This document shows, in pieces, positions 1-64,000 of a stretch of DNA of 64,000 nt (positions within the stretch are counted from its first letter, which is position 1; each line of letters begins with the position of its first letter). A model generated the notes under the pieces. That model was not told where the DNA came from. It saw nothing but the letters and a program-made list of their open reading frames with translations, and did not search any database. This DNA comes from Saprospiraceae bacterium. GTDB taxonomy: Bacteria > Bacteroidota > Bacteroidia > Chitinophagales > Saprospiraceae. The position numbers and the translations under genes are program-made. Location of the stretch: the NCBI GenBank assembly GCA_031411275.1, contig JANOAU010000052.1, positions 18,524-82,523 on the forward strand, written 5' to 3'.

Positions 1-1
1 A

Positions 2-3000
2 GGATTGAATATAACGACTTTTTATAAAACAAGCCTCGACCCCGTTCAAATAGCTTTGAATGACCAAATTTTTAGTTTGTTGGATAAGGGTGTCTCATTA
101 ATTAGTTTTTATGGGCACTCTGCATCTTCTACGCTTGATTTTGATATCAACAACCCCGATAATATGCACAATAAGGGGAAATACCCTTTGTTTATCGCTT
201 TAGGTTGTTCTGCTGGCAATTGTCATCAACAATCAAAAGGCGTTGCAGAAAATTTTCTATTTTATAAGGACAAAGGTATGAGTGTGTTTGCGGGAACAAC
301 GGGTTCGTCTTTTCTTAATTCGCTCAATCGTTTTGCGAACGTTTATTATAGTACAATGGGTAATGCGCGCTATGGAGAAAGTATAGGGGATATTACAAAA
401 GCAACTTTAAGTCAATTTGGTCAAACGACAGTCCAAAATGATTTAGGACTCAAATCTGCCGTGGAGGAGTTTCAAATAACGGGTGACCCTGCATTGCGTA
501 TCTTTGCTGCACCTGGCCCCGATTATGTGCCTGATGCGACCTCTATAAAGTTTAACCCTTCGGTACTCACTGCTCAGTTGGATAGTTTTGCTATAACCTT
601 CAATGTCAACAATATCGGTTATGCCATCAAAGATTCAATGACTGTTTTGATGCGTCAACAATTGCCTAATAATTCGTTTGTCGAATTAGCCAAAAAGCGC
701 ATACCGACCCCTCAGTATCAAAGCACTTATACGTGGTCAGTGCCGATGTCTAAAGAGGTAGCGGGTTCAAATCGCCTTCATATATTTGTTGACTCGGATA
801 ATAGTATCAATGAATTGCCTTCTCCAAGTGCTAAAACGAACAATGAATTAGTAGCCTCAACGGGTGAAAAAGGCGTCCCTTTTTATATCCTCGATAATAA
901 TGTGAGACCTGTTTACCCTGCCGAGTTTGCAATTGTCAATAAAACGCCCATTATTTTGAAGGCTTCTACGTCTAATGCCTTAGCAAAGCTGCAAAACTAT
1001 ATCATTGAAATAGATACAACGGCAAATTTTAACAGCCCTTTGAAAAAACGCACAACTATCAATCAATTAGGCGGCATACTGAAATGGCAACCTGATATGA
1101 ATTGGACAGATAACACTGTATATTATTGGCGGACGGCGGCCGATAGCACAGCGGGTGTCGGTTATGCGTGGCAGAATTCTTCATTTATTTATTTAAAAGA
1201 CGGAAGTGACGGGTGGAATCAGTCGCATTATTATCAGTGGTTGGGGAATCAGTTTACAACTCTAAAGGTGAATGATTTCGATAGGAAGTTTGATTTTAGC
1301 GATGATGTTAAGTCTATTGATTTACGTTATAGTTTAAATTCTTCAGTTAATTCGCCCCAATTTTATATCAATAATGCACAATGGGATAGAAATTTTGGGT
1401 ATCCTTCTGATGTAGGATTATTTGTCGTAGTATTTGATAAATCAACTGGAACTGCTTGGCTTCAACAAGACACACTTTCAAGATATGGTGCTAATCCAAG
1501 TAATAGGAGAACTCATTTCTATATTTTTAAACCAGATTCAGATGATTCTTTTATAGGGAGGAAGGGATTGATTGACTTTATTGGCAAAATTCCAGATCAC
1601 AACTCTATTTTAGTATTTACAGTACAACAAAGTGCTACAGCAAATTATAGAACGGATTTGTGGGCATCTGATTCTGTTACTTTTGGCACAAATATTTTCA
1701 AAGCTTTTGAAAGTTATGGTGCTCAAAAAGTGAGAGGGCTGAATGGTACTTTGCCTTATGCTTTTACCTTTCAAAAAGGGGTAGGTGTATTGGGTGAAAA
1801 AGTGGGTACAGACTGGGGAACGGGCGCACCACTTTCTTTCCAAACTGTGGGTGCATGGTACGAAGGCAAAATGGAATCTAAAATAATCGGTCCTGTAAAA
1901 GAATGGGAATCATTAGAGTTGAAATATGTTGTAGAGCAAACAATACCTAAAAGCGATTCTTTAGCTTTTGATGTCATTGGTTTATCTCCAGACAAATTAA
2001 AAGACACGGTTCTTTTAGCTAATCAAACAAGTAACTCTATATCGTTAAGTAATATCAATGCTAAGCAATACCCATTCCTAAAACTTCGATTTAATGGATA
2101 CGATAACAACAAACGTACTGTACCCCAACTCAATTATTGGCGTGTATTATATAAAGGTATGACGGAGTTAGCTGTTAATCCAAATGCCAAGTTTACGATG
2201 TATAAAGACACATTGCAACAAGGAGATCCATTTAAATTAGAAGTCAATGTGGAGAATATCAGTGATGTAGATGCCGATAGTGTTTTAGTCAAATGGACAA
2301 TTCGAAATGAAGCGAATGTGGAAATAAATACGGCTACTAAATATGCCCCCCTCAGTAAAAATGGGAATTTTGTGACAAATTTGACGCGCTCAACAAAAGA
2401 TTTAGGCGGTAAACATCAAATTTCATTTGAAGTGAACCCAAATATGGCACAACCTGAACAGTTCACATTTAATAATTATTTGCAAACCAATTTTTATGTT
2501 GAAAAAGATAAACGCAATCCGCTTCTTGATGTCATGTTCGATGGCATTAGGATTATGAATAACGACATTGTTTCCCCTAAACCCTTGATAATAGTTGAGT
2601 TACGTGATGAAAATAAATTTTTGGCACTTAATGATACAGCTTTGTTCAAACTGTATGTTCAAATACCATCGGGTGCGAAACAACAGATTTTTTTCAACGA
2701 CGCATCCCTAAAATTTAATCCTGCGACAATTTCAGCAACAGGCGTTAATAAAGCAACTATCGAATACCGACCTGTTTTTACTGCTGATGGCACGTATCAA
2801 TTGATTGTAAAAGCCAAAGACGTTTCTGGTAATACGTCGGGGGATATGGATTATAGTATTGCATTTCAAGTTATTACGAAATCGTCTATTTCTAATGTCC
2901 TGAATTATCCGAATCCTTTTTCTACTCGCACACAGTTTGTCTATACTTTAACAGGTGAAACACCACCCGCCTATTTTAAAATTCAAATCATGACTGTCTC

Positions 3001-3235
3001 GGGCAAAGTCGTAAGAGAAATCACGCAAAACGAAATTGGTGTCATGAAAATCGGTACGCATCGCACGGATTATGTTTGGGAAGGAACAGATGAATATGGC
3101 AACCCATTAGCAAATGGCGTTTATCTATACCGAGTCATTGCTAAAAATACAGATGGCAAAGCCTATGAAAGTTTTGATAATGGCACAAGTGATTATTTTA
3201 AGAAAGGTATTGGGAAGTTGGTTATTATGCGTTAG
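2..3235 (+). CDS. Large secreted protein, 5'-truncated by the window edge. It has a gingipain-like (peptidase C25-type) region, beta-rich repeats and a T9SS C-terminal sorting domain.
   Basis: The frame is open from the window start. The His...Cys arrangement (FYGHSASS ... IALGCSAGN) is typical of C25-fold peptidases. The last ~80 aa (NYPNPFSTRTQFVYTL ... GVYLYRVIAKN ... GKLVIMR) fit the Bacteroidota type IX secretion CTD. Confidence 0.6.
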   Translation, partial: GLNITTFYKTSLDPVQIALNDQIFSLLDKGVSLISFYGHSASSTLDFDINNPDNMHNKGKYPLFIALGCSAGNCHQQSKGVAENFLFYKDKGMSVFAGTTGSSFLNSLNRFANVYYSTMGNARYGESIGDITKATLSQFGQTTVQNDLGLKSAVEEFQITGDPALRIFAAPGPDYVPDATSIKFNPSVLTAQLDSFAITFNVNNIGYAIKDSMTVLMRQQLPNNSFVELAKKRIPTPQYQSTYTWSVPMSKEVAGSNRLHIFVDSDNSINELPSPSAKTNNELVASTGEKGVPFYILDNNVRPVYPAEFAIVNKTPIILKASTSNALAKLQNYIIEIDTTANFNSPLKKRTTINQLGGILKWQPDMNWTDNTVYYWRTAADSTAGVGYAWQNSSFIYLKDGSDGWNQSHYYQWLGNQFTTLKVNDFDRKFDFSDDVKSIDLRYSLNSSVNSPQFYINNAQWDRNFGYPSDVGLFVVVFDKSTGTAWLQQDTLSRYGANPSNRRTHFYIFKPDSDDSFIGRKGLIDFIGKIPDHNSILVFTVQQSATANYRTDLWASDSVTFGTNIFKAFESYGAQKVRGLNGTLPYAFTFQKGVGVLGEKVGTDWGTGAPLSFQTVGAWYEGKMESKIIGPVKEWESLELKYVVEQTIPKSDSLAFDVIGLSPDKLKDTVLLANQTSNSISLSNINAKQYPFLKLRFNGYDNNKRTVPQLNYWRVLYKGMTELAVNPNAKFTMYKDTLQQGDPFKLEVNVENISDVDADSVLVKWTIRNEANVEINTATKYAPLSKNGNFVTNLTRSTKDLGGKHQISFEVNPNMAQPEQFTFNNYLQTNFYVEKDKRNPLLDVMFDGIRIMNNDIVSPKPLIIVELRDENKFLALNDTALFKLYVQIPSGAKQQIFFNDASLKFNPATISATGVNKATIEYRPVFTADGTYQLIVKAKDVSGNTSGDMDYSIAFQVITKSSISNVLNYPNPFSTRTQFVYTLTGETPPAYFKIQIMTVSGKVVREITQNEIGVMKIGTHRTDYVWEGTDEYGNPLANGVYLYRVIAKNTDGKAYESFDNGTSDYFKKGIGKLVIMR

Positions 3236-3245
3236 GAATCGGGAG

Positions 3246-3285
3246 TCATGGGTCGTGAATTATGAGAGTAACTCACGACCCATGA
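3246..3285. terminator. Bidirectional hairpin between convergent genes
   Basis: A 13-bp perfect stem, TCATGGGTCGTGA (3246-3258) / TCACGACCCATGA (3273-3285), with a 14-nt loop. It lies between the stop at 3235 and the stop at 3286. Confidence 0.65.
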
Positions 3286-4347
3286 TTATTTCCACTTTCG
3301 ATAAACAAACCGCAAAGGCAATGTAAAAAAATAAGGTCGCCTACCAAAGAATTGATATTTTAAGGATATGAACCAAAATTTTAAAGAAGTCATTAAAGGA
3401 AAATCAAAACGAGGCATCACCAAAATTTGCTCTAACAAATAAGCCCGCATCCTGGTTTTATTTAAAAAAATTAGATTCATTTCCCAAATTTTGTCATAAT
3501 CATTAATATTCAGCGTTTGCGGGGTTAATTCATTGATTCTATTTTTTGATAAACCCAGTGCTTTTAACAACGTTAAAATTAACACCAAACGTTCTGCATC
3601 CGCTTCTTTTTCGTTACTTGATTTAGTGGCATCGTGTACCCGATAATAAGCCAAAACCTGTTCAGTTGATTTAACAGCACTCAAACCATAAGCCAAAAGA
3701 TAGCGATACCACAAATCCAAATCCATGCAATAATGAAATCGTTTGTCCACCCCCCTCAGTATTTTTAACTTTTCGAGTCGAAAAAAAAGCGATGGTTGCG
3801 CCATTAATCTACCAAAATTCATCGTCGCTTCCACATCTTCTAAACAGTGCATACCATACTTCTCTGGCAATAAAATCTGCTGTCTTATGACTTGTAGTTT
3901 TCCCATTAAAACGTTTGTATGTTTATCTTTTGAAAAATGTGCAGCGATTTCCCACAAGACATTTGGTGCCAATAAATCATCGCTATTGAGCCAATTAAAA
4001 ACATCGCCTGTTGCCTGTGCGAGTCCTTTATTTATAGCATCTGATTGTCCTTCATCCGTTTCACTAACCCAGTAATGAATCCATTTTTCGTATTTTTTGA
4101 CAATTGCAACAGTTTCATCTCTACTACCACCATCGATAATGATGTATTCTAAGTTTGGGTAATCTTGAAGTAGTACTGAGCGAATCGTTTCCTCTATGAA
4201 TTGTCCTTGATTGAATGACGGCGTAATGATGCTGATTTTTGGCAAATTTTGAGACATATACTGAGGGAGGGGCATTTCCGATGATTCTGTCCAAGGATAG
4301 CCTGATTTTCCATTGTGAGCGAGAGGTAATCGATTTAAAATATCCAT
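3286..4347 (-). CDS. Family 2 glycosyltransferase
   Basis: The N-terminal motif ISIITPSFNQGQFIEETIRSVLLQDYPNLEYIIIDGGSRDET and a downstream DxD-like NSDD are classic for the GT2 fold. Confidence 0.85.
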   Translation of the reverse strand: MDILNRLPLAHNGKSGYPWTESSEMPLPQYMSQNLPKISIITPSFNQGQFIEETIRSVLLQDYPNLEYIIIDGGSRDETVAIVKKYEKWIHYWVSETDEGQSDAINKGLAQATGDVFNWLNSDDLLAPNVLWEIAAHFSKDKHTNVLMGKLQVIRQQILLPEKYGMHCLEDVEATMNFGRLMAQPSLFFRLEKLKILRGVDKRFHYCMDLDLWYRYLLAYGLSAVKSTEQVLAYYRVHDATKSSNEKEADAERLVLILTLLKALGLSKNRINELTPQTLNINDYDKIWEMNLIFLNKTRMRAYLLEQILVMPRFDFPLMTSLKFWFISLKYQFFGRRPYFFTLPLRFVYRKWK

Positions 4348-5321
4348 ATCAAAAATTTATCGAAATATCTTACACAAGTGCCTATTGGAAATTTTTGAGT
4401 AAAATATATTTGAGACCAAAGTAAATAGCGATGTAATATTTTTTGCATAGCATTTCTTGGGTCAGGAAATTTGCTTGTTGTCTTTTGCCAAATATTTAGT
4501 GAGGCAAAATGGCATGTACCGTACTTTTCAAAATAGACTTCTACTAGTTTATCCCAATAATAAGAGTTTTCTTTTTTTACATAAAACATATCTATACCAT
4601 GTTTTTCATAGTAATCGAACCATTCAATTTTCAACGCTTGAAATTGGCTTTTTGATAAACCATACATGTGGTGATAAATACGAAAAATGGTAATCGGGTG
4701 TTGGTGTTTACGATTCAGTAGTTCAAAACATTGATACCAACGGTGTTTAGATTGCATACGCTGCCAATCTGTATATTGATAGTGAAGAACCTTGATTTCT
4801 TGACAAATCAATTTATGTGCATTTTCAGGTTTGGGAATACGATGGTTATGAATAATAGAACGCTCATTTGTACTTATTCCATCGTCTATAAATCCCCATC
4901 CAAAACTACCTCCCTCCCAATATTGTTTAAAATCAGGTTTAATATTAATCCATGAAAAATATATAATTGTACCTATTGGAGCTTCTAAAATATTACTCCA
5001 TTCAGAACTTTCATTGAAGTTTGCTGTCAGAAATTCGTCAGCATCAAGAGTTATGAACAGCTTTCGTCTTCCATTACTTCCTATTTGTCGAGCCTTATCT
5101 ATTAAGAGCCTTTGCCTTTGTTGTTCATCATAAGTATGATTTAGGTTGTTTAATAAAACAACTTTCGGGTATTTTAAAGCAATATCACGGCTGCCATCTG
5201 TACTCATTTGATCTGCAATGATGATATGGTCAGCCCATAATGAAGCACATTGAATAAACCTATCGAGAATCCATGCTTCATTTTTGACAGGAACAAGGCA
5301 GATTATGAAGGGTTTGTCCAT
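4335..5321 (-). CDS. Glycosyltransferase-like protein (GT2/GT-A fold, divergent)
   Basis: FIICLVPVKNEAWILDRFIQC ... IIIADQMSTDGSRDI ... LDADEF (DxD) indicates a GT-A type nucleotide-sugar binding region. It overlaps the downstream GT2 gene by 13 nt, which fits an operon. Confidence 0.6.
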   Translation of the reverse strand: MDKPFIICLVPVKNEAWILDRFIQCASLWADHIIIADQMSTDGSRDIALKYPKVVLLNNLNHTYDEQQRQRLLIDKARQIGSNGRRKLFITLDADEFLTANFNESSEWSNILEAPIGTIIYFSWINIKPDFKQYWEGGSFGWGFIDDGISTNERSIIHNHRIPKPENAHKLICQEIKVLHYQYTDWQRMQSKHRWYQCFELLNRKHQHPITIFRIYHHMYGLSKSQFQALKIEWFDYYEKHGIDMFYVKKENSYYWDKLVEVYFEKYGTCHFASLNIWQKTTSKFPDPRNAMQKILHRYLLWSQIYFTQKFPIGTCVRYFDKFLIWIF

Positions 5322-5363
5322 AAAAAGTATTTCTTTAATTTTAAAAAAGGGCGTTCTAAATAT

Positions 5364-5852
5364 CTATAACTTATTTATGCGACTAAAATAGTGATGAGTA
5401 ATATGGTATAAAGGGCCATGTTCTTCTACTGTAATTGACCACAATACACCGAACACCATCGAATGAATACCTTGCTGCTATTGTCCATCAAATTGAAAAT
5501 TGCCTAAAAAAAATATAAAATATAGAATATTATCATCTTGATTTTGATAGTTTTTGAAAGGAAAGAGCATCGGTAAAAAGATACCTAAAAATATGACCCA
5601 ATAATAAACTGGCCAGATTTCCAAAATGCGGCGCATATAAAATTGCTTAACATGTATATCATTTGTTTGTTTTTTTTCATTCAAAAGTAAATAGGAGATT
5701 AGAAAACCACTCAATGTAAAAAAGAAATTGACTCCTACTTCACCCAAATATGTAACACGATATATAATATGCTCAAGCCACCAAATATTCGTTTCAGGTA
5801 AACCTAAAACCTTAGCATGTGAAATAAATACCGTTAAAAAGCAAAGAAACAT
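5364..5852 (-). pseudogene. Decayed acyltransferase-3 (OafA-like) paralogue, truncated and frameshifted
   Basis: The 124-aa ORF matches only the N-terminal third of the neighbouring acyltransferase (VGVNFFFTLSGFLISYLLL ... FYMRRILEIWPVYY ... GNFQF) and then stops. The family motif LWSITVEEH reappears downstream (about 5400-5460) in another frame, followed by a stop at 5364. Confidence 0.7.
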
Positions 5853-5901
5853 AAGGCATCTAAGTTTGGAAAATAAGCGGATGGGCTGTTTTTTGATAAA
5901 A

Positions 5902-7017
5902 TCACGTTTTATATTTTATGGCATATTTTAAGAAATAAGATTCAAAATAAAGATAACAGAACTTTGCCAATAGCCATGTCAGAGAAAAAGAAAATACATA
6001 ATATACCCAACACCAACTTTGAGTTACAAATGGCGATAACCAGTGCCAAGTTAAGACAATCGAAAGCGTATGCCACACATACAAGCCATAAGAGATTTTA
6101 CCCCCCTCAGTAAACCACAGCAAACGGCTGATTTTGAAAATAGAATGTTTCGAAAAATTTTGCTCTAAAATAACACAAGCAAAAAGAGTTTTGTGAATTG
6201 TATTCATCAATACCGATATAGTGAGGGGGGTATCAGTAAATAATCGTGGTATGACAAAAGGATATAAACCCAATGAAATATATAAAATTAAAATCCAATG
6301 GCGGGGCAAATCTATCCACTTTTGCAAGAAGTCTGCCTTCTTTTTACATAAAAAAGCAGATAAACAACCTATTGACAATTCACTACATGCCGAAAAAGTA
6401 TGGTAATATTGCATATTATACGCTGAATTCATACATTTGAATAAAAAAGAAAAAATAAGAATCAATGAAAATACTGAACCATAAAAACGACTTGGCAAAA
6501 AATACAGAAGCAATGGGAAAACTAAATAAAACTGTTCTTCTATCGAAATAGACCACAAAATAATGAGTGTATAAGAAAAGCGAGAAGGCTCGAATGGAAC
6601 TATGAATTGAAAGTTTGCTGTAAAAGAGGCATAATGCCAAAAATTGTCATTCAATGTTTTGAATTCAGTATAAGGGACGAAAGTGGGCAGCATAAATCCG
6701 ACTGCCAAAGCCAAATAGTAAAGTGGAAAAATGCGTAATACGCGGCGGATATAAAAGTTCAGAACATTGATTTGTCCTTGTTTTTCCTGCTCTGTCAAAA
6801 ACAAATAAGTAATGAGGAAACCACTAAGTACAAAGAAGAATGCCACCCCCCATCGGGTTTCTGCAATCAAAGCAGTGCATATTTTGTAGGCAAATGTACC
6901 GTTGATATAAGGCAAGCCAAAAAGCCCTTTGGAATGTGCAAAAAATACACCGATAAAAGCCCAAAACCTCAAACCGTCGAGATTCGGAAAATATATTTTA
7001 GAGGTTGTCGCAGTCAT
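5902..7017 (-). CDS. Acyltransferase family 3 membrane protein (O-acetyltransferase, OafA-like)
   Basis: Polytopic membrane protein with WGVAFFFVLSGFLITYLFL, FYIRRVLRIFPLYY and LWSISIEEQFYL motifs. I prefer the start at Met15 (MTATTSK, 7017) over the track start at 7059. Confidence 0.8.
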   Translation of the reverse strand: MTATTSKIYFPNLDGLRFWAFIGVFFAHSKGLFGLPYINGTFAYKICTALIAETRWGVAFFFVLSGFLITYLFLTEQEKQGQINVLNFYIRRVLRIFPLYYLALAVGFMLPTFVPYTEFKTLNDNFWHYASFTANFQFIVPFEPSRFSYTLIILWSISIEEQFYLVFPLLLYFLPSRFYGSVFSLILIFSFLFKCMNSAYNMQYYHTFSACSELSIGCLSAFLCKKKADFLQKWIDLPRHWILILYISLGLYPFVIPRLFTDTPLTISVLMNTIHKTLFACVILEQNFSKHSIFKISRLLWFTEGGKISYGLYVWHTLSIVLTWHWLSPFVTQSWCWVYYVFSFSLTWLLAKFCYLYFESYFLKYAIKYKT

Positions 7018-8287
7018 TTTGATTAGAAGTATGGGCTGATGTTTGTGCGTATGTATCAAAGAACTGCCATTCCAAAATTGGAAATATCAAACCCGGATTG
7101 TCCTTGATATCATACCGTTTAAAATAAGATAAGTGGGTGCGTTCAGTTTCGATATTAAAGGCAATCACAGGGTCATAGATCTTTGTAAAAGTCTCAATAT
7201 TGTGCTTTGAAATGAGAGGGCGGATGTAATATTCACCGTTATTTAGGAGAAGATGCGGTATTTTACAAACCCAAATAATGTTTTCTCCAATGCTGAATAC
7301 ATCTTTTGTATGGCTATCAATTTGATAAGTCCTGAATAAAACCATCCCATCTTTAAGTAGGTCAAAACCTATTTTTGTTATTTCTACATCGGCAAAAGTG
7401 GTGGTATGGAAATGGATGAAAACAGCTTCTTGATTGGTAAATTTTGTTGTTAAATTACCAGTTTTATCCCGAATTTCTATTTTTTCAAGCCGCATTTTGG
7501 TCGTTGTATCAATATTATTGACCCACACTGCTTCACCATTATTACTGGCATCATATTCATAAAGAGCAACCGCTTTTTGAATATCACCTTCAAAAATCAT
7601 CTTTCCTTTATCTAAAATAACGCCTTTATGACATAACTGCCTTATGGCACCCATATTATGACTCACAAACAAAACGGTGCGCCCACTTTTACTCACCTCA
7701 TCCATTTTTCCCAAACATTTCTTCTGAAAATCAGCATCACCGACTGCCAGCACTTCATCAATCACCAATATTTCAGGTTCTAAATGTGCGGCAACAGCAA
7801 AAGCCAACCGCAACTGCATACCACTCGAATAATGCTTCAAAGGCGTATCAATAAACTGTTCAACACCACTGAATGCGACGATTTCATCAAATTTTTGAGC
7901 AATTTCTGCACGACGTAAGCCCAAAATCGAACCGTTCATAAATACATTTTCACGCCCGGTTAGTTCAGAGTGGAAACCTGTGCCTACTTCTAAAAGGCTG
8001 GCGATGCGACCCCTCAGTATGATCTTACCTTTTGTTGGTGGCGTAATGCGGCTTAGGATTTTTAACAAGGTACTTTTACCTGCACCATTTCTACCAATAA
8101 TACCGATACTTTCGCCCGCTTGAACATCAAAACTGACATCGTTTAAAGCCCAAAAATCAGACCTCGGAGTATGCTCACCTTTAGTTTTAAAAAAATCAGA
8201 AACTGAATCACGTAAACTTAAATATTGTTGTTTTTGTCCGATTTTATACTGTTTTGATATATTTCTGACCTCAATAATAGGTTTCAT
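6998..8287 (-). CDS. Polysaccharide/O-antigen ABC exporter ATPase (Wzt/TagH-like) with a C-terminal extension
   Basis: Walker A GRNGAGKST, signature SSGMQLRLAFA and Walker B ILVIDEVLAVGD are present, followed by a ~180-aa C-terminal beta-rich domain like the Wzt glycan-binding domain. A Wzm-type permease lies nearby. Confidence 0.85.
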   Translation of the reverse strand: MKPIIEVRNISKQYKIGQKQQYLSLRDSVSDFFKTKGEHTPRSDFWALNDVSFDVQAGESIGIIGRNGAGKSTLLKILSRITPPTKGKIILRGRIASLLEVGTGFHSELTGRENVFMNGSILGLRRAEIAQKFDEIVAFSGVEQFIDTPLKHYSSGMQLRLAFAVAAHLEPEILVIDEVLAVGDADFQKKCLGKMDEVSKSGRTVLFVSHNMGAIRQLCHKGVILDKGKMIFEGDIQKAVALYEYDASNNGEAVWVNNIDTTTKMRLEKIEIRDKTGNLTTKFTNQEAVFIHFHTTTFADVEITKIGFDLLKDGMVLFRTYQIDSHTKDVFSIGENIIWVCKIPHLLLNNGEYYIRPLISKHNIETFTKIYDPVIAFNIETERTHLSYFKRYDIKDNPGLIFPILEWQFFDTYAQTSAHTSNQNDCDNL

Positions 8288-8288
8288 T

Positions 8289-9605
8289 TTATTCGTTTTT
8301 TGTAATCATAAGACGATTAGTTATACGCTCTTGCGCCGCTAAACAAGCCAGTATAAGCCAATAATGCCGAAAATTCATCGTATCAGTTACAAAACCTTCC
8401 GCCATCATAAAAAGTAAAACACCGCCCAGTAATAGCCAGAAGTGAGCGTTTTTATCTGTCAATTTGTCTCTAATGTATATTTTTTTCCACGTTTTACCAA
8501 TTGTAAAATAGAGATACACAAGTGCCATCAAACCCACTAAACCCAACTCCGACAATGCACCAAAATAAGTGGAAAGAGGGTCAAATTCTGATAAATATAC
8601 AGGATAGCGGTTTTCTTCTTTTAGTTGATGCGTATAGGCTGTAAAATTGCCACCGCCTATGCCAATCAATGGATTACGCATGAAAACTATTATATTTGCT
8701 TCTTTTAAAACGCCATAACATGTCCGTAATAAATACTTGTTGTTGACTTCTGTTAATGGCTTTTTTTCTATTGCATGGCAATATTTATTTTGTTCAAAAT
8801 CTGATTTATTTATGAAAACAAAATGCGAAAAAAATAAGAATATGATAAAAAATAGACCCCAAATGATATTTTTTCCTTTCATTAAATAGTGATCGCGCAA
8901 ACCAACCATGATTAAAACGGAAGCAGCAAACATTACAATTGATTTGGTAAAAGTAAAAAACATTATGCAACCCATTAAAAGGATAATCGCAGTATTTTTC
9001 AAAGAAAAACTAATTTTTTGAACACTTAAAATATCTGCAACAGAAACCAATATAAAAACACTCAGAATACTATTCAGCATAATTGGCTCGGTTGCGAGTG
9101 CTTTTACGCGGTAAATATCGCCTAAAATGGGATAATTAGGATAGTAACCAACTAATGGTGTTTCGATATTCAGAGTTAGAAATATTAAACCAATCAAACC
9201 TAAAACAGCAGTTAATATGCCTGATAATTGCGTATTTTTAACTAAAAAATGGCGAATATCTAATTTTGTTTCTATCAAATAGACATTGACAATGATATAT
9301 AAAGTGACTAAATACACAAATCCAACCATTTCAAAAAAGGAAGCACGCGTTAAATGACCAAAGCATGAAATAAACAAAGCTAAACCATACAATATTAATG
9401 CTTTATCTATATTTGTCACTTGCCATTTGAGCCACGTTTTATGTTTTATAACCTTTAGAAAAGTTAAAACGAAAAGAATTAAAAAGGCAATTTCAGGCAA
9501 TTGCAATTTATCGCCGAAGAAAGGCAGTTTCAAAAAACCATTGAGCGGTAAGGTAATTATATAAACTGTGAGGGCAATGCCTATATATTTCCAGTCTTTA
9601 TTCAT
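8289..9605 (-). CDS. Polytopic membrane protein, O-antigen polymerase/ligase-like (Wzy/WaaL superfamily)
   Basis: It has 10 or more hydrophobic segments and one larger loop, and sits inside the polysaccharide locus between wzm and wzt. The assignment rests on architecture and context only. Confidence 0.45.
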   Translation of the reverse strand: MNKDWKYIGIALTVYIITLPLNGFLKLPFFGDKLQLPEIAFLILFVLTFLKVIKHKTWLKWQVTNIDKALILYGLALFISCFGHLTRASFFEMVGFVYLVTLYIIVNVYLIETKLDIRHFLVKNTQLSGILTAVLGLIGLIFLTLNIETPLVGYYPNYPILGDIYRVKALATEPIMLNSILSVFILVSVADILSVQKISFSLKNTAIILLMGCIMFFTFTKSIVMFAASVLIMVGLRDHYLMKGKNIIWGLFFIIFLFFSHFVFINKSDFEQNKYCHAIEKKPLTEVNNKYLLRTCYGVLKEANIIVFMRNPLIGIGGGNFTAYTHQLKEENRYPVYLSEFDPLSTYFGALSELGLVGLMALVYLYFTIGKTWKKIYIRDKLTDKNAHFWLLLGGVLLFMMAEGFVTDTMNFRHYWLILACLAAQERITNRLMITKNE

Positions 9606-9611
9606 TGTTTT

Positions 9612-10433
9612 TCAAGCTAAATCTGCGAAATATGCCTCTGTTTTTCTAAAAACATACACGCCTACGAAAAGTAAAAGGGTAGCTATTAAAAATTGAGTAC
9701 CCACTGTGAACCAATCAATCGCCTCCTCTCTGAAAACCGAGCGCATCAAATCTATTGCCCCTGCAACTGGATTAAGGCGCATAATCCATTGAACAAATCC
9801 ATTGTCAAAGGCTTTTGTCGAGTACAAAACAGGATTGAGAAACAATAAAAATTGAATCATAAACGGCAAAGCATACTGAAAATCACGGTATTTGACATTC
9901 AAACTGGCTAATAAGGTGCCGAGACCAAAAGTCGTGATAACAGTAAGCAAAATACTGAGGGGGGTATAAAGAAGCAATTTCCAAAGCTCAAAAGGCAATT
10001 GATAATAAATCAGTAACCCTATAAATACGATAAAAGCAAAGATAAAATCAAATAGTGCCGTCAAAACCGATGATAAAGGGATGATAAGACGTGGAAAATA
10101 TATTTTCTTAATGATGTTGGCATTAGCTACCATACTGGAAGCGGCATTGAGCAAACCGTTTGAAAAAATATTCCAAATCATCAAGCCAGAAAAAGCAAAG
10201 ATAGGATAGGGTAGCCCATCTGAACCCACTTTCAAACTACGACTAAAAATGAACGTAAAAAGCAACATCATACTGAGGGGTTGCACCACTGCCCACAAAA
10301 TACCAAGTGTCGCCTGTTTATACCGAACTTTGATGTCTCGCCAAGTAAAAAAATAAAAAAGCTCTCGATATTGCCACAATTCGCGCCCACCAAGTGTAAA
10401 TTTGCCTTTATTTTCGATTATAAATTCCTGCAT
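9612..10433 (-). CDS. ABC-2 type polysaccharide export permease (Wzm/TagG-like)
   Basis: FTWRDIKVRYKQATLGILWAVVQPL is the hallmark N-terminal motif of ABC-2 exporters. It has six TM segments and sits in the same cluster as the Wzt-like ATPase (a Wzy-like gene lies between them). Confidence 0.85.
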   Translation of the reverse strand: MQEFIIENKGKFTLGGRELWQYRELFYFFTWRDIKVRYKQATLGILWAVVQPLSMMLLFTFIFSRSLKVGSDGLPYPIFAFSGLMIWNIFSNGLLNAASSMVANANIIKKIYFPRLIIPLSSVLTALFDFIFAFIVFIGLLIYYQLPFELWKLLLYTPLSILLTVITTFGLGTLLASLNVKYRDFQYALPFMIQFLLFLNPVLYSTKAFDNGFVQWIMRLNPVAGAIDLMRSVFREEAIDWFTVGTQFLIATLLLFVGVYVFRKTEAYFADLA

Positions 10434-10485
10434 GATGCAGCAAAGGTAGTTTTTGAAGCGTATATTTCTAAAAAAATAAGATAGA

Positions 10486-11454
10486 TTGATGATGTTTGAC
10501 CTTCCCTTAGTGTCTGTACTGATGCCACTGTTTAATAAACAGGCTTATGTAGTTGAAGCGATAACATCTGTTTTACATCAGACTTACCCGAATATCGAAC
10601 TCATTATTATTGACGATGGGTCAACTGACAGCAGTTTTGAAATAGCCCATCAATTTGTCTCCGATAAAGTACACGTATTTAAGCAAGAAAATCGGGGCGT
10701 TTCATCGGCTCGAAATGTGGCTTTCGAAAAGTCAAAAGGCGATTTTATTCAATATTTAGATGCCGATGATGTTTTAGAAAGCCGAAAAATAGAGGAACAA
10801 GTAAAAATACTGAGGGGGCATAATGATACGACCTTAGCAACAGCTAAACGGTTTTATTTTAAAAAACAACTTGTTGACGCTTGGCAATTAAACACTATGC
10901 CGATTTTAGAAAAAAATTATACCGATATGTCTGCTTTTTTGATTGACGAAGTGTCAAGCAGCGCATTTGTGCATTCGTGGTTGATACCGCGTACGCTCAT
11001 TTCAAAAGCGGGGAAGTGGCATGAATTCATGACCATTTTTGAGGATAGAGATTTTTATTTACGCCTTGTCTTGTCAGCAAAAACAATTAGTTATTGCCCT
11101 CAAGCCATTTGTTATTGTCGTTTTCCAATAGATGACCATCAGTTAAAACGCAGTAAAAAGTCTCAATTTAAGACAGTTTTGGACTATTTTTCAAGGTTTG
11201 AGCATCAATTACTATCTGAAAATCAAGACTTACACCGTCAATCATATTCAGCTTTAGCTTGTTTATACAAAAAACTGCTCAATATTACCGATGATAAAAA
11301 AACGATTGATGAATTGAAAAACCGTTCTCAAAGGCTTGGTTTAGTACCCGATTGTGGTAACAGTCCATTTATTCAATTTTGTAAAAAAATGATTGGGGTA
11401 AAAAATACTTTTGGGCTTATTTATTTGAAATCGAAATATATTGACACACCCTAA
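10486..11454 (+). CDS. Family 2 glycosyltransferase
   Basis: VSVLMPLFNKQAYVVEAITSVLHQTYPNIELIIIDDGSTDSS ... YLDADD is the GT2 signature. It is divergently transcribed from wzm. Confidence 0.85.
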   Translation: MMMFDLPLVSVLMPLFNKQAYVVEAITSVLHQTYPNIELIIIDDGSTDSSFEIAHQFVSDKVHVFKQENRGVSSARNVAFEKSKGDFIQYLDADDVLESRKIEEQVKILRGHNDTTLATAKRFYFKKQLVDAWQLNTMPILEKNYTDMSAFLIDEVSSSAFVHSWLIPRTLISKAGKWHEFMTIFEDRDFYLRLVLSAKTISYCPQAICYCRFPIDDHQLKRSKKSQFKTVLDYFSRFEHQLLSENQDLHRQSYSALACLYKKLLNITDDKKTIDELKNRSQRLGLVPDCGNSPFIQFCKKMIGVKNTFGLIYLKSKYIDTP

Positions 11455-11463
11455 TGTTTCATT

Positions 11464-12477
11464 ATGCCTAAAAAAGACATCCGATATTACATCAATACGA
11501 TAAACCTAAAATATCAAGCAGCGACCTACCATCTACTCGATAAGCTGTCGCTTTTGAGTCGTATGAAAAAAAGAGAGGAAACTTATTTCTTAAATTTATA
11601 TCATACACATTTTAAAAATGGTATAGTATTAAATCATTCATTTTCAACCGAATATATTACTTATCGTTATTTTCCAACAGCAGAAAGTTTCTCTCGACAT
11701 TTGCATTTTGATAGGGAGGGGGTCGCTATGTGTCGGTCAGATTTGAAGCCGCATTATAATCCGCTTATTGCGGCATTTTTGGGTTTGGTTTGTTACAATG
11801 ATTTTTTAAAGAATCAAAATGAAGCAGCTATTCAGCAATTTTGGGTACAAGCAAACCATCTCGCTAAAAAAGGTACTGCTAAAAATGGTTTATTTTTATT
11901 TTATTATGACAAGGGAACATGGTATGCGGGCATCACACAAGCTTTAGTCAGTTCATTGTTTATGCGTGCTTATATTTTAGATAAAGAGGGAAGTTGGAAA
12001 CAATTGGCTCGTCAAACCTTGCTTTCTTTGTTTGAACCTGTCGAAAACGGAGGTGTGTTCAAAAAAACGCCCGAGGGTTTAGATTGGGTTGAGGAGTATC
12101 CTTTGTCGGTCAATCATCCTTTTGTACTCAATGGATTTATCTTTGCCTTGACGAATCTATATGAGTATTTGATATTGTGCGAGAATGACGTGTTTTTGTC
12201 CAATTATTTGATAAGGCTTAATGACACTTTGTTTAAAACACTCCACTATTTTAAAAGGAAAAAATATTTTAAATACAGTCGTTTTCATTGGGTTTTTCAA
12301 AACATTGAATATCAAGGACTGATGGTTTGTCAATTTTTGCATCTGTACGCCGTATCAAAAAATGAGGCGTTTAACGACATTGCGGCGTTACTCAATAAAG
12401 ATGTGGATTGGGCTGCTTTCTTTCGTTTTTATGATATGCCTACCCCTCGTTATTTTCAAGAAATTTCTAAATCTTAA
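11464..12477 (+). CDS. Putative D-glucuronyl C5-epimerase-like protein
   Basis: The central region (HYNPLIAAFLGLVCYNDF ... WYAGITQALVSSLFMRAY) resembles the C5-epimerase C-terminal (alpha/alpha toroid) family. The call comes from motif memory and is not verified. Confidence 0.4.
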   Translation: MPKKDIRYYINTINLKYQAATYHLLDKLSLLSRMKKREETYFLNLYHTHFKNGIVLNHSFSTEYITYRYFPTAESFSRHLHFDREGVAMCRSDLKPHYNPLIAAFLGLVCYNDFLKNQNEAAIQQFWVQANHLAKKGTAKNGLFLFYYDKGTWYAGITQALVSSLFMRAYILDKEGSWKQLARQTLLSLFEPVENGGVFKKTPEGLDWVEEYPLSVNHPFVLNGFIFALTNLYEYLILCENDVFLSNYLIRLNDTLFKTLHYFKRKKYFKYSRFHWVFQNIEYQGLMVCQFLHLYAVSKNEAFNDIAALLNKDVDWAAFFRFYDMPTPRYFQEISKS

Positions 12478-12478
12478 T

Positions 12479-13654
12479 ATGCTTTCTCAAAATAGAATCA
12501 AAGCTTTGTGGATTTGCTCTTGGTTTCCGAATCGGACATTGCCAAATACAGGTTCATTCATATATCAACAGGCAAAAGCCACATCGTCTTTTACAGATAT
12601 TGCCGTCCTTCATGTGTGTAGTGATACCGTTAAAAGCTATGACATTCAAATAGAACAATCGGAGTTTTTGACCATACATGTCTATTATCCTAAAACCAAG
12701 AGCTTTATTCTCAAGACTGTTCGACAGTTGAAAGCACAAATAAAAGGATATAAAAAGATAAAGCAACTATTTGGTAAACCCGATATTGTGCATCTGAATG
12801 TCATTTATCCTGCGGGTTTGTTTTGTTTGATATTGCATTTTTGGGTGCAACTGCCTTTTATTGTTTCTGAACATTCCTCGATTTATCGTCCTGAAAGACA
12901 ACTGTATAAAGGACTTCAGCTTAAAATAATACCTTATTTGGTTATAAAATGGGCAAAAGCGGTTGTTATGTTGACCGATTACAATATTCAAATTATGAAA
13001 AATCATTGGCGATTAGACAACGAACATTACGTCATTGTTCCCAATGTCATTGATACCCATATTTTTAAATTAAAAAATACTGATTACTCACATATAGAAC
13101 AGTCTGTATTCACCTTTTTACATGTCTCTTGGTTGGTGGAGGAGACAAAAAATGTATTGGGGATGATTCGTTCCGCCGCATTATTGGTTCAAAAACGAAA
13201 GGATTTTAGGCTCATCATTGTTGGAGATAGAAAAAAACACCCGCCTTTAATGGCATTGGCAGAGGAGCTTAATATTTTGAACAAATTCATTTTTTTTAAG
13301 ACCGAAATGCCTAATAATCAAGTTGCTCATGAGATGCAAAATGCGGATGCTTTTTTAATGTTTAGCCATGTCGAAGGTTTACCCTGTGTTATTTTAGAAG
13401 CAATGTCTGTCGGGTTACCTATTATTGTTACCGAAACAGGCGGCATCTCTGATTGGGTTACGCCCGATGCGGGCATCATCCTCAATATCGGCGACGAAGG
13501 CGCTTTAGTCGAAGCCATGAACGATATGATGGGCAATCGGGATAAATACGACCCCTCAGTAATCCGTTCAAAAATTGTTGAAAAATGCAGTGTTAATGTT
13601 GTCGGGCGAGCGATTACCACTGTTTATGAAGATGTTTTGGAAAGGAAACACTAA
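12479..13654 (+). CDS. Family 4 (GT-B) glycosyltransferase
   Basis: The C-terminal EGLPCVILEAMSVGLPIIVTETGGISDWV is the GT1/GT4 E-x7-E region. I prefer the start at ATG 12479, 2 nt after the upstream stop, over the track start at 12362. Confidence 0.8.
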   Translation: MLSQNRIKALWICSWFPNRTLPNTGSFIYQQAKATSSFTDIAVLHVCSDTVKSYDIQIEQSEFLTIHVYYPKTKSFILKTVRQLKAQIKGYKKIKQLFGKPDIVHLNVIYPAGLFCLILHFWVQLPFIVSEHSSIYRPERQLYKGLQLKIIPYLVIKWAKAVVMLTDYNIQIMKNHWRLDNEHYVIVPNVIDTHIFKLKNTDYSHIEQSVFTFLHVSWLVEETKNVLGMIRSAALLVQKRKDFRLIIVGDRKKHPPLMALAEELNILNKFIFFKTEMPNNQVAHEMQNADAFLMFSHVEGLPCVILEAMSVGLPIIVTETGGISDWVTPDAGIILNIGDEGALVEAMNDMMGNRDKYDPSVIRSKIVEKCSVNVVGRAITTVYEDVLERKH

Positions 13655-13693
13655 TGTCATGGATTGAAGGTTGGTTTGTTTTGCAAAACTTTA

Positions 13694-13900
13694 TTTAGCG
13701 TCTTAGGACAATTGTTTAGCGCTTTGACAAATTATTTAGCGTCTTAGGACAATTGTTTAGTGCCTTGACAAATTATTTAGTGTCTTAGGACATTTGTTTA
13801 GTGTCGTGACAAATATATTTAGCGTCTTAGGACATTTGTTTAGTGTCTTGACAAATTATTTAGCGTGTTGAATAAAATGTTTAACGTCTTAAAAAAAATG
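13694..13900. repeat. Tandem array of ten 21-bp units in two alternating subtypes
   Basis: Units run TTTAGCGTCTTAGGACAATTG / TTTAGCGCTTTGACAAATTAT and so on, head to tail from 13694 to 13900, and degenerate at the 3' end. There are no unique spacers. Confidence 0.9.
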
Positions 13901-14007
13901 AAACCTATGTGTTTAGTCAATTTTTTGTCAATAAACAAACATTCTTCAAGCAAAAAACGTTCAAATGCGTACTTTCACGCCCTAAAAATCTAAAATCATT
14001 AAAAAAT

Positions 14008-15072
14008 ATGAAACAGCGTTCCAGCATTACTTTTTTATTACTGCTCACAGTATTTTTGGTTTTTGGACAAAAAACTGAAACCGTCAAAAGCGAAAAACAC
14101 CTCAAAAATATCCACCAACTCACTTATGGCGGCAATAATGCCGAAGCCTATTGGTCGCCAAATAGCAAATCGGTGACTTTTCAATCCGATTTTAAAAAAT
14201 GGGGCGTTCAATGCGACCAAATTTTCAAGATGGATATTAAGAAGGCGATGCGCGATACAGCTTATCGTCCAAAAATGATTTCTACATCATTGGGTCGCAC
14301 GACTTGCTCTTATTTTATGCCCAATGGTAAACATATTTTGTATGCTTCGACGCACAAGGGTGGTCAGGCATGTCCAGAACCACCGCCGTATGATCCTAAA
14401 AAGTATTTGTGGCCCGTTTATGCTGATTTTGACATTTTTGTAGCCGATAAAAAAGGGAAAATCATCAAACAACTCACCAATACTGAGGGGTATGATGCAG
14501 AGGCAACTGTCTCGCCCGATGGTAAAAAAATCGTTTTCACTTCCGACCGCAGTGGTGATTTGGAGTTGTGGACAATGAATATTGATGGCACTGACGAACG
14601 CCAAGTGACTTTTAGCTTGGGTTACGATGGAGGGGCGTTCTTTTCACCCGATTCTAAAAAATTGGTTTTTCGTGCCAGTCGGCCAAAAAAAGATGAAGAA
14701 GTGGCTGAATACAAGGACTTTTTGAAAAAACATCTTGTCGCTCCGACCAATATGGAAATTTATACAGCCAATGTAGATGGCTCGGATATAAAACAAATCA
14801 CGCATTTGGGCAAAGCGAATTGGGCACCTTTTTATCATCCTTCGGGCAAAAAAATCCTATTTTCTTCTAATCATCATGCGACAAGAGGCTATGATTTTCA
14901 GTTGTATATGATTAACGAGGATGGCACAGGCTTGGAACAAATAACAACCGAAAGTTATTTCAATGCCTTTCCGATGTTTTCACCTGACGGGAAAAAATTA
15001 GTTTGGTCGTCGAATCGCCAAAATTGGGGAACTCGTGATACGAATATGTTTGTGGCGGATTGGGTGGATTGA
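14008..15072 (+). CDS. Periplasmic TolB-like / PD40 beta-propeller repeat protein
   Basis: Signal peptide MKQRSSITFLLLLTVFLVFGQ, then repeated SPDGKKIVF / SPDSKKLVF / SPDGKKLVW PD40 blades. The start is set at Met34 (14008). Confidence 0.75.
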   Translation: MKQRSSITFLLLLTVFLVFGQKTETVKSEKHLKNIHQLTYGGNNAEAYWSPNSKSVTFQSDFKKWGVQCDQIFKMDIKKAMRDTAYRPKMISTSLGRTTCSYFMPNGKHILYASTHKGGQACPEPPPYDPKKYLWPVYADFDIFVADKKGKIIKQLTNTEGYDAEATVSPDGKKIVFTSDRSGDLELWTMNIDGTDERQVTFSLGYDGGAFFSPDSKKLVFRASRPKKDEEVAEYKDFLKKHLVAPTNMEIYTANVDGSDIKQITHLGKANWAPFYHPSGKKILFSSNHHATRGYDFQLYMINEDGTGLEQITTESYFNAFPMFSPDGKKLVWSSNRQNWGTRDTNMFVADWVD

Positions 15073-15150
15073 GAAATTATACGTGATAGAAAGAGGATTG
15101 CTATTTCAAAAAAACAGTTTCTAAGTCAAAACCTAAGAAATACTGAGGGG

Positions 15151-15189
15151 TACAGATTTACGAAATCTATAAGATTTCGTAAATCTGTA
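15151..15189. terminator. Bidirectional hairpin between convergent genes
   Basis: A 17-bp perfect stem, TACAGATTTACGAAATC / GATTTCGTAAATCTGTA, with loop TATAA. It is directly preceded by a TACTGAGGGG copy (15141-15150). Confidence 0.7.
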
Positions 15190-15204
15190 TTTCTTGTAAA
15201 GGTT

Positions 15205-16569
15205 TTATCTCTGTATCGGATAAATCGCCTCCTGCCGCCCATCAATATACCGAAACTTTTTACCATCATAAAAACCATCTTGTTCGAGCATAAAACGGAC
15301 GATTTTACCGCCCCATTCAGGTATCTCAACAGCGGCATTGAGTTCAATCGAATAAGCTGTGTTTGGAAACATCGGATAATCACCTGCACCAACCGTCACT
15401 TTTTGATTGTCCCACATACCGATTGTTGGACCGGCAGCGTGACCATGAAAACCAATCGGGTGTGTATAAATTGTGCCATTTATAGATTCTTTTTTAGCTT
15501 GCGCCAAGGCATCAGCGAGTATTTGATTGCCTGTTTTGCCAACCGTAAAATTTTCTGTCAAAATATCTTGGAGTCGATTGGCTTTTTTGAAAGCTTTTTG
15601 AAGGTAGGAAGGTACTACTGTTTCGCCACCACGCAGTACATAAGCGTGTTCCTGCATATCGGTATTGAGGCGCAAATAAGTAATGCCGAAGTCAACATGT
15701 AATAAATCACCAGGCATAATTGCTTCTTTATCAGACCTTTTTGAGAAAGAACGCAAGTGGTCGAATCGTGCTGTGTCTTGTCTTTGTATGGATACTGAGG
15801 GGTGGAACCAAGTCTCCAAACCCAATTCTGTAACACGCTGCCGATACCACCACACGAGATCTTCGGTCGTCGTCACACCTGCTTGAATCGCTTTATCAGA
15901 TAAACCTTCACGGAGAATTTGATGCGAAATATGGGCGATTTGTTCATACAAAACCATTTCATTTTCAGAACGGGTCTCGAGCCACGACACAGCTAATTTT
16001 TCAGCACTAACAACTCGATTTTGAAACTCTTTAGGCATTTTTTGCATCATTTGGTCATATTCATGGTGACTCAAACCGTCGGCATGACCGTAATTGGGCG
16101 ATACATTGATGCCAATTTTCATCGGATTGCGCTCTTTTATGGTTTCGATGAGGGCATCCCATTGGTCAGGATAGACATTTAGATTCCATGCCGCTTTTAA
16201 TAAACCGACATCGTAGCGGGCAATTGCCAATTTTTCAATACCTAAATCGGAGCGGTTCGCCAATGGATTTTGAAAATCACGTCCTGATTTATCAAAAAAT
16301 ACCATGACCGTACGGCGACGTGCGGACAGCCATTCGGCGGGTAGCATCGTCTTCATTACAGGGTCTTCGTTGTATTCTCTTGAAATCAAAATCCACATAT
16401 CAATGCCTTCACGGCGCATGACGTGGGGGAGGAGATGGTCAAAACGGTCTGACAGCATATTGTCAATGACTTCTGCTCGTTCCCGTTCTGACAATATTTT
16501 TGGATAAGCTGTTGTTTGGGCTTGCGCTAAAAAAGCAGTTAAGAGGAGAAGAAAGGTTAGGTTTTTCAT
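15205..16569 (-). CDS. M24-family metallopeptidase (Xaa-Pro aminopeptidase-like), secreted
   Basis: Signal peptide MKNLTFLLLLTAFLAQAQ, then the pita-bread fold region (LHVDFGITY ... HPIGFHGHAAGP ... YSIELN). The start is set at Met23 (16569). Confidence 0.7.
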   Translation of the reverse strand: MKNLTFLLLLTAFLAQAQTTAYPKILSERERAEVIDNMLSDRFDHLLPHVMRREGIDMWILISREYNEDPVMKTMLPAEWLSARRRTVMVFFDKSGRDFQNPLANRSDLGIEKLAIARYDVGLLKAAWNLNVYPDQWDALIETIKERNPMKIGINVSPNYGHADGLSHHEYDQMMQKMPKEFQNRVVSAEKLAVSWLETRSENEMVLYEQIAHISHQILREGLSDKAIQAGVTTTEDLVWWYRQRVTELGLETWFHPSVSIQRQDTARFDHLRSFSKRSDKEAIMPGDLLHVDFGITYLRLNTDMQEHAYVLRGGETVVPSYLQKAFKKANRLQDILTENFTVGKTGNQILADALAQAKKESINGTIYTHPIGFHGHAAGPTIGMWDNQKVTVGAGDYPMFPNTAYSIELNAAVEIPEWGGKIVRFMLEQDGFYDGKKFRYIDGRQEAIYPIQR

Positions 16570-16613
16570 TGTTTTGTCTTTTTGGGGTAAATATACTGAG
16601 GGGGGTTGTGATT

Positions 16614-18197
16614 CTACAATGTTTTCACTAACCAACCATTTACTTTTCGTGTTTTTTGGCTGAAATTAACACCAATGCCGATGATTGTTTTGCCTTCTGC
16701 GCGGTATTTGTCGGCATAGTTATTTTTTTCTAATTGCGTCATGGCTGCTTTACCGCTTCGATTGTATTTGAATTCAAAAATATAGATATGCGTAGTGGTT
16801 TTTACAACACTATCTGCGCGTCCATGCGACGACCACACTTCACTTTCGATATAAAGACCTAAGTATTTGAATATCAAATGAATAGTGCCATGGAAAAAAC
16901 GTTCAGACAACTGCATTTCTCTCAATTTGTCATTATCGTCTCTTTCATAAAGATTGGAAGGCAAATCCGAAAATAAGGTGTTGATTATGCGTTTAACTTG
17001 TTCTAAATCGTTGGATTGAAAGGCATTCGATAAGTTTTTGACTGAAATGCTTGAGGCATCTTTTTCACTGCTTGGAATGATAGCATTTATCATAAATTCA
17101 TACATTCCTGCCCGAATTTCTTTGTTTGGATAATCTAACAATAAATCACCTGTCAAAAAATTCCTTTCTTTAATGGTCAAATAGCCTGTTTGAAATAAAA
17201 TAGCGACGATGTCTAAATTATTCAAATCGTATTTATCGAGTAAAGCAGTTGTTGATGCCGTATTCTCATATTCAAATTTGACTTGTTTTTTCATTAAATT
17301 CACCAAAAAAGTAGGCGTACCCGATGCAAACCAAAAACCTTCAAAAGCCCGTTTTTTGAAAAAACTAAGTGTACCAAAAGGGTTATAAACCGTATGCGTA
17401 GCATCCCAACTGAATCCATTGTAGTTTTCGCGCATCATTTCAAGCAACACAGGACGTGCCAATTGATGTCGTTCCATGACGGACTGAATATAATCTTCAA
17501 AATAAAATTCTAATTCTGTCTGCGTGTAACCCGTCAGTGTCGCGTAGTTTTCATCTAAAGTTAAGTCTTCTAAATGGTTTAAATCTGAAAAAATAGACAC
17601 TTTTGAGAACTTTGAAACGCCTGTGATGAATAACAAACGAAGGTAAGGTGAAGCATCTTTTAGAACGGAATAAAAAGTTTTTAGTATATCTCTATTGGCT
17701 TCTGCTTGTGGTATTTTTTCTTTTTCTAAAAAATCAATGATGGGTTTGTCGTATTCATCAATTAACAAAACAACGCGACCATGTTTTTTATACAGTTGTT
17801 CTATTAATTCTTTAAATTGGGTACTATAATTATCACTTGAATACTCAATATCATAACTACTTGCTATCCTTTTTAATTCATGGCTAATAGCTTTACCTAA
17901 CCCCATTTCACGATAAGCTATTGAGGTAAATGACAAGTGTATAACAGGATTTGTTTGTGTCCAATCCCATTTATCTTCAATCCAAAGCCCTTCAAACAAA
18001 TCTTTACTGCCCAAAAATAGTTCTTTCATTGTTGAACACAACAAAGATTTTCCAAAGCGTCGTGGACGAGACAGAAAATAGGCAAAGCCAGTTGTAGCGA
18101 GGCGATGAATTTGTTCTGTTTTGTCAACATAAACAAGGTTAAAATGCTTAAAATCGCTAAACGTTTGGATTCCTAAGGGTAGATTCTTGTTTTTCAT
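16614..18197 (-). CDS. AAA-ATPase-like domain protein fused to a PD-(D/E)XK nuclease-superfamily C-terminus
   Basis: N-terminal FSDFKHFNLVYVDKTEQIHRL ... YFLSRPRRFGKSLL (AAA-ATPase_like/PF09820 pattern). C-terminal GRADSVVKTTTHIYIFEFKYN (D..E.K nuclease motif). Confidence 0.75.
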   Translation of the reverse strand: MKNKNLPLGIQTFSDFKHFNLVYVDKTEQIHRLATTGFAYFLSRPRRFGKSLLCSTMKELFLGSKDLFEGLWIEDKWDWTQTNPVIHLSFTSIAYREMGLGKAISHELKRIASSYDIEYSSDNYSTQFKELIEQLYKKHGRVVLLIDEYDKPIIDFLEKEKIPQAEANRDILKTFYSVLKDASPYLRLLFITGVSKFSKVSIFSDLNHLEDLTLDENYATLTGYTQTELEFYFEDYIQSVMERHQLARPVLLEMMRENYNGFSWDATHTVYNPFGTLSFFKKRAFEGFWFASGTPTFLVNLMKKQVKFEYENTASTTALLDKYDLNNLDIVAILFQTGYLTIKERNFLTGDLLLDYPNKEIRAGMYEFMINAIIPSSEKDASSISVKNLSNAFQSNDLEQVKRIINTLFSDLPSNLYERDDNDKLREMQLSERFFHGTIHLIFKYLGLYIESEVWSSHGRADSVVKTTTHIYIFEFKYNRSGKAAMTQLEKNNYADKYRAEGKTIIGIGVNFSQKTRKVNGWLVKTL

Positions 18198-18227
18198 TCA
18201 ACAAAGTTAAATATTCTCCTTGAAAAT

Positions 18228-18566
18228 TTAGGCGACTGCATACTTTGTAAATTGCCGTAAATTCGGAGGTAAAAAACCGACTACAATGTCCGATTTAGGT
18301 ACACCCCGCTCTTCAAGCATATCACCAACCTCCCATTCGGTCATGTTTTGTTGAACCCAAACTTTTCCATCAATTATATCAAAGTGCATCGGGCAATCGT
18401 GAACAAAACGTTCACCCTGCCAGCCAATTGTTACGACTTGATAGCGTTGATTTTGTTTATCAATAATCAGTTGATTGCCACCAGTAACATTCGCATATTT
18501 GATTTCTGCATATTCTTCAAGTATTTCAAGAATTGCTTTTTCGTATTTTTTTAATTTAACACCCAT
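18228..18566 (-). CDS. xisI: XisI-family protein
   Basis: It has the length and sequence style of XisI (YQVVTIGWQGERFVHDCPMHFDIIDGKVWVQQN ... GVPKSDIVVGF). It overlaps the 3' end of the xisH frame, as is usual for xisH-xisI pairs. Confidence 0.8.
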   Translation of the reverse strand: MGVKLKKYEKAILEILEEYAEIKYANVTGGNQLIIDKQNQRYQVVTIGWQGERFVHDCPMHFDIIDGKVWVQQNMTEWEVGDMLEERGVPKSDIVVGFLPPNLRQFTKYAVA

Positions 18567-18967
18567 TTTGTAATGATTTGAGTTGTAGGGTTGTAAATAA
18601 CAAGATTAATATTTTCAAATTTCAACGTTCTTTGAATTGCTATTTCTGATAAAAAACGCTCTTAGATAAGTTCAGGTACGGCTAAATATAGCACCCTTTC
18701 TGGTTCGTCCATAGCAATAACATTTCGATAAAGAATGTATTTGCCAATAGCTTCATACAAAGCTGTAATAAACGATAAACCAAGAAAAGTTTTTATTTCA
18801 ATGGCAATTTTAATATTACCTCGTTCTGCTGCAATCATGCGTTCCGCACCCAAGTCAATCTGAATCTGGACAGTTCCAATTTTGTAAGAAAGTGGATCTG
18901 CTGTAATCAACCAACCATCTTTTGACAAGGCATTTTTGACATTTTGATGATATAAGTCTCTCGCCAT
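18551..18967 (-). pseudogene. xisH: XisH-family gene interrupted by one in-frame TAA
   Basis: The 101-aa ORF (MARDLYHQNVKNALSKDGWLITADPL...) ends at TAA (18664-18662). The same frame continues ERFLSEIAIQRTLKFENINLVIYNPTTQIITKWVLN to a stop at 18553-18551. That gives 138 codon positions, which is the canonical XisH length. Confidence 0.65.
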
Positions 18968-19069
18968 TTAGTGTTTATTTTATCATACAAAAATTTAAAC
19001 TATAGTAAAAGGTAAGTAATATTTTTTTCAAAGGTAACTTTTTTATAGAAATGCTTATAAAATTTTTTT

Positions 19070-21616
19070 CTAAAAATCCATCCGCACCCTCAAATTTATC
19101 CGCCTTGAAGTCAGATAATTCGGTATAGCAAATTGCGTGTTATATATCGTTTTAATCCACGTTTTCGACGCTTCATTGGCAACTGCCATGAGGTTAAAAA
19201 CCTCCAAACTTGCCCATGTTTGGCGTGTAAAACGAAGGAAATGATTCGGTTTTCTGCTTTTCCAAGCATCATTGTACATTAAAACAGAGAAGCCTAAATC
19301 CACACGGTGATAGGGTTTTAAACGGTAAGTATTCCGAAATTCGATGTTATTACCCGGAAAACCAAAAGGTAAACCTGTACCTATTGTCGTATTTAAATGC
19401 ATCTTAAAATTCTTGTTTTTTGGCAAATAGTCTTGAAAAAAGACAGAAAGTGTCAGAAATTGGTCTGTCGGGCGTGGCACATCTGCTATGGGTTTGCCTG
19501 TTGGGTCGCCCACATCTCTGGCGCGATGCTGAACACCATCGAGCGATTCACGCGCCCGTAGGAGCGACAAGTTTATCCAAGACTCTGCACCTGGGACAAA
19601 TTCACCATTGAGGCGCATATCCCAACCTGTGATATAACCCGTCGCATTATTTTCTCCTGCATATCTAATCCTTACATTATCAATGTCATACGTTACTAAA
19701 TCCCATAATTTTTTATAATAAATTTCAGTAATCAAACGGAAAGGAATGCGGCGTAAATTGCCTATTGAAAAATCATAAGTCAAACCTGCTACAACTTGCG
19801 CTGATTTTTGAGCTAAAACGTCTTGATTGACGATGCCGTTTGGACGACGTAATTCACGATAAAAAGGCGGTTGATAATAGAAGCCACCCGACAAGCGAAA
19901 AGACACGTCTTTTTCCCAATTCAAAGGCTTGTAAGCCATTTGCAAACGAGGTGTGACGAATGCCTCTTTGTTCAAATCCCAATAAGCAGCACGAACGCCC
20001 AAAGTCGCTTGAAATTCACCAACCGAGTCTTTGCGCCACGTCAATGTATTTTGAACAAAAGAAGTGAAACGATTGGAAGTCAATGCGTTCTGTGTTTTAT
20101 ACACATTTTTAACCACCAGTTTTGTGGTGTCGAAAGGCAGCGAATACAAGGCTGAATCGAGGCGTTCCCACTCATTTATTTTGTCTTCAATCTGTTCTGA
20201 TTGAAATTTAACGCCCCATTGTAGAAAATTTGTCGCTGTTACTTTTTGATTTTTAGGGGATAATTGTACTTCATAACCGCCTTTATGTTCTATGTTAGTC
20301 ACAGCCCCCCAAAGGGTATTTCTGACGAATTGGTGCTGTGTACCAGTGCCTAAAGTGGAAACGATATCGCCTGCATTATCTTTGTTTGGATTAGTTTCGA
20401 TTTCACCAATCAAGTAATCGCCGATGATGTCAATGCCTTCAACTTCGCGGGTTTGGAAGCGAGATGCAAGGAATTTTAAGAAAAAAGGGTTCTTTTTGCG
20501 GTCTGGTAAATAGGTCAACGAAACGCCCGCCATACCATTAGAAAATTGGTCGCGCTCCTGTCCTTGAAAAGCTGTTCGCACACCCAAAGTAAAATTAATC
20601 AAGCCAAAAGCCGATTCACGCGAGCGCGGCACGAAGTTATAAACGCTTTCATTGTAGTTCGCCAAAACGCCAATTTGCCATGAGCGATTTAAATCATAGG
20701 TCAAATACGCTTGAATATCGGCAAAATTTGGCACGTATTCACCTTTCAAATCCAATGAACCCAACAACAGTCTTGTCGTTTTATAACGCGCACCCACCAA
20801 ATAGCGGAAGCGACGATACCCCTCAGTACCACCGAGTTTTTTTGACCCTTCGACATGGGCAGAACCACCTAAAAAACTGGCTGCGGCAGACATCCGAAAC
20901 GAATCGGGACGCTTATATTTGATGTCCAAAACGGACGACATTTTGTCGCCATATCGGGCTTCAAAACCACCTGATGAAAAGGACAAATCACGCATCAAAT
21001 CGGCATTCGCAAAGGTCAAACCTTCTTGTTGCCCTGCCCGAATGAGTTGTGGACGATATATTTCAAAATCGTTGACATAAACCAAATTTTCGTCGTAATT
21101 GCCGCCTCGTACTTGGTATTGCGACGTTAATTCACCACCTGAACCTGAATTTGTACCCAAAGCAATGTGCGGCAAAACGGATTCGAGGTTGCCTGTTGTG
21201 GTTGGCAACATTTTGAAATCTTTTACATCTTCGCGCACCATGCCATTGTCTTTCAAACGGCTGTCTTTGATGATAACTTCTTGTTGAGAAGTTGAGGCAA
21301 CAAGTACAACATCAATGCGGCGTTGGGTTTCGTCACGCATCGCTTCAAGGTTAATTTTGGCTTCTTTGTAACCGACTCGACTGATTTGTAGTGTTACAGC
21401 ACGTCCTGCGGGTACTTTTATAGAGTATTCCCCTGCGGCATTGGTTTCGACATTGCGGTTTGTTTCTTTGATGTAAACAATGGCAAATTCAATCGGTGTA
21501 TTGGTGCCCCCCTCAGTAACAGTACCAAAAATGGTCGCTGAATTTTGAGCATTTATCAAAGGGCAAAAGGCAAAAAGTAATAGGCAAAAAGCAATAAGCG
21601 TTAATATTTTTTTCAT
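19070..21616 (-). CDS. TonB-dependent receptor-like outer membrane protein with an N-terminal carboxypeptidase-regulatory-like domain
   Basis: Signal peptide, then GTVTEGGTNTPIEFAIVYIKETN...YSIKVPAG (CarbopepD_reg), a plug-like segment, a long beta-rich barrel and a C-terminal aromatic residue (RMDF). Confidence 0.7.
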   Translation of the reverse strand: MKKILTLIAFCLLLFAFCPLINAQNSATIFGTVTEGGTNTPIEFAIVYIKETNRNVETNAAGEYSIKVPAGRAVTLQISRVGYKEAKINLEAMRDETQRRIDVVLVASTSQQEVIIKDSRLKDNGMVREDVKDFKMLPTTTGNLESVLPHIALGTNSGSGGELTSQYQVRGGNYDENLVYVNDFEIYRPQLIRAGQQEGLTFANADLMRDLSFSSGGFEARYGDKMSSVLDIKYKRPDSFRMSAAASFLGGSAHVEGSKKLGGTEGYRRFRYLVGARYKTTRLLLGSLDLKGEYVPNFADIQAYLTYDLNRSWQIGVLANYNESVYNFVPRSRESAFGLINFTLGVRTAFQGQERDQFSNGMAGVSLTYLPDRKKNPFFLKFLASRFQTREVEGIDIIGDYLIGEIETNPNKDNAGDIVSTLGTGTQHQFVRNTLWGAVTNIEHKGGYEVQLSPKNQKVTATNFLQWGVKFQSEQIEDKINEWERLDSALYSLPFDTTKLVVKNVYKTQNALTSNRFTSFVQNTLTWRKDSVGEFQATLGVRAAYWDLNKEAFVTPRLQMAYKPLNWEKDVSFRLSGGFYYQPPFYRELRRPNGIVNQDVLAQKSAQVVAGLTYDFSIGNLRRIPFRLITEIYYKKLWDLVTYDIDNVRIRYAGENNATGYITGWDMRLNGEFVPGAESWINLSLLRARESLDGVQHRARDVGDPTGKPIADVPRPTDQFLTLSVFFQDYLPKNKNFKMHLNTTIGTGLPFGFPGNNIEFRNTYRLKPYHRVDLGFSVLMYNDAWKSRKPNHFLRFTRQTWASLEVFNLMAVANEASKTWIKTIYNTQFAIPNYLTSRRINLRVRMDF

Positions 21617-21735
21617 AAAATATTGATAGTCATATTTTTATAAAAGGATTATTTTTGTTTTTCACAAGAACGTGTAAAACTACGAAAAAGATATATAGTT
21701 GAGTTGTTATTACGTTTGATGAGATTGTCAGTCTT

Positions 21736-22902
21736 TCAATCAAGTAATGGCAATTCTTTTTCTAAAAAAACATTTAAAGGGCAAATTCTAAGACCATCGG
21801 CTCTGTAAAAACACTCGCCAGAGGGCGTTATGACATATTGAAATTGCGGCTGCAAATCAGCAATAGATTGATAAAACCCTTTCGTAATAGTAGGCGAAGC
21901 GGACACTTTAATTTCGATACACACCATTTTTCCATTGGGCGTTATCATTATTAAGTCAACTTCTGCACCATTTTGAGTGCGATAGTAATAAAAATCTGTA
22001 AATTCAGGTGCTTCTCTTATAATTTGTTCGACGACATAACTTTCCCACGAAGAACCGATTGCAGGGTTGCCACGTAATTGTTCATGGCTAAATATACGTA
22101 ATAAATAATGAAGTAAACCTGTATCTCGTATGTATAATTTTGGTGATTTGACTAAACGTTTACCTATGTTTTTGAAATAAGGTGGCAAACGCCGTATCAA
22201 AAAACTACCTTCTAAAAGTTCTAAATATTTATTGACTGTAGGGTGTGTGAAGCCTAATGAATTGGCTAATGCGCTGGTATTCAACTGACTACCATGCACA
22301 TGAGCGAGCATGGAAAGCATGTTGCGAACTAAATTGGCTGAAACCGTAAAACCTAAACGAGCTAAGTCTCTGTGTATAAAAGTTTCGACAAAATCATCTA
22401 ACCATTTTCGGCTGATAAACTTCTCTGTTGCCAACAACGCATTGGGAAAACCGCCTCGTAACCAATGTTCTTCTTGCGAATAAATGGTTTTTATTTCAGA
22501 ATAAGAGAAAGGGCTTAACTCATGGTAGGCAATGCGTCCTGCCAAAGTCTCAGTGTTCAGTTTTACAATGTGCGGCGAAGCAGAACCCAACAAAATAAAT
22601 CGTGCTGGGTCACGCTTTTGGTCAGTCAATGCCCGTAACAAAGCAAATAGTTCTGGACGAATTTGAATTTCATCAATGACGACACATTTTTCTTCATGAC
22701 CTATGAGATAGGTTTGCGCGTCCGTTAGTTTAAACCAGTCTTCGGTCAATTCTAAATCAAGGTAAATCGTTGGTTTGGTTATTTGTGTTTGCAGAAAACG
22801 CGCCAGTGTAGTTTTACCGACTTGACGCGAACCAATCAAGCCGATAATGGGCGACCAGTTCAAATCCCTCAGTATTTTGGTAGTAATTAGACGTTCTATC
22901 AT
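21736..22902 (-). CDS. AAA+ ATPase with a DUF4143 C-terminal domain
   Basis: Walker A GSRQVGKTT and Walker B VVIDEIQ, then a wHTH-like middle region and a restriction-endonuclease-like tail (EVDLIM ... CIEIK), typical of the DUF4143 family. Confidence 0.75.
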   Translation of the reverse strand: MIERLITTKILRDLNWSPIIGLIGSRQVGKTTLARFLQTQITKPTIYLDLELTEDWFKLTDAQTYLIGHEEKCVVIDEIQIRPELFALLRALTDQKRDPARFILLGSASPHIVKLNTETLAGRIAYHELSPFSYSEIKTIYSQEEHWLRGGFPNALLATEKFISRKWLDDFVETFIHRDLARLGFTVSANLVRNMLSMLAHVHGSQLNTSALANSLGFTHPTVNKYLELLEGSFLIRRLPPYFKNIGKRLVKSPKLYIRDTGLLHYLLRIFSHEQLRGNPAIGSSWESYVVEQIIREAPEFTDFYYYRTQNGAEVDLIMITPNGKMVCIEIKVSASPTITKGFYQSIADLQPQFQYVITPSGECFYRADGLRICPLNVFLEKELPLLD

Positions 22903-22915
22903 GGGTCAAAGATAG

Positions 22916-22966
22916 CCATTAACCAAGTAAATTGAAAATCAAATTTTCAATTTACTTGGTTAATGG
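22916..22966. promoter_or_regulatory. Perfect palindrome with 24-bp arms and a 3-nt spacer
   Basis: CCATTAACCAAGTAAATTGAAAAT caa ATTTTCAATTTACTTGGTTAATGG. It lies 14 bp upstream of the DUF4143 ATPase start codon, in a divergent intergenic region. Confidence 0.6.
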
Positions 22967-23057
22967 TTTTTGATAATATTATTTATAAAAAATATAAGGT
23001 ATTTTCTCTTATTTTAATTGATTCTTTAATAAAAATACATTTGGTTATTGAAAAAAC

Positions 23058-23065
23058 TACTTTTG
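23058..23065 (+). promoter_or_regulatory. Candidate Bacteroidota -7 box (TAnnTTTG)
   Basis: TACTTTTG lies 98 nt upstream of the ATG at 23163. Confidence 0.3.
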
Positions 23066-23162
23066 TTCCCGCCTCAGTATTTTTGGCTATTTTAGCTTTT
23101 TTATTTCAAAAAATAGACGATTTTATCAATAAACTTAACATTTTTAAACAAAAAGAAGCAAT

Positions 23163-24116
23163 ATGAAAAAAGTTTTATGGAGTTTTCTCACTTGTGCATG
23201 TATTGTCTTTCAAGTTCATGCACAAAAACAAAAAGTGATTTTAGATTGTGATTTAGGTGATGACATTGACGATGCTTATGCCTTGGCTTTGTTGCTGTCA
23301 AGTACAGATAAATTCGAGATTTTAGGTATCACAACCTGTTACGGACGGACGAATGACCGCGCAGAAATGGCTTGTAAAATGTTGTATGAAACAGGCAATG
23401 AAAAAATACCCGTGGCTATAGGCAGAAATACCTCGAATACAGATGAGCGCGCCAATTGGTATGCCGAGCAGTTTTATTGGTCAAAAGGTTTTAATAAAAT
23501 AAAGCCGATTGCTCAACCTGCTGCCGATTTTATCATCGAACAATTGCACAAATACCCCAACGAAATCATCCTTTTTTCGGTGGGTCCTGTTACCAATATG
23601 AGCGATATTGTGAAAAAAGATGCCAAAGCTTTGAGTTTGGCAAAACGCATTGTGGCGATGTATGGCTCATTTTATATTGGCTACAATGGCGCACCCACGA
23701 TTGACCCCGAGTGGAATGTCAAAGCGGATATTGAAGCGAGTAAGCAGTTTGTGAAATGCGAAGCCAATATCACGTATGTTGGATTAGATGTAACGGCTTT
23801 TGTAAAATGGAATAAAAATCACCGCGAAATCATTCTCAATCGTCAATCCCCTTTGACGAATATACTGACGGGGTTGACCACACTTTGGGGACACGACAAT
23901 ACGCCTACGCTATTTGATGCAGTGGCTATCGGTTTTGTTTTATATCCAGAGTTGTTTAAAACGGAAAAAGTAAGTGTCAATGTTGATGATAAAGGTTTTA
24001 CGCGAATAGATAGAACACAAAAACCGAATGCAGAAATTGCGGTTGGTATTAAAACTGACGCATTTTTAAAGCAACTTTTGAAGGTTTTGTTGCAGCAAAA
24101 TATGGAGAGGCATTGA
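23163..24116 (+). CDS. Inosine/uridine-preferring nucleoside hydrolase family protein, secreted
   Basis: Signal peptide, then the N-terminal Asp cluster ILDCDLGDDIDDAYALALLL characteristic of IUNH hydrolases. Confidence 0.75.
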   Translation: MKKVLWSFLTCACIVFQVHAQKQKVILDCDLGDDIDDAYALALLLSSTDKFEILGITTCYGRTNDRAEMACKMLYETGNEKIPVAIGRNTSNTDERANWYAEQFYWSKGFNKIKPIAQPAADFIIEQLHKYPNEIILFSVGPVTNMSDIVKKDAKALSLAKRIVAMYGSFYIGYNGAPTIDPEWNVKADIEASKQFVKCEANITYVGLDVTAFVKWNKNHREIILNRQSPLTNILTGLTTLWGHDNTPTLFDAVAIGFVLYPELFKTEKVSVNVDDKGFTRIDRTQKPNAEIAVGIKTDAFLKQLLKVLLQQNMERH

Positions 24117-24149
24117 GTACCTTTATACTGAGGGGGGTAAATTATCATT

Positions 24150-25169
24150 TTACTTCGCCATCAAGTAATTTCTTTTTGTATTGAGGTGTATCAAAAAAGC
24201 TTTTTTTTCAGGCTTTCCAAGAAAAGAATGATTGATAAGGGTTTGAACAAAAACTTGTTTTTGGCAAAAAGGCAGCAGTATTTTCTCTATTCTCTTATCG
24301 GACAAACCAATACGTCGCCCAAATTCAGTAAAGTCTAAAGTAGAAGGATGTCCACTTTTTCTATGCGTAAAAGATTTAAAATCATCTTCAAACAAGCCTT
24401 TTGATAAAGCAAAATCCGTATCAGCTACATGCAATTTGGTATCGAGTAAATCATAAGCAGGCGATAGTAGATAGTCTCCTGAACTGCTTTCTAACAAAGA
24501 AAAGTTTTTAAGATGAGCATCGCCATTTGAAAACAAATAATTGAACACAACCAATCGAAAATATTTTTCTATTTCTATTTTCCATGCAGGAACATACTGT
24601 TGAAAAAGCAAACCTAATGCTTCATAACTGAAAGTATATTTAAAATCTGCGCCAGCATTGTCTTTGCTTTTTCCTGCAAGTGTAGCAAAGTCTTCTTTAC
24701 CCCATTTTGTGTTATCTTTTTTGACATCAAAACGCTTTGTAATGTAGGCAGAAGAACCATCTTTAAAAAATATCAAAGCATTTTCGGCTGTTGGGATATT
24801 GTAAACTTGCCGTGCTATTTGCATGGTCAAATGTTCATTAGCAGGAACCATTTTGGGGTTTTTGACATCGCGTGGTATCGGTTTCAGAATATAAGTGCCT
24901 TGTTCGCCCGAATGTGTCAATCTAAGTGTGTTTTTGTCTAACGTAAAACTTAATTTCTCTTGTACGCCTGAAATGGAAATACGTTGGCGATTTTCCATAA
25001 ATTGTTCTGCAATGGCTTCATCTTCTAAGGGCGGGTCGTAAGGTAAGAAGGCATTTATCTTTTTTCCTTCAAACATACGACGTAAGCAAAGTGGGCTATA
25101 AGCGGTGTAGCCTTCGGCTAATGTGCCTGGACATACTTCTATTTTGAGTATATTTTTAGTCATTTTCAA
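24150..25169 (-). CDS. HipA-family Ser/Thr kinase toxin lacking the N-terminal subdomain (HipT-like)
   Basis: ISGVQEKLS, FNYLFSNGDAHLKNFSLL (catalytic loop) and SPAYDLLDT are HipA C-terminal kinase motifs. It overlaps the upstream small gene by 14 nt. Confidence 0.8.
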   Translation of the reverse strand: MKMTKNILKIEVCPGTLAEGYTAYSPLCLRRMFEGKKINAFLPYDPPLEDEAIAEQFMENRQRISISGVQEKLSFTLDKNTLRLTHSGEQGTYILKPIPRDVKNPKMVPANEHLTMQIARQVYNIPTAENALIFFKDGSSAYITKRFDVKKDNTKWGKEDFATLAGKSKDNAGADFKYTFSYEALGLLFQQYVPAWKIEIEKYFRLVVFNYLFSNGDAHLKNFSLLESSSGDYLLSPAYDLLDTKLHVADTDFALSKGLFEDDFKSFTHRKSGHPSTLDFTEFGRRIGLSDKRIEKILLPFCQKQVFVQTLINHSFLGKPEKKAFLIHLNTKRNYLMAK

Positions 25170-25485
25170 TAGATTTTACTGTTATAGCACCAATCGTATC
25201 GAATTCTGCTGTTGCAATTAATAAACCAAAACCATCATTTTCATCAATCTGAAACTGCCGACATTGTAATTCTTTATTGACTCCTTCGCTCAACATATTA
25301 TAGAAAAATGGAAATAAATAATTATTGTGATATTCTTGTTGAGTTTTAGGCATCGTTAAACTAATGGCTGGTTTTTGTTTATCTTCAAACCAATCATCAT
25401 TATAACGAAATATATAACTTTGTCGGTTTTCTTCAATAAGTATCCCTGCAAAGTCTTTATTTCTGAAAATAGCTGCTTTTCTCAT
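25156..25485 (-). CDS. HipA N-terminal-subdomain-like protein (HipS-like)
   Basis: The 109-aa protein (FAGILIEENRQSYIFRYNDDWFED ... ISLTMPKT ... FPFFYNMLSEG) matches the couple_hipA N-terminal domain encoded as a separate ORF. Confidence 0.7.
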   Translation of the reverse strand: MRKAAIFRNKDFAGILIEENRQSYIFRYNDDWFEDKQKPAISLTMPKTQQEYHNNYLFPFFYNMLSEGVNKELQCRQFQIDENDGFGLLIATAEFDTIGAITVKSIEND

Positions 25486-25487
25486 CT

Positions 25488-25700
25488 TTATTTATTCATT
25501 TTTTTAATACTCATATCTAACTCTAAACCCAAAACGTCTAATAGTTTTTGTATAACTTCCCATGAAGGATTATTTTCTCCTCGTTCCAATTTGTAGAGTG
25601 TATTTTTACTCACCTCTGCCAATTCTGAAAGGTGGGCTTGTGTGATACTCAATTCTTTGCGTCTATTTTTTATACTTTTACCCAATTCTAAAATACTCAT
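25488..25700 (-). CDS. XRE-family HTH protein (HipB-like)
   Basis: LSITQAHLSELAEVSKNTLYKLERGENNPS is a Cro/C1 HTH. It is the first gene of the three-gene operon. Confidence 0.8.
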   Translation of the reverse strand: MSILELGKSIKNRRKELSITQAHLSELAEVSKNTLYKLERGENNPSWEVIQKLLDVLGLELDMSIKKMNK

Positions 25701-25837
25701 TATATTGTGATTTTGTGCAAAAATAATCGAATGATTTGATATTTTAAAATAAAAATCACATTATATTGCGATAATTATATTCTTAAATTGAGATAAACTT
25801 ATAGCCTTATTTCAACCCAACGCCACAAACTTTGTTG

Positions 25838-25845
25838 TAGTTTTG
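25838..25845 (+). promoter_or_regulatory. Candidate -7 box (TAnnTTTG)
   Basis: TAGTTTTG lies 66 nt upstream of the hscA-like ATG. I found no clear -33 TTTG. Confidence 0.3.
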
Positions 25846-25910
25846 CTCCGTATTTTATGGATTTATCTAACAATCCTATAATTTTAAATCTTAAAATCTT
25901 AAATTAGACT

Positions 25911-27776
25911 ATGGCTTTGATAAACATAAACCTTAAATCGGGGACGGTTGAAAAACAAAACGACATCATCGTTGGCATTGACTTAGGCACCACAAATTCA
26001 TTGGTGGCATATATAAACGATGGGCAACCTGTGTGTGTGACTGATGCAACGGGTAAAAATACGCTTGTGCCTTCTGTTTTACACTTTAATACTGAGGGGG
26101 GTGTTTTGGTAGGTGATGCGGCAAAAGAAAAACTCATAACTGACCCTCAAAACACGATTTACTCTGTCAAACGTTTGATGGGTAAGTCGTATAAAGACGT
26201 GTCGGGCTTTGAAAATTATTTTGGTTACACCATTATTGATGCACCAGATGAGGAATCTTTGGTCAAAATTAGGGTAGGTGACAAGTTTTATACGCCTGTT
26301 GAGTTATCGAGTTTTATTTTGAAAGAACTCAAAACACGTATCGAAACGACTCTCGGTCAACCGATTGCAAAAGCTGTCATCACCGTTCCTGCGTATTTCA
26401 ATGATTCTCAAAGGCAAGCGACGCGCGATGCAGGGAAATTGGCAGGTTTGGACGTGTTGCGTATTGTCAACGAACCGACGGCGGCGGCTTTGGCTTATGG
26501 CTTGAATACTGAGAGGGGTGAAACGGTGGCGGTTTTTGACCTCGGCGGCGGTACTTTCGATATTTCTATTCTACAAATTCAAGATGGTATTTTTGAAGTC
26601 TTGTCAACGCATGGCGACACATTTCTGGGTGGCGATGACTTTGATAGAGCCATTATTGATTTTTGGTTGCAACAAAATAATATCTCTAATGAATTGATTT
26701 TCAAGGATAAAGAGTTTGGTCAAGCCATTCGATTAGGTGCTGAAAAGGCAAAAAAGGCACTGTCTGATGAATTAGGAATTAGGAATTACGAATTACGAAT
26801 TGGGCAATATATGTTTCAGATTACGAAAGCGGAATTTGAGAGGCTGATTTCACCGCTTGTTGAGCGCACGATTGACTCTTGCAAAAAGGCTTTGGCAGAT
26901 GCGAAATTACAAACGGCTGATATTCAAGCTGTTGTGATGGTCGGCGGTTCGACACGCGTGCCGCTTGTGAAGGAACGAGTGGCTGCTTTTTTTGGCAAAC
27001 CTGTTTATGACAATATCAATCCTGATGAAGTCGTTGCGCTGGGTGCGGCTATTCAAGCTGATGTATTGGCGGGTAATCAACGTGATGTTTTATTGATTGA
27101 CATTACGCCTTTGTCCTTAGGTATAGAAACGGTAGGTGGTTTAATGGATGTCATTATTGCTCGAAATTCTAAAATTCCAACAAAGGCAGCACGGCAATAT
27201 ACGACGAGTGTGGATGGTCAAAAAAACTTAAAAGTGGCTGTATATCAAGGTGAAAGGGATTTGGTGCAGCACAATCGCAAATTAGGTGAGTTTGTACTGA
27301 GGGGTATCCCGCCGATGCCTGCGGGTTTGCCAAAAATTGATATTGCATTTTATCTCGATGCCGATGGCATTTTGAGGGTAAAAGCAAAGGAATTGCGCTC
27401 AAATGTCGAACAAGAGGTCACGATGAAGTCAAGTTATGGGTTGTCGGAGGAGGAAATGGCGTTGATGCTCATTGATTCTATCCAAAATGCTGAATCGGAT
27501 ATGAAAGCACGGGCGTTGTTGGAAGCGCGCAATGAAGCGAATAATGTCATTTTGGCGGCTGAAAAATTTATTGTTCAAAACGCTGCCATCTTGTCCGAAG
27601 AAGAAATTGAAGAAACAAAATCATTGACAAAACAACTTCGAAAAACGGTTATTGGCGACGACAAAGACGCTATCAATGCTGCAATGGCAGACCTGAATGT
27701 CTATACCGAACCGCTGGCGCACCGAGCTTTGGATGCGAATATTATGACGGCTATGAAGGGTAAGCAGGTTGTTTGA
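25911..27776 (+). CDS. hscA: Hsp70-family chaperone, HscA-like
   Basis: VGIDLGTTNSLVA, DLGGGTFDIS and VGGSTRVP are Hsp70 ATPase motifs. LRGIPPMPAG lies in the substrate-binding domain. At 621 aa with no EEVD tail, it fits HscA better than DnaK. Confidence 0.75.
   Translation: MALININLKSGTVEKQNDIIVGIDLGTTNSLVAYINDGQPVCVTDATGKNTLVPSVLHFNTEGGVLVGDAAKEKLITDPQNTIYSVKRLMGKSYKDVSGFENYFGYTIIDAPDEESLVKIRVGDKFYTPVELSSFILKELKTRIETTLGQPIAKAVITVPAYFNDSQRQATRDAGKLAGLDVLRIVNEPTAAALAYGLNTERGETVAVFDLGGGTFDISILQIQDGIFEVLSTHGDTFLGGDDFDRAIIDFWLQQNNISNELIFKDKEFGQAIRLGAEKAKKALSDELGIRNYELRIGQYMFQITKAEFERLISPLVERTIDSCKKALADAKLQTADIQAVVMVGGSTRVPLVKERVAAFFGKPVYDNINPDEVVALGAAIQADVLAGNQRDVLLIDITPLSLGIETVGGLMDVIIARNSKIPTKAARQYTTSVDGQKNLKVAVYQGERDLVQHNRKLGEFVLRGIPPMPAGLPKIDIAFYLDADGILRVKAKELRSNVEQEVTMKSSYGLSEEEMALMLIDSIQNAESDMKARALLEARNEANNVILAAEKFIVQNAAILSEEEIEETKSLTKQLRKTVIGDDKDAINAAMADLNVYTEPLAHRALDANIMTAMKGKQVV
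26769..26803. repeat. Five tandem heptamers (GAATTAG x2, GAATTAC x2, GAATTGG) inside the hscA coding sequence
   Basis: Read directly from the sequence. They encode ELGIRNYELRIG. The same AGGAATT word forms the intergenic array at 38360-38401. Confidence 0.9.
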
Positions 27777-27931
27777 TTTTTTTTGGCATGCAGACTTGGC
27801 ATAATTGCTTGCTTTTAGCTGTTTTTTTCTTAAATGGTAGTTTATGATACTACATTAACCCTATAATTTATTTCGCTTATGTTTCCCTTTTTGATATGGA
27901 AAGGTTTATTTTTGCTAAAAATTAAATTAAA

Positions 27932-28144
27932 ATGAGACTTACTATTAATGTTGAAGACAGTAGAGTTAACTTTCTAATTGAGTTACTCAAAAGCCTTTCG
28001 TTTGTAACAATTGAAACACAAGGAGAAGAAATGTCTGAAGAAGAAAAAAAATTCCTCGAATATCGTCTTGCTCATCATGAAGCGAATCGAGATAAGGCAA
28101 TTCTTTGGGATGACTTGAAAAAGCAATTAGAGCATAGCTTGTAG
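27932..28144 (+). CDS. Putative addiction-module antitoxin component
   Basis: A 70-aa acidic protein with C-terminal EYRLAHHEANRDKAILWDDLKKQL, like the 'putative addiction module component' family that pairs with ParE/RelE toxins. It lies 33 nt upstream of the toxin gene. Confidence 0.6.
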   Translation: MRLTINVEDSRVNFLIELLKSLSFVTIETQGEEMSEEEKKFLEYRLAHHEANRDKAILWDDLKKQLEHSL

Positions 28145-28177
28145 CGAACTTACTAAAAAATATTTATAACACGCACT

Positions 28178-28480
28178 ATGAGGTATCTTATTATTTTTTC
28201 AAAAGCAGCTTCGGATGACTTAACTGAGACATTAGGTTGGTATAAAGAACAAAAAGAGGGTTTGGAAAAGCGTTTTATTTCTGAAACGTCTAAAATATTA
28301 AAACGGGTGGAAGTTTTCCCGAAGTCTTTTCCTATCGTTCATATGAAAATACGTAAAGCCTTAATCAGTAAATTTCCTTATAAAATTCTTTACTTTATAG
28401 ATGAATCAAACCATGAAGTACATGTTATAGCTGTAGTTCATCAATCAAGGCATCCTGATTTTTGGAAAAATCGAATGTAA
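28178..28480 (+). CDS. RelE/ParE-family toxin
   Basis: A 100-aa protein. AASDDLTETLGWYKEQKEGLEKRF ... KILYFIDESNHEVHVIAVVHQSRHP is the typical ParE-like layout. Confidence 0.7.
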   Translation: MRYLIIFSKAASDDLTETLGWYKEQKEGLEKRFISETSKILKRVEVFPKSFPIVHMKIRKALISKFPYKILYFIDESNHEVHVIAVVHQSRHPDFWKNRM

Positions 28481-28520
28481 TTGCGCTAATATATTAAATC
28501 GAAAAAACAATCACAACTTT

Positions 28521-29351
28521 ATGAAAAACCTAATTTTACTTACCTTTTTAATTGCATTTTGTAGCCAAAACACCTTTTCTCAAAAAGTTAATTGGAAAAA
28601 ACTACACGTATTAGTCTATACTAAAAATGGTAAAGGTTATGTGCATGACAATATACCTTCGGCGATAGCATGTATCCAAAACTTGGGTAAAACGCAGGGC
28701 TTTAAGGTGGATACATCGAGTGCGCCTTCTGTTTTTTCAAAGGGAAATTTAGAAAAATACGATTTATTGGTTTTTACAAGTACCAACAATGATGTTTTTG
28801 ATACAGACGAACAACGTCTGGTTTTTCGGCACTATATGGAGGCGGGTGGTGGATTTGTGGGCATTCATTCGGTGGTGGGGACGGAAAGGAATTGGAAATG
28901 GTTTAAGCAAATGTTAGGCGGCACGTTTTCGTGGCATGCTAAATTTCAAAAATATCATGTCAAAATTATTGACAAACAGCACCCCTCAGTAAAAGGGCTG
29001 CCTGTGGATTGGGTACGCGAAGATGAATGTTATTTTGAAAAAGAATTATATTCGGGTATTCATACATTCATGGTACAAGATGTTGCAACATTGAAGACAG
29101 ATGAAAAGGACACAGAACTTGTAAAAAAGAATATGGGTTCATTCGCCGATTATTACCCTGCTGCTTGGCACAATTTTTTTGATGGAGGGATAGCTTGGAT
29201 AACGACTTTGGGGCATGATAAAAAAGATTATAGTGAGCCTATTTATATGCGTCATATCCTTCAAGGCATTGAGTTTGTCGCTTCTCAATGTTTTAAGAAA
29301 AAAGATTATTCAAAGGCTTATGCAAAGCATCGGGACGATGAAGTTAAATAG
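28521..29351 (+). CDS. ThuA-domain (trehalose-utilisation-like) secreted protein
   Basis: Signal peptide. VLVYTKNGKGYVHDNIPS ... YDLLVFTSTNN ... GGGFVGIHS follows the pattern of ThuA-like class I glutamine-amidotransferase-fold proteins. Confidence 0.6.
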   Translation: MKNLILLTFLIAFCSQNTFSQKVNWKKLHVLVYTKNGKGYVHDNIPSAIACIQNLGKTQGFKVDTSSAPSVFSKGNLEKYDLLVFTSTNNDVFDTDEQRLVFRHYMEAGGGFVGIHSVVGTERNWKWFKQMLGGTFSWHAKFQKYHVKIIDKQHPSVKGLPVDWVREDECYFEKELYSGIHTFMVQDVATLKTDEKDTELVKKNMGSFADYYPAAWHNFFDGGIAWITTLGHDKKDYSEPIYMRHILQGIEFVASQCFKKKDYSKAYAKHRDDEVK

Positions 29352-29423
29352 TTTTAAATATTATAGAAGCATTTACTTGTATTAATACAGTTTATTTGAA
29401 AACAATAAAATCAAAAATTAAAA

Positions 29424-30206
29424 ATGAAATTAAGCGTAGGATGTCAACTTGAATACCAAGTTTATCAAGAAACCCCTGTCATTTTCCTCTTACGGAGTCA
29501 TAATAGACAATTAGATTCGGTACTACATGATGAATTGATAGTAGAACCAAAAGTGCATATAATCGAATATATTGATTTTTATGGCAATACATGTGATAGA
29601 TTAGTAGCTCCCATAGGTAATTTTAAAGTCAGCACTAATACGGTGATGGAGGTGCAAGAATTTACGGAATATGACGAAAATATAGACTCCACTCCTATAC
29701 AATTTTTACCTGATAATGCGCTTGTGTATTTGTTAGCAAGTCGTTTTTGCGAATCAGATAAGTTGAGTATTTTGGCGTCTGATATAGTTTCTAACAGTAT
29801 TACTGGTTTCCATAAAGTAGAAGCTATTCGGCGTTGGGTTCATAATAATATTACATATCAATACAATCAGAGCAATTCTTCAACCTCGGCATTAGATACG
29901 TTAGATGCTAAAATAGGTGTGTGTAGGGATATGTCGCATTTAGCTATTTCGCTCTGTCGCAGCATCAGTATTCCTGCTCGTTTCGTGGTAGGTTATTTGT
30001 ATCAATTGTCTCCTATGGATATGCACGCCTGGTTTGAGGTATACTTGGATGGCAAATGGTACACTTTTGATGCCACACAAAAGGTAACTACAGGTGGCAG
30101 GGTGGTATTGGCTTATGGGAGAGATGCGGCGGATGTTGCTACTGCGACTTTTTATGGTAATATGCAATTAAAAAGTATGAAGGTATTTGTGGATAAAATA
30201 GATTAG
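29424..30206 (+). CDS. Transglutaminase-like cysteine peptidase-fold protein (Bact_transglu_N + core)
   Basis: GVCRDMSHLAISLCRSISIPARFVVGYL ... HAWFEVYLDGKWYTFDAT gives the Cys-His-Asp transglutaminase core. Confidence 0.8.
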   Translation: MKLSVGCQLEYQVYQETPVIFLLRSHNRQLDSVLHDELIVEPKVHIIEYIDFYGNTCDRLVAPIGNFKVSTNTVMEVQEFTEYDENIDSTPIQFLPDNALVYLLASRFCESDKLSILASDIVSNSITGFHKVEAIRRWVHNNITYQYNQSNSSTSALDTLDAKIGVCRDMSHLAISLCRSISIPARFVVGYLYQLSPMDMHAWFEVYLDGKWYTFDATQKVTTGGRVVLAYGRDAADVATATFYGNMQLKSMKVFVDKID

Positions 30207-30539
30207 TAGGAGCGTATATACTGAGGGGTGAGGTTTTATATTATCTCATAATCGCTCATATTTGTAATATTTAAAAGTTAAAATGTAAAAATTGATTGAT
30301 TTTCATAAAGATATATAATTTTGAAAAAATCAGATTTTACCTAATGTGTACCCATTATTATCGAGTTTGACTTACTTAAGTTTTGCGGCACTGTTTCATG
30401 TTTTCTTTATAAATCAAAAAGGAGTCCTTTCAATACTTTGATTGTACTTTGGGCTTATATTTTTATACCTTTACTTATACTGCAAATATATTGGAAAGTA
30501 AAGGATGCCTAATTTTGATATTAACAAAAAAAAACGCTT

Positions 30540-33500
30540 ATGTCAATAAAAGTCGCTATTACACACAAAACGAAGTACAAATTTGATAGAAATGTAGGTC
30601 TGAGTCCTCATGTATTTCGTCTTCGCCCTGCTGCCCATTCTCGCACCGCTATTGAAGCCTACTCCTTTAAAATTTTCCCTGAAAATCATTTTATCAATTG
30701 GCAACAAGATCCTTTTGGTAACTTCCAAGCGCGGGTGATTTTCCCTGATAAAATTGATGAATTACGGGTAGATGTAGAGGTCATAGCACGGCTGAATGTC
30801 ATTAATCCATTTGACTTTTTTGTAGAGGAATATGCCGAAGAATTCCCTTTTGAATACGAGGAAATACTTAAAAAAGAGTTGATTCCGTATTTAGAAGCGA
30901 CCGAATCGGGCGAAAAATTGATGGATTTTGTTGAAAAAAACAAGGTTATAAAGCCTTTGCGCATCGTGGATTTTTTGGTTGCCATCAATAGCAAATTAGC
31001 TCACGAAATCCACTACAATATCAGAATGGAAGTGGGCGTACAAACCTGTGAAGAGACCTTAACTCAAAAAAATGGCTCATGTCGAGATTCTGCTTGGCTG
31101 TTGGTGCAAGTATTGAGGCATATGGGTTTGGCAGCGCGCTTTGTATCGGGTTATTTGGTGCAATTAACAGCCGATATAAAATCATTGGATGGCCCTTCAG
31201 GACCCAAAGAAGATTTTACGGATTTACACGCTTGGACGGAGGTGTATATCCCAGGGGCAGGTTGGATTGGATTAGACCCCACTTCTGGACTGTTTGCAGG
31301 CGAGGGGCATATTCCTTTGTGTTGCACACCGCATTATTCGAGTGCCGCGCCTGTGACAGGGGCAACAGATATATGTAATGTTGAATTTGAGTTTGAAAAT
31401 AAAGTGACTCGAATCCATGAAGACCCCCGTGTGACGAAACCATACACCGATGCCCAATGGGAAAAAGTGATGCAAGTAGGTGAGGTTGTTGAAAAAGATT
31501 TGCAGGAGGGCGATGTGCGTTTGACCATGGGTGGCGAACCAACTTTCGTTTCCATTGATGATTTTGAAGCGGCTGAATGGAACACTACGGCAGATGGACC
31601 ACTCAAAAGAAAATTGGCATATGACTTGGCTTTAAGGCTTAAAAACAGGTTTGCCCATGGCGGTTTGTTGCATTTTGGACAAGGCAAATGGTATCCAGGA
31701 GAGTTGTTTCCGCGGTGGCAATATGGTTTATATTGGCGAAAAGATGGGTTGCCTATGTGGAAAAACGATGATTTAGTGGGTCAAGAAGCGGGTGCCAAAT
31801 TTACTTTTCAGGATGCGGAAAAATTCGCTTTTGAACTGACAAAATATCTGGGATTGGATACTAATAATTTGTTGCCTGCCTACGAAGACCCTATTTATTG
31901 GGCTTTAGAAGAAGGCAAACTGCCTGTCAATGTTGATCCATTAGCCTTTAATTTGAAAGATGGGATTGAACGACAAACGTTGGCAAGATTGCTTGGAAAA
32001 GGGTTGAATAATCCTGCAGGGTTTGTTTTACCTGTTAAATGGCAACATGAAACGCAGAATTGGGTGACTTGTACGTGGGAATTTAGGCGTAAAAACTGTT
32101 TTTTAATACCTGGCAATTCGCCGATGGGTTTGAGATTACCTTTAAAAGCACTGCCTAAAATATCGGAAAAAAGAGCCGAAATACCTGGTGAAAGAAGTCT
32201 GTTTGAAGAATTACCAGCCTTAGGGAATTTTAGCAAGGCGGTGTCAGACCGATATGGTAAGGTGGCGGCACCTTATCAATTGCCTGTTGAAAGCGTGTTA
32301 ACAAAAGAAGAAGACAAAGAAGATGACCCCTCAGTATCCCTCACTTATGAGTTACCTATTTTCACTACTGCTTTGACGGTAGAAGAAAGAGACGGTATGA
32401 TATATGTGTTTTTACCGCCCACGGACTATTTAGAGCATTATTTAGATTTGATTGCATCCGTTGAGGCAGCGGCTGAAAAACTTCACATGCCTGTGAGAAT
32501 TGAAGGATATGCGCCACCATCGGATTATCGGATTGAAAAACTCAATGTAACGCCTGACCCAGGCGTAATTGAAGTAAATATTCACCCCGCCAAGACGTGG
32601 CAGGAATTGGTGGACAATACATCCGCTCTGTATGAAGAAGCCTTTTTTGCGCGATTAGGGACTGAAAAGTTTATGGTTGACGGGCGCAAAACTGGTACAG
32701 GCGGTGGCAATCACGTAACTATAGGGGGCGCGAAACCTGCCGATAGTCCAGTGCTGCGTCGCCCCGATTTGTTGAGAAGTATTATCACTTATTGGCAACA
32801 TCACCCCGTTTTGAGTTACTTGTTCTCGGGTCCTTTTATAGGCCCAACCAGTCAAGCACCCCGCATTGACGAAGGGCGTGACGACAGGCTTTATGAAGTG
32901 GAAATAGCTTTTAATCAAATTCCTGAAAATGAGGACGTTCCTTTTTGGATGGTAGACAGAATTTTTAGAAATCTTTTAGTTGATATTACAGGCAATACGC
33001 ACCGAACAGAGTTCTGTATTGATAAATTGTACTCACCTGATTCATCAACAGGCAGACTTGGGATATTGGAGTTTCGAGGTTTTGATATGCCCCCACATAA
33101 GCAAATGAGCCTCGTGCAGACGCTTTTAATCCGTGCTTTGATTGCTAAATTTTGGAAAGAGCCTTACAAAAAGAAACTCATACGATGGGGTACAGAACTG
33201 CATGATAAATTCCTTTTGCCTGATTTTGCTTATTTGGATATGATTGACGTGGTCAATGATCTTAAAAGTGCGGGTTATGAGTTCAATATATCTTGGTTTG
33301 ACCCTTTCTTTGAATTCCGTTTTCCCCATTATGGCACTGTTGAGGTTGATAATATAAAACTTGAATTACGCTTAGGGATTGAGCCATGGCATGTACTCGG
33401 CGAGGAATTGTCGAGCAACGGAACGGCGCGTTTTGTGGATTCTTCTTTAGAACGCGTACAAGTAAAAGTGCGTGGATTTACTGAGGATCGGCATGTATTA

Positions 33501-33950
33501 GTCTGCAATGGCTGCCGTGTGCCTTTGCGATCTATTGGTATAAAAGGTGAATATGTGGCGGGTATTCGTTACAAAGCATGGAATCCGCCATCCGCTTTGC
33601 ATCCGACGATAGGGGCAGATGCACCTTTGGTTTTTGATGTGATAGATACTTGGAACAATCGGGTTTTGGGGGGTTGTACTTACTTTGTATCGCACCCAGG
33701 TGGTAGAAGTTATGAAACATACCCCGTTAATGCTTATGAAGCAGAATCCCGTCAAATAAGTCGTTTTTGGAGTTTTGGTCATACGCCTAATGCCGATCTT
33801 GAAGCTGCCGAAGTGGTAAAAAATACGGCCACGATTTCAAGGTTTGTAGCAGTCAATAAAACAGCATTGAAAATGGATACGCCCGTAGAACTTATCAATC
33901 CAGAGTATCCTAATACGCTTGATTTGAGAAAATTTTGGAAAACAAGATGA
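30540..33950 (+). CDS. Large transglutaminase-family protein with a DUF2126 (predicted amidoligase) C-terminal region
   Basis: N-terminal Bact_transglu_N plus core (GSCRDSAWLLVQVLRHMGLAARFVSGYL ... HAWTEVYIPGAGWIGLDPT). A ~800-aa extension follows, with GGGNHVTIGG and ILEFRGFDMPPH motifs as in DUF2126. Confidence 0.8.
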   Translation: MSIKVAITHKTKYKFDRNVGLSPHVFRLRPAAHSRTAIEAYSFKIFPENHFINWQQDPFGNFQARVIFPDKIDELRVDVEVIARLNVINPFDFFVEEYAEEFPFEYEEILKKELIPYLEATESGEKLMDFVEKNKVIKPLRIVDFLVAINSKLAHEIHYNIRMEVGVQTCEETLTQKNGSCRDSAWLLVQVLRHMGLAARFVSGYLVQLTADIKSLDGPSGPKEDFTDLHAWTEVYIPGAGWIGLDPTSGLFAGEGHIPLCCTPHYSSAAPVTGATDICNVEFEFENKVTRIHEDPRVTKPYTDAQWEKVMQVGEVVEKDLQEGDVRLTMGGEPTFVSIDDFEAAEWNTTADGPLKRKLAYDLALRLKNRFAHGGLLHFGQGKWYPGELFPRWQYGLYWRKDGLPMWKNDDLVGQEAGAKFTFQDAEKFAFELTKYLGLDTNNLLPAYEDPIYWALEEGKLPVNVDPLAFNLKDGIERQTLARLLGKGLNNPAGFVLPVKWQHETQNWVTCTWEFRRKNCFLIPGNSPMGLRLPLKALPKISEKRAEIPGERSLFEELPALGNFSKAVSDRYGKVAAPYQLPVESVLTKEEDKEDDPSVSLTYELPIFTTALTVEERDGMIYVFLPPTDYLEHYLDLIASVEAAAEKLHMPVRIEGYAPPSDYRIEKLNVTPDPGVIEVNIHPAKTWQELVDNTSALYEEAFFARLGTEKFMVDGRKTGTGGGNHVTIGGAKPADSPVLRRPDLLRSIITYWQHHPVLSYLFSGPFIGPTSQAPRIDEGRDDRLYEVEIAFNQIPENEDVPFWMVDRIFRNLLVDITGNTHRTEFCIDKLYSPDSSTGRLGILEFRGFDMPPHKQMSLVQTLLIRALIAKFWKEPYKKKLIRWGTELHDKFLLPDFAYLDMIDVVNDLKSAGYEFNISWFDPFFEFRFPHYGTVEVDNIKLELRLGIEPWHVLGEELSSNGTARFVDSSLERVQVKVRGFTEDRHVLVCNGCRVPLRSIGIKGEYVAGIRYKAWNPPSALHPTIGADAPLVFDVIDTWNNRVLGGCTYFVSHPGGRSYETYPVNAYEAESRQISRFWSFGHTPNADLEAAEVVKNTATISRFVAVNKTALKMDTPVELINPEYPNTLDLRKFWKTR

Positions 33951-34231
33951 AAATAGTGTTGCATACTGAGGGGGCATAATTTTAAGACAGCGTCTTAAAA
34001 AAATGGCTCAATTATGGTTTTGAGATTCTGAAACAACAGATTGAGATGGTTATGCTGTTTTTATACTGTTTTTCAAAATTAGATACTGTAAATAATGCGT
34101 TGCGAAACCAGTAATTTCTCATCTGATACTTTTTTGAAAAAATGTAAAAAATTTCGCAAAGGTGGTCGAGTCTTTATGTAGTTTCAATAATACGTTTACC
34201 TTTATTCTCTAAACAAAGAATGTAGATAAAA

Positions 34232-36796
34232 ATGCACACACAAATTTCAAGTAATTTAATCCAAAATTATTGCGCTCAAATAAATGGTTTAGATGAAATA
34301 TTGGAAAAAGATGGTCGTATAAAGCCTTATTGGCAACAACTTTTTAATAATATTGAGGTCATGGGTCTAACCGAGTTAGGTAACAGAGGGACCGATATAT
34401 TAGCTAAATTAAAAGAGAACGGCGTAACCTATAATGTATATGACAGCTCTGAAGGTAATAATCGACCTTGGAAATTAGATCCTATTCCCTTTTTAATTGA
34501 ACAAAAAGAATGGGATGAGATTTCTAAAGGACTCATCCAAAGGGCGCAGCTCATTGATGCGATTTATAAAGATATTTACGGCCCTCGCCATTTGATAAAA
34601 GAGGGCATTCTTCCATCACAAGTTATTTTTGGAAATGAGGGCTTCCTTCCCGCCTGTTTTGATGTAAAAATTCCTTCGGACAATCAGTTGATTATCTGTG
34701 CTATAGATTTTGCCCGAGGTCCTGACAACAGAATGTGGGTGATGGATAGGCGAACACAGTCGCCATCTGGGATGGGCTATGTTATTGAGAATAGAAGTGT
34801 AATCAGTAAATATGTCCCAGAATTGACAAGAGGCTTGGCTCTAAGGCGGCTTGCGCCTTTTTTAAATAAATTTCAAGGGGCCATTTCGGGGCTTTCTCCT
34901 GATAAAAATGGACATCCCAATATTGTCTATTTAACTCCCGGACCACAAACTGAAACATTTTATGAACATGCCTTTATTGCCTCCAATTTTGGTTACCCCC
35001 TTGTTATGGGCGATGACTTGATGGTGAGAAATGGTATGGTATGGCTCAAATCCATTTCAGGCTTAGAAAAAGTAGATGTCATAATCAGGAGAGTGGATGA
35101 TGAGTATTGTGATCCCCTCGAACTCCGTGAAGATTCGCATTTGGGTGTATCTGGCTTGCTGCAGGCTATGCGATTAGGCAATGTTGTGGTACTCAATCCT
35201 CCTGGCTCGAATGTTTTAGAAAACCATGCATTACTACCCTTCATGAAAGGCGCGTGTCAATTTTTTTTCAAACAAGATTTGCTATTACCCAATATTGCAA
35301 CATGGTGGTGTGGACAAGAGAAAGAGTTGAAATATGTGCTTGCAAATCTTGATAAATTGATTGTTAAAAAAGCTTCAGGCAAAGAACACCATCGCTCTAT
35401 TTTTACCCGCATATTGTCAGAAAAGCAATTAGGGGAGCTTAGGCTGAAAATATTAGCCAACCCTGAACAATATGTAGCACAAGAAGAATCGTCTTTGAGA
35501 ACAGCACCCAGTTTAGTGAATGGTCGTATTGAGCCAAGGCTTGCCGTTTCAAGAGCCTTTTTAGTATCGGATGGAAGAGATTATCATGTTATGAATGGTG
35601 GTTTGACGCGTAGTTCAGCTGATTCCAATTTATTTGTGATATCAAACCAACTTGGTGGGATGTCAAAAGATACGTGGATTGTATCAGATAAAGCCTTTGA
35701 AAGCAATGAACGTGTTGTCATAAATAATAATAAAATAGACTTCAAACAGGCCGCATTGCCCAGCAAAAGTGCTGAAAATCTATTTTGGGCAGGCAGGTAT
35801 TGTGAGCGTATATTAGTCACGACCAAGGCAATTAACCTCATAATCAATACTTTACAAGATAATATTACGCTGGGAGGTACGCCTAAGTCACAACATTTGG
35901 AAATATTATTAAAAGCCTTGTCGCATGTTACGCTCTTTTATCCGGGGTTTTTGACCGAAAAAATGCGCACACAACCTTACAAAGGCATTTTAAATATAAT
36001 TAGAGACCCCAAAATGATGAGTAGTGTGACCACTACATTGAAATCTTTTTTGAGGTGTGTTACGGCTGTCAATGATAAATGGAATCATGATACACGCACG
36101 TATATTAATGCTATAGAATCCAACTTTTCGCAATTTGATGATTTGGACGAGTTCGATCCTAACAGGATTCATAAAATGATGACTAAATTACAGAGTCGTT
36201 TATTTTCATTTTATGGTATTTTTGCGGAAAGTTTTCCCAGAGATGAAGGGTATTACCTCTTTGAATCAGGTAAATTAGTTGAAAGAATTTTAGCCCAAAT
36301 AAGTCTAATAAGAGCCGTTTTTAATACTAAATATACGGCGCATGTTGAAAAAGAATTGATTGAAGCCATATTGATTAATCACAATTTGTTGGTCTATTAT
36401 AGACAACTTTATAAGTCTTTCGTCAATCTTGAAACCACTTTAGATGTGGTACTGATAGATGAAAAATTACCTTATTCATTGGGTTATATGTTAGGGAAAT
36501 TAGCGGAATATCTTAGTCATTTGCCTAATAATACCTATCCAGAGCGTATTTCACTTGTCGGAAAAGCTATATTAGAAGCTCAGACAAAAATAAGATTAGC
36601 AGATATAGATAGTCTGACTAATTACGATGAAGACGATCACCGATTATTTAATTTAGATGCTTTATTGGCAAGTATTTACACCTTAGTATCGGGTGTAACA
36701 GATTTACTTTCCAATCAATATTTTTCTCATGCCGTATTGCAACATTCATTGAAAAGATACTCGGACGAAAACGAATTGGATGCAGATGATATATAA
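34232..36796 (+). CDS. Circularly permuted type-2 ATP-grasp domain fused to an alpha-E domain
   Basis: The N-terminal ~480 aa follow the CP_ATPgrasp_2 pattern (GVTYNVY ... PWKLDPIPFLI ... VVLNPPGSNVLENHALLPF). The C-terminal ~330 aa, starting AENLFWAGRYCER, are the alpha-E signature. Confidence 0.8.
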   Translation: MHTQISSNLIQNYCAQINGLDEILEKDGRIKPYWQQLFNNIEVMGLTELGNRGTDILAKLKENGVTYNVYDSSEGNNRPWKLDPIPFLIEQKEWDEISKGLIQRAQLIDAIYKDIYGPRHLIKEGILPSQVIFGNEGFLPACFDVKIPSDNQLIICAIDFARGPDNRMWVMDRRTQSPSGMGYVIENRSVISKYVPELTRGLALRRLAPFLNKFQGAISGLSPDKNGHPNIVYLTPGPQTETFYEHAFIASNFGYPLVMGDDLMVRNGMVWLKSISGLEKVDVIIRRVDDEYCDPLELREDSHLGVSGLLQAMRLGNVVVLNPPGSNVLENHALLPFMKGACQFFFKQDLLLPNIATWWCGQEKELKYVLANLDKLIVKKASGKEHHRSIFTRILSEKQLGELRLKILANPEQYVAQEESSLRTAPSLVNGRIEPRLAVSRAFLVSDGRDYHVMNGGLTRSSADSNLFVISNQLGGMSKDTWIVSDKAFESNERVVINNNKIDFKQAALPSKSAENLFWAGRYCERILVTTKAINLIINTLQDNITLGGTPKSQHLEILLKALSHVTLFYPGFLTEKMRTQPYKGILNIIRDPKMMSSVTTTLKSFLRCVTAVNDKWNHDTRTYINAIESNFSQFDDLDEFDPNRIHKMMTKLQSRLFSFYGIFAESFPRDEGYYLFESGKLVERILAQISLIRAVFNTKYTAHVEKELIEAILINHNLLVYYRQLYKSFVNLETTLDVVLIDEKLPYSLGYMLGKLAEYLSHLPNNTYPERISLVGKAILEAQTKIRLADIDSLTNYDEDDHRLFNLDALLASIYTLVSGVTDLLSNQYFSHAVLQHSLKRYSDENELDADDI

Positions 36797-37667
36797 ATTA
36801 ATACATAAAACAAAGTATGCGTACAGCACACGCGTTAATAAGTACAATGGTTTGGCTTGCTTACAACCTCTGAACAATCATTGGCAAAAATGTTATGCTT
36901 TTGATATTACTATACAACCCGATCCCCTCGAAATCAAGAGTCGAGTAGATTTTTTTGGCAACACACTCCACTATTTTAATATAGATACACCCCATAAACA
37001 ACTGATTGTGGAAGCTAAAAGTAAAGTGGAAAGTTCGTTGAGAGATATATCTGTATTGAATCTCAATATTACTTGTGCTGAGGCGAAATCGCATATTAAA
37101 AAAAATTTATTGCTTAAAAATGAGCTTGGACTCTATTTTATGAAAAGCCATTTTATTGATTGGGACGCAGAAATAATAGATTTTGCGCAACCCTCTTTTG
37201 TACCCGATTTACCCCTGTATCAATGCGTGCAGAACCTATGTTACCGCATTTTTACTGAATTTGAATTCAACTCAAAATATACAGAAGTCAATACGCCTTT
37301 AAAAGTTGTCTTAAGAGACAAAAAAGGGGTTTGCCAAGATTTTTCGCATTTAGCCATCACCTGTATTAGAAGTATGGGCTTCGCAGCACGCTATGTGAGC
37401 GGTTATTTAGAAACCCGTCCAGCAGCGGGTAAAAAGAAATTGCAAGGTTCAGATGCGTCCCATGCGTGGATTTCTGTTTATATACCAGAAGCGGGGTGGT
37501 GCGAATTTGACCCTACCAACAACATTATTCCTCAAGAACGACACATCGTTACAGCTTATGGTAGAGATTATGGGGACGTGGTACCGCTAAAAGGCATTAT
37601 TTTTAGTGCAGGACACCACAAGCTAAAAGTTGAAGTGGATGTTATTCCTGTGTTAGAAGGTCTATAA
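36780..37667 (+). CDS. Transglutaminase-like protein (Bact_transglu_N + core)
   Basis: KGVCQDFSHLAITCIRSMGFAARYVSGYL ... HAWISVYIPEAGWCEFDPTN. It overlaps the upstream gene by 17 nt. Confidence 0.8.
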   Translation: MQMIYKLIHKTKYAYSTRVNKYNGLACLQPLNNHWQKCYAFDITIQPDPLEIKSRVDFFGNTLHYFNIDTPHKQLIVEAKSKVESSLRDISVLNLNITCAEAKSHIKKNLLLKNELGLYFMKSHFIDWDAEIIDFAQPSFVPDLPLYQCVQNLCYRIFTEFEFNSKYTEVNTPLKVVLRDKKGVCQDFSHLAITCIRSMGFAARYVSGYLETRPAAGKKKLQGSDASHAWISVYIPEAGWCEFDPTNNIIPQERHIVTAYGRDYGDVVPLKGIIFSAGHHKLKVEVDVIPVLEGL

Positions 37668-37694
37668 ATGGTTTGATTTTTAACATTACAAAAA

Positions 37695-37740
37695 AATAGG
37701 ACTATGATTATTCAGGTTGAACTGAAATCATAGTCCTATT
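37695..37740. terminator. Bidirectional hairpin between convergent genes
   Basis: A 15-bp perfect stem, AATAGGACTATGATT / AATCATAGTCCTATT, followed at 37748-37757 by TACTGAGGGG. Confidence 0.65.
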
Positions 37741-37777
37741 GTGTTTTTACTGAGGGGTATGAAAATTTCCACAAAAA

Positions 37778-38350
37778 CTATTTATCTGAATAAGACTTGA
37801 TGTAATCTTGAAAAGTCTTCGTTTTAAACTCTTCTTCAGCCGTAAATCGCAATTCGGGCAATAATTTATCAGGCGTTTTGTAACCAGGAGAAATGGCTGT
37901 GCGCTCAAATTTTTCGGTCAAATAAACAATACTCGGGTAGCCCATGTTGCCATCCAGCAAAGCATAAGCGAGTGTATGAACGCCATTTCGCCCGCCACCT
38001 TTTTCAGGAGAAATAAAAACAAAATCTTTGTTATCAAAACGGATAGTGTCCCGTCCTTCAGCATCGAGTTTTACGCAATAGAAGTGTTTGTTGAGATATT
38101 CAGCAATAGTATCATTCGTAAACGTTTGTTTATCCATGACTTTACACCAGCCACACCATGATGTGTAAACATCAACAAGTATTTTTTTAGGCACTTTATT
38201 ATTGGCTTCTGTGGCTTCTGACCATGACATCCATTTGATTTTTTCAACGGCAGCACTGCGCGTGGGTGCAGATTGTTTGAATGTAAATGCCACCATAGTA
38301 AAGCAGCTAACAAGTATCAAAATAGGCAAAAGATTTTTTTTCATGCTCAA
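37778..38350 (-). CDS. Thioredoxin-fold protein (DUF255/thioredoxin_7-like), secreted
   Basis: Signal peptide and a CxxC motif in VDVYTSWCGWCKVMDK. Confidence 0.75.
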   Translation of the reverse strand: MSMKKNLLPILILVSCFTMVAFTFKQSAPTRSAAVEKIKWMSWSEATEANNKVPKKILVDVYTSWCGWCKVMDKQTFTNDTIAEYLNKHFYCVKLDAEGRDTIRFDNKDFVFISPEKGGGRNGVHTLAYALLDGNMGYPSIVYLTEKFERTAISPGYKTPDKLLPELRFTAEEEFKTKTFQDYIKSYSDK

Positions 38351-38359
38351 AAATAAATT

Positions 38360-38401
38360 AGGAATTAGGAATTAGGAATTAGGAATTAGGAATTAGGAAT
38401 T
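38360..38401. repeat. (AGGAATT)x6 perfect heptanucleotide tandem repeat
   Basis: Read directly from the sequence. It starts 10 nt upstream of the start codon of the minus-strand thioredoxin-fold gene, so it lies in the 5' leader. Confidence 0.95.
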
Positions 38402-38466
38402 TTTTTCTTTCAATACTGAGGGGGTAACTTGGTGTAGAAAAATCACAAATTTGCTCATTTTCGCAA

Positions 38467-38474
38467 CAAAGTTA
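38467..38474 (-). promoter_or_regulatory. Candidate -7 box (TAACTTTG on the minus strand)
   Basis: The plus strand reads CAAAGTTA, 117 nt upstream of the ATG at 38350. The leader would contain the heptamer array and a TACTGAGGGG copy. Confidence 0.35.
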
Positions 38475-38643
38475 CGTGGAAATTTGTCAAGATGTTGAGT
38501 AATTAAATGTACCTTAACACTAAATGTTCAAATATAGTCAGATTATACTCCATTGAAAATAGTTTTCCTAAAAGTATGGCAGTAACAATTTCATTTTCAA
38601 CGCTTTAAATTATCCATTATCCACTAATTACAATTGTAAATCT

Positions 38644-39207
38644 GTGAAAAAAAAAGTCGTTGTCGCCATCGGCGGCTCAAGTGGCGCGATTTACGCCAAA
38701 ATATTACTCGATAAATTGTCACAACTCAAAAAACAGACTGAAGCAGTCGGTATCGTAATGAGTGACAACGCCCGCTACAATTGGCTGCATGAATTGGGCA
38801 GCGAAGGCTGGCACGCCTATGATTTCTCTTTTTATGGCAAAATGGACTTCATGGCACCCTTTGCAAGCGGCTCGGCGCGTTACGATACGATGATAATATG
38901 TCCCTGTTCGATGGGTCTTTTAGCGCGTATGGCAACGGGCATATCCAATGACCTGGTCACGCGGGCAGCCGATGTCATACTTAAGGAACGGCGCAGACTT
39001 ATCATTGTACCGCGTGAGACACCCCTCAGTATTATCCACATCAACAATATGAAAACGTTGACGGAAGCTGGTGCCATCATTTGCCCCGCCACACCCAGTT
39101 TTTACAGCCGTCCACAAACTTTAGAAGATATTGCGGCAACTGTTGTTGACCGTATTTTGGATTTGGCGGGGTTTGATTTAGAGAGCTATCGGTGGAATGA
39201 AATCTAA
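38644..39207 (+). CDS. ubiX: Flavin prenyltransferase UbiX
   Basis: GTG start. VVVAIGGSSGAIYA ... MIICPCSMGLLARMATGISNDLVTRAADVILKERRRLIIVPRETPL is the UbiX/Pad1 signature. Confidence 0.85.
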   Translation: MKKKVVVAIGGSSGAIYAKILLDKLSQLKKQTEAVGIVMSDNARYNWLHELGSEGWHAYDFSFYGKMDFMAPFASGSARYDTMIICPCSMGLLARMATGISNDLVTRAADVILKERRRLIIVPRETPLSIIHINNMKTLTEAGAIICPATPSFYSRPQTLEDIAATVVDRILDLAGFDLESYRWNEI

Positions 39208-39252
39208 AAGTTGACACTATCGAGTATGTACATTTTAATATTAGCTCAAAAA

Positions 39253-40335
39253 TTACTTGACAAAATAGCTAAAACCTAAAGAAAGTGAGGCATTTCCATT
39301 TATCTGTGTATTATGCACTTTTGTCCGTTCAAAAGAACCTTTGGCAATACCCGTAAGAGCCAAACTACGTGTTAAAAAATATTGTAAGCCAATACCTCTA
39401 TCAAAAGAAATGTTCGAATAAGCAATATTTGAATTGCTTTTTGACCAATAAACAGAAGCATTGATGAAGGGATAGGTATAAAAACGATTAGAAATGGGGA
39501 TATAATACCGAACAAAAGGATAAAAACCAAAGGAAGAATATGAATTTTCGTTGCCTGTTGTCAACCCAATACTGGTACGTAATTCACTGCCCACCATAAA
39601 GTGATTTGTCACCATTTTGCCACCTAATGCAGACATGCCAACGTATAAATTTTCTTGATTAAAATTGTAACCCATACTAAAACCACCATCAATTTGCCAT
39701 CTATTTTTGGTAATATACTGAGGGGGGGCATCTTGGTTTTTAGCGTCAAAAGACTTGTAAAAAGGACGCAATGAGGCAATAAAAGAGATACTTTTTTCAT
39801 TGCCATAGGATAAAATACCTTCAGCAACTAACTGGTCATTCAATACCTTATGTCCGCCGAATCCTGCTTTCCATGAAAAATTAATAGGATCATTTACCTT
39901 GACAAAATTGTTTCCAATTTGAAAAGTGCGATTGCTGAAAGTACCATTTATGCCTGCCTCAACAAACACAAAATGAGCGTATTTGCTGTTATTCGCTGTA
40001 TAATAACGCACATAAGGAATTAAACTATAACCGAAAGTATGATAAATGTTATCATAACTATTGGATACATTATCACTTTGGGATCTACTCCACTCGAAGC
40101 GACTGCTTAATGTACCCCCTAACAAAAACTTGTTCTTAAAATAGCCGTAAGTGGGCGTAAAACCTAAGGTATTTGAGAAATAAGATTCCGTTGCCAAGGG
40201 TTGTTTATACTTAGTGAAAGAAGTTTGAATAACACCAAATCCACCTAAGGTTTGTGTGCCGTTTGTTAATTGAGCAAAGCTATTTTTTGAAAATAAGCAA
40301 AGAAAAAACGTGAAGAAAATGTAAAATGGATGCAT
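39253..40335 (-). CDS. Hypothetical outer-membrane beta-barrel protein
   Basis: Signal peptide (FSKNSFAQ) and an alternating hydrophobic, Gly/Tyr/Ser/Asn-rich composition. I recognise no family. Confidence 0.35.
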   Translation of the reverse strand: MHPFYIFFTFFLCLFSKNSFAQLTNGTQTLGGFGVIQTSFTKYKQPLATESYFSNTLGFTPTYGYFKNKFLLGGTLSSRFEWSRSQSDNVSNSYDNIYHTFGYSLIPYVRYYTANNSKYAHFVFVEAGINGTFSNRTFQIGNNFVKVNDPINFSWKAGFGGHKVLNDQLVAEGILSYGNEKSISFIASLRPFYKSFDAKNQDAPPQYITKNRWQIDGGFSMGYNFNQENLYVGMSALGGKMVTNHFMVGSELRTSIGLTTGNENSYSSFGFYPFVRYYIPISNRFYTYPFINASVYWSKSNSNIAYSNISFDRGIGLQYFLTRSLALTGIAKGSFERTKVHNTQINGNASLSLGFSYFVK

Positions 40336-40475
40336 GAGGTTTGGATTTTAAGGTTTAAGAAAATATATTTGAACACACTTCTTACGCTCAAAAATAGCTT
40401 GTCGCTGCCACCTAATTTGAATTTTATGGTTTAATTAACCAAAACCGTCATAACTTTCGGAGAAAAATACGCATT

Positions 40476-40907
40476 ATGAAAAAATTAACAATTTTACTTT
40501 TCTTCTTTTTGCTTTTAACACATTTAAAAGCCCAGTCAAACAAGGACGCAGATGCTATTATGCAAGTCCTCAATACCCAAACTTCTGCATGGAATCAAGG
40601 CAATATTGACCAATTTATGGTCGGTTATTGGCATTCAGATTCCTTAATGTTTATCGGCAAATCGGGCATGAATCAAGGTTATCAAACGACTTTGGACAAT
40701 TATAAAAAAGGTTATCCAGATCGTGCGGCGATGGGGACACTGAAATTTGACATCTTGAAAATCAAACCTTTGGGCAAAAAACACTGTTTTGTCGTCGGTA
40801 AATGGCATTTGACACGCCCTGAAAAAGGCGATGTCGGTGGTCATTTTTCCTTGGTTTTTGAAAAAATCAAAGGAAAATGGATGATTATTGCAGACCATTC
40901 GTCTTAA
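40476..40907 (+). CDS. SnoaL-like / DUF4440 (NTF2-fold) protein, secreted
   Basis: Signal peptide. AWNQGNIDQFMVGYWHSD ... GHFSLVFEKIKGKWMIIADHSS is the typical DUF4440 layout. Confidence 0.6.
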   Translation: MKKLTILLFFFLLLTHLKAQSNKDADAIMQVLNTQTSAWNQGNIDQFMVGYWHSDSLMFIGKSGMNQGYQTTLDNYKKGYPDRAAMGTLKFDILKIKPLGKKHCFVVGKWHLTRPEKGDVGGHFSLVFEKIKGKWMIIADHSS

Positions 40908-41065
40908 GTGTTATTCTAAATAAGGGGGAGGCTTAAGTATAAATATCAAAGACATTCATAACATAAGTCAGTAGGCAATAATCATTGACGATAAATATAT
41001 GAACGTTTAATCCAAGCGGGCGTTAGGTCATGGAAATATACTTATTGTATAACATGACTAACCCC

Positions 41066-42097
41066 TCAGTATTTCAGCTCATTCGCCTGTTTAATAAGCA
41101 GTTCAGCCGTCAATGAAATGTCAAAATGAGTGACTTCTAAAATATGTTTTTTAGGAGTGGAATGTACCTCAAACCCAAAGTTATAGGCTTTATCATAATA
41201 TTTAAGACCCATGGCAGCGGCTTCGGCAAATTGCCCTTTTTGGACGCATTCAATAGCGTTTTTGGCATGGTCGTACCCTAATTTTTTCTTTATTTTTTCA
41301 AATGAAGCCACCAAATCGGCTTGTGAGCTTTGGGTATAACCTTCCACTAAATGATTGACACGCACTTCAAACGGTACTTCAAGATGAATGAGCGGTGCTT
41401 GTCTCATTTGATTCCAAAACCCTTGTTGAATAAATACGCCGCCAATACTTCTGCTTTCATTTTCAATCCAAACCCTTTTGTGAGGATTTATTTTTCGAAA
41501 AATATCAAATAAGTTATTATCAAATTGTTCTGAACTGGGTTGCTTTTCTTCGCCAATCCAACCAAAAGCCGAGCCTTTATGATGGGCGAGGGCTTCTAAA
41601 TCAATGATTTGTTCACCTTTTTTTTCTAATTCTTTTAGAATTAAGGTTTTACCACTACCCGTTTTACCACCTAAAATAATGGGCTTAATGCCTTGATTTT
41701 CAAACTGTTGTAATACGTATTGCCGATAGGTTTTATATCCACCTTCAATTGTTAAGACATCAAAACCAGCAAATTTTAGTAACCAAGCCATCGAACCACT
41801 TCGTTTGCCACCTCGCCAACAATGAATAATGACTTTGCGAGAAGGAGACCATTTTATAGCTTTTTTGATAAATCCAGACATTTTAGGACCGACAAAATCC
41901 AGACCTTTTAACAGAGCATTTTCAGGGGAAACTTGTTTATAAATAGTACCAATCTTAACTCGTTCATCGTCATTAAAAAGGGGCAAACTTAAAGCATGAG
42001 GTATATGAGCATGAGCATATTCGGCGGGTGAACGTACGTCTATCAACACACGTTCGTCGAGAAAGTGACAAAGGTCTTCAGGCTTTATTTTTTCCAT
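41066..42097 (-). CDS. selU: tRNA 2-selenouridine synthase
   Basis: A rhodanese domain (IDVRSPAEYAHAHIPHALSLPLF ... IHCWRGGKRSGS) followed by the P-loop GGKTGSGKT. The start is set at Met30 (42097). The stop codon is the TGA inside a TACTGAGGGG copy. Confidence 0.8.
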   Translation of the reverse strand: MEKIKPEDLCHFLDERVLIDVRSPAEYAHAHIPHALSLPLFNDDERVKIGTIYKQVSPENALLKGLDFVGPKMSGFIKKAIKWSPSRKVIIHCWRGGKRSGSMAWLLKFAGFDVLTIEGGYKTYRQYVLQQFENQGIKPIILGGKTGSGKTLILKELEKKGEQIIDLEALAHHKGSAFGWIGEEKQPSSEQFDNNLFDIFRKINPHKRVWIENESRSIGGVFIQQGFWNQMRQAPLIHLEVPFEVRVNHLVEGYTQSSQADLVASFEKIKKKLGYDHAKNAIECVQKGQFAEAAAMGLKYYDKAYNFGFEVHSTPKKHILEVTHFDISLTAELLIKQANELKY

Positions 42098-42389
42098 TTT
42101 TTTTGTCAAAGGTAGCAACTTGACGGGCAAAATTGAGGGGTAGGCATAAAAAAAATGCCTTAGCGTAGGGGCTAAGGCATTCACGAAAACGAATTTTACA
42201 ATTCTTTAACCAAAACTTACAATTATACTATACCAATAACTATGCCAAAACATGTTTTAAGATGTTAATTTATCAATTAAAATTATGTATAAAATAATAG
42301 AAAGTATAATTAAGTTTTGTAAATAATTGATAGTCAATTATTTATGTGATTTTTTAAAATAATAATTTTTTATCAAAAAATTAATCGTT

Positions 42390-43220
42390 TTAATTTAAAA
42401 AAATTTTAGACTTGTAAGGTGGAATAATACTGCGCTCATTAGCCATATCAAACAGCGTTGTTACCGCCGCCCGACCTTCTTTTCCTAACCCCTCAGTAAA
42501 ATGATTGACGTACAAATCAATATGTTTTTGTCTAACGGTTTCATCCATTTCTTGCGCATGTTGCGCCACAAAATCGTGGCTCGCAATCGGGTGGGCAAAC
42601 GCATATTGAACACTGCGCCGCATCACCCTTTCCATTTTTTGTCGCACTGCCATAGGTAAATCCCGTCGAACAACGATACCTCCTAATGGAATTGGTTTGT
42701 TTGTCGTTTGTTCCCAAAATTCTCCTAAATCCACCAATTTGACCAAACCATGATTCTGGTATGTGAAACGGTTTTCATGGATAATGACTCCCGCCGCAAC
42801 ATCCCCCCTCAGTATAGCCCTTTCTATGTCATGGAAAACGTATTCTTGCTTATTTTGTGCTTCTGGATATGCCAAACTGAATAGAAAATTAGCCGTTGTA
42901 TATTTGCCTGGAATCGCTACAATGGATTGATTGATAATGCTTTCCACATCTTTCGATTTCGCAATAAGCAGCGGGCCCACGCCATTACCCAAGGCACTAC
43001 CCGACTCCAAAAGGGCATAAGTGTCAACGAGATACGCAAAGGCATGATAGCTCAACTTGGTCACATCCAATTCATGTCGCAAGGCACGATGATTGAGTGC
43101 CTCGACATCTTCCATGACAGGTTCAAAAGTTAAGCCCTCCGTATCAATCCGATTGTGAATCAACGCATCGAAGATAAAGGTGTCATTAGGACAAGGCGAA
43201 AAGCCAAGTGTAAGACGCAT
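42390..43220 (-). CDS. mqnD: 1,4-dihydroxy-6-naphthoate synthase (futalosine pathway)
   Basis: MRLTLGFSPCPNDTFIFDALIH ... LSYHAFAYL ... VAIPGKYTTANFLF are MqnD family motifs. Confidence 0.8.
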   Translation of the reverse strand: MRLTLGFSPCPNDTFIFDALIHNRIDTEGLTFEPVMEDVEALNHRALRHELDVTKLSYHAFAYLVDTYALLESGSALGNGVGPLLIAKSKDVESIINQSIVAIPGKYTTANFLFSLAYPEAQNKQEYVFHDIERAILRGDVAAGVIIHENRFTYQNHGLVKLVDLGEFWEQTTNKPIPLGGIVVRRDLPMAVRQKMERVMRRSVQYAFAHPIASHDFVAQHAQEMDETVRQKHIDLYVNHFTEGLGKEGRAAVTTLFDMANERSIIPPYKSKIFLN

Positions 43221-43237
43221 TTTGGTAATTAATTAAT

Positions 43238-43293
43238 GGTTATTGGGAAATTGGTTATTGGTTATTAGGAAATTAGTTAATGGGTTATTAAGT
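43238..43293. repeat. Heptamer-periodic simple sequence (GGTTATT family)
   Basis: GGTTATT GGGAAAT TGGTTAT TGGTTAT TAGGAAA TTAGTTA ATGGGTT ATTAAGT sits directly upstream of the mqnD start. A related block, GGTTATT GGCGAAT TAGTTAT GGCTAAT, lies at 43401-43428. Confidence 0.8.
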
Positions 43294-43686
43294 GTAAAAT
43301 ATTTAGTATTCGGGTGTTTGGAAATTCAGAAGCTATTGATTTTCAATGATTTCCAAAGCATTCAAAAAACCAAATACAATACACTAAATACTTAGTTAGC
43401 GGTTATTGGCGAATTAGTTATGGCTAATCCCCATTAACCCAAAAAAATAGTCCAACTAATTGATGGTCAATTAATTGGACTATGTATGAGCTGTGTAAAA
43501 GTAACAAATTGAAGATAAAAAAGATTTAAAAAGACTATTTTTTTTAAATATCTTAAATCTAAGCATCTTTTGTCTTTATACTTTATAAAATAAGAGAAAT
43601 TAAATAGACCATTTTGAATTATAAAGCCTTGTAAATCAATGCTTAAAAAAATCATTATTTAGCATTCCTCATTCTCTTAAAAAGTA

Positions 43687-43950
43687 TTATTGCGATTGCA
43701 ATTTGATGTCTGCCGCACCTGTACTTTTTGTAATGGCAAAATAAGAAGCGATACATAAAATCATCAAAGCAGCAACAAGATACCACGTGATTTTTTCTAT
43801 CGTTTCGGTTGAGCGCGCTGCACCAAACATTTGTTGTGCGCCTGAACCATAAGTTGTGTCAATACCACCACCTTTTGGGTTTTGAATCAATACCGCTAAC
43901 ATTAATAAAAGGGCTACAATAGCCGTCAAAACAGTCAATACACCTAACAT
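43687..43950 (-). CDS. secG: Preprotein translocase subunit SecG
   Basis: An 87-aa protein with two TM segments. LLMLAVLIQNPKGGGI is the SecG signature. Confidence 0.85.
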   Translation of the reverse strand: MLGVLTVLTAIVALLLMLAVLIQNPKGGGIDTTYGSGAQQMFGAARSTETIEKITWYLVAALMILCIASYFAITKSTGAADIKLQSQ

Positions 43951-43980
43951 TTTTATCTTTTTTTAATTATAAATAATACA

Positions 43981-44046
43981 AGTATGAAATATGAATGATG
44001 AAATATAAATGTCGTTTTTCATACTTCATCATTCATATTTCATACT
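43981..44046. terminator. Hairpin with 22-bp perfect arms built from heptamer repeats
   Basis: AGTATGAAATATGAATGATGAA (43981-44002) / TTCATCATTCATATTTCATACT (44025-44046). It overlaps the stop of the 508-aa ORF and lies upstream of secG. Confidence 0.7.
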
Positions 44047-45572
44047 TAAATACTGATTTTTTCAATTTTGGTTGCAAAGTAACTACTTTTTTCAGGAAAC
44101 TGCAAAATCAATTTGCGATACATTTCAGTTGCTTTCGATTTATTTCCTTGCCAAGCCAATAAATCGGCTAACGTTTCGGACACTAAGTCGTCATCTTCAA
44201 CCAAACTTTTAATGGCTAATTGGTGCATAGGACGATTTTTTTTCTTATTTTGAGAGTTGGATTCGTATTCTGAAAATACCTCATCTTCATCGTCGTCGTC
44301 ATCCTCAATAAAGTGAACAGGTGCTTTTTCATCAGGCATCCCAAATAGATTATCGGGGATATCACTATGGGTTTCAAATATTTCAACCATACTTTGCCGA
44401 CTGATTCTGCGTATTGTCTCATCAGCTGCCAAAGGTGTAATGGTTTGATTGTCAATAATTTCTGCTATATTTTCAACAGTTTTTGGAACAGATTTAGACA
44501 AAGGCGGAGGTGTCATACGGAACTGACTCAACCATTCTGTAAATGTCGGTTTTTTATCAAAGACAGATTTAGTCTCTTGTTTTTCAACAATTGGAGTGTG
44601 TGTTGGATTGATAATTTCAAGTTGTACGTCTGCTTTTTTCACTTCTTCTTCGCTTTCCTTTTCTAATGTTTTTAGGGGTGGTTCGGATTTCGGTAATTCG
44701 GTAATTAATTTTATTGTTGGCTCAATATTTTCTTCTGCTGCTGGGACTTCATCTATTATTTCAGCCTCATTTATCATTTCTGCTTCAACTATATTTTCTT
44801 CTTGCTCAATGTTTTCTGTTTTTTCTTCCACAAAATCAAGCAGAATGTCCTCAGATACTGAGGGGGTCGTATGAAGAAAATCGAGTGGCGCAACGTCTTC
44901 TGTTTTTTCGTCAACGTAGGCTTCAACATCTATCTCATTGGTTTGAGATTTAGGTATCACATCGACTGTTTCAAATCTCTCATTTTCCTCATTTTGCACA
45001 GGCTGTGACGCTATTTCTAAGGTAGGGTCGTTATATTCCGAAACCAGACTATTGATAAGTGAGTCAATTTCATCTTCATCTGTTCTTATATTTTTGGATT
45101 TTTTTTCCTTATTTTGAGGTAAATCGGACAAATCAAATGCTGTTTTTTCACTATCACCATTGAAGGCAATATCATCAATTTCAAGTTTCCAATCGGGGGC
45201 AAGGGAATCCAGTTTAGTGGCATTGTAGACCGCTTCGGTTACTTGTCTTTCTGCTAAAAGACGTTCAATATTGCTTAATTCCGTCAATTCTAAATACTCT
45301 TCTCCGAGAATAACATTTTGTGGCACAAACTTAAATGACTTTAATCTTTTAATTGTTTTATACAAATGTTTGCGATTGGTGGTATAAGTTGCAGACATTT
45401 GAAGGTTGCGATCATAGTCTTTATGTTTGTCTAAATAAGACTTTTTCAAAAGCAAAATACGCAAATTAGCAGAATATGGATATTGCATTACAAGGGTTTT
45501 TAACTCCTCGTAACTGACGGAGTACAGATAACTCTCGTCTTGCAAATATGCTGTTAATTGCTCGTTTGTCAT
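44046..45572 (-). CDS. Hypothetical protein with a long acidic low-complexity centre
   Basis: A long ORF with ordered N- and C-terminal ~100-aa regions and an E/D/I/T-rich middle. I recognise no family. Confidence 0.4.
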   Translation of the reverse strand: MTNEQLTAYLQDESYLYSVSYEELKTLVMQYPYSANLRILLLKKSYLDKHKDYDRNLQMSATYTTNRKHLYKTIKRLKSFKFVPQNVILGEEYLELTELSNIERLLAERQVTEAVYNATKLDSLAPDWKLEIDDIAFNGDSEKTAFDLSDLPQNKEKKSKNIRTDEDEIDSLINSLVSEYNDPTLEIASQPVQNEENERFETVDVIPKSQTNEIDVEAYVDEKTEDVAPLDFLHTTPSVSEDILLDFVEEKTENIEQEENIVEAEMINEAEIIDEVPAAEENIEPTIKLITELPKSEPPLKTLEKESEEEVKKADVQLEIINPTHTPIVEKQETKSVFDKKPTFTEWLSQFRMTPPPLSKSVPKTVENIAEIIDNQTITPLAADETIRRISRQSMVEIFETHSDIPDNLFGMPDEKAPVHFIEDDDDDEDEVFSEYESNSQNKKKNRPMHQLAIKSLVEDDDLVSETLADLLAWQGNKSKATEMYRKLILQFPEKSSYFATKIEKISI

Positions 45573-45777
45573 TTTTATCCAAAAATACTGTCCAAAGGAC
45601 TCCTTAGGAGAGGGGTATCTGTAATGTGTTTTTATGTAATTTTACCCCAATTATCGAAATTTCGGGTACAAAATAATACGTTTTTACTTATTTATCTGCT
45701 TTCAAGTCCTTAATTTGAAAAAATAACAGCTTTATTTTTAAACAATAAATATATTTTAAATCTATAAAAAGACTACA

Positions 45778-45812
45778 CATTCACTACCATTCACCATTCA
45801 TCATTACTCACC
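45778..45812. repeat. Heptamer-periodic block CATTCAC TACCATT CACCATT CATCATT ACTCACC
   Basis: Read directly from the sequence. It overlaps the stop codon of the LptE-like gene. Confidence 0.8.
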
Positions 45813-46341
45813 AGTTTTCAGTAAATGCTTTATTAAATATGTCTTCCAAAATTTTATCTGTAATTGTTTTTATCAATTGCTCTTGAACTGTCAAAAGTTG
45901 TGTGGTACCTGGAAAATCGGCTTGAAACGTAAAAACTTGTTTCCAAGACCCTTTTTCGTTTTGATTATCTGTCAACTCCACATTTATTGCTATTTTCAAC
46001 TGATTCGTTTGTGCCACTTGTCCAGGTTGAGGGGCAATTGCTACAACATCATAACCGACGACTTGCCCTGTAAAAGCCAAATTTGCATTGTCGTTATTCA
46101 CAAGGCTCAAACGTGTGTTGTTTCTGATTTTATCCTTTAGCCTTTCCGTAAAATTTTGCGCCAAAGTCGGCGGTGCGGCTTGTGCATTGCTGGTAAATAA
46201 ACTGACGCTAAAAGTTTTCGTTTCTGGCGAAATAGTCACACCCCGAAAGGAATAACAGCCCGTCAATGACAAGCAAAAACCGCTTAATAATAGGCAAAAA
46301 ACACTGTTTTTTATCAATTTCATGCTCTTGTTTTTCGACAA
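45808..46341 (-). CDS. LptE-like LPS-assembly lipoprotein
   Basis: A lipobox-like LSLTGCYSF, the ~170-aa size and a YSFRGVTISPETKTFSV start, as in Bacteroidota LptE-family lipoproteins. Confidence 0.55.
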   Translation of the reverse strand: MSKNKSMKLIKNSVFCLLLSGFCLSLTGCYSFRGVTISPETKTFSVSLFTSNAQAAPPTLAQNFTERLKDKIRNNTRLSLVNNDNANLAFTGQVVGYDVVAIAPQPGQVAQTNQLKIAINVELTDNQNEKGSWKQVFTFQADFPGTTQLLTVQEQLIKTITDKILEDIFNKAFTENW

Positions 46342-46404
46342 AACGAATAAAAAATAGAAATGTGGATGTCGGGCGGCAAATTTATTCTTTTTGCTCGGCT
46401 TATT

Positions 46405-47535
46405 TTATAAAAGCGACTGATAAAGTTTAATCCACTGTTCTGCAATGCCTTTATCGCTGAATTTTTTGACATATACCGACCCCCTCAGTATCATCTTGTT
46501 ACGCAGCGTTTCATCGTGCCAAACCTGATTAATTGCTGATGCAATTGCGTTAATATCATGCGGATTGATATAAATTGAATCAAGACCTCCTGCTTCTTCA
46601 AAACATGAATCAATGCTCGAAATTACAGGCGTTCCTGACCACAAAGCCTCAATAATAGGGATACCAAAGCCTTCAAAAAAAGAAGGTAAAACAAACACTC
46701 GCGCCACTTTGTAAATCGTTGGCAAATCCGTAAAATCTATTTTAGGAATAAAAACAACCCGTTTTTGCAATTCATTTTCAGCCACATATTTTTTTACTTT
46801 TTTAAAATAGGTACTACCATCTCCAATAACAACCAAATTTATATCTTGTTGATTGTCAAGGATTTTCAAGGCTTTGACTAAACTTAATAGATTTTTACGC
46901 TCGTTGACTGTGCCGACATAAAGCATAAATTGTGTTGGTAAATTGTATTTTTTTACAATTTCCTCTAAATTACTGAGGGGTCTGTTTTTATAAAAAATGG
47001 GGTCGCAAGACTGGTAAATGACTTGAATTTTTGAAGGGTCGATGTGGTAAAAATCAATAATATCCCGTTTGGTTTGCTCGCTGATAGCGACGACAATATC
47101 CGCTTGTTGACAGGCTTTTTTGAACTTAAAAGAGTAAATTTTTCTATCAATTAATGGATAAAAAGACGGATAACGCTCGTGAATGAGGTCATGAATGGTC
47201 ACCACAGAGCGTACATTTTTAGGCATACTGAGGGGTAGTTCATGCGACAAACCGTGAAATATGGAGACTTCCGATTTTTTTATATCTTTATTAATGGTGT
47301 ATGAACGCCACAAAGCGGGTAGTTTTTTGCCTAAACTGCCAGTCGGCAAATGAATGGAAACTGAGGGGTGTGCTGTCACCTTAGTTACACGCGGAATATC
47401 GTTCAATTTAGGCGTAAAAAGGTGGTATTCATTTTCAGGGAAATGAGTCGTTAAAGTCTCAATGAGGGTGCGGCTGTAATTGCCTAAACCTGTAAAATTT
47501 TGGAATGCGCGTTTGGCATCGTATCCTATTTTCAT
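46405..47535 (-). CDS. Family 4 (GT-B) glycosyltransferase
   Basis: LPSFFEGFGIPIIEALWSGTPVISS is the E-x7-E region. N-terminal KIGYDAKRAF is typical of GT4. Confidence 0.8.
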   Translation of the reverse strand: MKIGYDAKRAFQNFTGLGNYSRTLIETLTTHFPENEYHLFTPKLNDIPRVTKVTAHPSVSIHLPTGSLGKKLPALWRSYTINKDIKKSEVSIFHGLSHELPLSMPKNVRSVVTIHDLIHERYPSFYPLIDRKIYSFKFKKACQQADIVVAISEQTKRDIIDFYHIDPSKIQVIYQSCDPIFYKNRPLSNLEEIVKKYNLPTQFMLYVGTVNERKNLLSLVKALKILDNQQDINLVVIGDGSTYFKKVKKYVAENELQKRVVFIPKIDFTDLPTIYKVARVFVLPSFFEGFGIPIIEALWSGTPVISSIDSCFEEAGGLDSIYINPHDINAIASAINQVWHDETLRNKMILRGSVYVKKFSDKGIAEQWIKLYQSLL

Positions 47536-47678
47536 AGGGCGAAATTAGGAAAAAACACCTTTCTGTATCTTTTAAACGTGCGGAAAGTTTGTTTGCTGGT
47601 GGATTAATCCATTTTGCAAACTGTTTTATCTAAAAAAGAAGTTCATTCGTCATGCTCATTGCGTTATTTGCGTATTAG

Positions 47679-48758
47679 ATGAATAAAATAATCAAAAATA
47701 TCAAGCGGCTTTTGACGCGACGCGCCATTTATCATGCCGCTTTTTGGTTCGTTTTGCTGTGCGTACTGACGTTGAGCGAGATGCGGGGTGGTGATGCGAG
47801 TTTTATGCATTTTTTTTCAAATGAATTGGTCAATGTCTTATTTTATGCCGCGATATATTATGCCAATAGCGAGTTTTTGATTCCTAAGTATTTGAAACCT
47901 AATAAGTTGTGGTCTTATCTCATCGGTCTGATAGGGATTGCATTGGTATTAACACCTATTAAGATTTTTATTCTGTTCCAAAAATTTGCAAATTTCCCCG
48001 ACGACCAAGACTTTTTGATTTCTCATCAATCATATTACTACCTCATTTCATTGATGACGGCGGGTATTTCCACGATTGTGAAAATTTCTTCCGATTGGTT
48101 GCGTCAAACCCAGACACAACGTGACTTAGAAACACGCACGATGCAAACCGAATTGAATTTTTTGAAATCTCAAATCAACCCGCATTTTTTGTTCAATACT
48201 TTGAATAGTTTATATGCTTTGACCTTGAAAAAGTCAGATGCTGCGCCCGAAGTGGTTATCAAGTTGTCGGAAATGATGCGTTATATGCTTTATGAATGTA
48301 ATGAGCCGTTGGTACCCCTCAGTAAAGAGATGAATTATATCCGCAATTATCTTGATTTGGAACGGTTACGTCATAAAAGTTTGGACATAAAATTTGAAGT
48401 AGAAGGCATCGTCGGTGATTTAAAAATTGCACCTTTAATTTTTATTGCTTTCATTGAAAATGCTTTTAAACATGGTGCAAGTAACCATATTTCAGATGGT
48501 TTTGTGCATATTCACGTCTATTTGGACGGCGAGGAATTGAACTTATATGTCGAAAATTCAAAACCTGAACAACAGCCGACACAAGACCACCGCAGAAGTG
48601 GCGGCATTGGTTTGGTGAATGTTAGGAGACGACTCAATATTTTGTATAAAAATAATTATAATTTAGAAGTGCATGACAAACCCAATACATATGGTGTTAA
48701 TTTGTGGATGAAAATATTGCCTGATGTGGTGAGTGAATCGGCATTGGTTAATAGTTAA
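47679..48758 (+). CDS. LytS/YehU-type sensor histidine kinase
   Basis: N-terminal TM segments, then LNFLKSQINPHFLFNTLNSLYAL (His_kinase PF06580) and an HATPase_c region (ENAFKHG ... GGIGLVNVRRRL). Confidence 0.85.
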   Translation: MNKIIKNIKRLLTRRAIYHAAFWFVLLCVLTLSEMRGGDASFMHFFSNELVNVLFYAAIYYANSEFLIPKYLKPNKLWSYLIGLIGIALVLTPIKIFILFQKFANFPDDQDFLISHQSYYYLISLMTAGISTIVKISSDWLRQTQTQRDLETRTMQTELNFLKSQINPHFLFNTLNSLYALTLKKSDAAPEVVIKLSEMMRYMLYECNEPLVPLSKEMNYIRNYLDLERLRHKSLDIKFEVEGIVGDLKIAPLIFIAFIENAFKHGASNHISDGFVHIHVYLDGEELNLYVENSKPEQQPTQDHRRSGGIGLVNVRRRLNILYKNNYNLEVHDKPNTYGVNLWMKILPDVVSESALVNS

Positions 48759-48764
48759 TAAACC

Positions 48765-48797
48765 ACATTTATGAATTTTTAAAAAATTCATAAATGT
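48765..48797 (+). terminator. Palindromic hairpin just after the kinase stop
   Basis: ACATTTATGAATTTTT / AAAAATTCATAAATGT has 16-bp arms and is AT-rich. Confidence 0.45.
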
Positions 48798-48835
48798 TGA
48801 CAACCAATTAGTTAGCTAAGATTCTCGTATAAAAC

Positions 48836-49023
48836 ATCTATCATCTTGAAACCACCGATTGAAAATCGGTGGGCTAAGGAATACCCACGACTCCCATCTA
48901 TTATCTATTCAAAACATCACATAAAATAGCTATCTGATGCGATGTTTTGAATAGATGATAGATGTTGGAGGAGGTTGCTTACTTTTCTCCTCGTTGAAAA
49001 CGAGGGGTTTCAAGATGATAGAT
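48836..49023. other. 188-bp nested inverted-repeat element (MITE-like, or a structured RNA)
   Basis: Outer 18-bp arms ATCTATCATCTTGAAACC (48836-48853) / GGTTTCAAGATGATAGAT (49006-49023). Inside are hairpin CCACCGATT-gaa-AATCGGTGG, a 24-bp stem at 48895-48918 / 48941-48964 (one mismatch) and hairpin CCTCGTT-gaaa-AACGAGG. Confidence 0.7.
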
Positions 49024-49099
49024 TTTTTACAAGAAAGTGCTGATAAATTAGATGTAATTTATAAGTTAGAATGTAATAACAATAAAAAAAGTAAAAAAA

Positions 49100-49837
49100 A
49101 TGAAAGTAATCATCGTTGACGACGAACCTTTGGCATTAGATGTCATAGAAACTTATGTTTCTCGGATGCCCAATTTGGTACTTGTAGCACGCTGCAACAA
49201 TGCTTTTGAAGCCAATGAAGCTTTAAAAAACAATGACATTGACTTAATGTTCCTTGATATTCAAATGCCGCAACTGACGGGTATTGATTTTTTGAAAACC
49301 TTAAAAACGCCGCCTATGGTCATTTTCACAACGGCTTATCAGCAATATGCTGTTGAAGGTTTTGAGTTAAATGCCATTGACTATCTTTTGAAACCGATTT
49401 CCATGGATAGATTTATGAAAGCCGTGAATAAGGCAAGCGAACAATACGAATTGCATCATCAAGAAGCTAAAAACGGGGCGCATACTGAGGGAGTCGCTGA
49501 AGCAAAACCAGATTATATTTTTGTGAAAGCAGATAAAAAATTGCAGCGTGTGAAGTTTTCAGAAATACTTTATATCGAGGGTTTGAAGGATTATGTCATT
49601 ATCAGAACCGAAACGGGTCGCATTATTTCGCTCCAAACCATGAAAAGTTTGGAAGATAAGTTGCCTGTGGCACAATTTGTCCGTGTTCACCGTTCATTCA
49701 TTGTTGGTATTGATAAAATTCATGCTATTGTAGGCAATATGGTTGAAGTTATTGAAAAAGGGGCAGCAAAGCATCTACCTATTGGTAAAAACTATCGCGA
49801 TGAATTGTTGGAGATGATTGAAAAGCATAAACTTTAA
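49100..49837 (+). CDS. LytTR-family response regulator
   Basis: Receiver domain (KVIIVDDEPLA ... LMFLDIQMP ... AIDYLLKP) plus a LytTR DNA-binding domain (LYIEGLKDYVIIRTE ... FVRVHRSFIV). Confidence 0.9.
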   Translation: MKVIIVDDEPLALDVIETYVSRMPNLVLVARCNNAFEANEALKNNDIDLMFLDIQMPQLTGIDFLKTLKTPPMVIFTTAYQQYAVEGFELNAIDYLLKPISMDRFMKAVNKASEQYELHHQEAKNGAHTEGVAEAKPDYIFVKADKKLQRVKFSEILYIEGLKDYVIIRTETGRIISLQTMKSLEDKLPVAQFVRVHRSFIVGIDKIHAIVGNMVEVIEKGAAKHLPIGKNYRDELLEMIEKHKL

Positions 49838-50085
49838 GAGAATGTTATGTTTTCGATTCGAGGTCTTTATTTTGTTTTTTAAAAAGATTTTAATTTCAAT
49901 TAGATATTAAATTTCAGTATAAAAAACTGACAATCAGATTTTTATGCAAATTAAAATTAGCTGTTTGGAAATTGTTAAATGAAAAAGATATAAGAAAAGG
50001 AAAAAAACCAGACATTTGATTTACTTTTGTCGCAAGTCAAAGCATTTATCTTTTCATAAAATTTTTCAAAATAAATAGGGAAGAA

Positions 50086-50493
50086 GTGGATAATGAGAGA
50101 CAATCGCGGAAATTTGAAAGTGTTTATTCAAAGAAAGTCCGCGCAGGAAAACGAAGAACTTACTTTTTTGATGTTCGCAGAACCAAAGGAGAAGATTATT
50201 ACCTCACCTTAACTGAAAGTAGCCGCCGTATGGATGGTGGTTACGAACGGCATAAAATTTTCCTTTATAAAGAAGATTTTAACCGCTTCATTGAGTCGCT
50301 CGAGGAAACTATCAATTACATCAAGACTGACCTTATGCCACAGTATGATTACGACGAGTTTACACGTCGTCAAGAGGAATATGAGGCTCGGTTGCGAGAC
50401 GAAAACAGCAATGATGTTGATGGGGAAAAAGAAGAACCCAAAGCGATTGTTTTTAAAAAGAATGATATTGACGATGATGATATGAGTTGGTAA
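50086..50493 (+). CDS. DUF3276 (Pur-alpha-like nucleic-acid-binding) protein
   Basis: GTG start. VYSKKVRAGKRRTYFFDVRRTKGEDYYLTLTES ... HKIFLYKEDFNRF is the PUR-like repeat. The tail is acidic. Confidence 0.7.
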   Translation: MDNERQSRKFESVYSKKVRAGKRRTYFFDVRRTKGEDYYLTLTESSRRMDGGYERHKIFLYKEDFNRFIESLEETINYIKTDLMPQYDYDEFTRRQEEYEARLRDENSNDVDGEKEEPKAIVFKKNDIDDDDMSW

Positions 50494-50690
50494 TCGCTTG
50501 AAAATGAACGTTTTACTGAAGGGTTCATATACAATAGTGTAAAAATAAAATGAATGTTTAAAATATTCAAGGCGAAGTCTTTTTACAAAGGTTTCGCTTT
50601 TTTATGCCTTTAAATGCTGCAACTTTTATTAGTTTTACGGCGTTATATGAGCAACTTTTTATTTCTTAATTTGATTAAATTTTTAATTAG

Positions 50691-51008
50691 ATGGCAAATC
50701 AACCCACTCCAGACCCAGGTCAAATCAATATTGAACTTCCAGAAGAAATAGCAGAAGGCATTTATTCCAATTTGGCGATAATTTCACATTCCAATACAGA
50801 ATTTGTTATAGACTTTGTGCGTATGATGCCCAATGTGCCTCAAGCAAGGGTCAAAAGCCGCATCATTTTGACACCCGAACATGCTAAACGTTTGTTGGGT
50901 GCATTGATTGATAATGTGCGAAAATTTGAACAACAATTCGGTGCCATTGAAGAAAAAGATGTGCCGCCGTTCCCTATGAGTTTTAATACACCAAAGGCGC
51001 AAGCTTAA
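50691..51008 (+). CDS. DUF3467 family protein
   Basis: INIELPEEIAEGIYSNLAIISHSNTEFVIDFVRMMPN ... ARVKSRIILTPEHAKRLL matches the family pattern. Confidence 0.75.
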   Translation: MANQPTPDPGQINIELPEEIAEGIYSNLAIISHSNTEFVIDFVRMMPNVPQARVKSRIILTPEHAKRLLGALIDNVRKFEQQFGAIEEKDVPPFPMSFNTPKAQA

Positions 51009-51035
51009 TCTAAGTTTGGTTACAGCTTTAAAATA

Positions 51036-51070
51036 AAAAGCGTTGGAAGTATTTGACTTTCAACGCTTTT
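51036..51070 (+). terminator. Rho-independent terminator
   Basis: AAAAGCGTTGGAAGT / ACTTTCAACGCTTTT (one G.T pair), followed by TTGTATTTTT. Confidence 0.65.
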
Positions 51071-51107
51071 TGTATTTTTGATTTTTAGATTTTAAAAAAA
51101 ATACATA

Positions 51108-51662
51108 ATGAATCAGAAAATTAAACCCTTATGGGATAAATTGGAACAAGACCGTTTGTCCTTGTTCCAATTTTTAGAAAAACAGACCCCCTCAGTATTG
51201 AACCAAAAACCTGCCCCTGACAAGTGGTCAGTCAATCAAAATATATTTCATCTCATCGGTGCGGAATCTGCTTCGTTGGCTTATATGAAGAAAAAGTTGA
51301 GCTTTGGCACAGATAATATACCACAAGCAGGTTTCAAAAGTCATTGGCGAAGGTTTATGCTGCGCGCTGCTTTTGCTTTACCTTTAAAATTCAAAGCACC
51401 GCCACAGTTAGAGAAAATACCAGAAGATTTGAATTTTGAAGAATTGAAAAAACGTTGGACAACGTTACGTGCAGAATATTATGATTTTTTAAAGAATATG
51501 CCCGATACGCTGGTCACAGCCGAACTCTGGCGGCATCAACTTGCAGGGAAAATGACCATTTTGCAAATGATTGACTTTTTTGGAGACCATACGAATCGGC
51601 ATAAAAGTCAAATCGAAAAAACTTTGGTAATGGTGAATAATTTAATGGAGAATGGTGAATAA
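51108..51662 (+). CDS. DinB-family (DinB_2) four-helix-bundle protein
   Basis: KWSVNQNIFHLIGAE ... FFGDHTNRHKSQI shows the His triad spacing typical of the DinB superfamily. Confidence 0.55.
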   Translation: MNQKIKPLWDKLEQDRLSLFQFLEKQTPSVLNQKPAPDKWSVNQNIFHLIGAESASLAYMKKKLSFGTDNIPQAGFKSHWRRFMLRAAFALPLKFKAPPQLEKIPEDLNFEELKKRWTTLRAEYYDFLKNMPDTLVTAELWRHQLAGKMTILQMIDFFGDHTNRHKSQIEKTLVMVNNLMENGE

Positions 51663-51672
51663 TTTAATGGAG
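51629..51672 (+). repeat. Perfect 22-bp tandem duplication spanning the DinB-family stop codon
   Basis: AATGGTGAATAATTTAATGGAG occurs twice (51629-51650 and 51651-51672). A partially complementary TTCACCATTCACCATT lies at 51685-51700. Confidence 0.9.
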
Positions 51673-51699
51673 AATATGGCTAAATTTCACCATTCACCA

Positions 51700-52026
51700 T
51701 TACACTTGTTCAGGTGCTAAACGCACTATTAGACCATCAATTTCTTCGTGCATTTTGATTTGGCAACCCAAACGACTGTTGTCTTTGACGTGCATTGCTT
51801 GGTCAAGCATCGCCCATTCATCGTCGGTTGGTTCGGGTAAGGCATGTGCACTTTCGACATAAACTTGACAAGTGGCACACAAAGCTATACCGCCACACAT
51901 CCCTTCCACAGGTAATTCGTAGCTTTTACATACTTCCATCAAACTTAAAGGTATGCCCAATGGGACTTCCAAATTGTGGGCTTCATCGAAGCGGTCAATG
52001 ACTGTAATGACGATAGTCTCTTTCAT
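51700..52026 (-). CDS. fdx: [2Fe-2S] ferredoxin, adrenodoxin/Fdx type
   Basis: CGGIALCATCQVY ... SRLGCQ gives the Cys ligand pattern. The protein is 108 aa. Confidence 0.8.
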   Translation of the reverse strand: MKETIVITVIDRFDEAHNLEVPLGIPLSLMEVCKSYELPVEGMCGGIALCATCQVYVESAHALPEPTDDEWAMLDQAMHVKDNSRLGCQIKMHEEIDGLIVRLAPEQV

Positions 52027-52070
52027 TTTCTAATAAGCATAATACCCATTTTATAGGAGATATTATCGCG

Positions 52071-52078
52071 CAAAGTTG
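52071..52078 (-). promoter_or_regulatory. Candidate -7-like box (CAACTTTG on the minus strand)
   Basis: The plus strand reads CAAAGTTG, 45 nt upstream of the fdx ATG. The spacing matches that of the fumC box. Confidence 0.3.
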
Positions 52079-52290
52079 CATAAAATTATGGAATAAGTTG
52101 CGTGAATGTTGACACTCAAAGCCGCATGATAGAGCCAGATAGAACACATAGGAAAATGTCCCATAATGAGCGTTTTTTTAGCTTTTTCAAAGGAGAATCT
52201 AAAATCTATGCGCACTATACATCTATATGTTTGAAGAAAAAAAGCCATGTTATTATTTTCTCATTACTATCTTTGCAAAAAAAAATAATA

Positions 52291-52434
52291 ATGAAACCAG
52301 AAAATTCAGAAAAAACATGGTGGGATGAAAAGCCGCCGATATTCAAAACATGGCGACAGATGTATATTTTCGTTCTTGTTTTTCATGCTTTGGTGATTGC
52401 GGCGTTTTATGCTTTTACATTGGCGTATTCGTGA
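52291..52434 (+). CDS. Possible 47-aa single-pass membrane protein
   Basis: MKPENSEKTWWDEKPPIFKTWRQMYIFVLVFHALVIAAFYAFTLAYS has one clear TM segment. The longer track ORF (52102) overlaps the promoter region of fdx. Confidence 0.3.
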   Translation: MKPENSEKTWWDEKPPIFKTWRQMYIFVLVFHALVIAAFYAFTLAYS

Positions 52435-52516
52435 ACTCACCCCTCAGTAAAAAGCACAAAAAAGGGATAAAATGCCACCATTTTACCCCTTTTTTTATAT
52501 CTGAAATGAATAAATT

Positions 52517-54154
52517 TTAAACTGAAACGGCCTCACCATACATCTCCTCGCGTAAGGCTTTGATGCGTGGGCTGTGGACATATTCCCCATAAGTCATCAA
52601 TTGGTCAATCATACCGTTTGGCGTAATTTCGATGATGCGATTGCCGACAGTGTCCAGTATTTGATAGTCATGGCTGGTAAAAATCATATTGCCTGGGAAG
52701 TCTTTCATCCCGTTGTTTAGGGCAGTGATACTTTCAAGGTCAAGGTGATTGGTGGGTTCATCCAAAATAGTGAAGTTAGGATTCGCCAACATCGCTTTTG
52801 ACATCATACAGCGCACTTTTTCACCCCCTGACAAAACGCTGGCATTTTTGAATACCTCTTCACCACTGAACAACATACGTCCTAAGAAACCACGAATAAA
52901 CGACTCGTCTTTTTCTTTTGAAAACTGACGCAGCCAATCAATGAGATTCATATCGTTTGTGCCTGTAAAGTATTTTGTATTGTCGTTGGGCAAATACTGA
53001 GGGGATATGGTTTGCCCGTATGAATACTTGCCTGTAAAGTTTTTATCTTCTCCCGCAATGATATTGAAAAAAGCTGTTGGTACATTGGCATTACGGCAAA
53101 GAATAGCAATTTTCTCACCTTTATTCATTCTAAAACTGATGTTTTGGAACAAATATTCACCATTTTCGGCAACTTTTGACAGATTTTCACATTCAAAAAT
53201 AACATCCCCTGGGTCACGTTCAGGTTTGAAATTGATGAAAGGGTAGCGGCGACTGGAGGGGCGCATATCTTCCAAATTCAGTTTATCCAATGCTTTTTTA
53301 CGGCTGGTCGCTTGTTTCGATTTAGAGGCATTAGCAGAGAAACGAGCAATAAATTCCATCATTTCAGCGCGTTTTTGCTCTACTTTCTTATTTTTATCTG
53401 CCATTTGGCGCGACAACAATTGACTTGTTTCGTACCAGAAAGTGTAGTTACCTGTAAACAAACGGATTTTGCCGAAGTCAACGTCCACAACGTGCGTACA
53501 CACCATGTCCAAGAAGTGACGGTCGTGGGAAACGACAATGACTAAGTTTTGGTAATCGGCGAGAAAGTCACAAAGCCATTCTGTTGTTTCCGCATCCAAG
53601 TCATTCGTCGGTTCGTCCATCAACAAAACGTCAGGGTTGCCGAAAAGGGCTTGTGCTAAAAGGACTTTGATTTTGTCTTTGCCGCTCAACTCACGCACCA
53701 AAGAGTCGTGTAAAGATTCTTTGATGCCCAAATTGGACAGCAATTCAGCTGCATCAGACTCTGCCATCCAGCCGTTCATCTCGCCAAATTCGGCTTCGAG
53801 ATCGGCGGCGTGCATGGATTCTGCTTCCGTTGCGTCGGGATTGTCATAAATGGCGTTTTTCTCAATCATGATGTCATATAGGCGTTTATGCCCCATCATC
53901 ACGGTATCAATGACCTTGACATCATCAAAAGCGAAGTGATTTTGAGACAAAATCGCCATACGGTTGCCAGGTTCGATACTGACTTCGCCACGATTAGGCT
54001 CAATTTCGCCTGATAATATTTTAATGAAAGTAGATTTGCCTGCGCCATTCGCACCGATGACACCATAGCAATTACCTTTTGTGAATTTGAGGTTGACCTC
54101 ATCAAATAGAATGCGTTTGCCGAATTGCAACGCTACATTATTGACCGTAAGCAT
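52517..54154 (-). CDS. ABC-F family ATPase (two tandem ABC domains, no TMD)
   Basis: Two Walker A sites (GANGAGKST and a degenerate second), two LSGG signatures (LSGKDKIKV, LSGGEKVR) and an inter-domain charged linker. The start is set at Met20 (54154). Confidence 0.8.
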   Translation of the reverse strand: MLTVNNVALQFGKRILFDEVNLKFTKGNCYGVIGANGAGKSTFIKILSGEIEPNRGEVSIEPGNRMAILSQNHFAFDDVKVIDTVMMGHKRLYDIMIEKNAIYDNPDATEAESMHAADLEAEFGEMNGWMAESDAAELLSNLGIKESLHDSLVRELSGKDKIKVLLAQALFGNPDVLLMDEPTNDLDAETTEWLCDFLADYQNLVIVVSHDRHFLDMVCTHVVDVDFGKIRLFTGNYTFWYETSQLLSRQMADKNKKVEQKRAEMMEFIARFSANASKSKQATSRKKALDKLNLEDMRPSSRRYPFINFKPERDPGDVIFECENLSKVAENGEYLFQNISFRMNKGEKIAILCRNANVPTAFFNIIAGEDKNFTGKYSYGQTISPQYLPNDNTKYFTGTNDMNLIDWLRQFSKEKDESFIRGFLGRMLFSGEEVFKNASVLSGGEKVRCMMSKAMLANPNFTILDEPTNHLDLESITALNNGMKDFPGNMIFTSHDYQILDTVGNRIIEITPNGMIDQLMTYGEYVHSPRIKALREEMYGEAVSV

Positions 54155-54169
54155 GAATAACCGATTATG

Positions 54170-54204
54170 TGAAATATGAAATATGAATGATGAAATATGA
54201 AAAT
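54170..54204. repeat. Heptamer tandem block TGAAATA TGAAATA TGAATGA TGAAATA TGAAAAT
   Basis: Read directly from the sequence. It lies in the 5' leader of the ABC-F gene and uses the same word family as the hairpin at 43981-44046. Confidence 0.9.
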
Positions 54205-54298
54205 TAGGCATATTTCATAAAAAATGACACTGAATACTGAGGGGTCTCTAACAGGAGATTAACCGTTTTCAAAATCCTATAAATCATTTTTTGCGCCG

Positions 54299-54306
54299 CA
54301 AAGTTA
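54299..54306 (-). promoter_or_regulatory. Candidate -7 box (TAACTTTG on the minus strand)
   Basis: The plus strand reads CAAAGTTA, 145 nt upstream of the ABC-F ATG. Confidence 0.3.
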
Positions 54307-54380
54307 GCAAAAGAAAACCGTTTGACCATGCACGAATCATTGTCAAACGGTTAAAAAAAAGAAAAAAATTAGTTAGGGAC

Positions 54381-55070
54381 TCAATACCCGCTATTGCCGA
54401 AGCAATACGCTAAGGTCAAACCACCGAACATATACCAATCGTTCTTTTTAGGATTCCCTGTTTTACTTACACCGTCAAGGTAGTCTGAAAACGTGAGGCG
54501 TGTACCCCATTCTATTCCGACAGAAACGGCTTCTCCAAATTGTACTTTAAAACCTACACCCATCGGGAAGGCGGGTACAATACTCGAAGCACCGTCTTCT
54601 GGAAAAGGATAAGGTCGTGTATCAGGTGGCGCAACCGGCGAACCGTCGTTTGAGGCAATGCCCAATCCTGCAAAAATATAAGGATTAAACAATGTACTAC
54701 CGCCTTGAAAATTGTTTTCATTACTTTGACCTAAAAAATTGAATTCACCAACAACCGAAAATTCACGAACGGTTGATTTGAATGTAAAGCCACGATAACG
54801 GGTTATGGGGTCAGATGAGCGCAAATCAGAACCAGTGAGCTTGCCTTGAATAAAGCTGCCCCGAATAGTGATAAAACGATTGGGCGTATAGCGTAACAAT
54901 GCGCCAAAAGCAGGTTGTGTTTCTTGCCAACGCAGCGTGCCGTCGGCAAGGTCTCCTTGATAGTTACATGCGCCAACGAATAGTCCTGCTTCAAATTGGG
55001 CGTTACTGAGGGGTAGGCAAAGGACGAAAGCAAGGGCTGTTAATTTTATTTTTTTCAATAAGTTTAGCAT
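54381..55070 (-). CDS. Small outer-membrane beta-barrel protein (DUF6089/OmpW-like style)
   Basis: Signal peptide, alternating beta-strand pattern, and a C-terminal aromatic ending (GNSGY). Confidence 0.45.
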   Translation of the reverse strand: MLNLLKKIKLTALAFVLCLPLSNAQFEAGLFVGACNYQGDLADGTLRWQETQPAFGALLRYTPNRFITIRGSFIQGKLTGSDLRSSDPITRYRGFTFKSTVREFSVVGEFNFLGQSNENNFQGGSTLFNPYIFAGLGIASNDGSPVAPPDTRPYPFPEDGASSIVPAFPMGVGFKVQFGEAVSVGIEWGTRLTFSDYLDGVSKTGNPKKNDWYMFGGLTLAYCFGNSGY

Positions 55071-55347
55071 TATAATGCGTTTTATGAGTGATTGAACTTT
55101 ATAGTAATTAGTTGTTCGACAAAAGAGATATGATGCCTAAATATGTAGTAGTCAATTGTTTAGGATATTTTTCGTAAACGATAGTTTTCATTTGATTATT
55201 TATAACGCACAAAAGTAGCAAGAGATTCAGTAAGTTTTATATTTAGTCGAAAAGTTAACATATAATTCTATATTGTTATTTCGTAAGTAATATTGTACTT
55301 CTTTAGTCAATTTTAATTCTTTTACCTTTATAGAGTGATGAAATTTG

Positions 55348-55355
55348 TAGTTTTG
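55348..55355 (+). promoter_or_regulatory. Candidate -7 box (TAnnTTTG)
   Basis: TAGTTTTG lies 85 nt upstream of the tatC ATG. Confidence 0.35.
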
Positions 55356-55439
55356 CATTTTTTAGCATCTCCCATACTCAAAATAAGGAGGGAAGATGGA
55401 TAAATTTTTTTATGTTTTTGATAGATAAAAAATAATACT

Positions 55440-56318
55440 ATGCCATTGGATCAATACGATGTAGATAATGAGCCATTAAATGACTCTGAAAAAGAACCTG
55501 AATATGAAGTCAAAAAGAAAGATGAGATGTCGTTTTGGGAGCATCTCAACGAGTTGCGCGCACGTATAATTCGGGCATTGATAGCCATTTTAGTAGGCGT
55601 TATTGTGGTGTTTGCTTTGGGCGAATGGTTTTTTGACATGATAATTTATGCGCCTATAAACAAAGATTTTCCGACCTATAAATTCATGTGTGATTTAGCA
55701 CAATCGACTGGCATGAAAGACTTATGCCTTGTGCCGCCCTCATTGAGTTTGTTTACAACAGAAATTGGTGAAGTGTTTTTTAAGCACATGCAAGTTGCCA
55801 TGATTATTGGTCTTTTAGGTGCCATACCTGTCGTTTTTTGGCAATTTTGGCTATTTATTAAGCCTGGGTTGATGGAGGAAGAAGTGAAAGCAGCGCGGGG
55901 TTTTGTGACGATTTGTTCCTCTTTGTTCATTGCGGGGGTTATGTTTGGTTATTTTATCATTACGCCTTTTGCCGTTTCCTTTTTAGCTAATTATAAAATG
56001 GCAGGAGTCGGTGGCACGGCTTCCCTCGATTCGTATATTGGTTATTTGACGATGTTTACGCTACCGATTGGCCTTGTTTTCGAGTTGCCTGTCATCATCT
56101 TTTTCTTAGCACGGATTGGTATAGTGAGTTCTAAAATGTTGTCTCAATACCGCAAGCACATGGTTGTTGTCTTGCTTGTGGTTTCTGGTATTATTACCCC
56201 TTCGCCTGATGTGGTGTCTCAACTATTGGTTTTTGTGCCGCTTTATCTACTGTTTGAAGTCGGTATTGTCGTTAGTAAAAGGGTTGAAAAAAAGAGAGCT
56301 TTAAAAATGGATAGTTGA
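55440..56318 (+). CDS. tatC: Twin-arginine translocase subunit TatC
   Basis: MSFWEHLNELRARIIRALIA is the TatC N-terminal motif. The protein has six TM segments. Confidence 0.9.
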   Translation: MPLDQYDVDNEPLNDSEKEPEYEVKKKDEMSFWEHLNELRARIIRALIAILVGVIVVFALGEWFFDMIIYAPINKDFPTYKFMCDLAQSTGMKDLCLVPPSLSLFTTEIGEVFFKHMQVAMIIGLLGAIPVVFWQFWLFIKPGLMEEEVKAARGFVTICSSLFIAGVMFGYFIITPFAVSFLANYKMAGVGGTASLDSYIGYLTMFTLPIGLVFELPVIIFFLARIGIVSSKMLSQYRKHMVVVLLVVSGIITPSPDVVSQLLVFVPLYLLFEVGIVVSKRVEKKRALKMDS

Positions 56319-56319
56319 T

Positions 56320-56375
56320 AGTGGATAGTTGATAATTTATAATAACTGTAAATTATCCATTATCAACTATCCACT
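56320..56375. terminator. Bidirectional hairpin with 17-bp arms built from GATAGTT heptamers
   Basis: AGTGGATAGTTGATAAT (56320-56336) / ATTATCAACTATCCACT (56359-56375), between the convergent tatC and fumC genes. Confidence 0.7.
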
Positions 56376-56378
56376 AAA

Positions 56379-57782
56379 TTAAATATTGATGTCGCCTACC
56401 ATTGTTTCAGGGCGCAACACTTCATCAAATTTTTCAGAAGTGATATATCCCAAATCCAAAGCCGCTTCTTTCAAAGTTGTGCCTTCTTTATGTGCTTTTT
56501 GAGCAATTTCAGCCGATTTGTAGTAACCAATGTGTGGATTTAAAGCCGTTACAAGCATCAATGAGTTTGAAACGTGCTTATTGATATTATCATACAACGG
56601 TTCGATGCCGACAGCACATTTGTCATTGAAGGCCACACAAACATCCCCAATCAGACGTGCAGAATGTATGAAATTGTAAATTATCATAGGTTTAAATACA
56701 TTGAGTTCAAAATGACCAGATGCCCCACCAATGTTTATCGCTACGTCATTGCCTAAAACTTGAGCCGCTACCATCGTCATCGCTTCGCATTGTGTAGGAT
56801 TCACTTTGCCCGGCATAATCGAAGACCCTGGTTCATTGTCAGGAATATACAACTCGCCAATACCTGCACGCGGCCCAGAAGCCAACAGACGAATATCGTT
56901 GGCAATTTTCATCAAGGAGCAAGCGACTGTTTTTAACGCCCCATGTGCTTCTACAATAGCATCGTGAGCCGCTAAGGCTTCAAACTTATTTTCAGCTGTA
57001 AAAAACGGTAAGCCCGTCAAATGGGCAATATGAGCCGCCACATTCTCTGAATACTGAGGGGGGGTATTGATGCCTGTACCAACAGCCGTGCCGCCCAAAG
57101 CTAATTCAGATAGATGTGCCAGGGTGTTGTTAATGGCTCTCAAACCATGCGTCAATTGCGACGCATAACCAGAAAATTCTTGTCCAACCGTCAAAGGTGT
57201 GGCATCCATCAAGTGCGTTCGACCAATTTTGACGACATGTTTAAATGCCACCGCCTTTGCTTGCAGCGTATCGCGCAGTTTTTCGATGCCTGGTATCGTT
57301 GTTTCCATCAAAATTTTATACGCTGCAATATGCATAGCCGTTGGAAAAGTATCGTTAGACGATTGCGATTTGTTGACATCATCATTCGGATTGACATATT
57401 TTTTTTCGTCCAAGAGATGACCTCCATTCAACACATGCGCACGGTAAGCAATGACTTCATTACAATTCATATTTGACTGCGTTCCCGAACCTGTTTGCCA
57501 AACGACGAGCGGAAATTGGTCGTCCAACTCCCCCATCAGTATTTCGTCGCATACCTGCCCGATGAGATCACATTTATCTTTTGGTAAAATACCGGCATCG
57601 AAATTGGTTAAAGCGGCTGCTTTTTTGAGGTAAGCAAAGGCTTTGATGATTTCCTTCGGCATCTTATTGATGTCTTGAGCAATGGGAAAATTCATAACAG
57701 AGCGTTGCGTTTGGGCACCCCAATACACATTGGCAGGGACTTCTACCTTGCCCATGGTGTCTTTTTCTATCCTATATTGCAT
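56379..57782 (-). CDS. fumC: Class II fumarate hydratase
   Basis: [16 protein letters not shown] is the fumarate lyase signature. The protein is 467 aa and conserved along its full length. Confidence 0.95.
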
Positions 57783-57825
57783 AATAGTCGCGTTAAAAGA
57801 TGATAAATTGAATATTTTTTGTGTG

Positions 57826-57833
57826 CAAAGTTA
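57826..57833 (-). promoter_or_regulatory. Candidate -7 box (TAACTTTG on the minus strand)
   Basis: The plus strand reads CAAAGTTA, 44 nt upstream of the fumC ATG. Confidence 0.4.
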
Positions 57834-57918
57834 CGTCAAAACATATCGAGCTTTTTAGATATTTTGCCTTTTTTTTCAATTCATATTTTTTCAAAATAAA
57901 AAAATACAGAGACGACGC

Positions 57919-57948
57919 TTTGAAAAACAAAAACAGCCTGTATATTTG
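57919..57948 (+). promoter_or_regulatory. Candidate Bacteroidota promoter for the tRNA pair (-33 TTTG, -7 TATATTTG)
   Basis: TTTG at 57919-57922 and TATATTTG at 57941-57948, with an 18-nt spacer. The -7 box ends 25 nt before the tRNA-Val 5' end. Confidence 0.45.
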
Positions 57949-57973
57949 CACCGCATTAAAAGAAAAGCACAAT

Positions 57974-58047
57974 CGAAGTATAGCTCAGTTGGTTAGAGTA
58001 TCGCCTTGACATGGCGGGGGTCAGTGGTTCGAATCCACTTACTTCGA
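57974..58047 (+). tRNA. tRNA-Val (anticodon GAC)
   Basis: Hand-folded cloverleaf: acceptor CGAAGTA/TACTTCG, D arm GCTC-AGTTGGTTA-GAGT, anticodon arm TCGCC-TTGACAT-GGCGG, T arm AGTGG-TTCGAAT-CCACT, discriminator A. Confidence 0.8.
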
Positions 58048-58055
58048 CAGGTTGG

Positions 58056-58103
58056 TTATTAGGGATTGGTTATTGGTTTCGACGAATAACCAATCCCTAA
58101 TAA
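58056..58103. repeat. Inter-tRNA hairpin with 19-bp arms (GGTTATT word family)
   Basis: TTATTAGGGATTGGTTATT (58056-58074) / AATAACCAATCCCTAATAA (58085-58103). Confidence 0.8.
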
Positions 58104-58118
58104 TCAATAACTAAACAA

Positions 58119-58192
58119 AGGGATATAGCGCAGTCCGGTAGCGCACACGTCTGGGGGGCGTGGGGTCGCAAGTTCGAATCTTGTTATCCCTA
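58119..58192 (+). tRNA. tRNA-Pro (anticodon GGG)
   Basis: Hand-folded cloverleaf: acceptor AGGGATA/TATCCCT, D arm GCGC-AGTCCGGTA-GCGC, anticodon arm CACGT-CTGGGGG-GCGTG (U33, G37), T arm GCAAG-TTCGAAT-CTTGT, discriminator A. Confidence 0.75.
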
Positions 58193-58200
58193 CTTTTTAG

Positions 58201-58244
58201 AACAAAAGCCTTTGATAATCAATTGATTATCAAAGGCTTTTGTT
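58201..58244 (+). terminator. Perfect 44-bp palindrome after the tRNA pair
   Basis: AACAAAAGCCTTTGATAATCAA / TTGATTATCAAAGGCTTTTGTT begins 9 nt after tRNA-Pro. Confidence 0.65.
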
Positions 58245-58401
58245 GTATTGGGTCGTATTTCAGTCGTTTTTAGATAAAGAATTTTGTCGCAAAATACAAA
58301 GGTTTGTTTGGGATAGTATAAACTTAACGCAATTTAACCCATTGATACATATCAGAATCTTTAAAGTTAAAAAGTAGAATACCGAAGTTTTTATGACATG
58401 T

Positions 58402-59889
58402 CTATGTTGTCACCTTCTCTGTTTTAAAAAAAACAAAATCTGCTTTTTTCGATTCACACATCGGACAAACAAAAGCATCGGGTAATGCCTCAAATAGTAC
58501 CCCCTCAGTAATGCCCTGCGTGGGTTCGCCAAAACGAGGGTCATATACCGTCCAACAATGACCACATTGATAGACAAGGGGTTGTGTTCCTTTTTCTTGT
58601 TTTTTTGGTTTTTGAATGACGGCAACTCTTGAAGCGGCTTTATCATGAGTAAGTTGGGCATAGTATTTTTTACTCAAATTCAGCAATTCGTCTGCTAAAC
58701 GCCATTTAGGAACGCCTAATTGATGTGTTTTACGCTTGCGGCTGTGTGGATTAAAGTCTTCGGCATAAAAAATATCGAACACCCCAAACCAACCAAACGG
58801 GTCAAATGACCATTTACCTATACTGAAAAAAGGCTCTCGCCGAATGATGACCGACCCAAAAACCTCTGATTTATGCCTTGTTTTGATGGCAAACAGCAGT
58901 CCAAAAGTCCGTGCATCCATTTTGTCAAATTGCTTAAATAAGTATTGTTTCACCTTAAAACCAACGGGTGCATCGTCTTCTGTTTGCCAATTGAGTTCGA
59001 GGGCCGCATGACGGACATTGATGCCATATTTGCCCAGCAGTTTCTCCCAGATATAGCGGTCTTGCGGCAAAACACCTTTGATTATCAGCGAACGCCAAGT
59101 CGTGACGCACAGCGCACCGACCTTTGTTTCTGCGCATAAGGCACACATTTCCTTTAAAAATAAGGTAGGAAATTGCTCATTTCGGCGATAAATACCAATC
59201 CATGGCTTTGCACCGTATAGGTTGACACCTTCGTAATAAGGCATCACAAAACGTGGAATAATCAACTCTTTTTCAGGTGCGCGCATTACCAACCCCTCAG
59301 TAAAATGCAAATAATGTGGCATTTCGAGAAAGTCTAAATTCTCCATTTCCAACAACTCATACTCTGCTTTTTGAGCGAAATTGGCTAAATCCTGCGTATA
59401 GATTAAATTCGGAAAACGTTCAATCCGATGTGTTTTAGGAAAGCGAATGAAACAAAACCAAAAATGGGGTACATCGGACGAAATGAAATTGAGATGCCCC
59501 GTAAAAAAAGGCGCATACGCCTGAAGGGCATCACAAATATTGATTTTTAACTTGGGTTTGTAGTCAAACAAATCCAATACGTCTTGATACACACCTTCTG
59601 ATAACCAGCCATCTGAATGTGTTTGAAAAATCTCTGCCGTTGAATAAGTCGTTAAAATATTGGGAAATTCATCTGATTCACTTTCAATGTCAACGCCCAA
59701 TTCTGTCATTTTTTTATATACAAAAGCTAATTCACGATTATGAACCTTCAAAATCAGTTGTTGTCTGCCGCCAAAGCTGATATTGTTAATACCTGCTTTT
59801 TGCGCTATTTCTAAGACAGACAATAACCATGAAGGCGAGACGATGCCACCTTTTAGGTTTATTTTCAATGTTTTATAGCTATTGAACAT
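58402..59889 (-). CDS. Rubredoxin-domain protein with a large N-terminal region of uncertain (possibly nitrite/sulfite-reductase-like) fold
   Basis: The C-terminal YQCGHCWTVYDPRFGEP ... FVCPMCES is a rubredoxin CxxC...CxxC. The N-terminal LKINLKGGIVSPSWLLSVLEIAQKAG...FGGRQQLIL resembles NiR/SiR ferredoxin-like half-domains. The gene is next to the nitrate reductase. Confidence 0.5.
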   Translation of the reverse strand: MFNSYKTLKINLKGGIVSPSWLLSVLEIAQKAGINNISFGGRQQLILKVHNRELAFVYKKMTELGVDIESESDEFPNILTTYSTAEIFQTHSDGWLSEGVYQDVLDLFDYKPKLKINICDALQAYAPFFTGHLNFISSDVPHFWFCFIRFPKTHRIERFPNLIYTQDLANFAQKAEYELLEMENLDFLEMPHYLHFTEGLVMRAPEKELIIPRFVMPYYEGVNLYGAKPWIGIYRRNEQFPTLFLKEMCALCAETKVGALCVTTWRSLIIKGVLPQDRYIWEKLLGKYGINVRHAALELNWQTEDDAPVGFKVKQYLFKQFDKMDARTFGLLFAIKTRHKSEVFGSVIIRREPFFSIGKWSFDPFGWFGVFDIFYAEDFNPHSRKRKTHQLGVPKWRLADELLNLSKKYYAQLTHDKAASRVAVIQKPKKQEKGTQPLVYQCGHCWTVYDPRFGEPTQGITEGVLFEALPDAFVCPMCESKKADFVFFKTEKVTT

Positions 59890-59948
59890 ATTTTTCTATA
59901 TTTTTGTCTTTTAAAAATAAATGTCTATTTTACTAAAAAATATAAATC

Positions 59949-60164
59949 ATGTCGGTTGCACTTCAAAATATTCTTAATACAGTTCCTTTATTATCACCAG
60001 AAGAAGTTCAGGTTTTATTAGCAGAATTAAAAGAAATAAGTGTTCAAGTAGAACGCAAAGAAAAAATTCGACAAACACTTTTAGCACTCAAAGGGAAAGG
60101 CAAAGGTGTTTGGCAAGGCGATGCACAACAATTAGTAAACGAAATGAGAGCAGACCGTGAATAA
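59949..60164 (+). CDS. Putative antitoxin of the VapC pair
   Basis: A 71-aa protein that overlaps the downstream PIN gene by 8 nt. I recognise no family, so the call rests on context. Confidence 0.5.
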   Translation: MSVALQNILNTVPLLSPEEVQVLLAELKEISVQVERKEKIRQTLLALKGKGKGVWQGDAQQLVNEMRADRE

Positions 60165-60585
60165 TAAAGAGAAAATTTATTTTGATACAGCCCCTTTCAT
60201 CTATTTTATTGAAAACAATCCAGAATTCTATCAAAAATTAGAAGATTTGATATTTCAATTAGTTGAAGACGACGCCATCTTTTACACAAGCGTCCTCACT
60301 CAAACGGAATTTAGTGTTCATCCAATTAAGTTCAATAGACGTGAACTGATAGACGATTATGAAACACTACTCTCTACAATGTCTTTTAATATAAATTCAA
60401 TTGACATTCTCATTGCTAAACATGCTGCTGAACTGCGGGCAAAATATCCATCACTAAAAACAATGGATGCTTTACAATTGGCTTTTGCATTAGAATTTGA
60501 ATGTGATAAATTTATCACAAATGATAGAGGTTTGAGCAGAATTGTTGAAAATTCTATGACAATTGTTATCGTTGCTGATTTATAG
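60157..60585 (+). CDS. vapC: PIN-domain toxin (VapC-like)
   Basis: YFDTAPFIYF (Asp1) ... TSVLTQTEF (Glu) ... MDALQLAFALE ... FITNDRGL (Asp) gives the acidic quartet spacing of PIN domains. Confidence 0.7.
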   Translation: MNNKEKIYFDTAPFIYFIENNPEFYQKLEDLIFQLVEDDAIFYTSVLTQTEFSVHPIKFNRRELIDDYETLLSTMSFNINSIDILIAKHAAELRAKYPSLKTMDALQLAFALEFECDKFITNDRGLSRIVENSMTIVIVADL

Positions 60586-60594
60586 ATGTGTAAA

Positions 60595-63500
60595 TCAAGC
60601 AACAACTGCATCCACTAATGCTAAATTTTTCTCCAAAATTGACCGCACCTCTGCCCGACAACTGCCACAACCGCTTCCTGCACCTGTTGCATCGCACAAT
60701 TTTTGAAAATCAGTACAGCCATTATTGATATGTTTTTCCAAATTACCTGAACCCACGCCATTGCACGAGCAAATGATTTTGCCCAGAATAGGCTCTGCTT
60801 TTTTGCCGCTTCGCAACAATTCCAAGCGTTTTTCAGACAATTCAATGCCGTTCTGAATCCAGTTTTTGAATTCTAAAAACTCGGATTTGTCACCCATCAG
60901 AATTGCACCGACCAGTCGGTCATTCTGAATGAGGCATTTTTTGTAAAATCTTTTCGCTTTGTCAATAAAGATAACTTCTTCAAAATCAAGGTTTTCCGTC
61001 GGTGTTTCGATGCGTCCCAATGAACACAATTCCAAGCCTTCCATTTTCAAAATATTCATGGATAACGAGCCTTTATAAGGCGTTGCCGCATCACCTGCTA
61101 AGAAACGGGCAGCAACAGCTGCTTGTTCTTCGGCGGCAGCAGTGATGCCCCACATCTCGCCGTGCCATTCGGCGATTTCGCCAAAGGCAAATACTGAGGG
61201 GTCCGATGTTTGCAAATAATCATTGACCAAAACGCCGCGGTTGCACGATAAACCAGCCTCTCGAGCTAACTCGACATTCGGTATCGTGCCAACGGCGTAC
61301 AAAAGAGCATCACATTCTATTCTTCGACCGCTGCGTAAGCGGATAGCTTCAATTTTATCTTTGCCAAAAAACGTTTGAATTTGGTCATTGAAAAAAGCAT
61401 CAATGCCCCTTTCAAGGATTTCTTCGCGCAGCAAAGCACTTCCTAAATCATCTAATTGTCTGTCCATAAACCGCGAAGTACGCTGCACAATGGAGACTTT
61501 TACGCCAATTTCGCTTAAAGAACCCGCCATTTCAATCCCTAACAACCCACCACCTACGATAACAATGTGTTTAGGGTTTTGAGTAACATCATCTCCCATC
61601 TGGGGCTGGAGTACATCTGCTCCCCTTTGGGGCGGGGGGGATAGTTGATTCAGCAATTTATCTGCATCGTATTTTGTCCGCATCGTAAAAATGCCTTCAA
61701 GATGCTGGGGTACGTCTTTGGGCATATTCGGTCGGCTGCCCATGCCCAATAGCAAAATATCGTAATGGTGTACCGTTCCGTTTTCGTCTTCAAACGATTT
61801 AGAGGGTAGGGTCAATTTTTTCATCCCCACGCCTTTGTGGACTTTGACGTTTTTTTCAAATAAGTCCTTTTCGGTCAATTTCTGTAATTGTTCCCATGTT
61901 TGTGTTCCGCTTACATAATCTGGCAACATGACGCGGTTATAAAAAGGGTGTATTTCACGGCTAAACACATGAATTTCGTCCGTTTCGTTGAGTTTTCGAT
62001 AGTTTTCTATGAAACCATAGGCAGCGGCACCCGCACCGATGAGGACAATTTTTCTTTTTGGTGAAACGATTTTTGCCACATCAACGGCTGAAAACTTGAA
62101 ATCAGGTTCTTTTGAACGCGGGTCAACCAGATTATTTGTGACGTTATTGGCGCGTGCAAAATCCTTTCCATTGATTTTCCCCCAGTGCATCGGCAGAAAA
62201 ACAACACCTTCACGTATGTCTTCTGTAATGCGGGCTTGAGCGCGAACAACGCCACGACTGTTACCAATCTCAACTGTTTCACCTTCTAAAATGCCTCGTT
62301 CTAAAGCATCTTTGGGATGGATTTCAACAAAAACTTCGGCAATATGCTGATTGAGTTTATTGACTTTTCCCGTCCGACTCATCGTATGCCATTGATCACG
62401 GATACGCCCTGTCGTTAAAATAAGTGGATACTGAGGGGTCGTTTTTTCAGATAAAATTGTGTCTTCACACCCATGTATTTGTGCTTTCTTACTGGGTGTA
62501 TAAAATATTTTGTCTTCAAAAAGACGTTTTGTGCCTATTTGGGTGACATTGTTCTGAATGTCTTTATTTAGATTAAAGTTGGTATTGGTTTTGTCTGAAT
62601 TGTTTTTAATAAAGTTCTCGTTTTGTTCTTTAATATTTATTCCTTCTTTCTTATTTTTAATATTGCTTAAACTATTTTCAATATTAATTAAGCTAATTCC
62701 ATTTAATTTTAAATCATTTTTACTATTGTTTAAACTATTTTTATTCTTTTCAAAATCATTTTCAAAATTGTTTAAATCATTTTTATTTTGATTAAAATTA
62801 CCATTAGAATTGTTTAATAAACATAAAGCATCTTGTTCTGTAAAAGGCCATTGAACAGATGTATGTTTTTGTAAAATACTATAATTTAAACCTGAAATAT
62901 CAATATTTGTACCGCGTGTCAAAGCCACATGTTCTAAAAAGACATCTTCCGTTTTTGGATAATTAAACTTCTTTTCAAAACCCATTTTGTGTGCAAAACG
63001 AATAAGAATATCGGTATCGGGCATGGCTTCGCCCGGTGCTTCCGTGATTTTGTGCAAGTACGTGATGCGGCGTTCTGAATTGGTCATCGTGCCTTCTTTT
63101 TCTGTCCAAGTGGCGGCGGGCAGCACAACATCAGCGTATTCAAGCGTTTCTGGACGGTTTGACATATCTTGAACAACAACGAATTTGGCGTTTTTTAAAG
63201 CCTTTTCAGCCATTCGCACATCGGGCAAACTGAGTAAGGGGTTGGTACACATAATCCAAATCGCTTTCATGCGTCCATCGGCGAGGGCTTCAAACATTTC
63301 AGTTGCAGTCAATCCCGGTTTAGGTGCAATGGTTTTTCCACCCCAAAACGCTTGCACTTCGCGACGGTCATTTTCATCTAAAAGGTTGCGGTGTGCGGGT
63401 AACATATTGGATAAACCGCCGACTTCGCGCCCACCCATCGCATTGGGTTGACCAGTGAGCGAGAAGGGACCCGCACCCGCTCGACCGATTTGACCCGTTA

Positions 63501-64000
63501 TTAAGTGGAGATTGATTAAACTAAGGTTTTTAGAAACGCCCATAACACTCTGATTCAGACCCATCGCCCACATCGAAATAAACCCTTTTGAGCGACCAAT
63601 CCAAGAGGCTGCTAATTGTACATCAGCGATTTCGATGCCACAGATGTCTGCCGCTTCTTCAATGGTTTTTGAAAAAGCGACAGATTTGAGTTTTTCGTAC
63701 CCCTCAGTATATTGCGAAATAAAATCATTGTCAATCCATTGATTTTCAATCAATATACGAGCAATAGCGTTAAAAAGAGTAATGTCAGTAGCTGGTTTTA
63801 TAGGAAGGTGGAGGTCTGAACTACGCGCCGAATCTGTTTTACGTGGATCAACAGTAATGATTTTTACGTGCGGATTAGCAGCCTTATGTGCTTCAACTCG
63901 CCGCCAAATAATCGGGTGGCACCAAGCTGGATTAGCTCCTGCAACGAAAATACAATCCGATAATTCAATATCATCATAACAAACTGGCACGCTGTCTTCA
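60595..64000 (-). CDS. nasA: Assimilatory nitrate reductase fusion, N-terminus beyond the window. It combines a molybdopterin oxidoreductase (NasA/NarB-like), an FAD/NAD(P)H oxidoreductase (NirB N-terminal-like) and a BFD-like [2Fe-2S] domain.
   Basis: The frame is open to the window end. Mo-bisMGD motifs (SMWAMGLNQS, LTGQPNAMGGREVG, ILTTGRIRDQWHT); then KIVLIGAGAAAYGF and IVIVGGGLLGIEMA Rossmann motifs; the C-terminal CSCNGV...CGSC is BFD-like. Confidence 0.8.
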   Translation of the reverse strand, partial: EDSVPVCYDDIELSDCIFVAGANPAWCHPIIWRRVEAHKAANPHVKIITVDPRKTDSARSSDLHLPIKPATDITLFNAIARILIENQWIDNDFISQYTEGYEKLKSVAFSKTIEEAADICGIEIADVQLAASWIGRSKGFISMWAMGLNQSVMGVSKNLSLINLHLITGQIGRAGAGPFSLTGQPNAMGGREVGGLSNMLPAHRNLLDENDRREVQAFWGGKTIAPKPGLTATEMFEALADGRMKAIWIMCTNPLLSLPDVRMAEKALKNAKFVVVQDMSNRPETLEYADVVLPAATWTEKEGTMTNSERRITYLHKITEAPGEAMPDTDILIRFAHKMGFEKKFNYPKTEDVFLEHVALTRGTNIDISGLNYSILQKHTSVQWPFTEQDALCLLNNSNGNFNQNKNDLNNFENDFEKNKNSLNNSKNDLKLNGISLINIENSLSNIKNKKEGINIKEQNENFIKNNSDKTNTNFNLNKDIQNNVTQIGTKRLFEDKIFYTPSKKAQIHGCEDTILSEKTTPQYPLILTTGRIRDQWHTMSRTGKVNKLNQHIAEVFVEIHPKDALERGILEGETVEIGNSRGVVRAQARITEDIREGVVFLPMHWGKINGKDFARANNVTNNLVDPRSKEPDFKFSAVDVAKIVSPKRKIVLIGAGAAAYGFIENYRKLNETDEIHVFSREIHPFYNRVMLPDYVSGTQTWEQLQKLTEKDLFEKNVKVHKGVGMKKLTLPSKSFEDENGTVHHYDILLLGMGSRPNMPKDVPQHLEGIFTMRTKYDADKLLNQLSPPPQRGADVLQPQMGDDVTQNPKHIVIVGGGLLGIEMAGSLSEIGVKVSIVQRTSRFMDRQLDDLGSALLREEILERGIDAFFNDQIQTFFGKDKIEAIRLRSGRRIECDALLYAVGTIPNVELAREAGLSCNRGVLVNDYLQTSDPSVFAFGEIAEWHGEMWGITAAAEEQAAVAARFLAGDAATPYKGSLSMNILKMEGLELCSLGRIETPTENLDFEEVIFIDKAKRFYKKCLIQNDRLVGAILMGDKSEFLEFKNWIQNGIELSEKRLELLRSGKKAEPILGKIICSCNGVGSGNLEKHINNGCTDFQKLCDATGAGSGCGSCRAEVRSILEKNLALVDAVVA
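62540..62820 (-). other. In-frame, very AT-rich Asn/Lys-rich low-complexity insertion (~90 aa) inside the nitrate reductase
   Basis: It encodes NNSNGNFNQNKNDLNNFENDFEKNKNSLNNSKNDLKLNGISLINIENSLSNIKNKKEGINIKEQNENFIKNNSDKTNTNFNLNKDIQNNVTQ, between the conserved VQWPF and GTKRLF segments. Confidence 0.85.

Follow-up and report, generated by a model that had tools for sequence, protein, structure and literature searches.

The closest described counterparts of the repeated word analysed here are the DNA uptake sequences of two bacterial families. In Neisseriaceae the DUS, a 10-12-mer AT-GCCGTCTGAA with dialects, is bound by the minor pilin ComP, and in Pasteurellaceae the USS occurs as a Hin-type AAGTGCGGT and an Apl-type ACAAGCGGT. 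Opposed pairs of both DUS and USS are known to serve as terminators, a lower frequency of both words in accessory or newly acquired genes has been reported (PMC2397512), and temperate Pasteurellaceae phages, Mu-like ones included, build up USS to the host level (PMC6776037). Another hyper-abundant word, the cyanobacterial HIP1 (GCGATCGC), is a palindromic octamer tied to methyltransferase sites. The chromosomal words Chi, KOPS (GGGNAGGG) and SRS (GAGAAGGG) are short, over-represented and G-rich, and the latter two resemble the GAGGGG part of the word described below.

The window, that is the whole stretch of 64,000 nucleotides analysed, was searched on both strands and contained 46 exact copies of ACTGAGGGG/CCCCTCAGT, 25 on the plus and 21 on the minus strand. 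The chance count was about 0.13 and the maximum in 100 dinucleotide shuffles was 2. T directly preceded 45 of the 46, giving the 10-mer TACTGAGGGG at a frequency of about one per 1.4 kb with both strands counted. These counts agreed with those of an earlier note on this DNA, and so did its extended consensus (A/T)TACTGAGGGG(T/G), in which position -2 was A in 31, T in 13 and G in 2 copies and position +10 was T in 27, G in 18 and A in 1. Its start coordinates were right except for three 9-mers on the plus strand that were off by one (15794, 33965 and 38415, given as 15793, 33964 and 38414). Markov models of orders 1-4, trained with the copies left in, predicted only 0.03-0.35 occurrences of the 10-mer, and among the window's k-mers that are not A/T-rich TACTGAGGGG alone stood out. 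Information content was restricted to the 12 positions of a compact 12-mer, (A/T)TACTGAGGGG(T/G), and was at background level immediately beyond it; therefore the word is not part of a longer repeat or element, a possibility the earlier note had raised. The G-run at its 3' end varied between 4 and 7. Besides the 45 exact 10-mers there were 10 one-mismatch forms (1.2 expected), while two-mismatch forms were at background (20 vs 21), and the copies were spaced more regularly than random (CV 0.64 vs 0.98, P=0.0014). The density is comparable to that of USS, as is the preference for A/T next to the core, and TACTGAGGGG differs from that word in its unrelated sequence and in the variable G-run.

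Within the window 37 copies lay inside 25 genes (the earlier note had put the number at about 30), 15 in sense and 22 in antisense orientation, and 9 were intergenic. Sense copies on the minus strand were located in genes for a GT2 (3752-3761, ILRG frame), an acyltransferase-3 (6103-6112, TEG frame), a Wzt-type ABC ATPase (8010-8019, ILRG), a TonB-dependent receptor (20819-20828 and 21509-21518), menaquinone biosynthesis (42489-42498, and 42805-42814 in the ILRG frame), a GT4 (46481-46490, ILRG), a nitrite-reductase-like/rubredoxin protein (58501-58510 and 59293-59302) and a nitrate-reductase-like protein (63700-63709). Those on the plus strand were in a GT2 gene (10808-10817, ILRG), a PD40-repeat gene (14481-14490, TEG) and an HscA-like Hsp70 gene (26090-26099, and 27295-27304 read as VLRG). 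Antisense copies on the minus strand occupied genes for a C25 peptidase-like protein (5-3235 +; copies at 708-717 and 2348-2357), a GT4 (13552-13561, PSV), ThuA (28982-28991), DUF2126 (32327-32336), a flavoprotein (39022-39031), a histidine kinase (48315-48324) and a DinB-family protein (51188-51197). On the plus strand they were found in genes for an ABC-2 permease (9953-9962 and 10271-10280, both PLS), an M24 peptidase-like protein (15793-15802 and 16594-16603), proteins of unknown function (39716-39725 and 44856-44865), a GT4 (46971-46980, 47226-47235 and, as AACTGAGGGG, the sole 9-mer copy without T ahead, 47359-47368), an ABC-F protein (52995-53004), DUF6089 (55004-55013), fumarase C (57052-57061) and a nitrate-reductase-like protein (61192-61201 and 62429-62438). 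All six near-misses listed earlier were real and three more were found (23863, 50514 and 57532). The one-mismatch copies comprised TACTGAGGGA at 4259-4268 (+), a decayed copy TACTGATGGG at 57532-57541 (-) in fumarase C, which reads DEILMGEL there, and further copies at 6219 (+), 22865 (-), 23070 (-), 23863 (+), 26507 (+), 49483 (+) and 50514 (+).

The sense:antisense ratios of 15:22 (window) and 74:119 (pooled DNA) fit the 2:3 ratio of stop-free frames. As the earlier note had stated, all five stop-free frames were occupied. Of all frames, just the sense one that reads TAC-TGA stayed empty. No bias of TACTGAGGGG to either DNA strand or relative to transcription was detected in the window and pooled contigs. 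Among 177 single copies on 15 contigs the major-strand fraction was 0.627 against 0.609 expected at p=0.5, and skews of 75% (P=5e-5) and of 90% were both rejected, indicating no replichore-type polarity. In these respects TACTGAGGGG is like the DUS, which is also an asymmetric word of 10-12 nt present about once per kb on both strands without polarity, in any stop-free frame and at permissive protein positions.

The constraint operates on DNA and overrides protein, as the earlier note had proposed, because all stop-free frames are used, the rarest synonymous codons are chosen and both codons and residues change in fumC. For Arg, Gly and Leu, the codons that spell the word were the least used ones. 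In fumC, DEIL[E/A]G[K/Q]L became DEILRGEL via ATA CTG AGG GGG in motif lineages only; the replacement of E/A by R was confined to these lineages, so that the word forces an amino-acid change. The copy at 57052-57061, kept in L003, L004 and L005, reflects a synonymous choice in the peptide NTPPQYSE, encoded by ACC CCC CCT CAG TAT in motif lineages vs ACG CCA CCC CAA TAT in L006. This synonymous choice, too, was confined to motif lineages, and the fumC codon alignment showed that copies arose through substitution, without indels. USS likewise carries amino-acid and codon costs.

Of the alignable copies, 6 of 6 were conserved; the figure for other 10-mers in these alignments, of 78-92% identity, was 20.8%. 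As with the DUS, copies are highly conserved while flanks diverge. The copies in the ABC-F and DUF6089 genes were exact in L003, the intergenic copy at 54235-54244 (+) fell within an indel relative to it, and the site orthologous to the decayed copy at 57532-57541 was perfect (DEILRGEL) in L003, L004 and L005 and in roughly 100 further fumC variants listed from the clade. The embedded EILRG was encoded by about 100 of the best-scoring 120 fumC homologues listed. The genomes of a large, uncultured Saprospiraceae-like clade are densely populated with TACTGAGGGG: densities matching the window's were found in L003-L005, L232, L233 and L235-L237, and the word recurred in independent assemblies from NCBI, ENA, JGI and Logan. 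L234 lacked it, and some 75 other Bacteroidota loci were essentially free of it, with no more than one copy, attributable to chance. Another MAG, L063, had no copy of the window's word and contained the one-base variant TACTGGGGGG 7 times in 5.3 kb, also at the same fumC codons, and one opposed TACTGGGGGG pair there formed a -51.7 kcal/mol hairpin with T-runs on either side. This evidence, from a single 5.3-kb contig, resembles the lineage-specific one-base dialects of the DUS and the two related dialects of USS in related lineages. Other Bacteroidota loci had abundant words of their own, such as the true palindrome GCCCTAGGGC in L059.

Opposed pairs of TACTGAGGGG were present at at least 120 metagenome loci, 63 of them motif-rich contigs. 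In the latter the pairs were arranged as an A-run, an extended stem, a loop (6 nt in 37 of 76) and a T-run, and some had a common semi-conserved spacer of 17-18 nt, CCTGCTCATTTTGCAGC. Such pairs in metagenome contigs of the clade form bidirectional intrinsic terminators, as opposed DUS pairs do. The window held no opposed TACTGAGGGG pairs; its intergenic copies adjoined terminator hairpins and were not inside stems. Between convergent genes they were located at 15141-15150 (+), with a 24-bp perfect hairpin directly 3', at 24126-24135 (+), 10 nt past a nucleoside hydrolase stop, at 37748-37757 (+), and at 52440-52449 (-), immediately beyond the T-tail of a predicted terminator with a 17-bp stem (52458-52495). 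Others were found 13 nt past a stop codon (30219-30228, +), 14 nt past the DUF2126 stop and followed by a small hairpin and an A/T run (33964-33973, +), and between divergent genes directly past an (AATTAGG)x6.6 tandem array (38414-38423, +), and the copy at 41062-41071 (-) overlapped the stop codon and 3' end of a rhodanese-AAA gene (41066-42184 -).

The word was also found in mobile DNA. A Mu-like phage contig carried the word 22 times in 21.6 kb and its relatives lacked it altogether, and an integrase-bearing element carried 16 in 19.5 kb; both motif-rich viral contigs were temperate and had the word at host density, like USS in temperate phages. Evidence for depletion from accessory genes was mixed, which differs from the DUS: the toxin and selfish genes of the window had no copies against 3.55 expected (P=0.03), whereas the L236 defence island had 8 in 8.1 kb, a core-like density.

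By its sequence-level features, TACTGAGGGG has nearly every tested hallmark of the DUS of Neisseriaceae and the USS of Pasteurellaceae. The earlier note had compared its behaviour to these words or to HIP1, and clade restriction, the variant word, terminator pairs and phage loading bear this out. By analogy, we lean towards the view that (A/T)TACTGAGGGG(T/G) is a DNA uptake signal, or a functional analogue, of the uncultured Saprospiraceae-like clade. A surface or periplasmic uptake component would preferentially bind double-stranded DNA with the 10-12-mer, and word-bearing fragments would enter more often and then recombine into the chromosome. By molecular drive, to which selection for conspecific DNA may or may not add, biased uptake with homologous recombination would over time spread new copies and repair decayed ones until about one copy per recombination-tract length was reached. 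On both strands and in all stop-free frames, copies would end up at sites where the encoded protein can accommodate them; in spacers, an opposed pair may be recruited to form the G+C-rich stem of a bidirectional terminator, and temperate phages resident in these chromosomes would be loaded through the same process.

DNA uptake as the selective step is what we infer from these parallels, and any process favouring the word in all cell-resident DNA would give every sequence-level hallmark too. The word might be an intracellular self-identity tag, which a nuclease or a system for repair or defence would read in the way RecBCD/AddAB reads Chi, so that word-less DNA would be degraded or left unrepaired and selection would load the chromosome, islands and phages that need to survive in the host. 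The chromosomal density in the phage contigs and defence island, the even spacing and the strong conservation are consistent with such a tag, but we consider it unlikely. Known Chi sites are 5-8 nt long and only modestly enriched, in contrast to a 10-12-mer enriched more than 300-fold. Chi and the KOPS/SRS sites of FtsK/SpoIIIE are strongly co-oriented with replication, whereas TACTGAGGGG is unbiased (Chi-like 75% skew rejected, P=5e-5) and its enrichment is orders of magnitude higher. With a tag, loading would be expected in lytic phages too, whereas the two motif-rich viral contigs are temperate, the pattern predicted by the USS drive model. Alternatively, the word may mark an array of sites bound by a chromosome-organising protein of the nucleoid-associated, condensin-loading or roadblock type, with every copy under weak selection for chromosome structure. 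Regular spacing and independence of orientation would suit such an array, which seems quite improbable: it gives no reason for loading phage structural genes when the phage's relatives have none, and about one site per 1.4 kb with rare-codon and residue costs is hard to maintain by weak per-site selection. To our knowledge, chromosome-organiser sites of such density and specificity have no precedent.

A sequence-specific modification and mismatch-correction bias, or another intracellular function not involving uptake, may instead act on all DNA resident in the cell and turn near-matches into copies of the word, as envisaged for GCGATCGC. Like HIP1, TACTGAGGGG is a hyper-abundant short word of unproven function that occurs within genes and outside them, on both strands and without polarity, and its extreme enrichment, its presence in prophages and islands and the words peculiar to other Bacteroidota loci, such as GCCCTAGGGC, would agree with this origin. 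We nevertheless regard it as a minority possibility. TACTGAGGGG is asymmetric with 10-12 specified bases, more than the recognition sites of methyltransferases or Vsr-type enzymes have; the window contains neither a methyltransferase gene nor a Vsr-like one; and the terminator pairs and temperate-phage pattern fit DUS/USS precedents specifically. We know of no terminator pairs or dialect-like variants of HIP1. It is far less credible that the copies are remnants or targets of a MITE/REP-like mobile element or that they stem from assembly or adapter artefacts. The spacer CCTGCTCATTTTGCAGC of some opposed pairs could be a small repeat family, but 80% of copies are in frame in genes and the word recurs in independent assemblies; conservation limited to the 12-mer and the indel-free fumC alignment effectively refute this reading.

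For the uptake-signal reading, natural transformation is known in Bacteroidota, and the machinery described so far in this phylum operates without a type IV pilus (PMC8459023). Because of this, a ComP-type receptor for TACTGAGGGG is unlikely. A rough motif search through some 409 ORFs gave no pilin or PilB/T signatures, a result that carries no weight either way. The earlier note knew of no counterpart in Bacteroidota, and full-text literature searches likewise returned no previous description of the word itself or of uptake sequences in Bacteroidetes or Saprospiraceae; a 2025 survey still limits uptake sequences to Neisseriaceae and Pasteurellaceae. Uptake signals have so far been known only from relatives of Neisseria and Haemophilus. 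Both the sequence, unrelated to the DUS, and the phylum are new for such a word, and its receptor is probably new as well.

An exact search of the window for the core ACTGAGGGG/CCCCTCAGT returned 46 copies, 25 on the plus and 21 on the minus strand, the same numbers as in the earlier note. T preceded 45 of the 46, as had been claimed, the sole exception being AACTGAGGGG at 47359-47368. The start coordinates that had been listed were also right for all but three plus-strand starts, for which the correct values are 15794, 33965 and 38415. When the 64 kb were shuffled with dinucleotides preserved, the mean was 0.13 copies and the maximum 2. Markov models of orders 1 to 4, trained on the sequence with the word copies included, predicted only 0.03-0.35 copies of the 10-mer TACTGAGGGG (also written ATACTGAGGGGT; CCCCTCAGTA on the opposite strand), confirming the suspected excess. 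In a k-mer census of the window, all entries were A/T-rich except the word and its sub-words.

The information profile over 30 nt on either side of the copies upheld the proposed consensus, (A/T)TACTGAGGGG(T/G), as a compact unit with a G-run of 4-7 nt and no information outside 12 nt. Since the profile ends at this unit, the copies are not pieces of a longer repeat, an origin that the earlier note had left as a possibility. There were 45 exact 10-mers, 10 copies with one mismatch (1.2 expected) and 20 with two mismatches compared to a background of 21, and spacing was more even than random (CV 0.64 vs 0.98, P=0.0014). The uptake words of Neisseriaceae (DUS) and Pasteurellaceae (USS) are likewise short (9-12 nt), enriched hundreds-fold and present about once per kb; a density similar to that of the window was found in 8 related loci.

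The window is ordinary bacterial chromosome with a G+C content of 37%. Its genes include a polysaccharide cluster, a TonB-dependent receptor, a C25 peptidase-like protein, an HscA-like Hsp70, DUF2126/ATP-grasp/transglutaminase genes, menaquinone synthesis, ABC-F, TatC, fumarase C, nitrate- and nitrite-reductase-like genes, several toxin-type genes and two tRNAs. The exact proteins of the window were recorded only in SRA-derived metagenome assemblies, and the look-up of the exact DUF2126 protein gave only Logan contigs identical to the window. The nearest species-representative genomes, MAGs that carry the label Saprospiraceae bacterium, were 96%, 89% and 88% identical in fumarase C. A perfect heptamer tandem array, (AATTAGG)x6.6, was observed at 38356-38401 directly upstream of a word copy, in the divergent promoter region between 37778-38350(-) and 38644-39207(+). 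Similar 7-nt arrays were seen at other Bacteroidota loci, (TACCGAC)n in L029 and (AGAGTAG)n in L025/L027.

The word had been said to lie in about 30 unrelated genes as well as in spacers. Both placements were found, the actual numbers being 37 copies in 25 genes and 9 intergenic copies. All five stop-free reading frames were used, as reported before, and the only empty frame was the sense frame that reads TAC-TGA. Sense and antisense copies numbered 15 and 22 in the window; in pooled clade DNA (460 kb) they numbered 74 and 119. The available stop-free frames stand in a ratio of 2:3. As the sense:antisense ratio equals the allowed-frame ratio, the word shows no preference for either strand of transcription, and a role at the RNA level is ruled out; the Rfam matches were the two tRNAs only. 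Spacer copies were mostly located just 3' of stop codons, adjoining other hairpins and outside their stems, so that the word was rejected as a terminator stem in the window.

The claim that the constraint acts on the DNA was borne out when orthologous codons of fumarase C were compared, the clearest demonstration that we obtained: here the word dictates codons and one residue. The codons that spell the word are the genome's rarest (AGG 9% of Arg, GGG 13% of Gly, CTG/CTC 8-9% of Leu). At the first fumC site, outgroups encode DEIL[E/A]G[K/Q]L and motif-bearing lineages DEILRGEL via ATA CTG AGG GGG, at the cost of an E/A to R replacement; the window's own fumC has a decayed copy at this site (ATG, at 57532). 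At the second site, NTPPQYSE is encoded by ACC CCC CCT CAG TAT in motif-bearing lineages and by ACG CCA CCC CAA TAT in the motif-free relative L006. The protein is variable at both sites. Five fumC variants of the clade (P0021, P0031, P0038, P0099 and P0112) had NT[LM][AEK]HLSE in place of the motif-encoded NTPPQYSE. Genic copies in all stop-free frames, at permissive positions and with a coding cost are also a feature of DUS and USS.

Strand use was unbiased. Among 177 single copies on 15 contigs, the major-strand fraction was 0.627 compared to 0.609 expected without bias. A Chi-like skew of 75% was rejected at P=5e-5, and under a KOPS-like skew of 90% no simulation reached a major-strand fraction as low as that observed. 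The Chi/KOPS-type polar motif that had been raised as a possibility, with about 75% or more of copies on one strand per replichore, was accordingly discarded; DUS and USS also use both strands equally, with no replication or transcription polarity. In comparison with relatives at 78-92% nucleotide identity, window copies were perfectly conserved in 6 of 6 comparisons, a small sample of 5 independent sites, vs 20.8% of other 10-mers. Copies that are kept better than their surroundings are known from DUS and USS as well.

Using fumarase C, 80 Bacteroidota loci were fetched. The three closest Saprospiraceae MAGs (L003-L005) contained 7, 11 and 13 copies of the word in 12-19 kb, and the remaining loci had none, one chance copy excepted. 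Of the 120 best-scoring listed fumC homologues, about 100, with identities as low as approximately 86%, encode the motif-embedded EILRG, so by protein sequence a populous clade is predicted to carry the word. Five further contigs of this clade, taken from ENA, JGI and Logan assemblies (L232, L233, L235, L236 and L237) were all motif-rich, with 5-23 copies each; no copy was found in L234 (86% identity). Synteny with the window was absent in these five contigs and around fumC in L004 and L005, the latter indicating that the word is a clade-level trait. The lineage restriction of the word is clear.

A river-water Bacteroidota bin (MAG JBJOPA010000217.1, L063) had no copy of the window's word and instead carried ATACTGGGGGGG(G)[CA]G seven times in 5.3 kb (615-5281), on both strands. 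This one-base variant, TACTGGGGGG(G), occupied the same fumC codons as the window's word, and the copies located at 3547 and 3581 pair into a perfect hairpin (-51.7 kcal/mol) with T-runs on either side. Recalling the dialects of DUS and USS, it is possibly a dialect of one and the same system, as judged from a single 5.3-kb contig. When viral sequences were scanned for the variant in opposed pairs, one lone hairpin was the only result.

Terminators contain about half of all DUS/USS copies and almost all of their inverted pairs (10.1101/2025.10.24.684340). There were no opposed pairs in the window. A metagenome scan for CCCCTCAGTA-N(0-30)-TACTGAGGGG gave at least 120 loci. Among those listed, 63 were motif-rich contigs with 0.15-1.0 additional copies per kb and a G+C of 0.26-0.41, mostly 0.33-0.41. 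They held 76 distinct pairs composed of an A-run, a stem extended by (G)GTA, a loop (6 nt in 37 of the 76) and a T-run, and these are predicted to be textbook bidirectional intrinsic terminators. The pair in L063 has an equivalent architecture, made with that contig's own word. Opposed pairs of the DUS/USS kind were found in metagenome contigs and none in the window. A second class of pairs had a semi-conserved spacer of 17-18 nt. In L083, L115, L135, L139, L160 and other contigs this spacer was CCTGCTCATTTTGCAGC or its complement, with a small internal hairpin, and such pairs may represent a small family of repeats arranged around the word.

Most of the viral contigs in which an opposed pair turned up showed incidental lone hairpins, with two exceptions. 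The Mu-like L223 (also L208; IMGVR_UViG_3300037309_000133) encodes small and large terminase subunits, a head protease, a Mu Gp36-like adaptor and an anti-repressor, and carried 22 exact copies in 21.6 kb, within structural genes and on both strands. No copies were found in its relatives at 63-65% terminase identity. L238 (IMGVR_UViG_3300048691_000223) encodes an integrase, and its 19.5 kb carried 16 copies. The word alone suffices to assign these two temperate phage contigs of IMG/VR to the clade. A (GAAGTAT/GAGGTAT)n heptamer array was also noted at 9-170, at the terminus of L223. Temperate phages of Pasteurellaceae, Mu-like and BcepMu-like ones included, gain the host USS up to host density, while lytic and newly arrived phages do not accumulate it (Szafranski et al. 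2019, PMC6776037). Motif-dense phages had been considered as evidence against uptake drive; this argument was dropped, the pattern being expected from the Pasteurellaceae phages (PMC6776037). L223 and L238 resemble the temperate phages of DUS/USS hosts in having accumulated the word.

[quoted passage not shown] Toxin and selfish genes of the window contained 0 copies vs 3.55 expected (P=0.03), a weak signal that was not reproduced in the genomic island of L236. Genes of this type lay at the longest motif-free stretches: AAA-ATPase_like and PDDEXK_9 at 16614-18197, AAA_14/DUF4143 at 21736-22902, HipA-like at 24150-25169 and PIN at 60157-60585. Two decayed copies, at 22865 and 23070, were noted together with these stretches. 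The island, L236:1420-9532 (ENA scaffold YUYA23-1...scaffold_95), adjoins fumC and appears to be a defence island, with an integrase fragment, a McrA-like HNH gene, HamA (Hachiman) with a helicase, and DUF559/MTES_1575. It carried the word at core-like density, 8 copies in 8.1 kb.

Dispersed, two-strand words were also seen in Cytophagales loci: GGGGGTAGG 14 times in 21 kb of Hymenobacter ginkgonis (L069; 0.4 expected), GGGGCCCTG 16-17 times in H. nivis and H. coccineus (L065/L066; 1.3 expected) and AAAGTACCT 9 times in an uncultured Persicitalea (L013). Lineage-specific word saturation may be commoner in Bacteroidota. GCCCTAGGGC, a palindrome that includes the generally avoided CTAG, was scattered over about 13 sites in 21 kb of L059 (JBPBPH010000060.1, a MAG titled Janthinobacterium lividum), much like the cyanobacterial word HIP1. 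As L059 has a G+C of 64% and its fumarase is 83% identical to that of the window, its organism label may be a binning error. Abundant words in Runella (L008/L010), L025/L027 and L029 were clustered or tandem repeats and were not counted as dispersed words. The Runella case (L008:866-2514 in R. defluvii, and L010 in R. limosa) was a local array of a longer repeat with GGTTTCTCAAAACC in alternating orientation, about 13 copies in 1.7 kb.

The sequence-level hallmarks of DUS and USS that could be tested were all present in the word, apart from core-versus-accessory density, on which the evidence is mixed, and dialects, for which there is one short contig. By analogy, the word is probably a DNA-uptake-signal analogue, a reading that we favour with moderate confidence. 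The word cannot be counted among the DUS or USS families proper, since sequence and phylum differ: DUS GCCGTCTGAA and USS AAGTGCGGT/ACAAGCGGT are unrelated to TACTGAGGGG, and the host here is a Saprospiraceae-like member of the Bacteroidota. Any force favouring the word throughout the DNA that resides in the cells would also give rise to all of the patterns found. Such a force could be an intracellular self-identity tag of a new kind, read by a nuclease, repair or defence system regardless of orientation; the chromosome, genomic islands and resident phages would then each need about 1 copy per kb to persist. We regard such a tag as unlikely.

A modification or repair bias like that behind HIP1 seems about equally unlikely. 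Iterated palindromes of the HIP1 type coincide with methyltransferase recognition sites, whereas the word is asymmetric, and no DNA uptake, restriction or methylation genes were present in the window. An array of binding sites that organises the chromosome is a still more doubtful explanation. Mobile-element remnants or an artefact can hardly account for the word: REP, MITE and Correia-type elements are units of tens to hundreds of bp and mostly intergenic, compared to 12 nt with 37 of 46 copies genic here, and the compact information profile, together with the origin of the fumC copies by substitution only, rules out a longer repeat or mobile element.

Neither competence machinery nor a word-specific receptor was encoded in the window, and a regex screen of about 409 clade ORFs, only about 10% of one genome, gave no match to prepilin leaders or PilB/T Walker motifs. 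Natural transformation of Riemerella, also in the Bacteroidota, needs ComEC, DprA, ComF, RecA and four phylum-specific proteins of unknown function (RA0C_RS04920, RS04915, RS02645 and RS09020), and needs no type IV pilus (PMC8459023). As the known Bacteroidota uptake works without a pilus, a receptor for the word would be of a new type. We lean towards the reading that DNA uptake signals arose independently for a third time here, in a phylum whose known machinery is pilus-free, and with such a receptor.

The earlier note knew of no counterpart in Bacteroidota, and none emerged from a full-text search that covered literature outside subscription journals. Searches for the word in both orientations returned eukaryotic primers only, and those combining uptake sequences with Bacteroidetes or Saprospiraceae gave nothing relevant. 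A 2025 survey reports genome-saturating uptake signals only in two proteobacterial families, Neisseriaceae and Pasteurellaceae. The genomic behaviour of the word is that of DUS/USS; what is new is its sequence and its phylum, and probably also the machinery.

If the word does not serve uptake, a 10-12-mer at about 1 copy per kb in chromosome, islands and phages would suggest an unknown intracellular recognition system. As a sharp taxonomic and phage-host marker it can be used for metagenome binning and host assignment, and two temperate phage contigs of IMG/VR have already been linked to the clade by it. If it does serve uptake, it would offer a direct handle on the DNA receptor of the Bacteroidota machinery, which in Riemerella includes the four essential proteins of unknown function, with the 12-mer as ready-made bait; adding the word to DNA constructs might render organisms of the clade transformable. 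Biased DNA uptake of the DUS/USS form would then have evolved more than twice, and natural transformation with self-preference would occur in abundant, uncultured freshwater Saprospiraceae-like bacteria.
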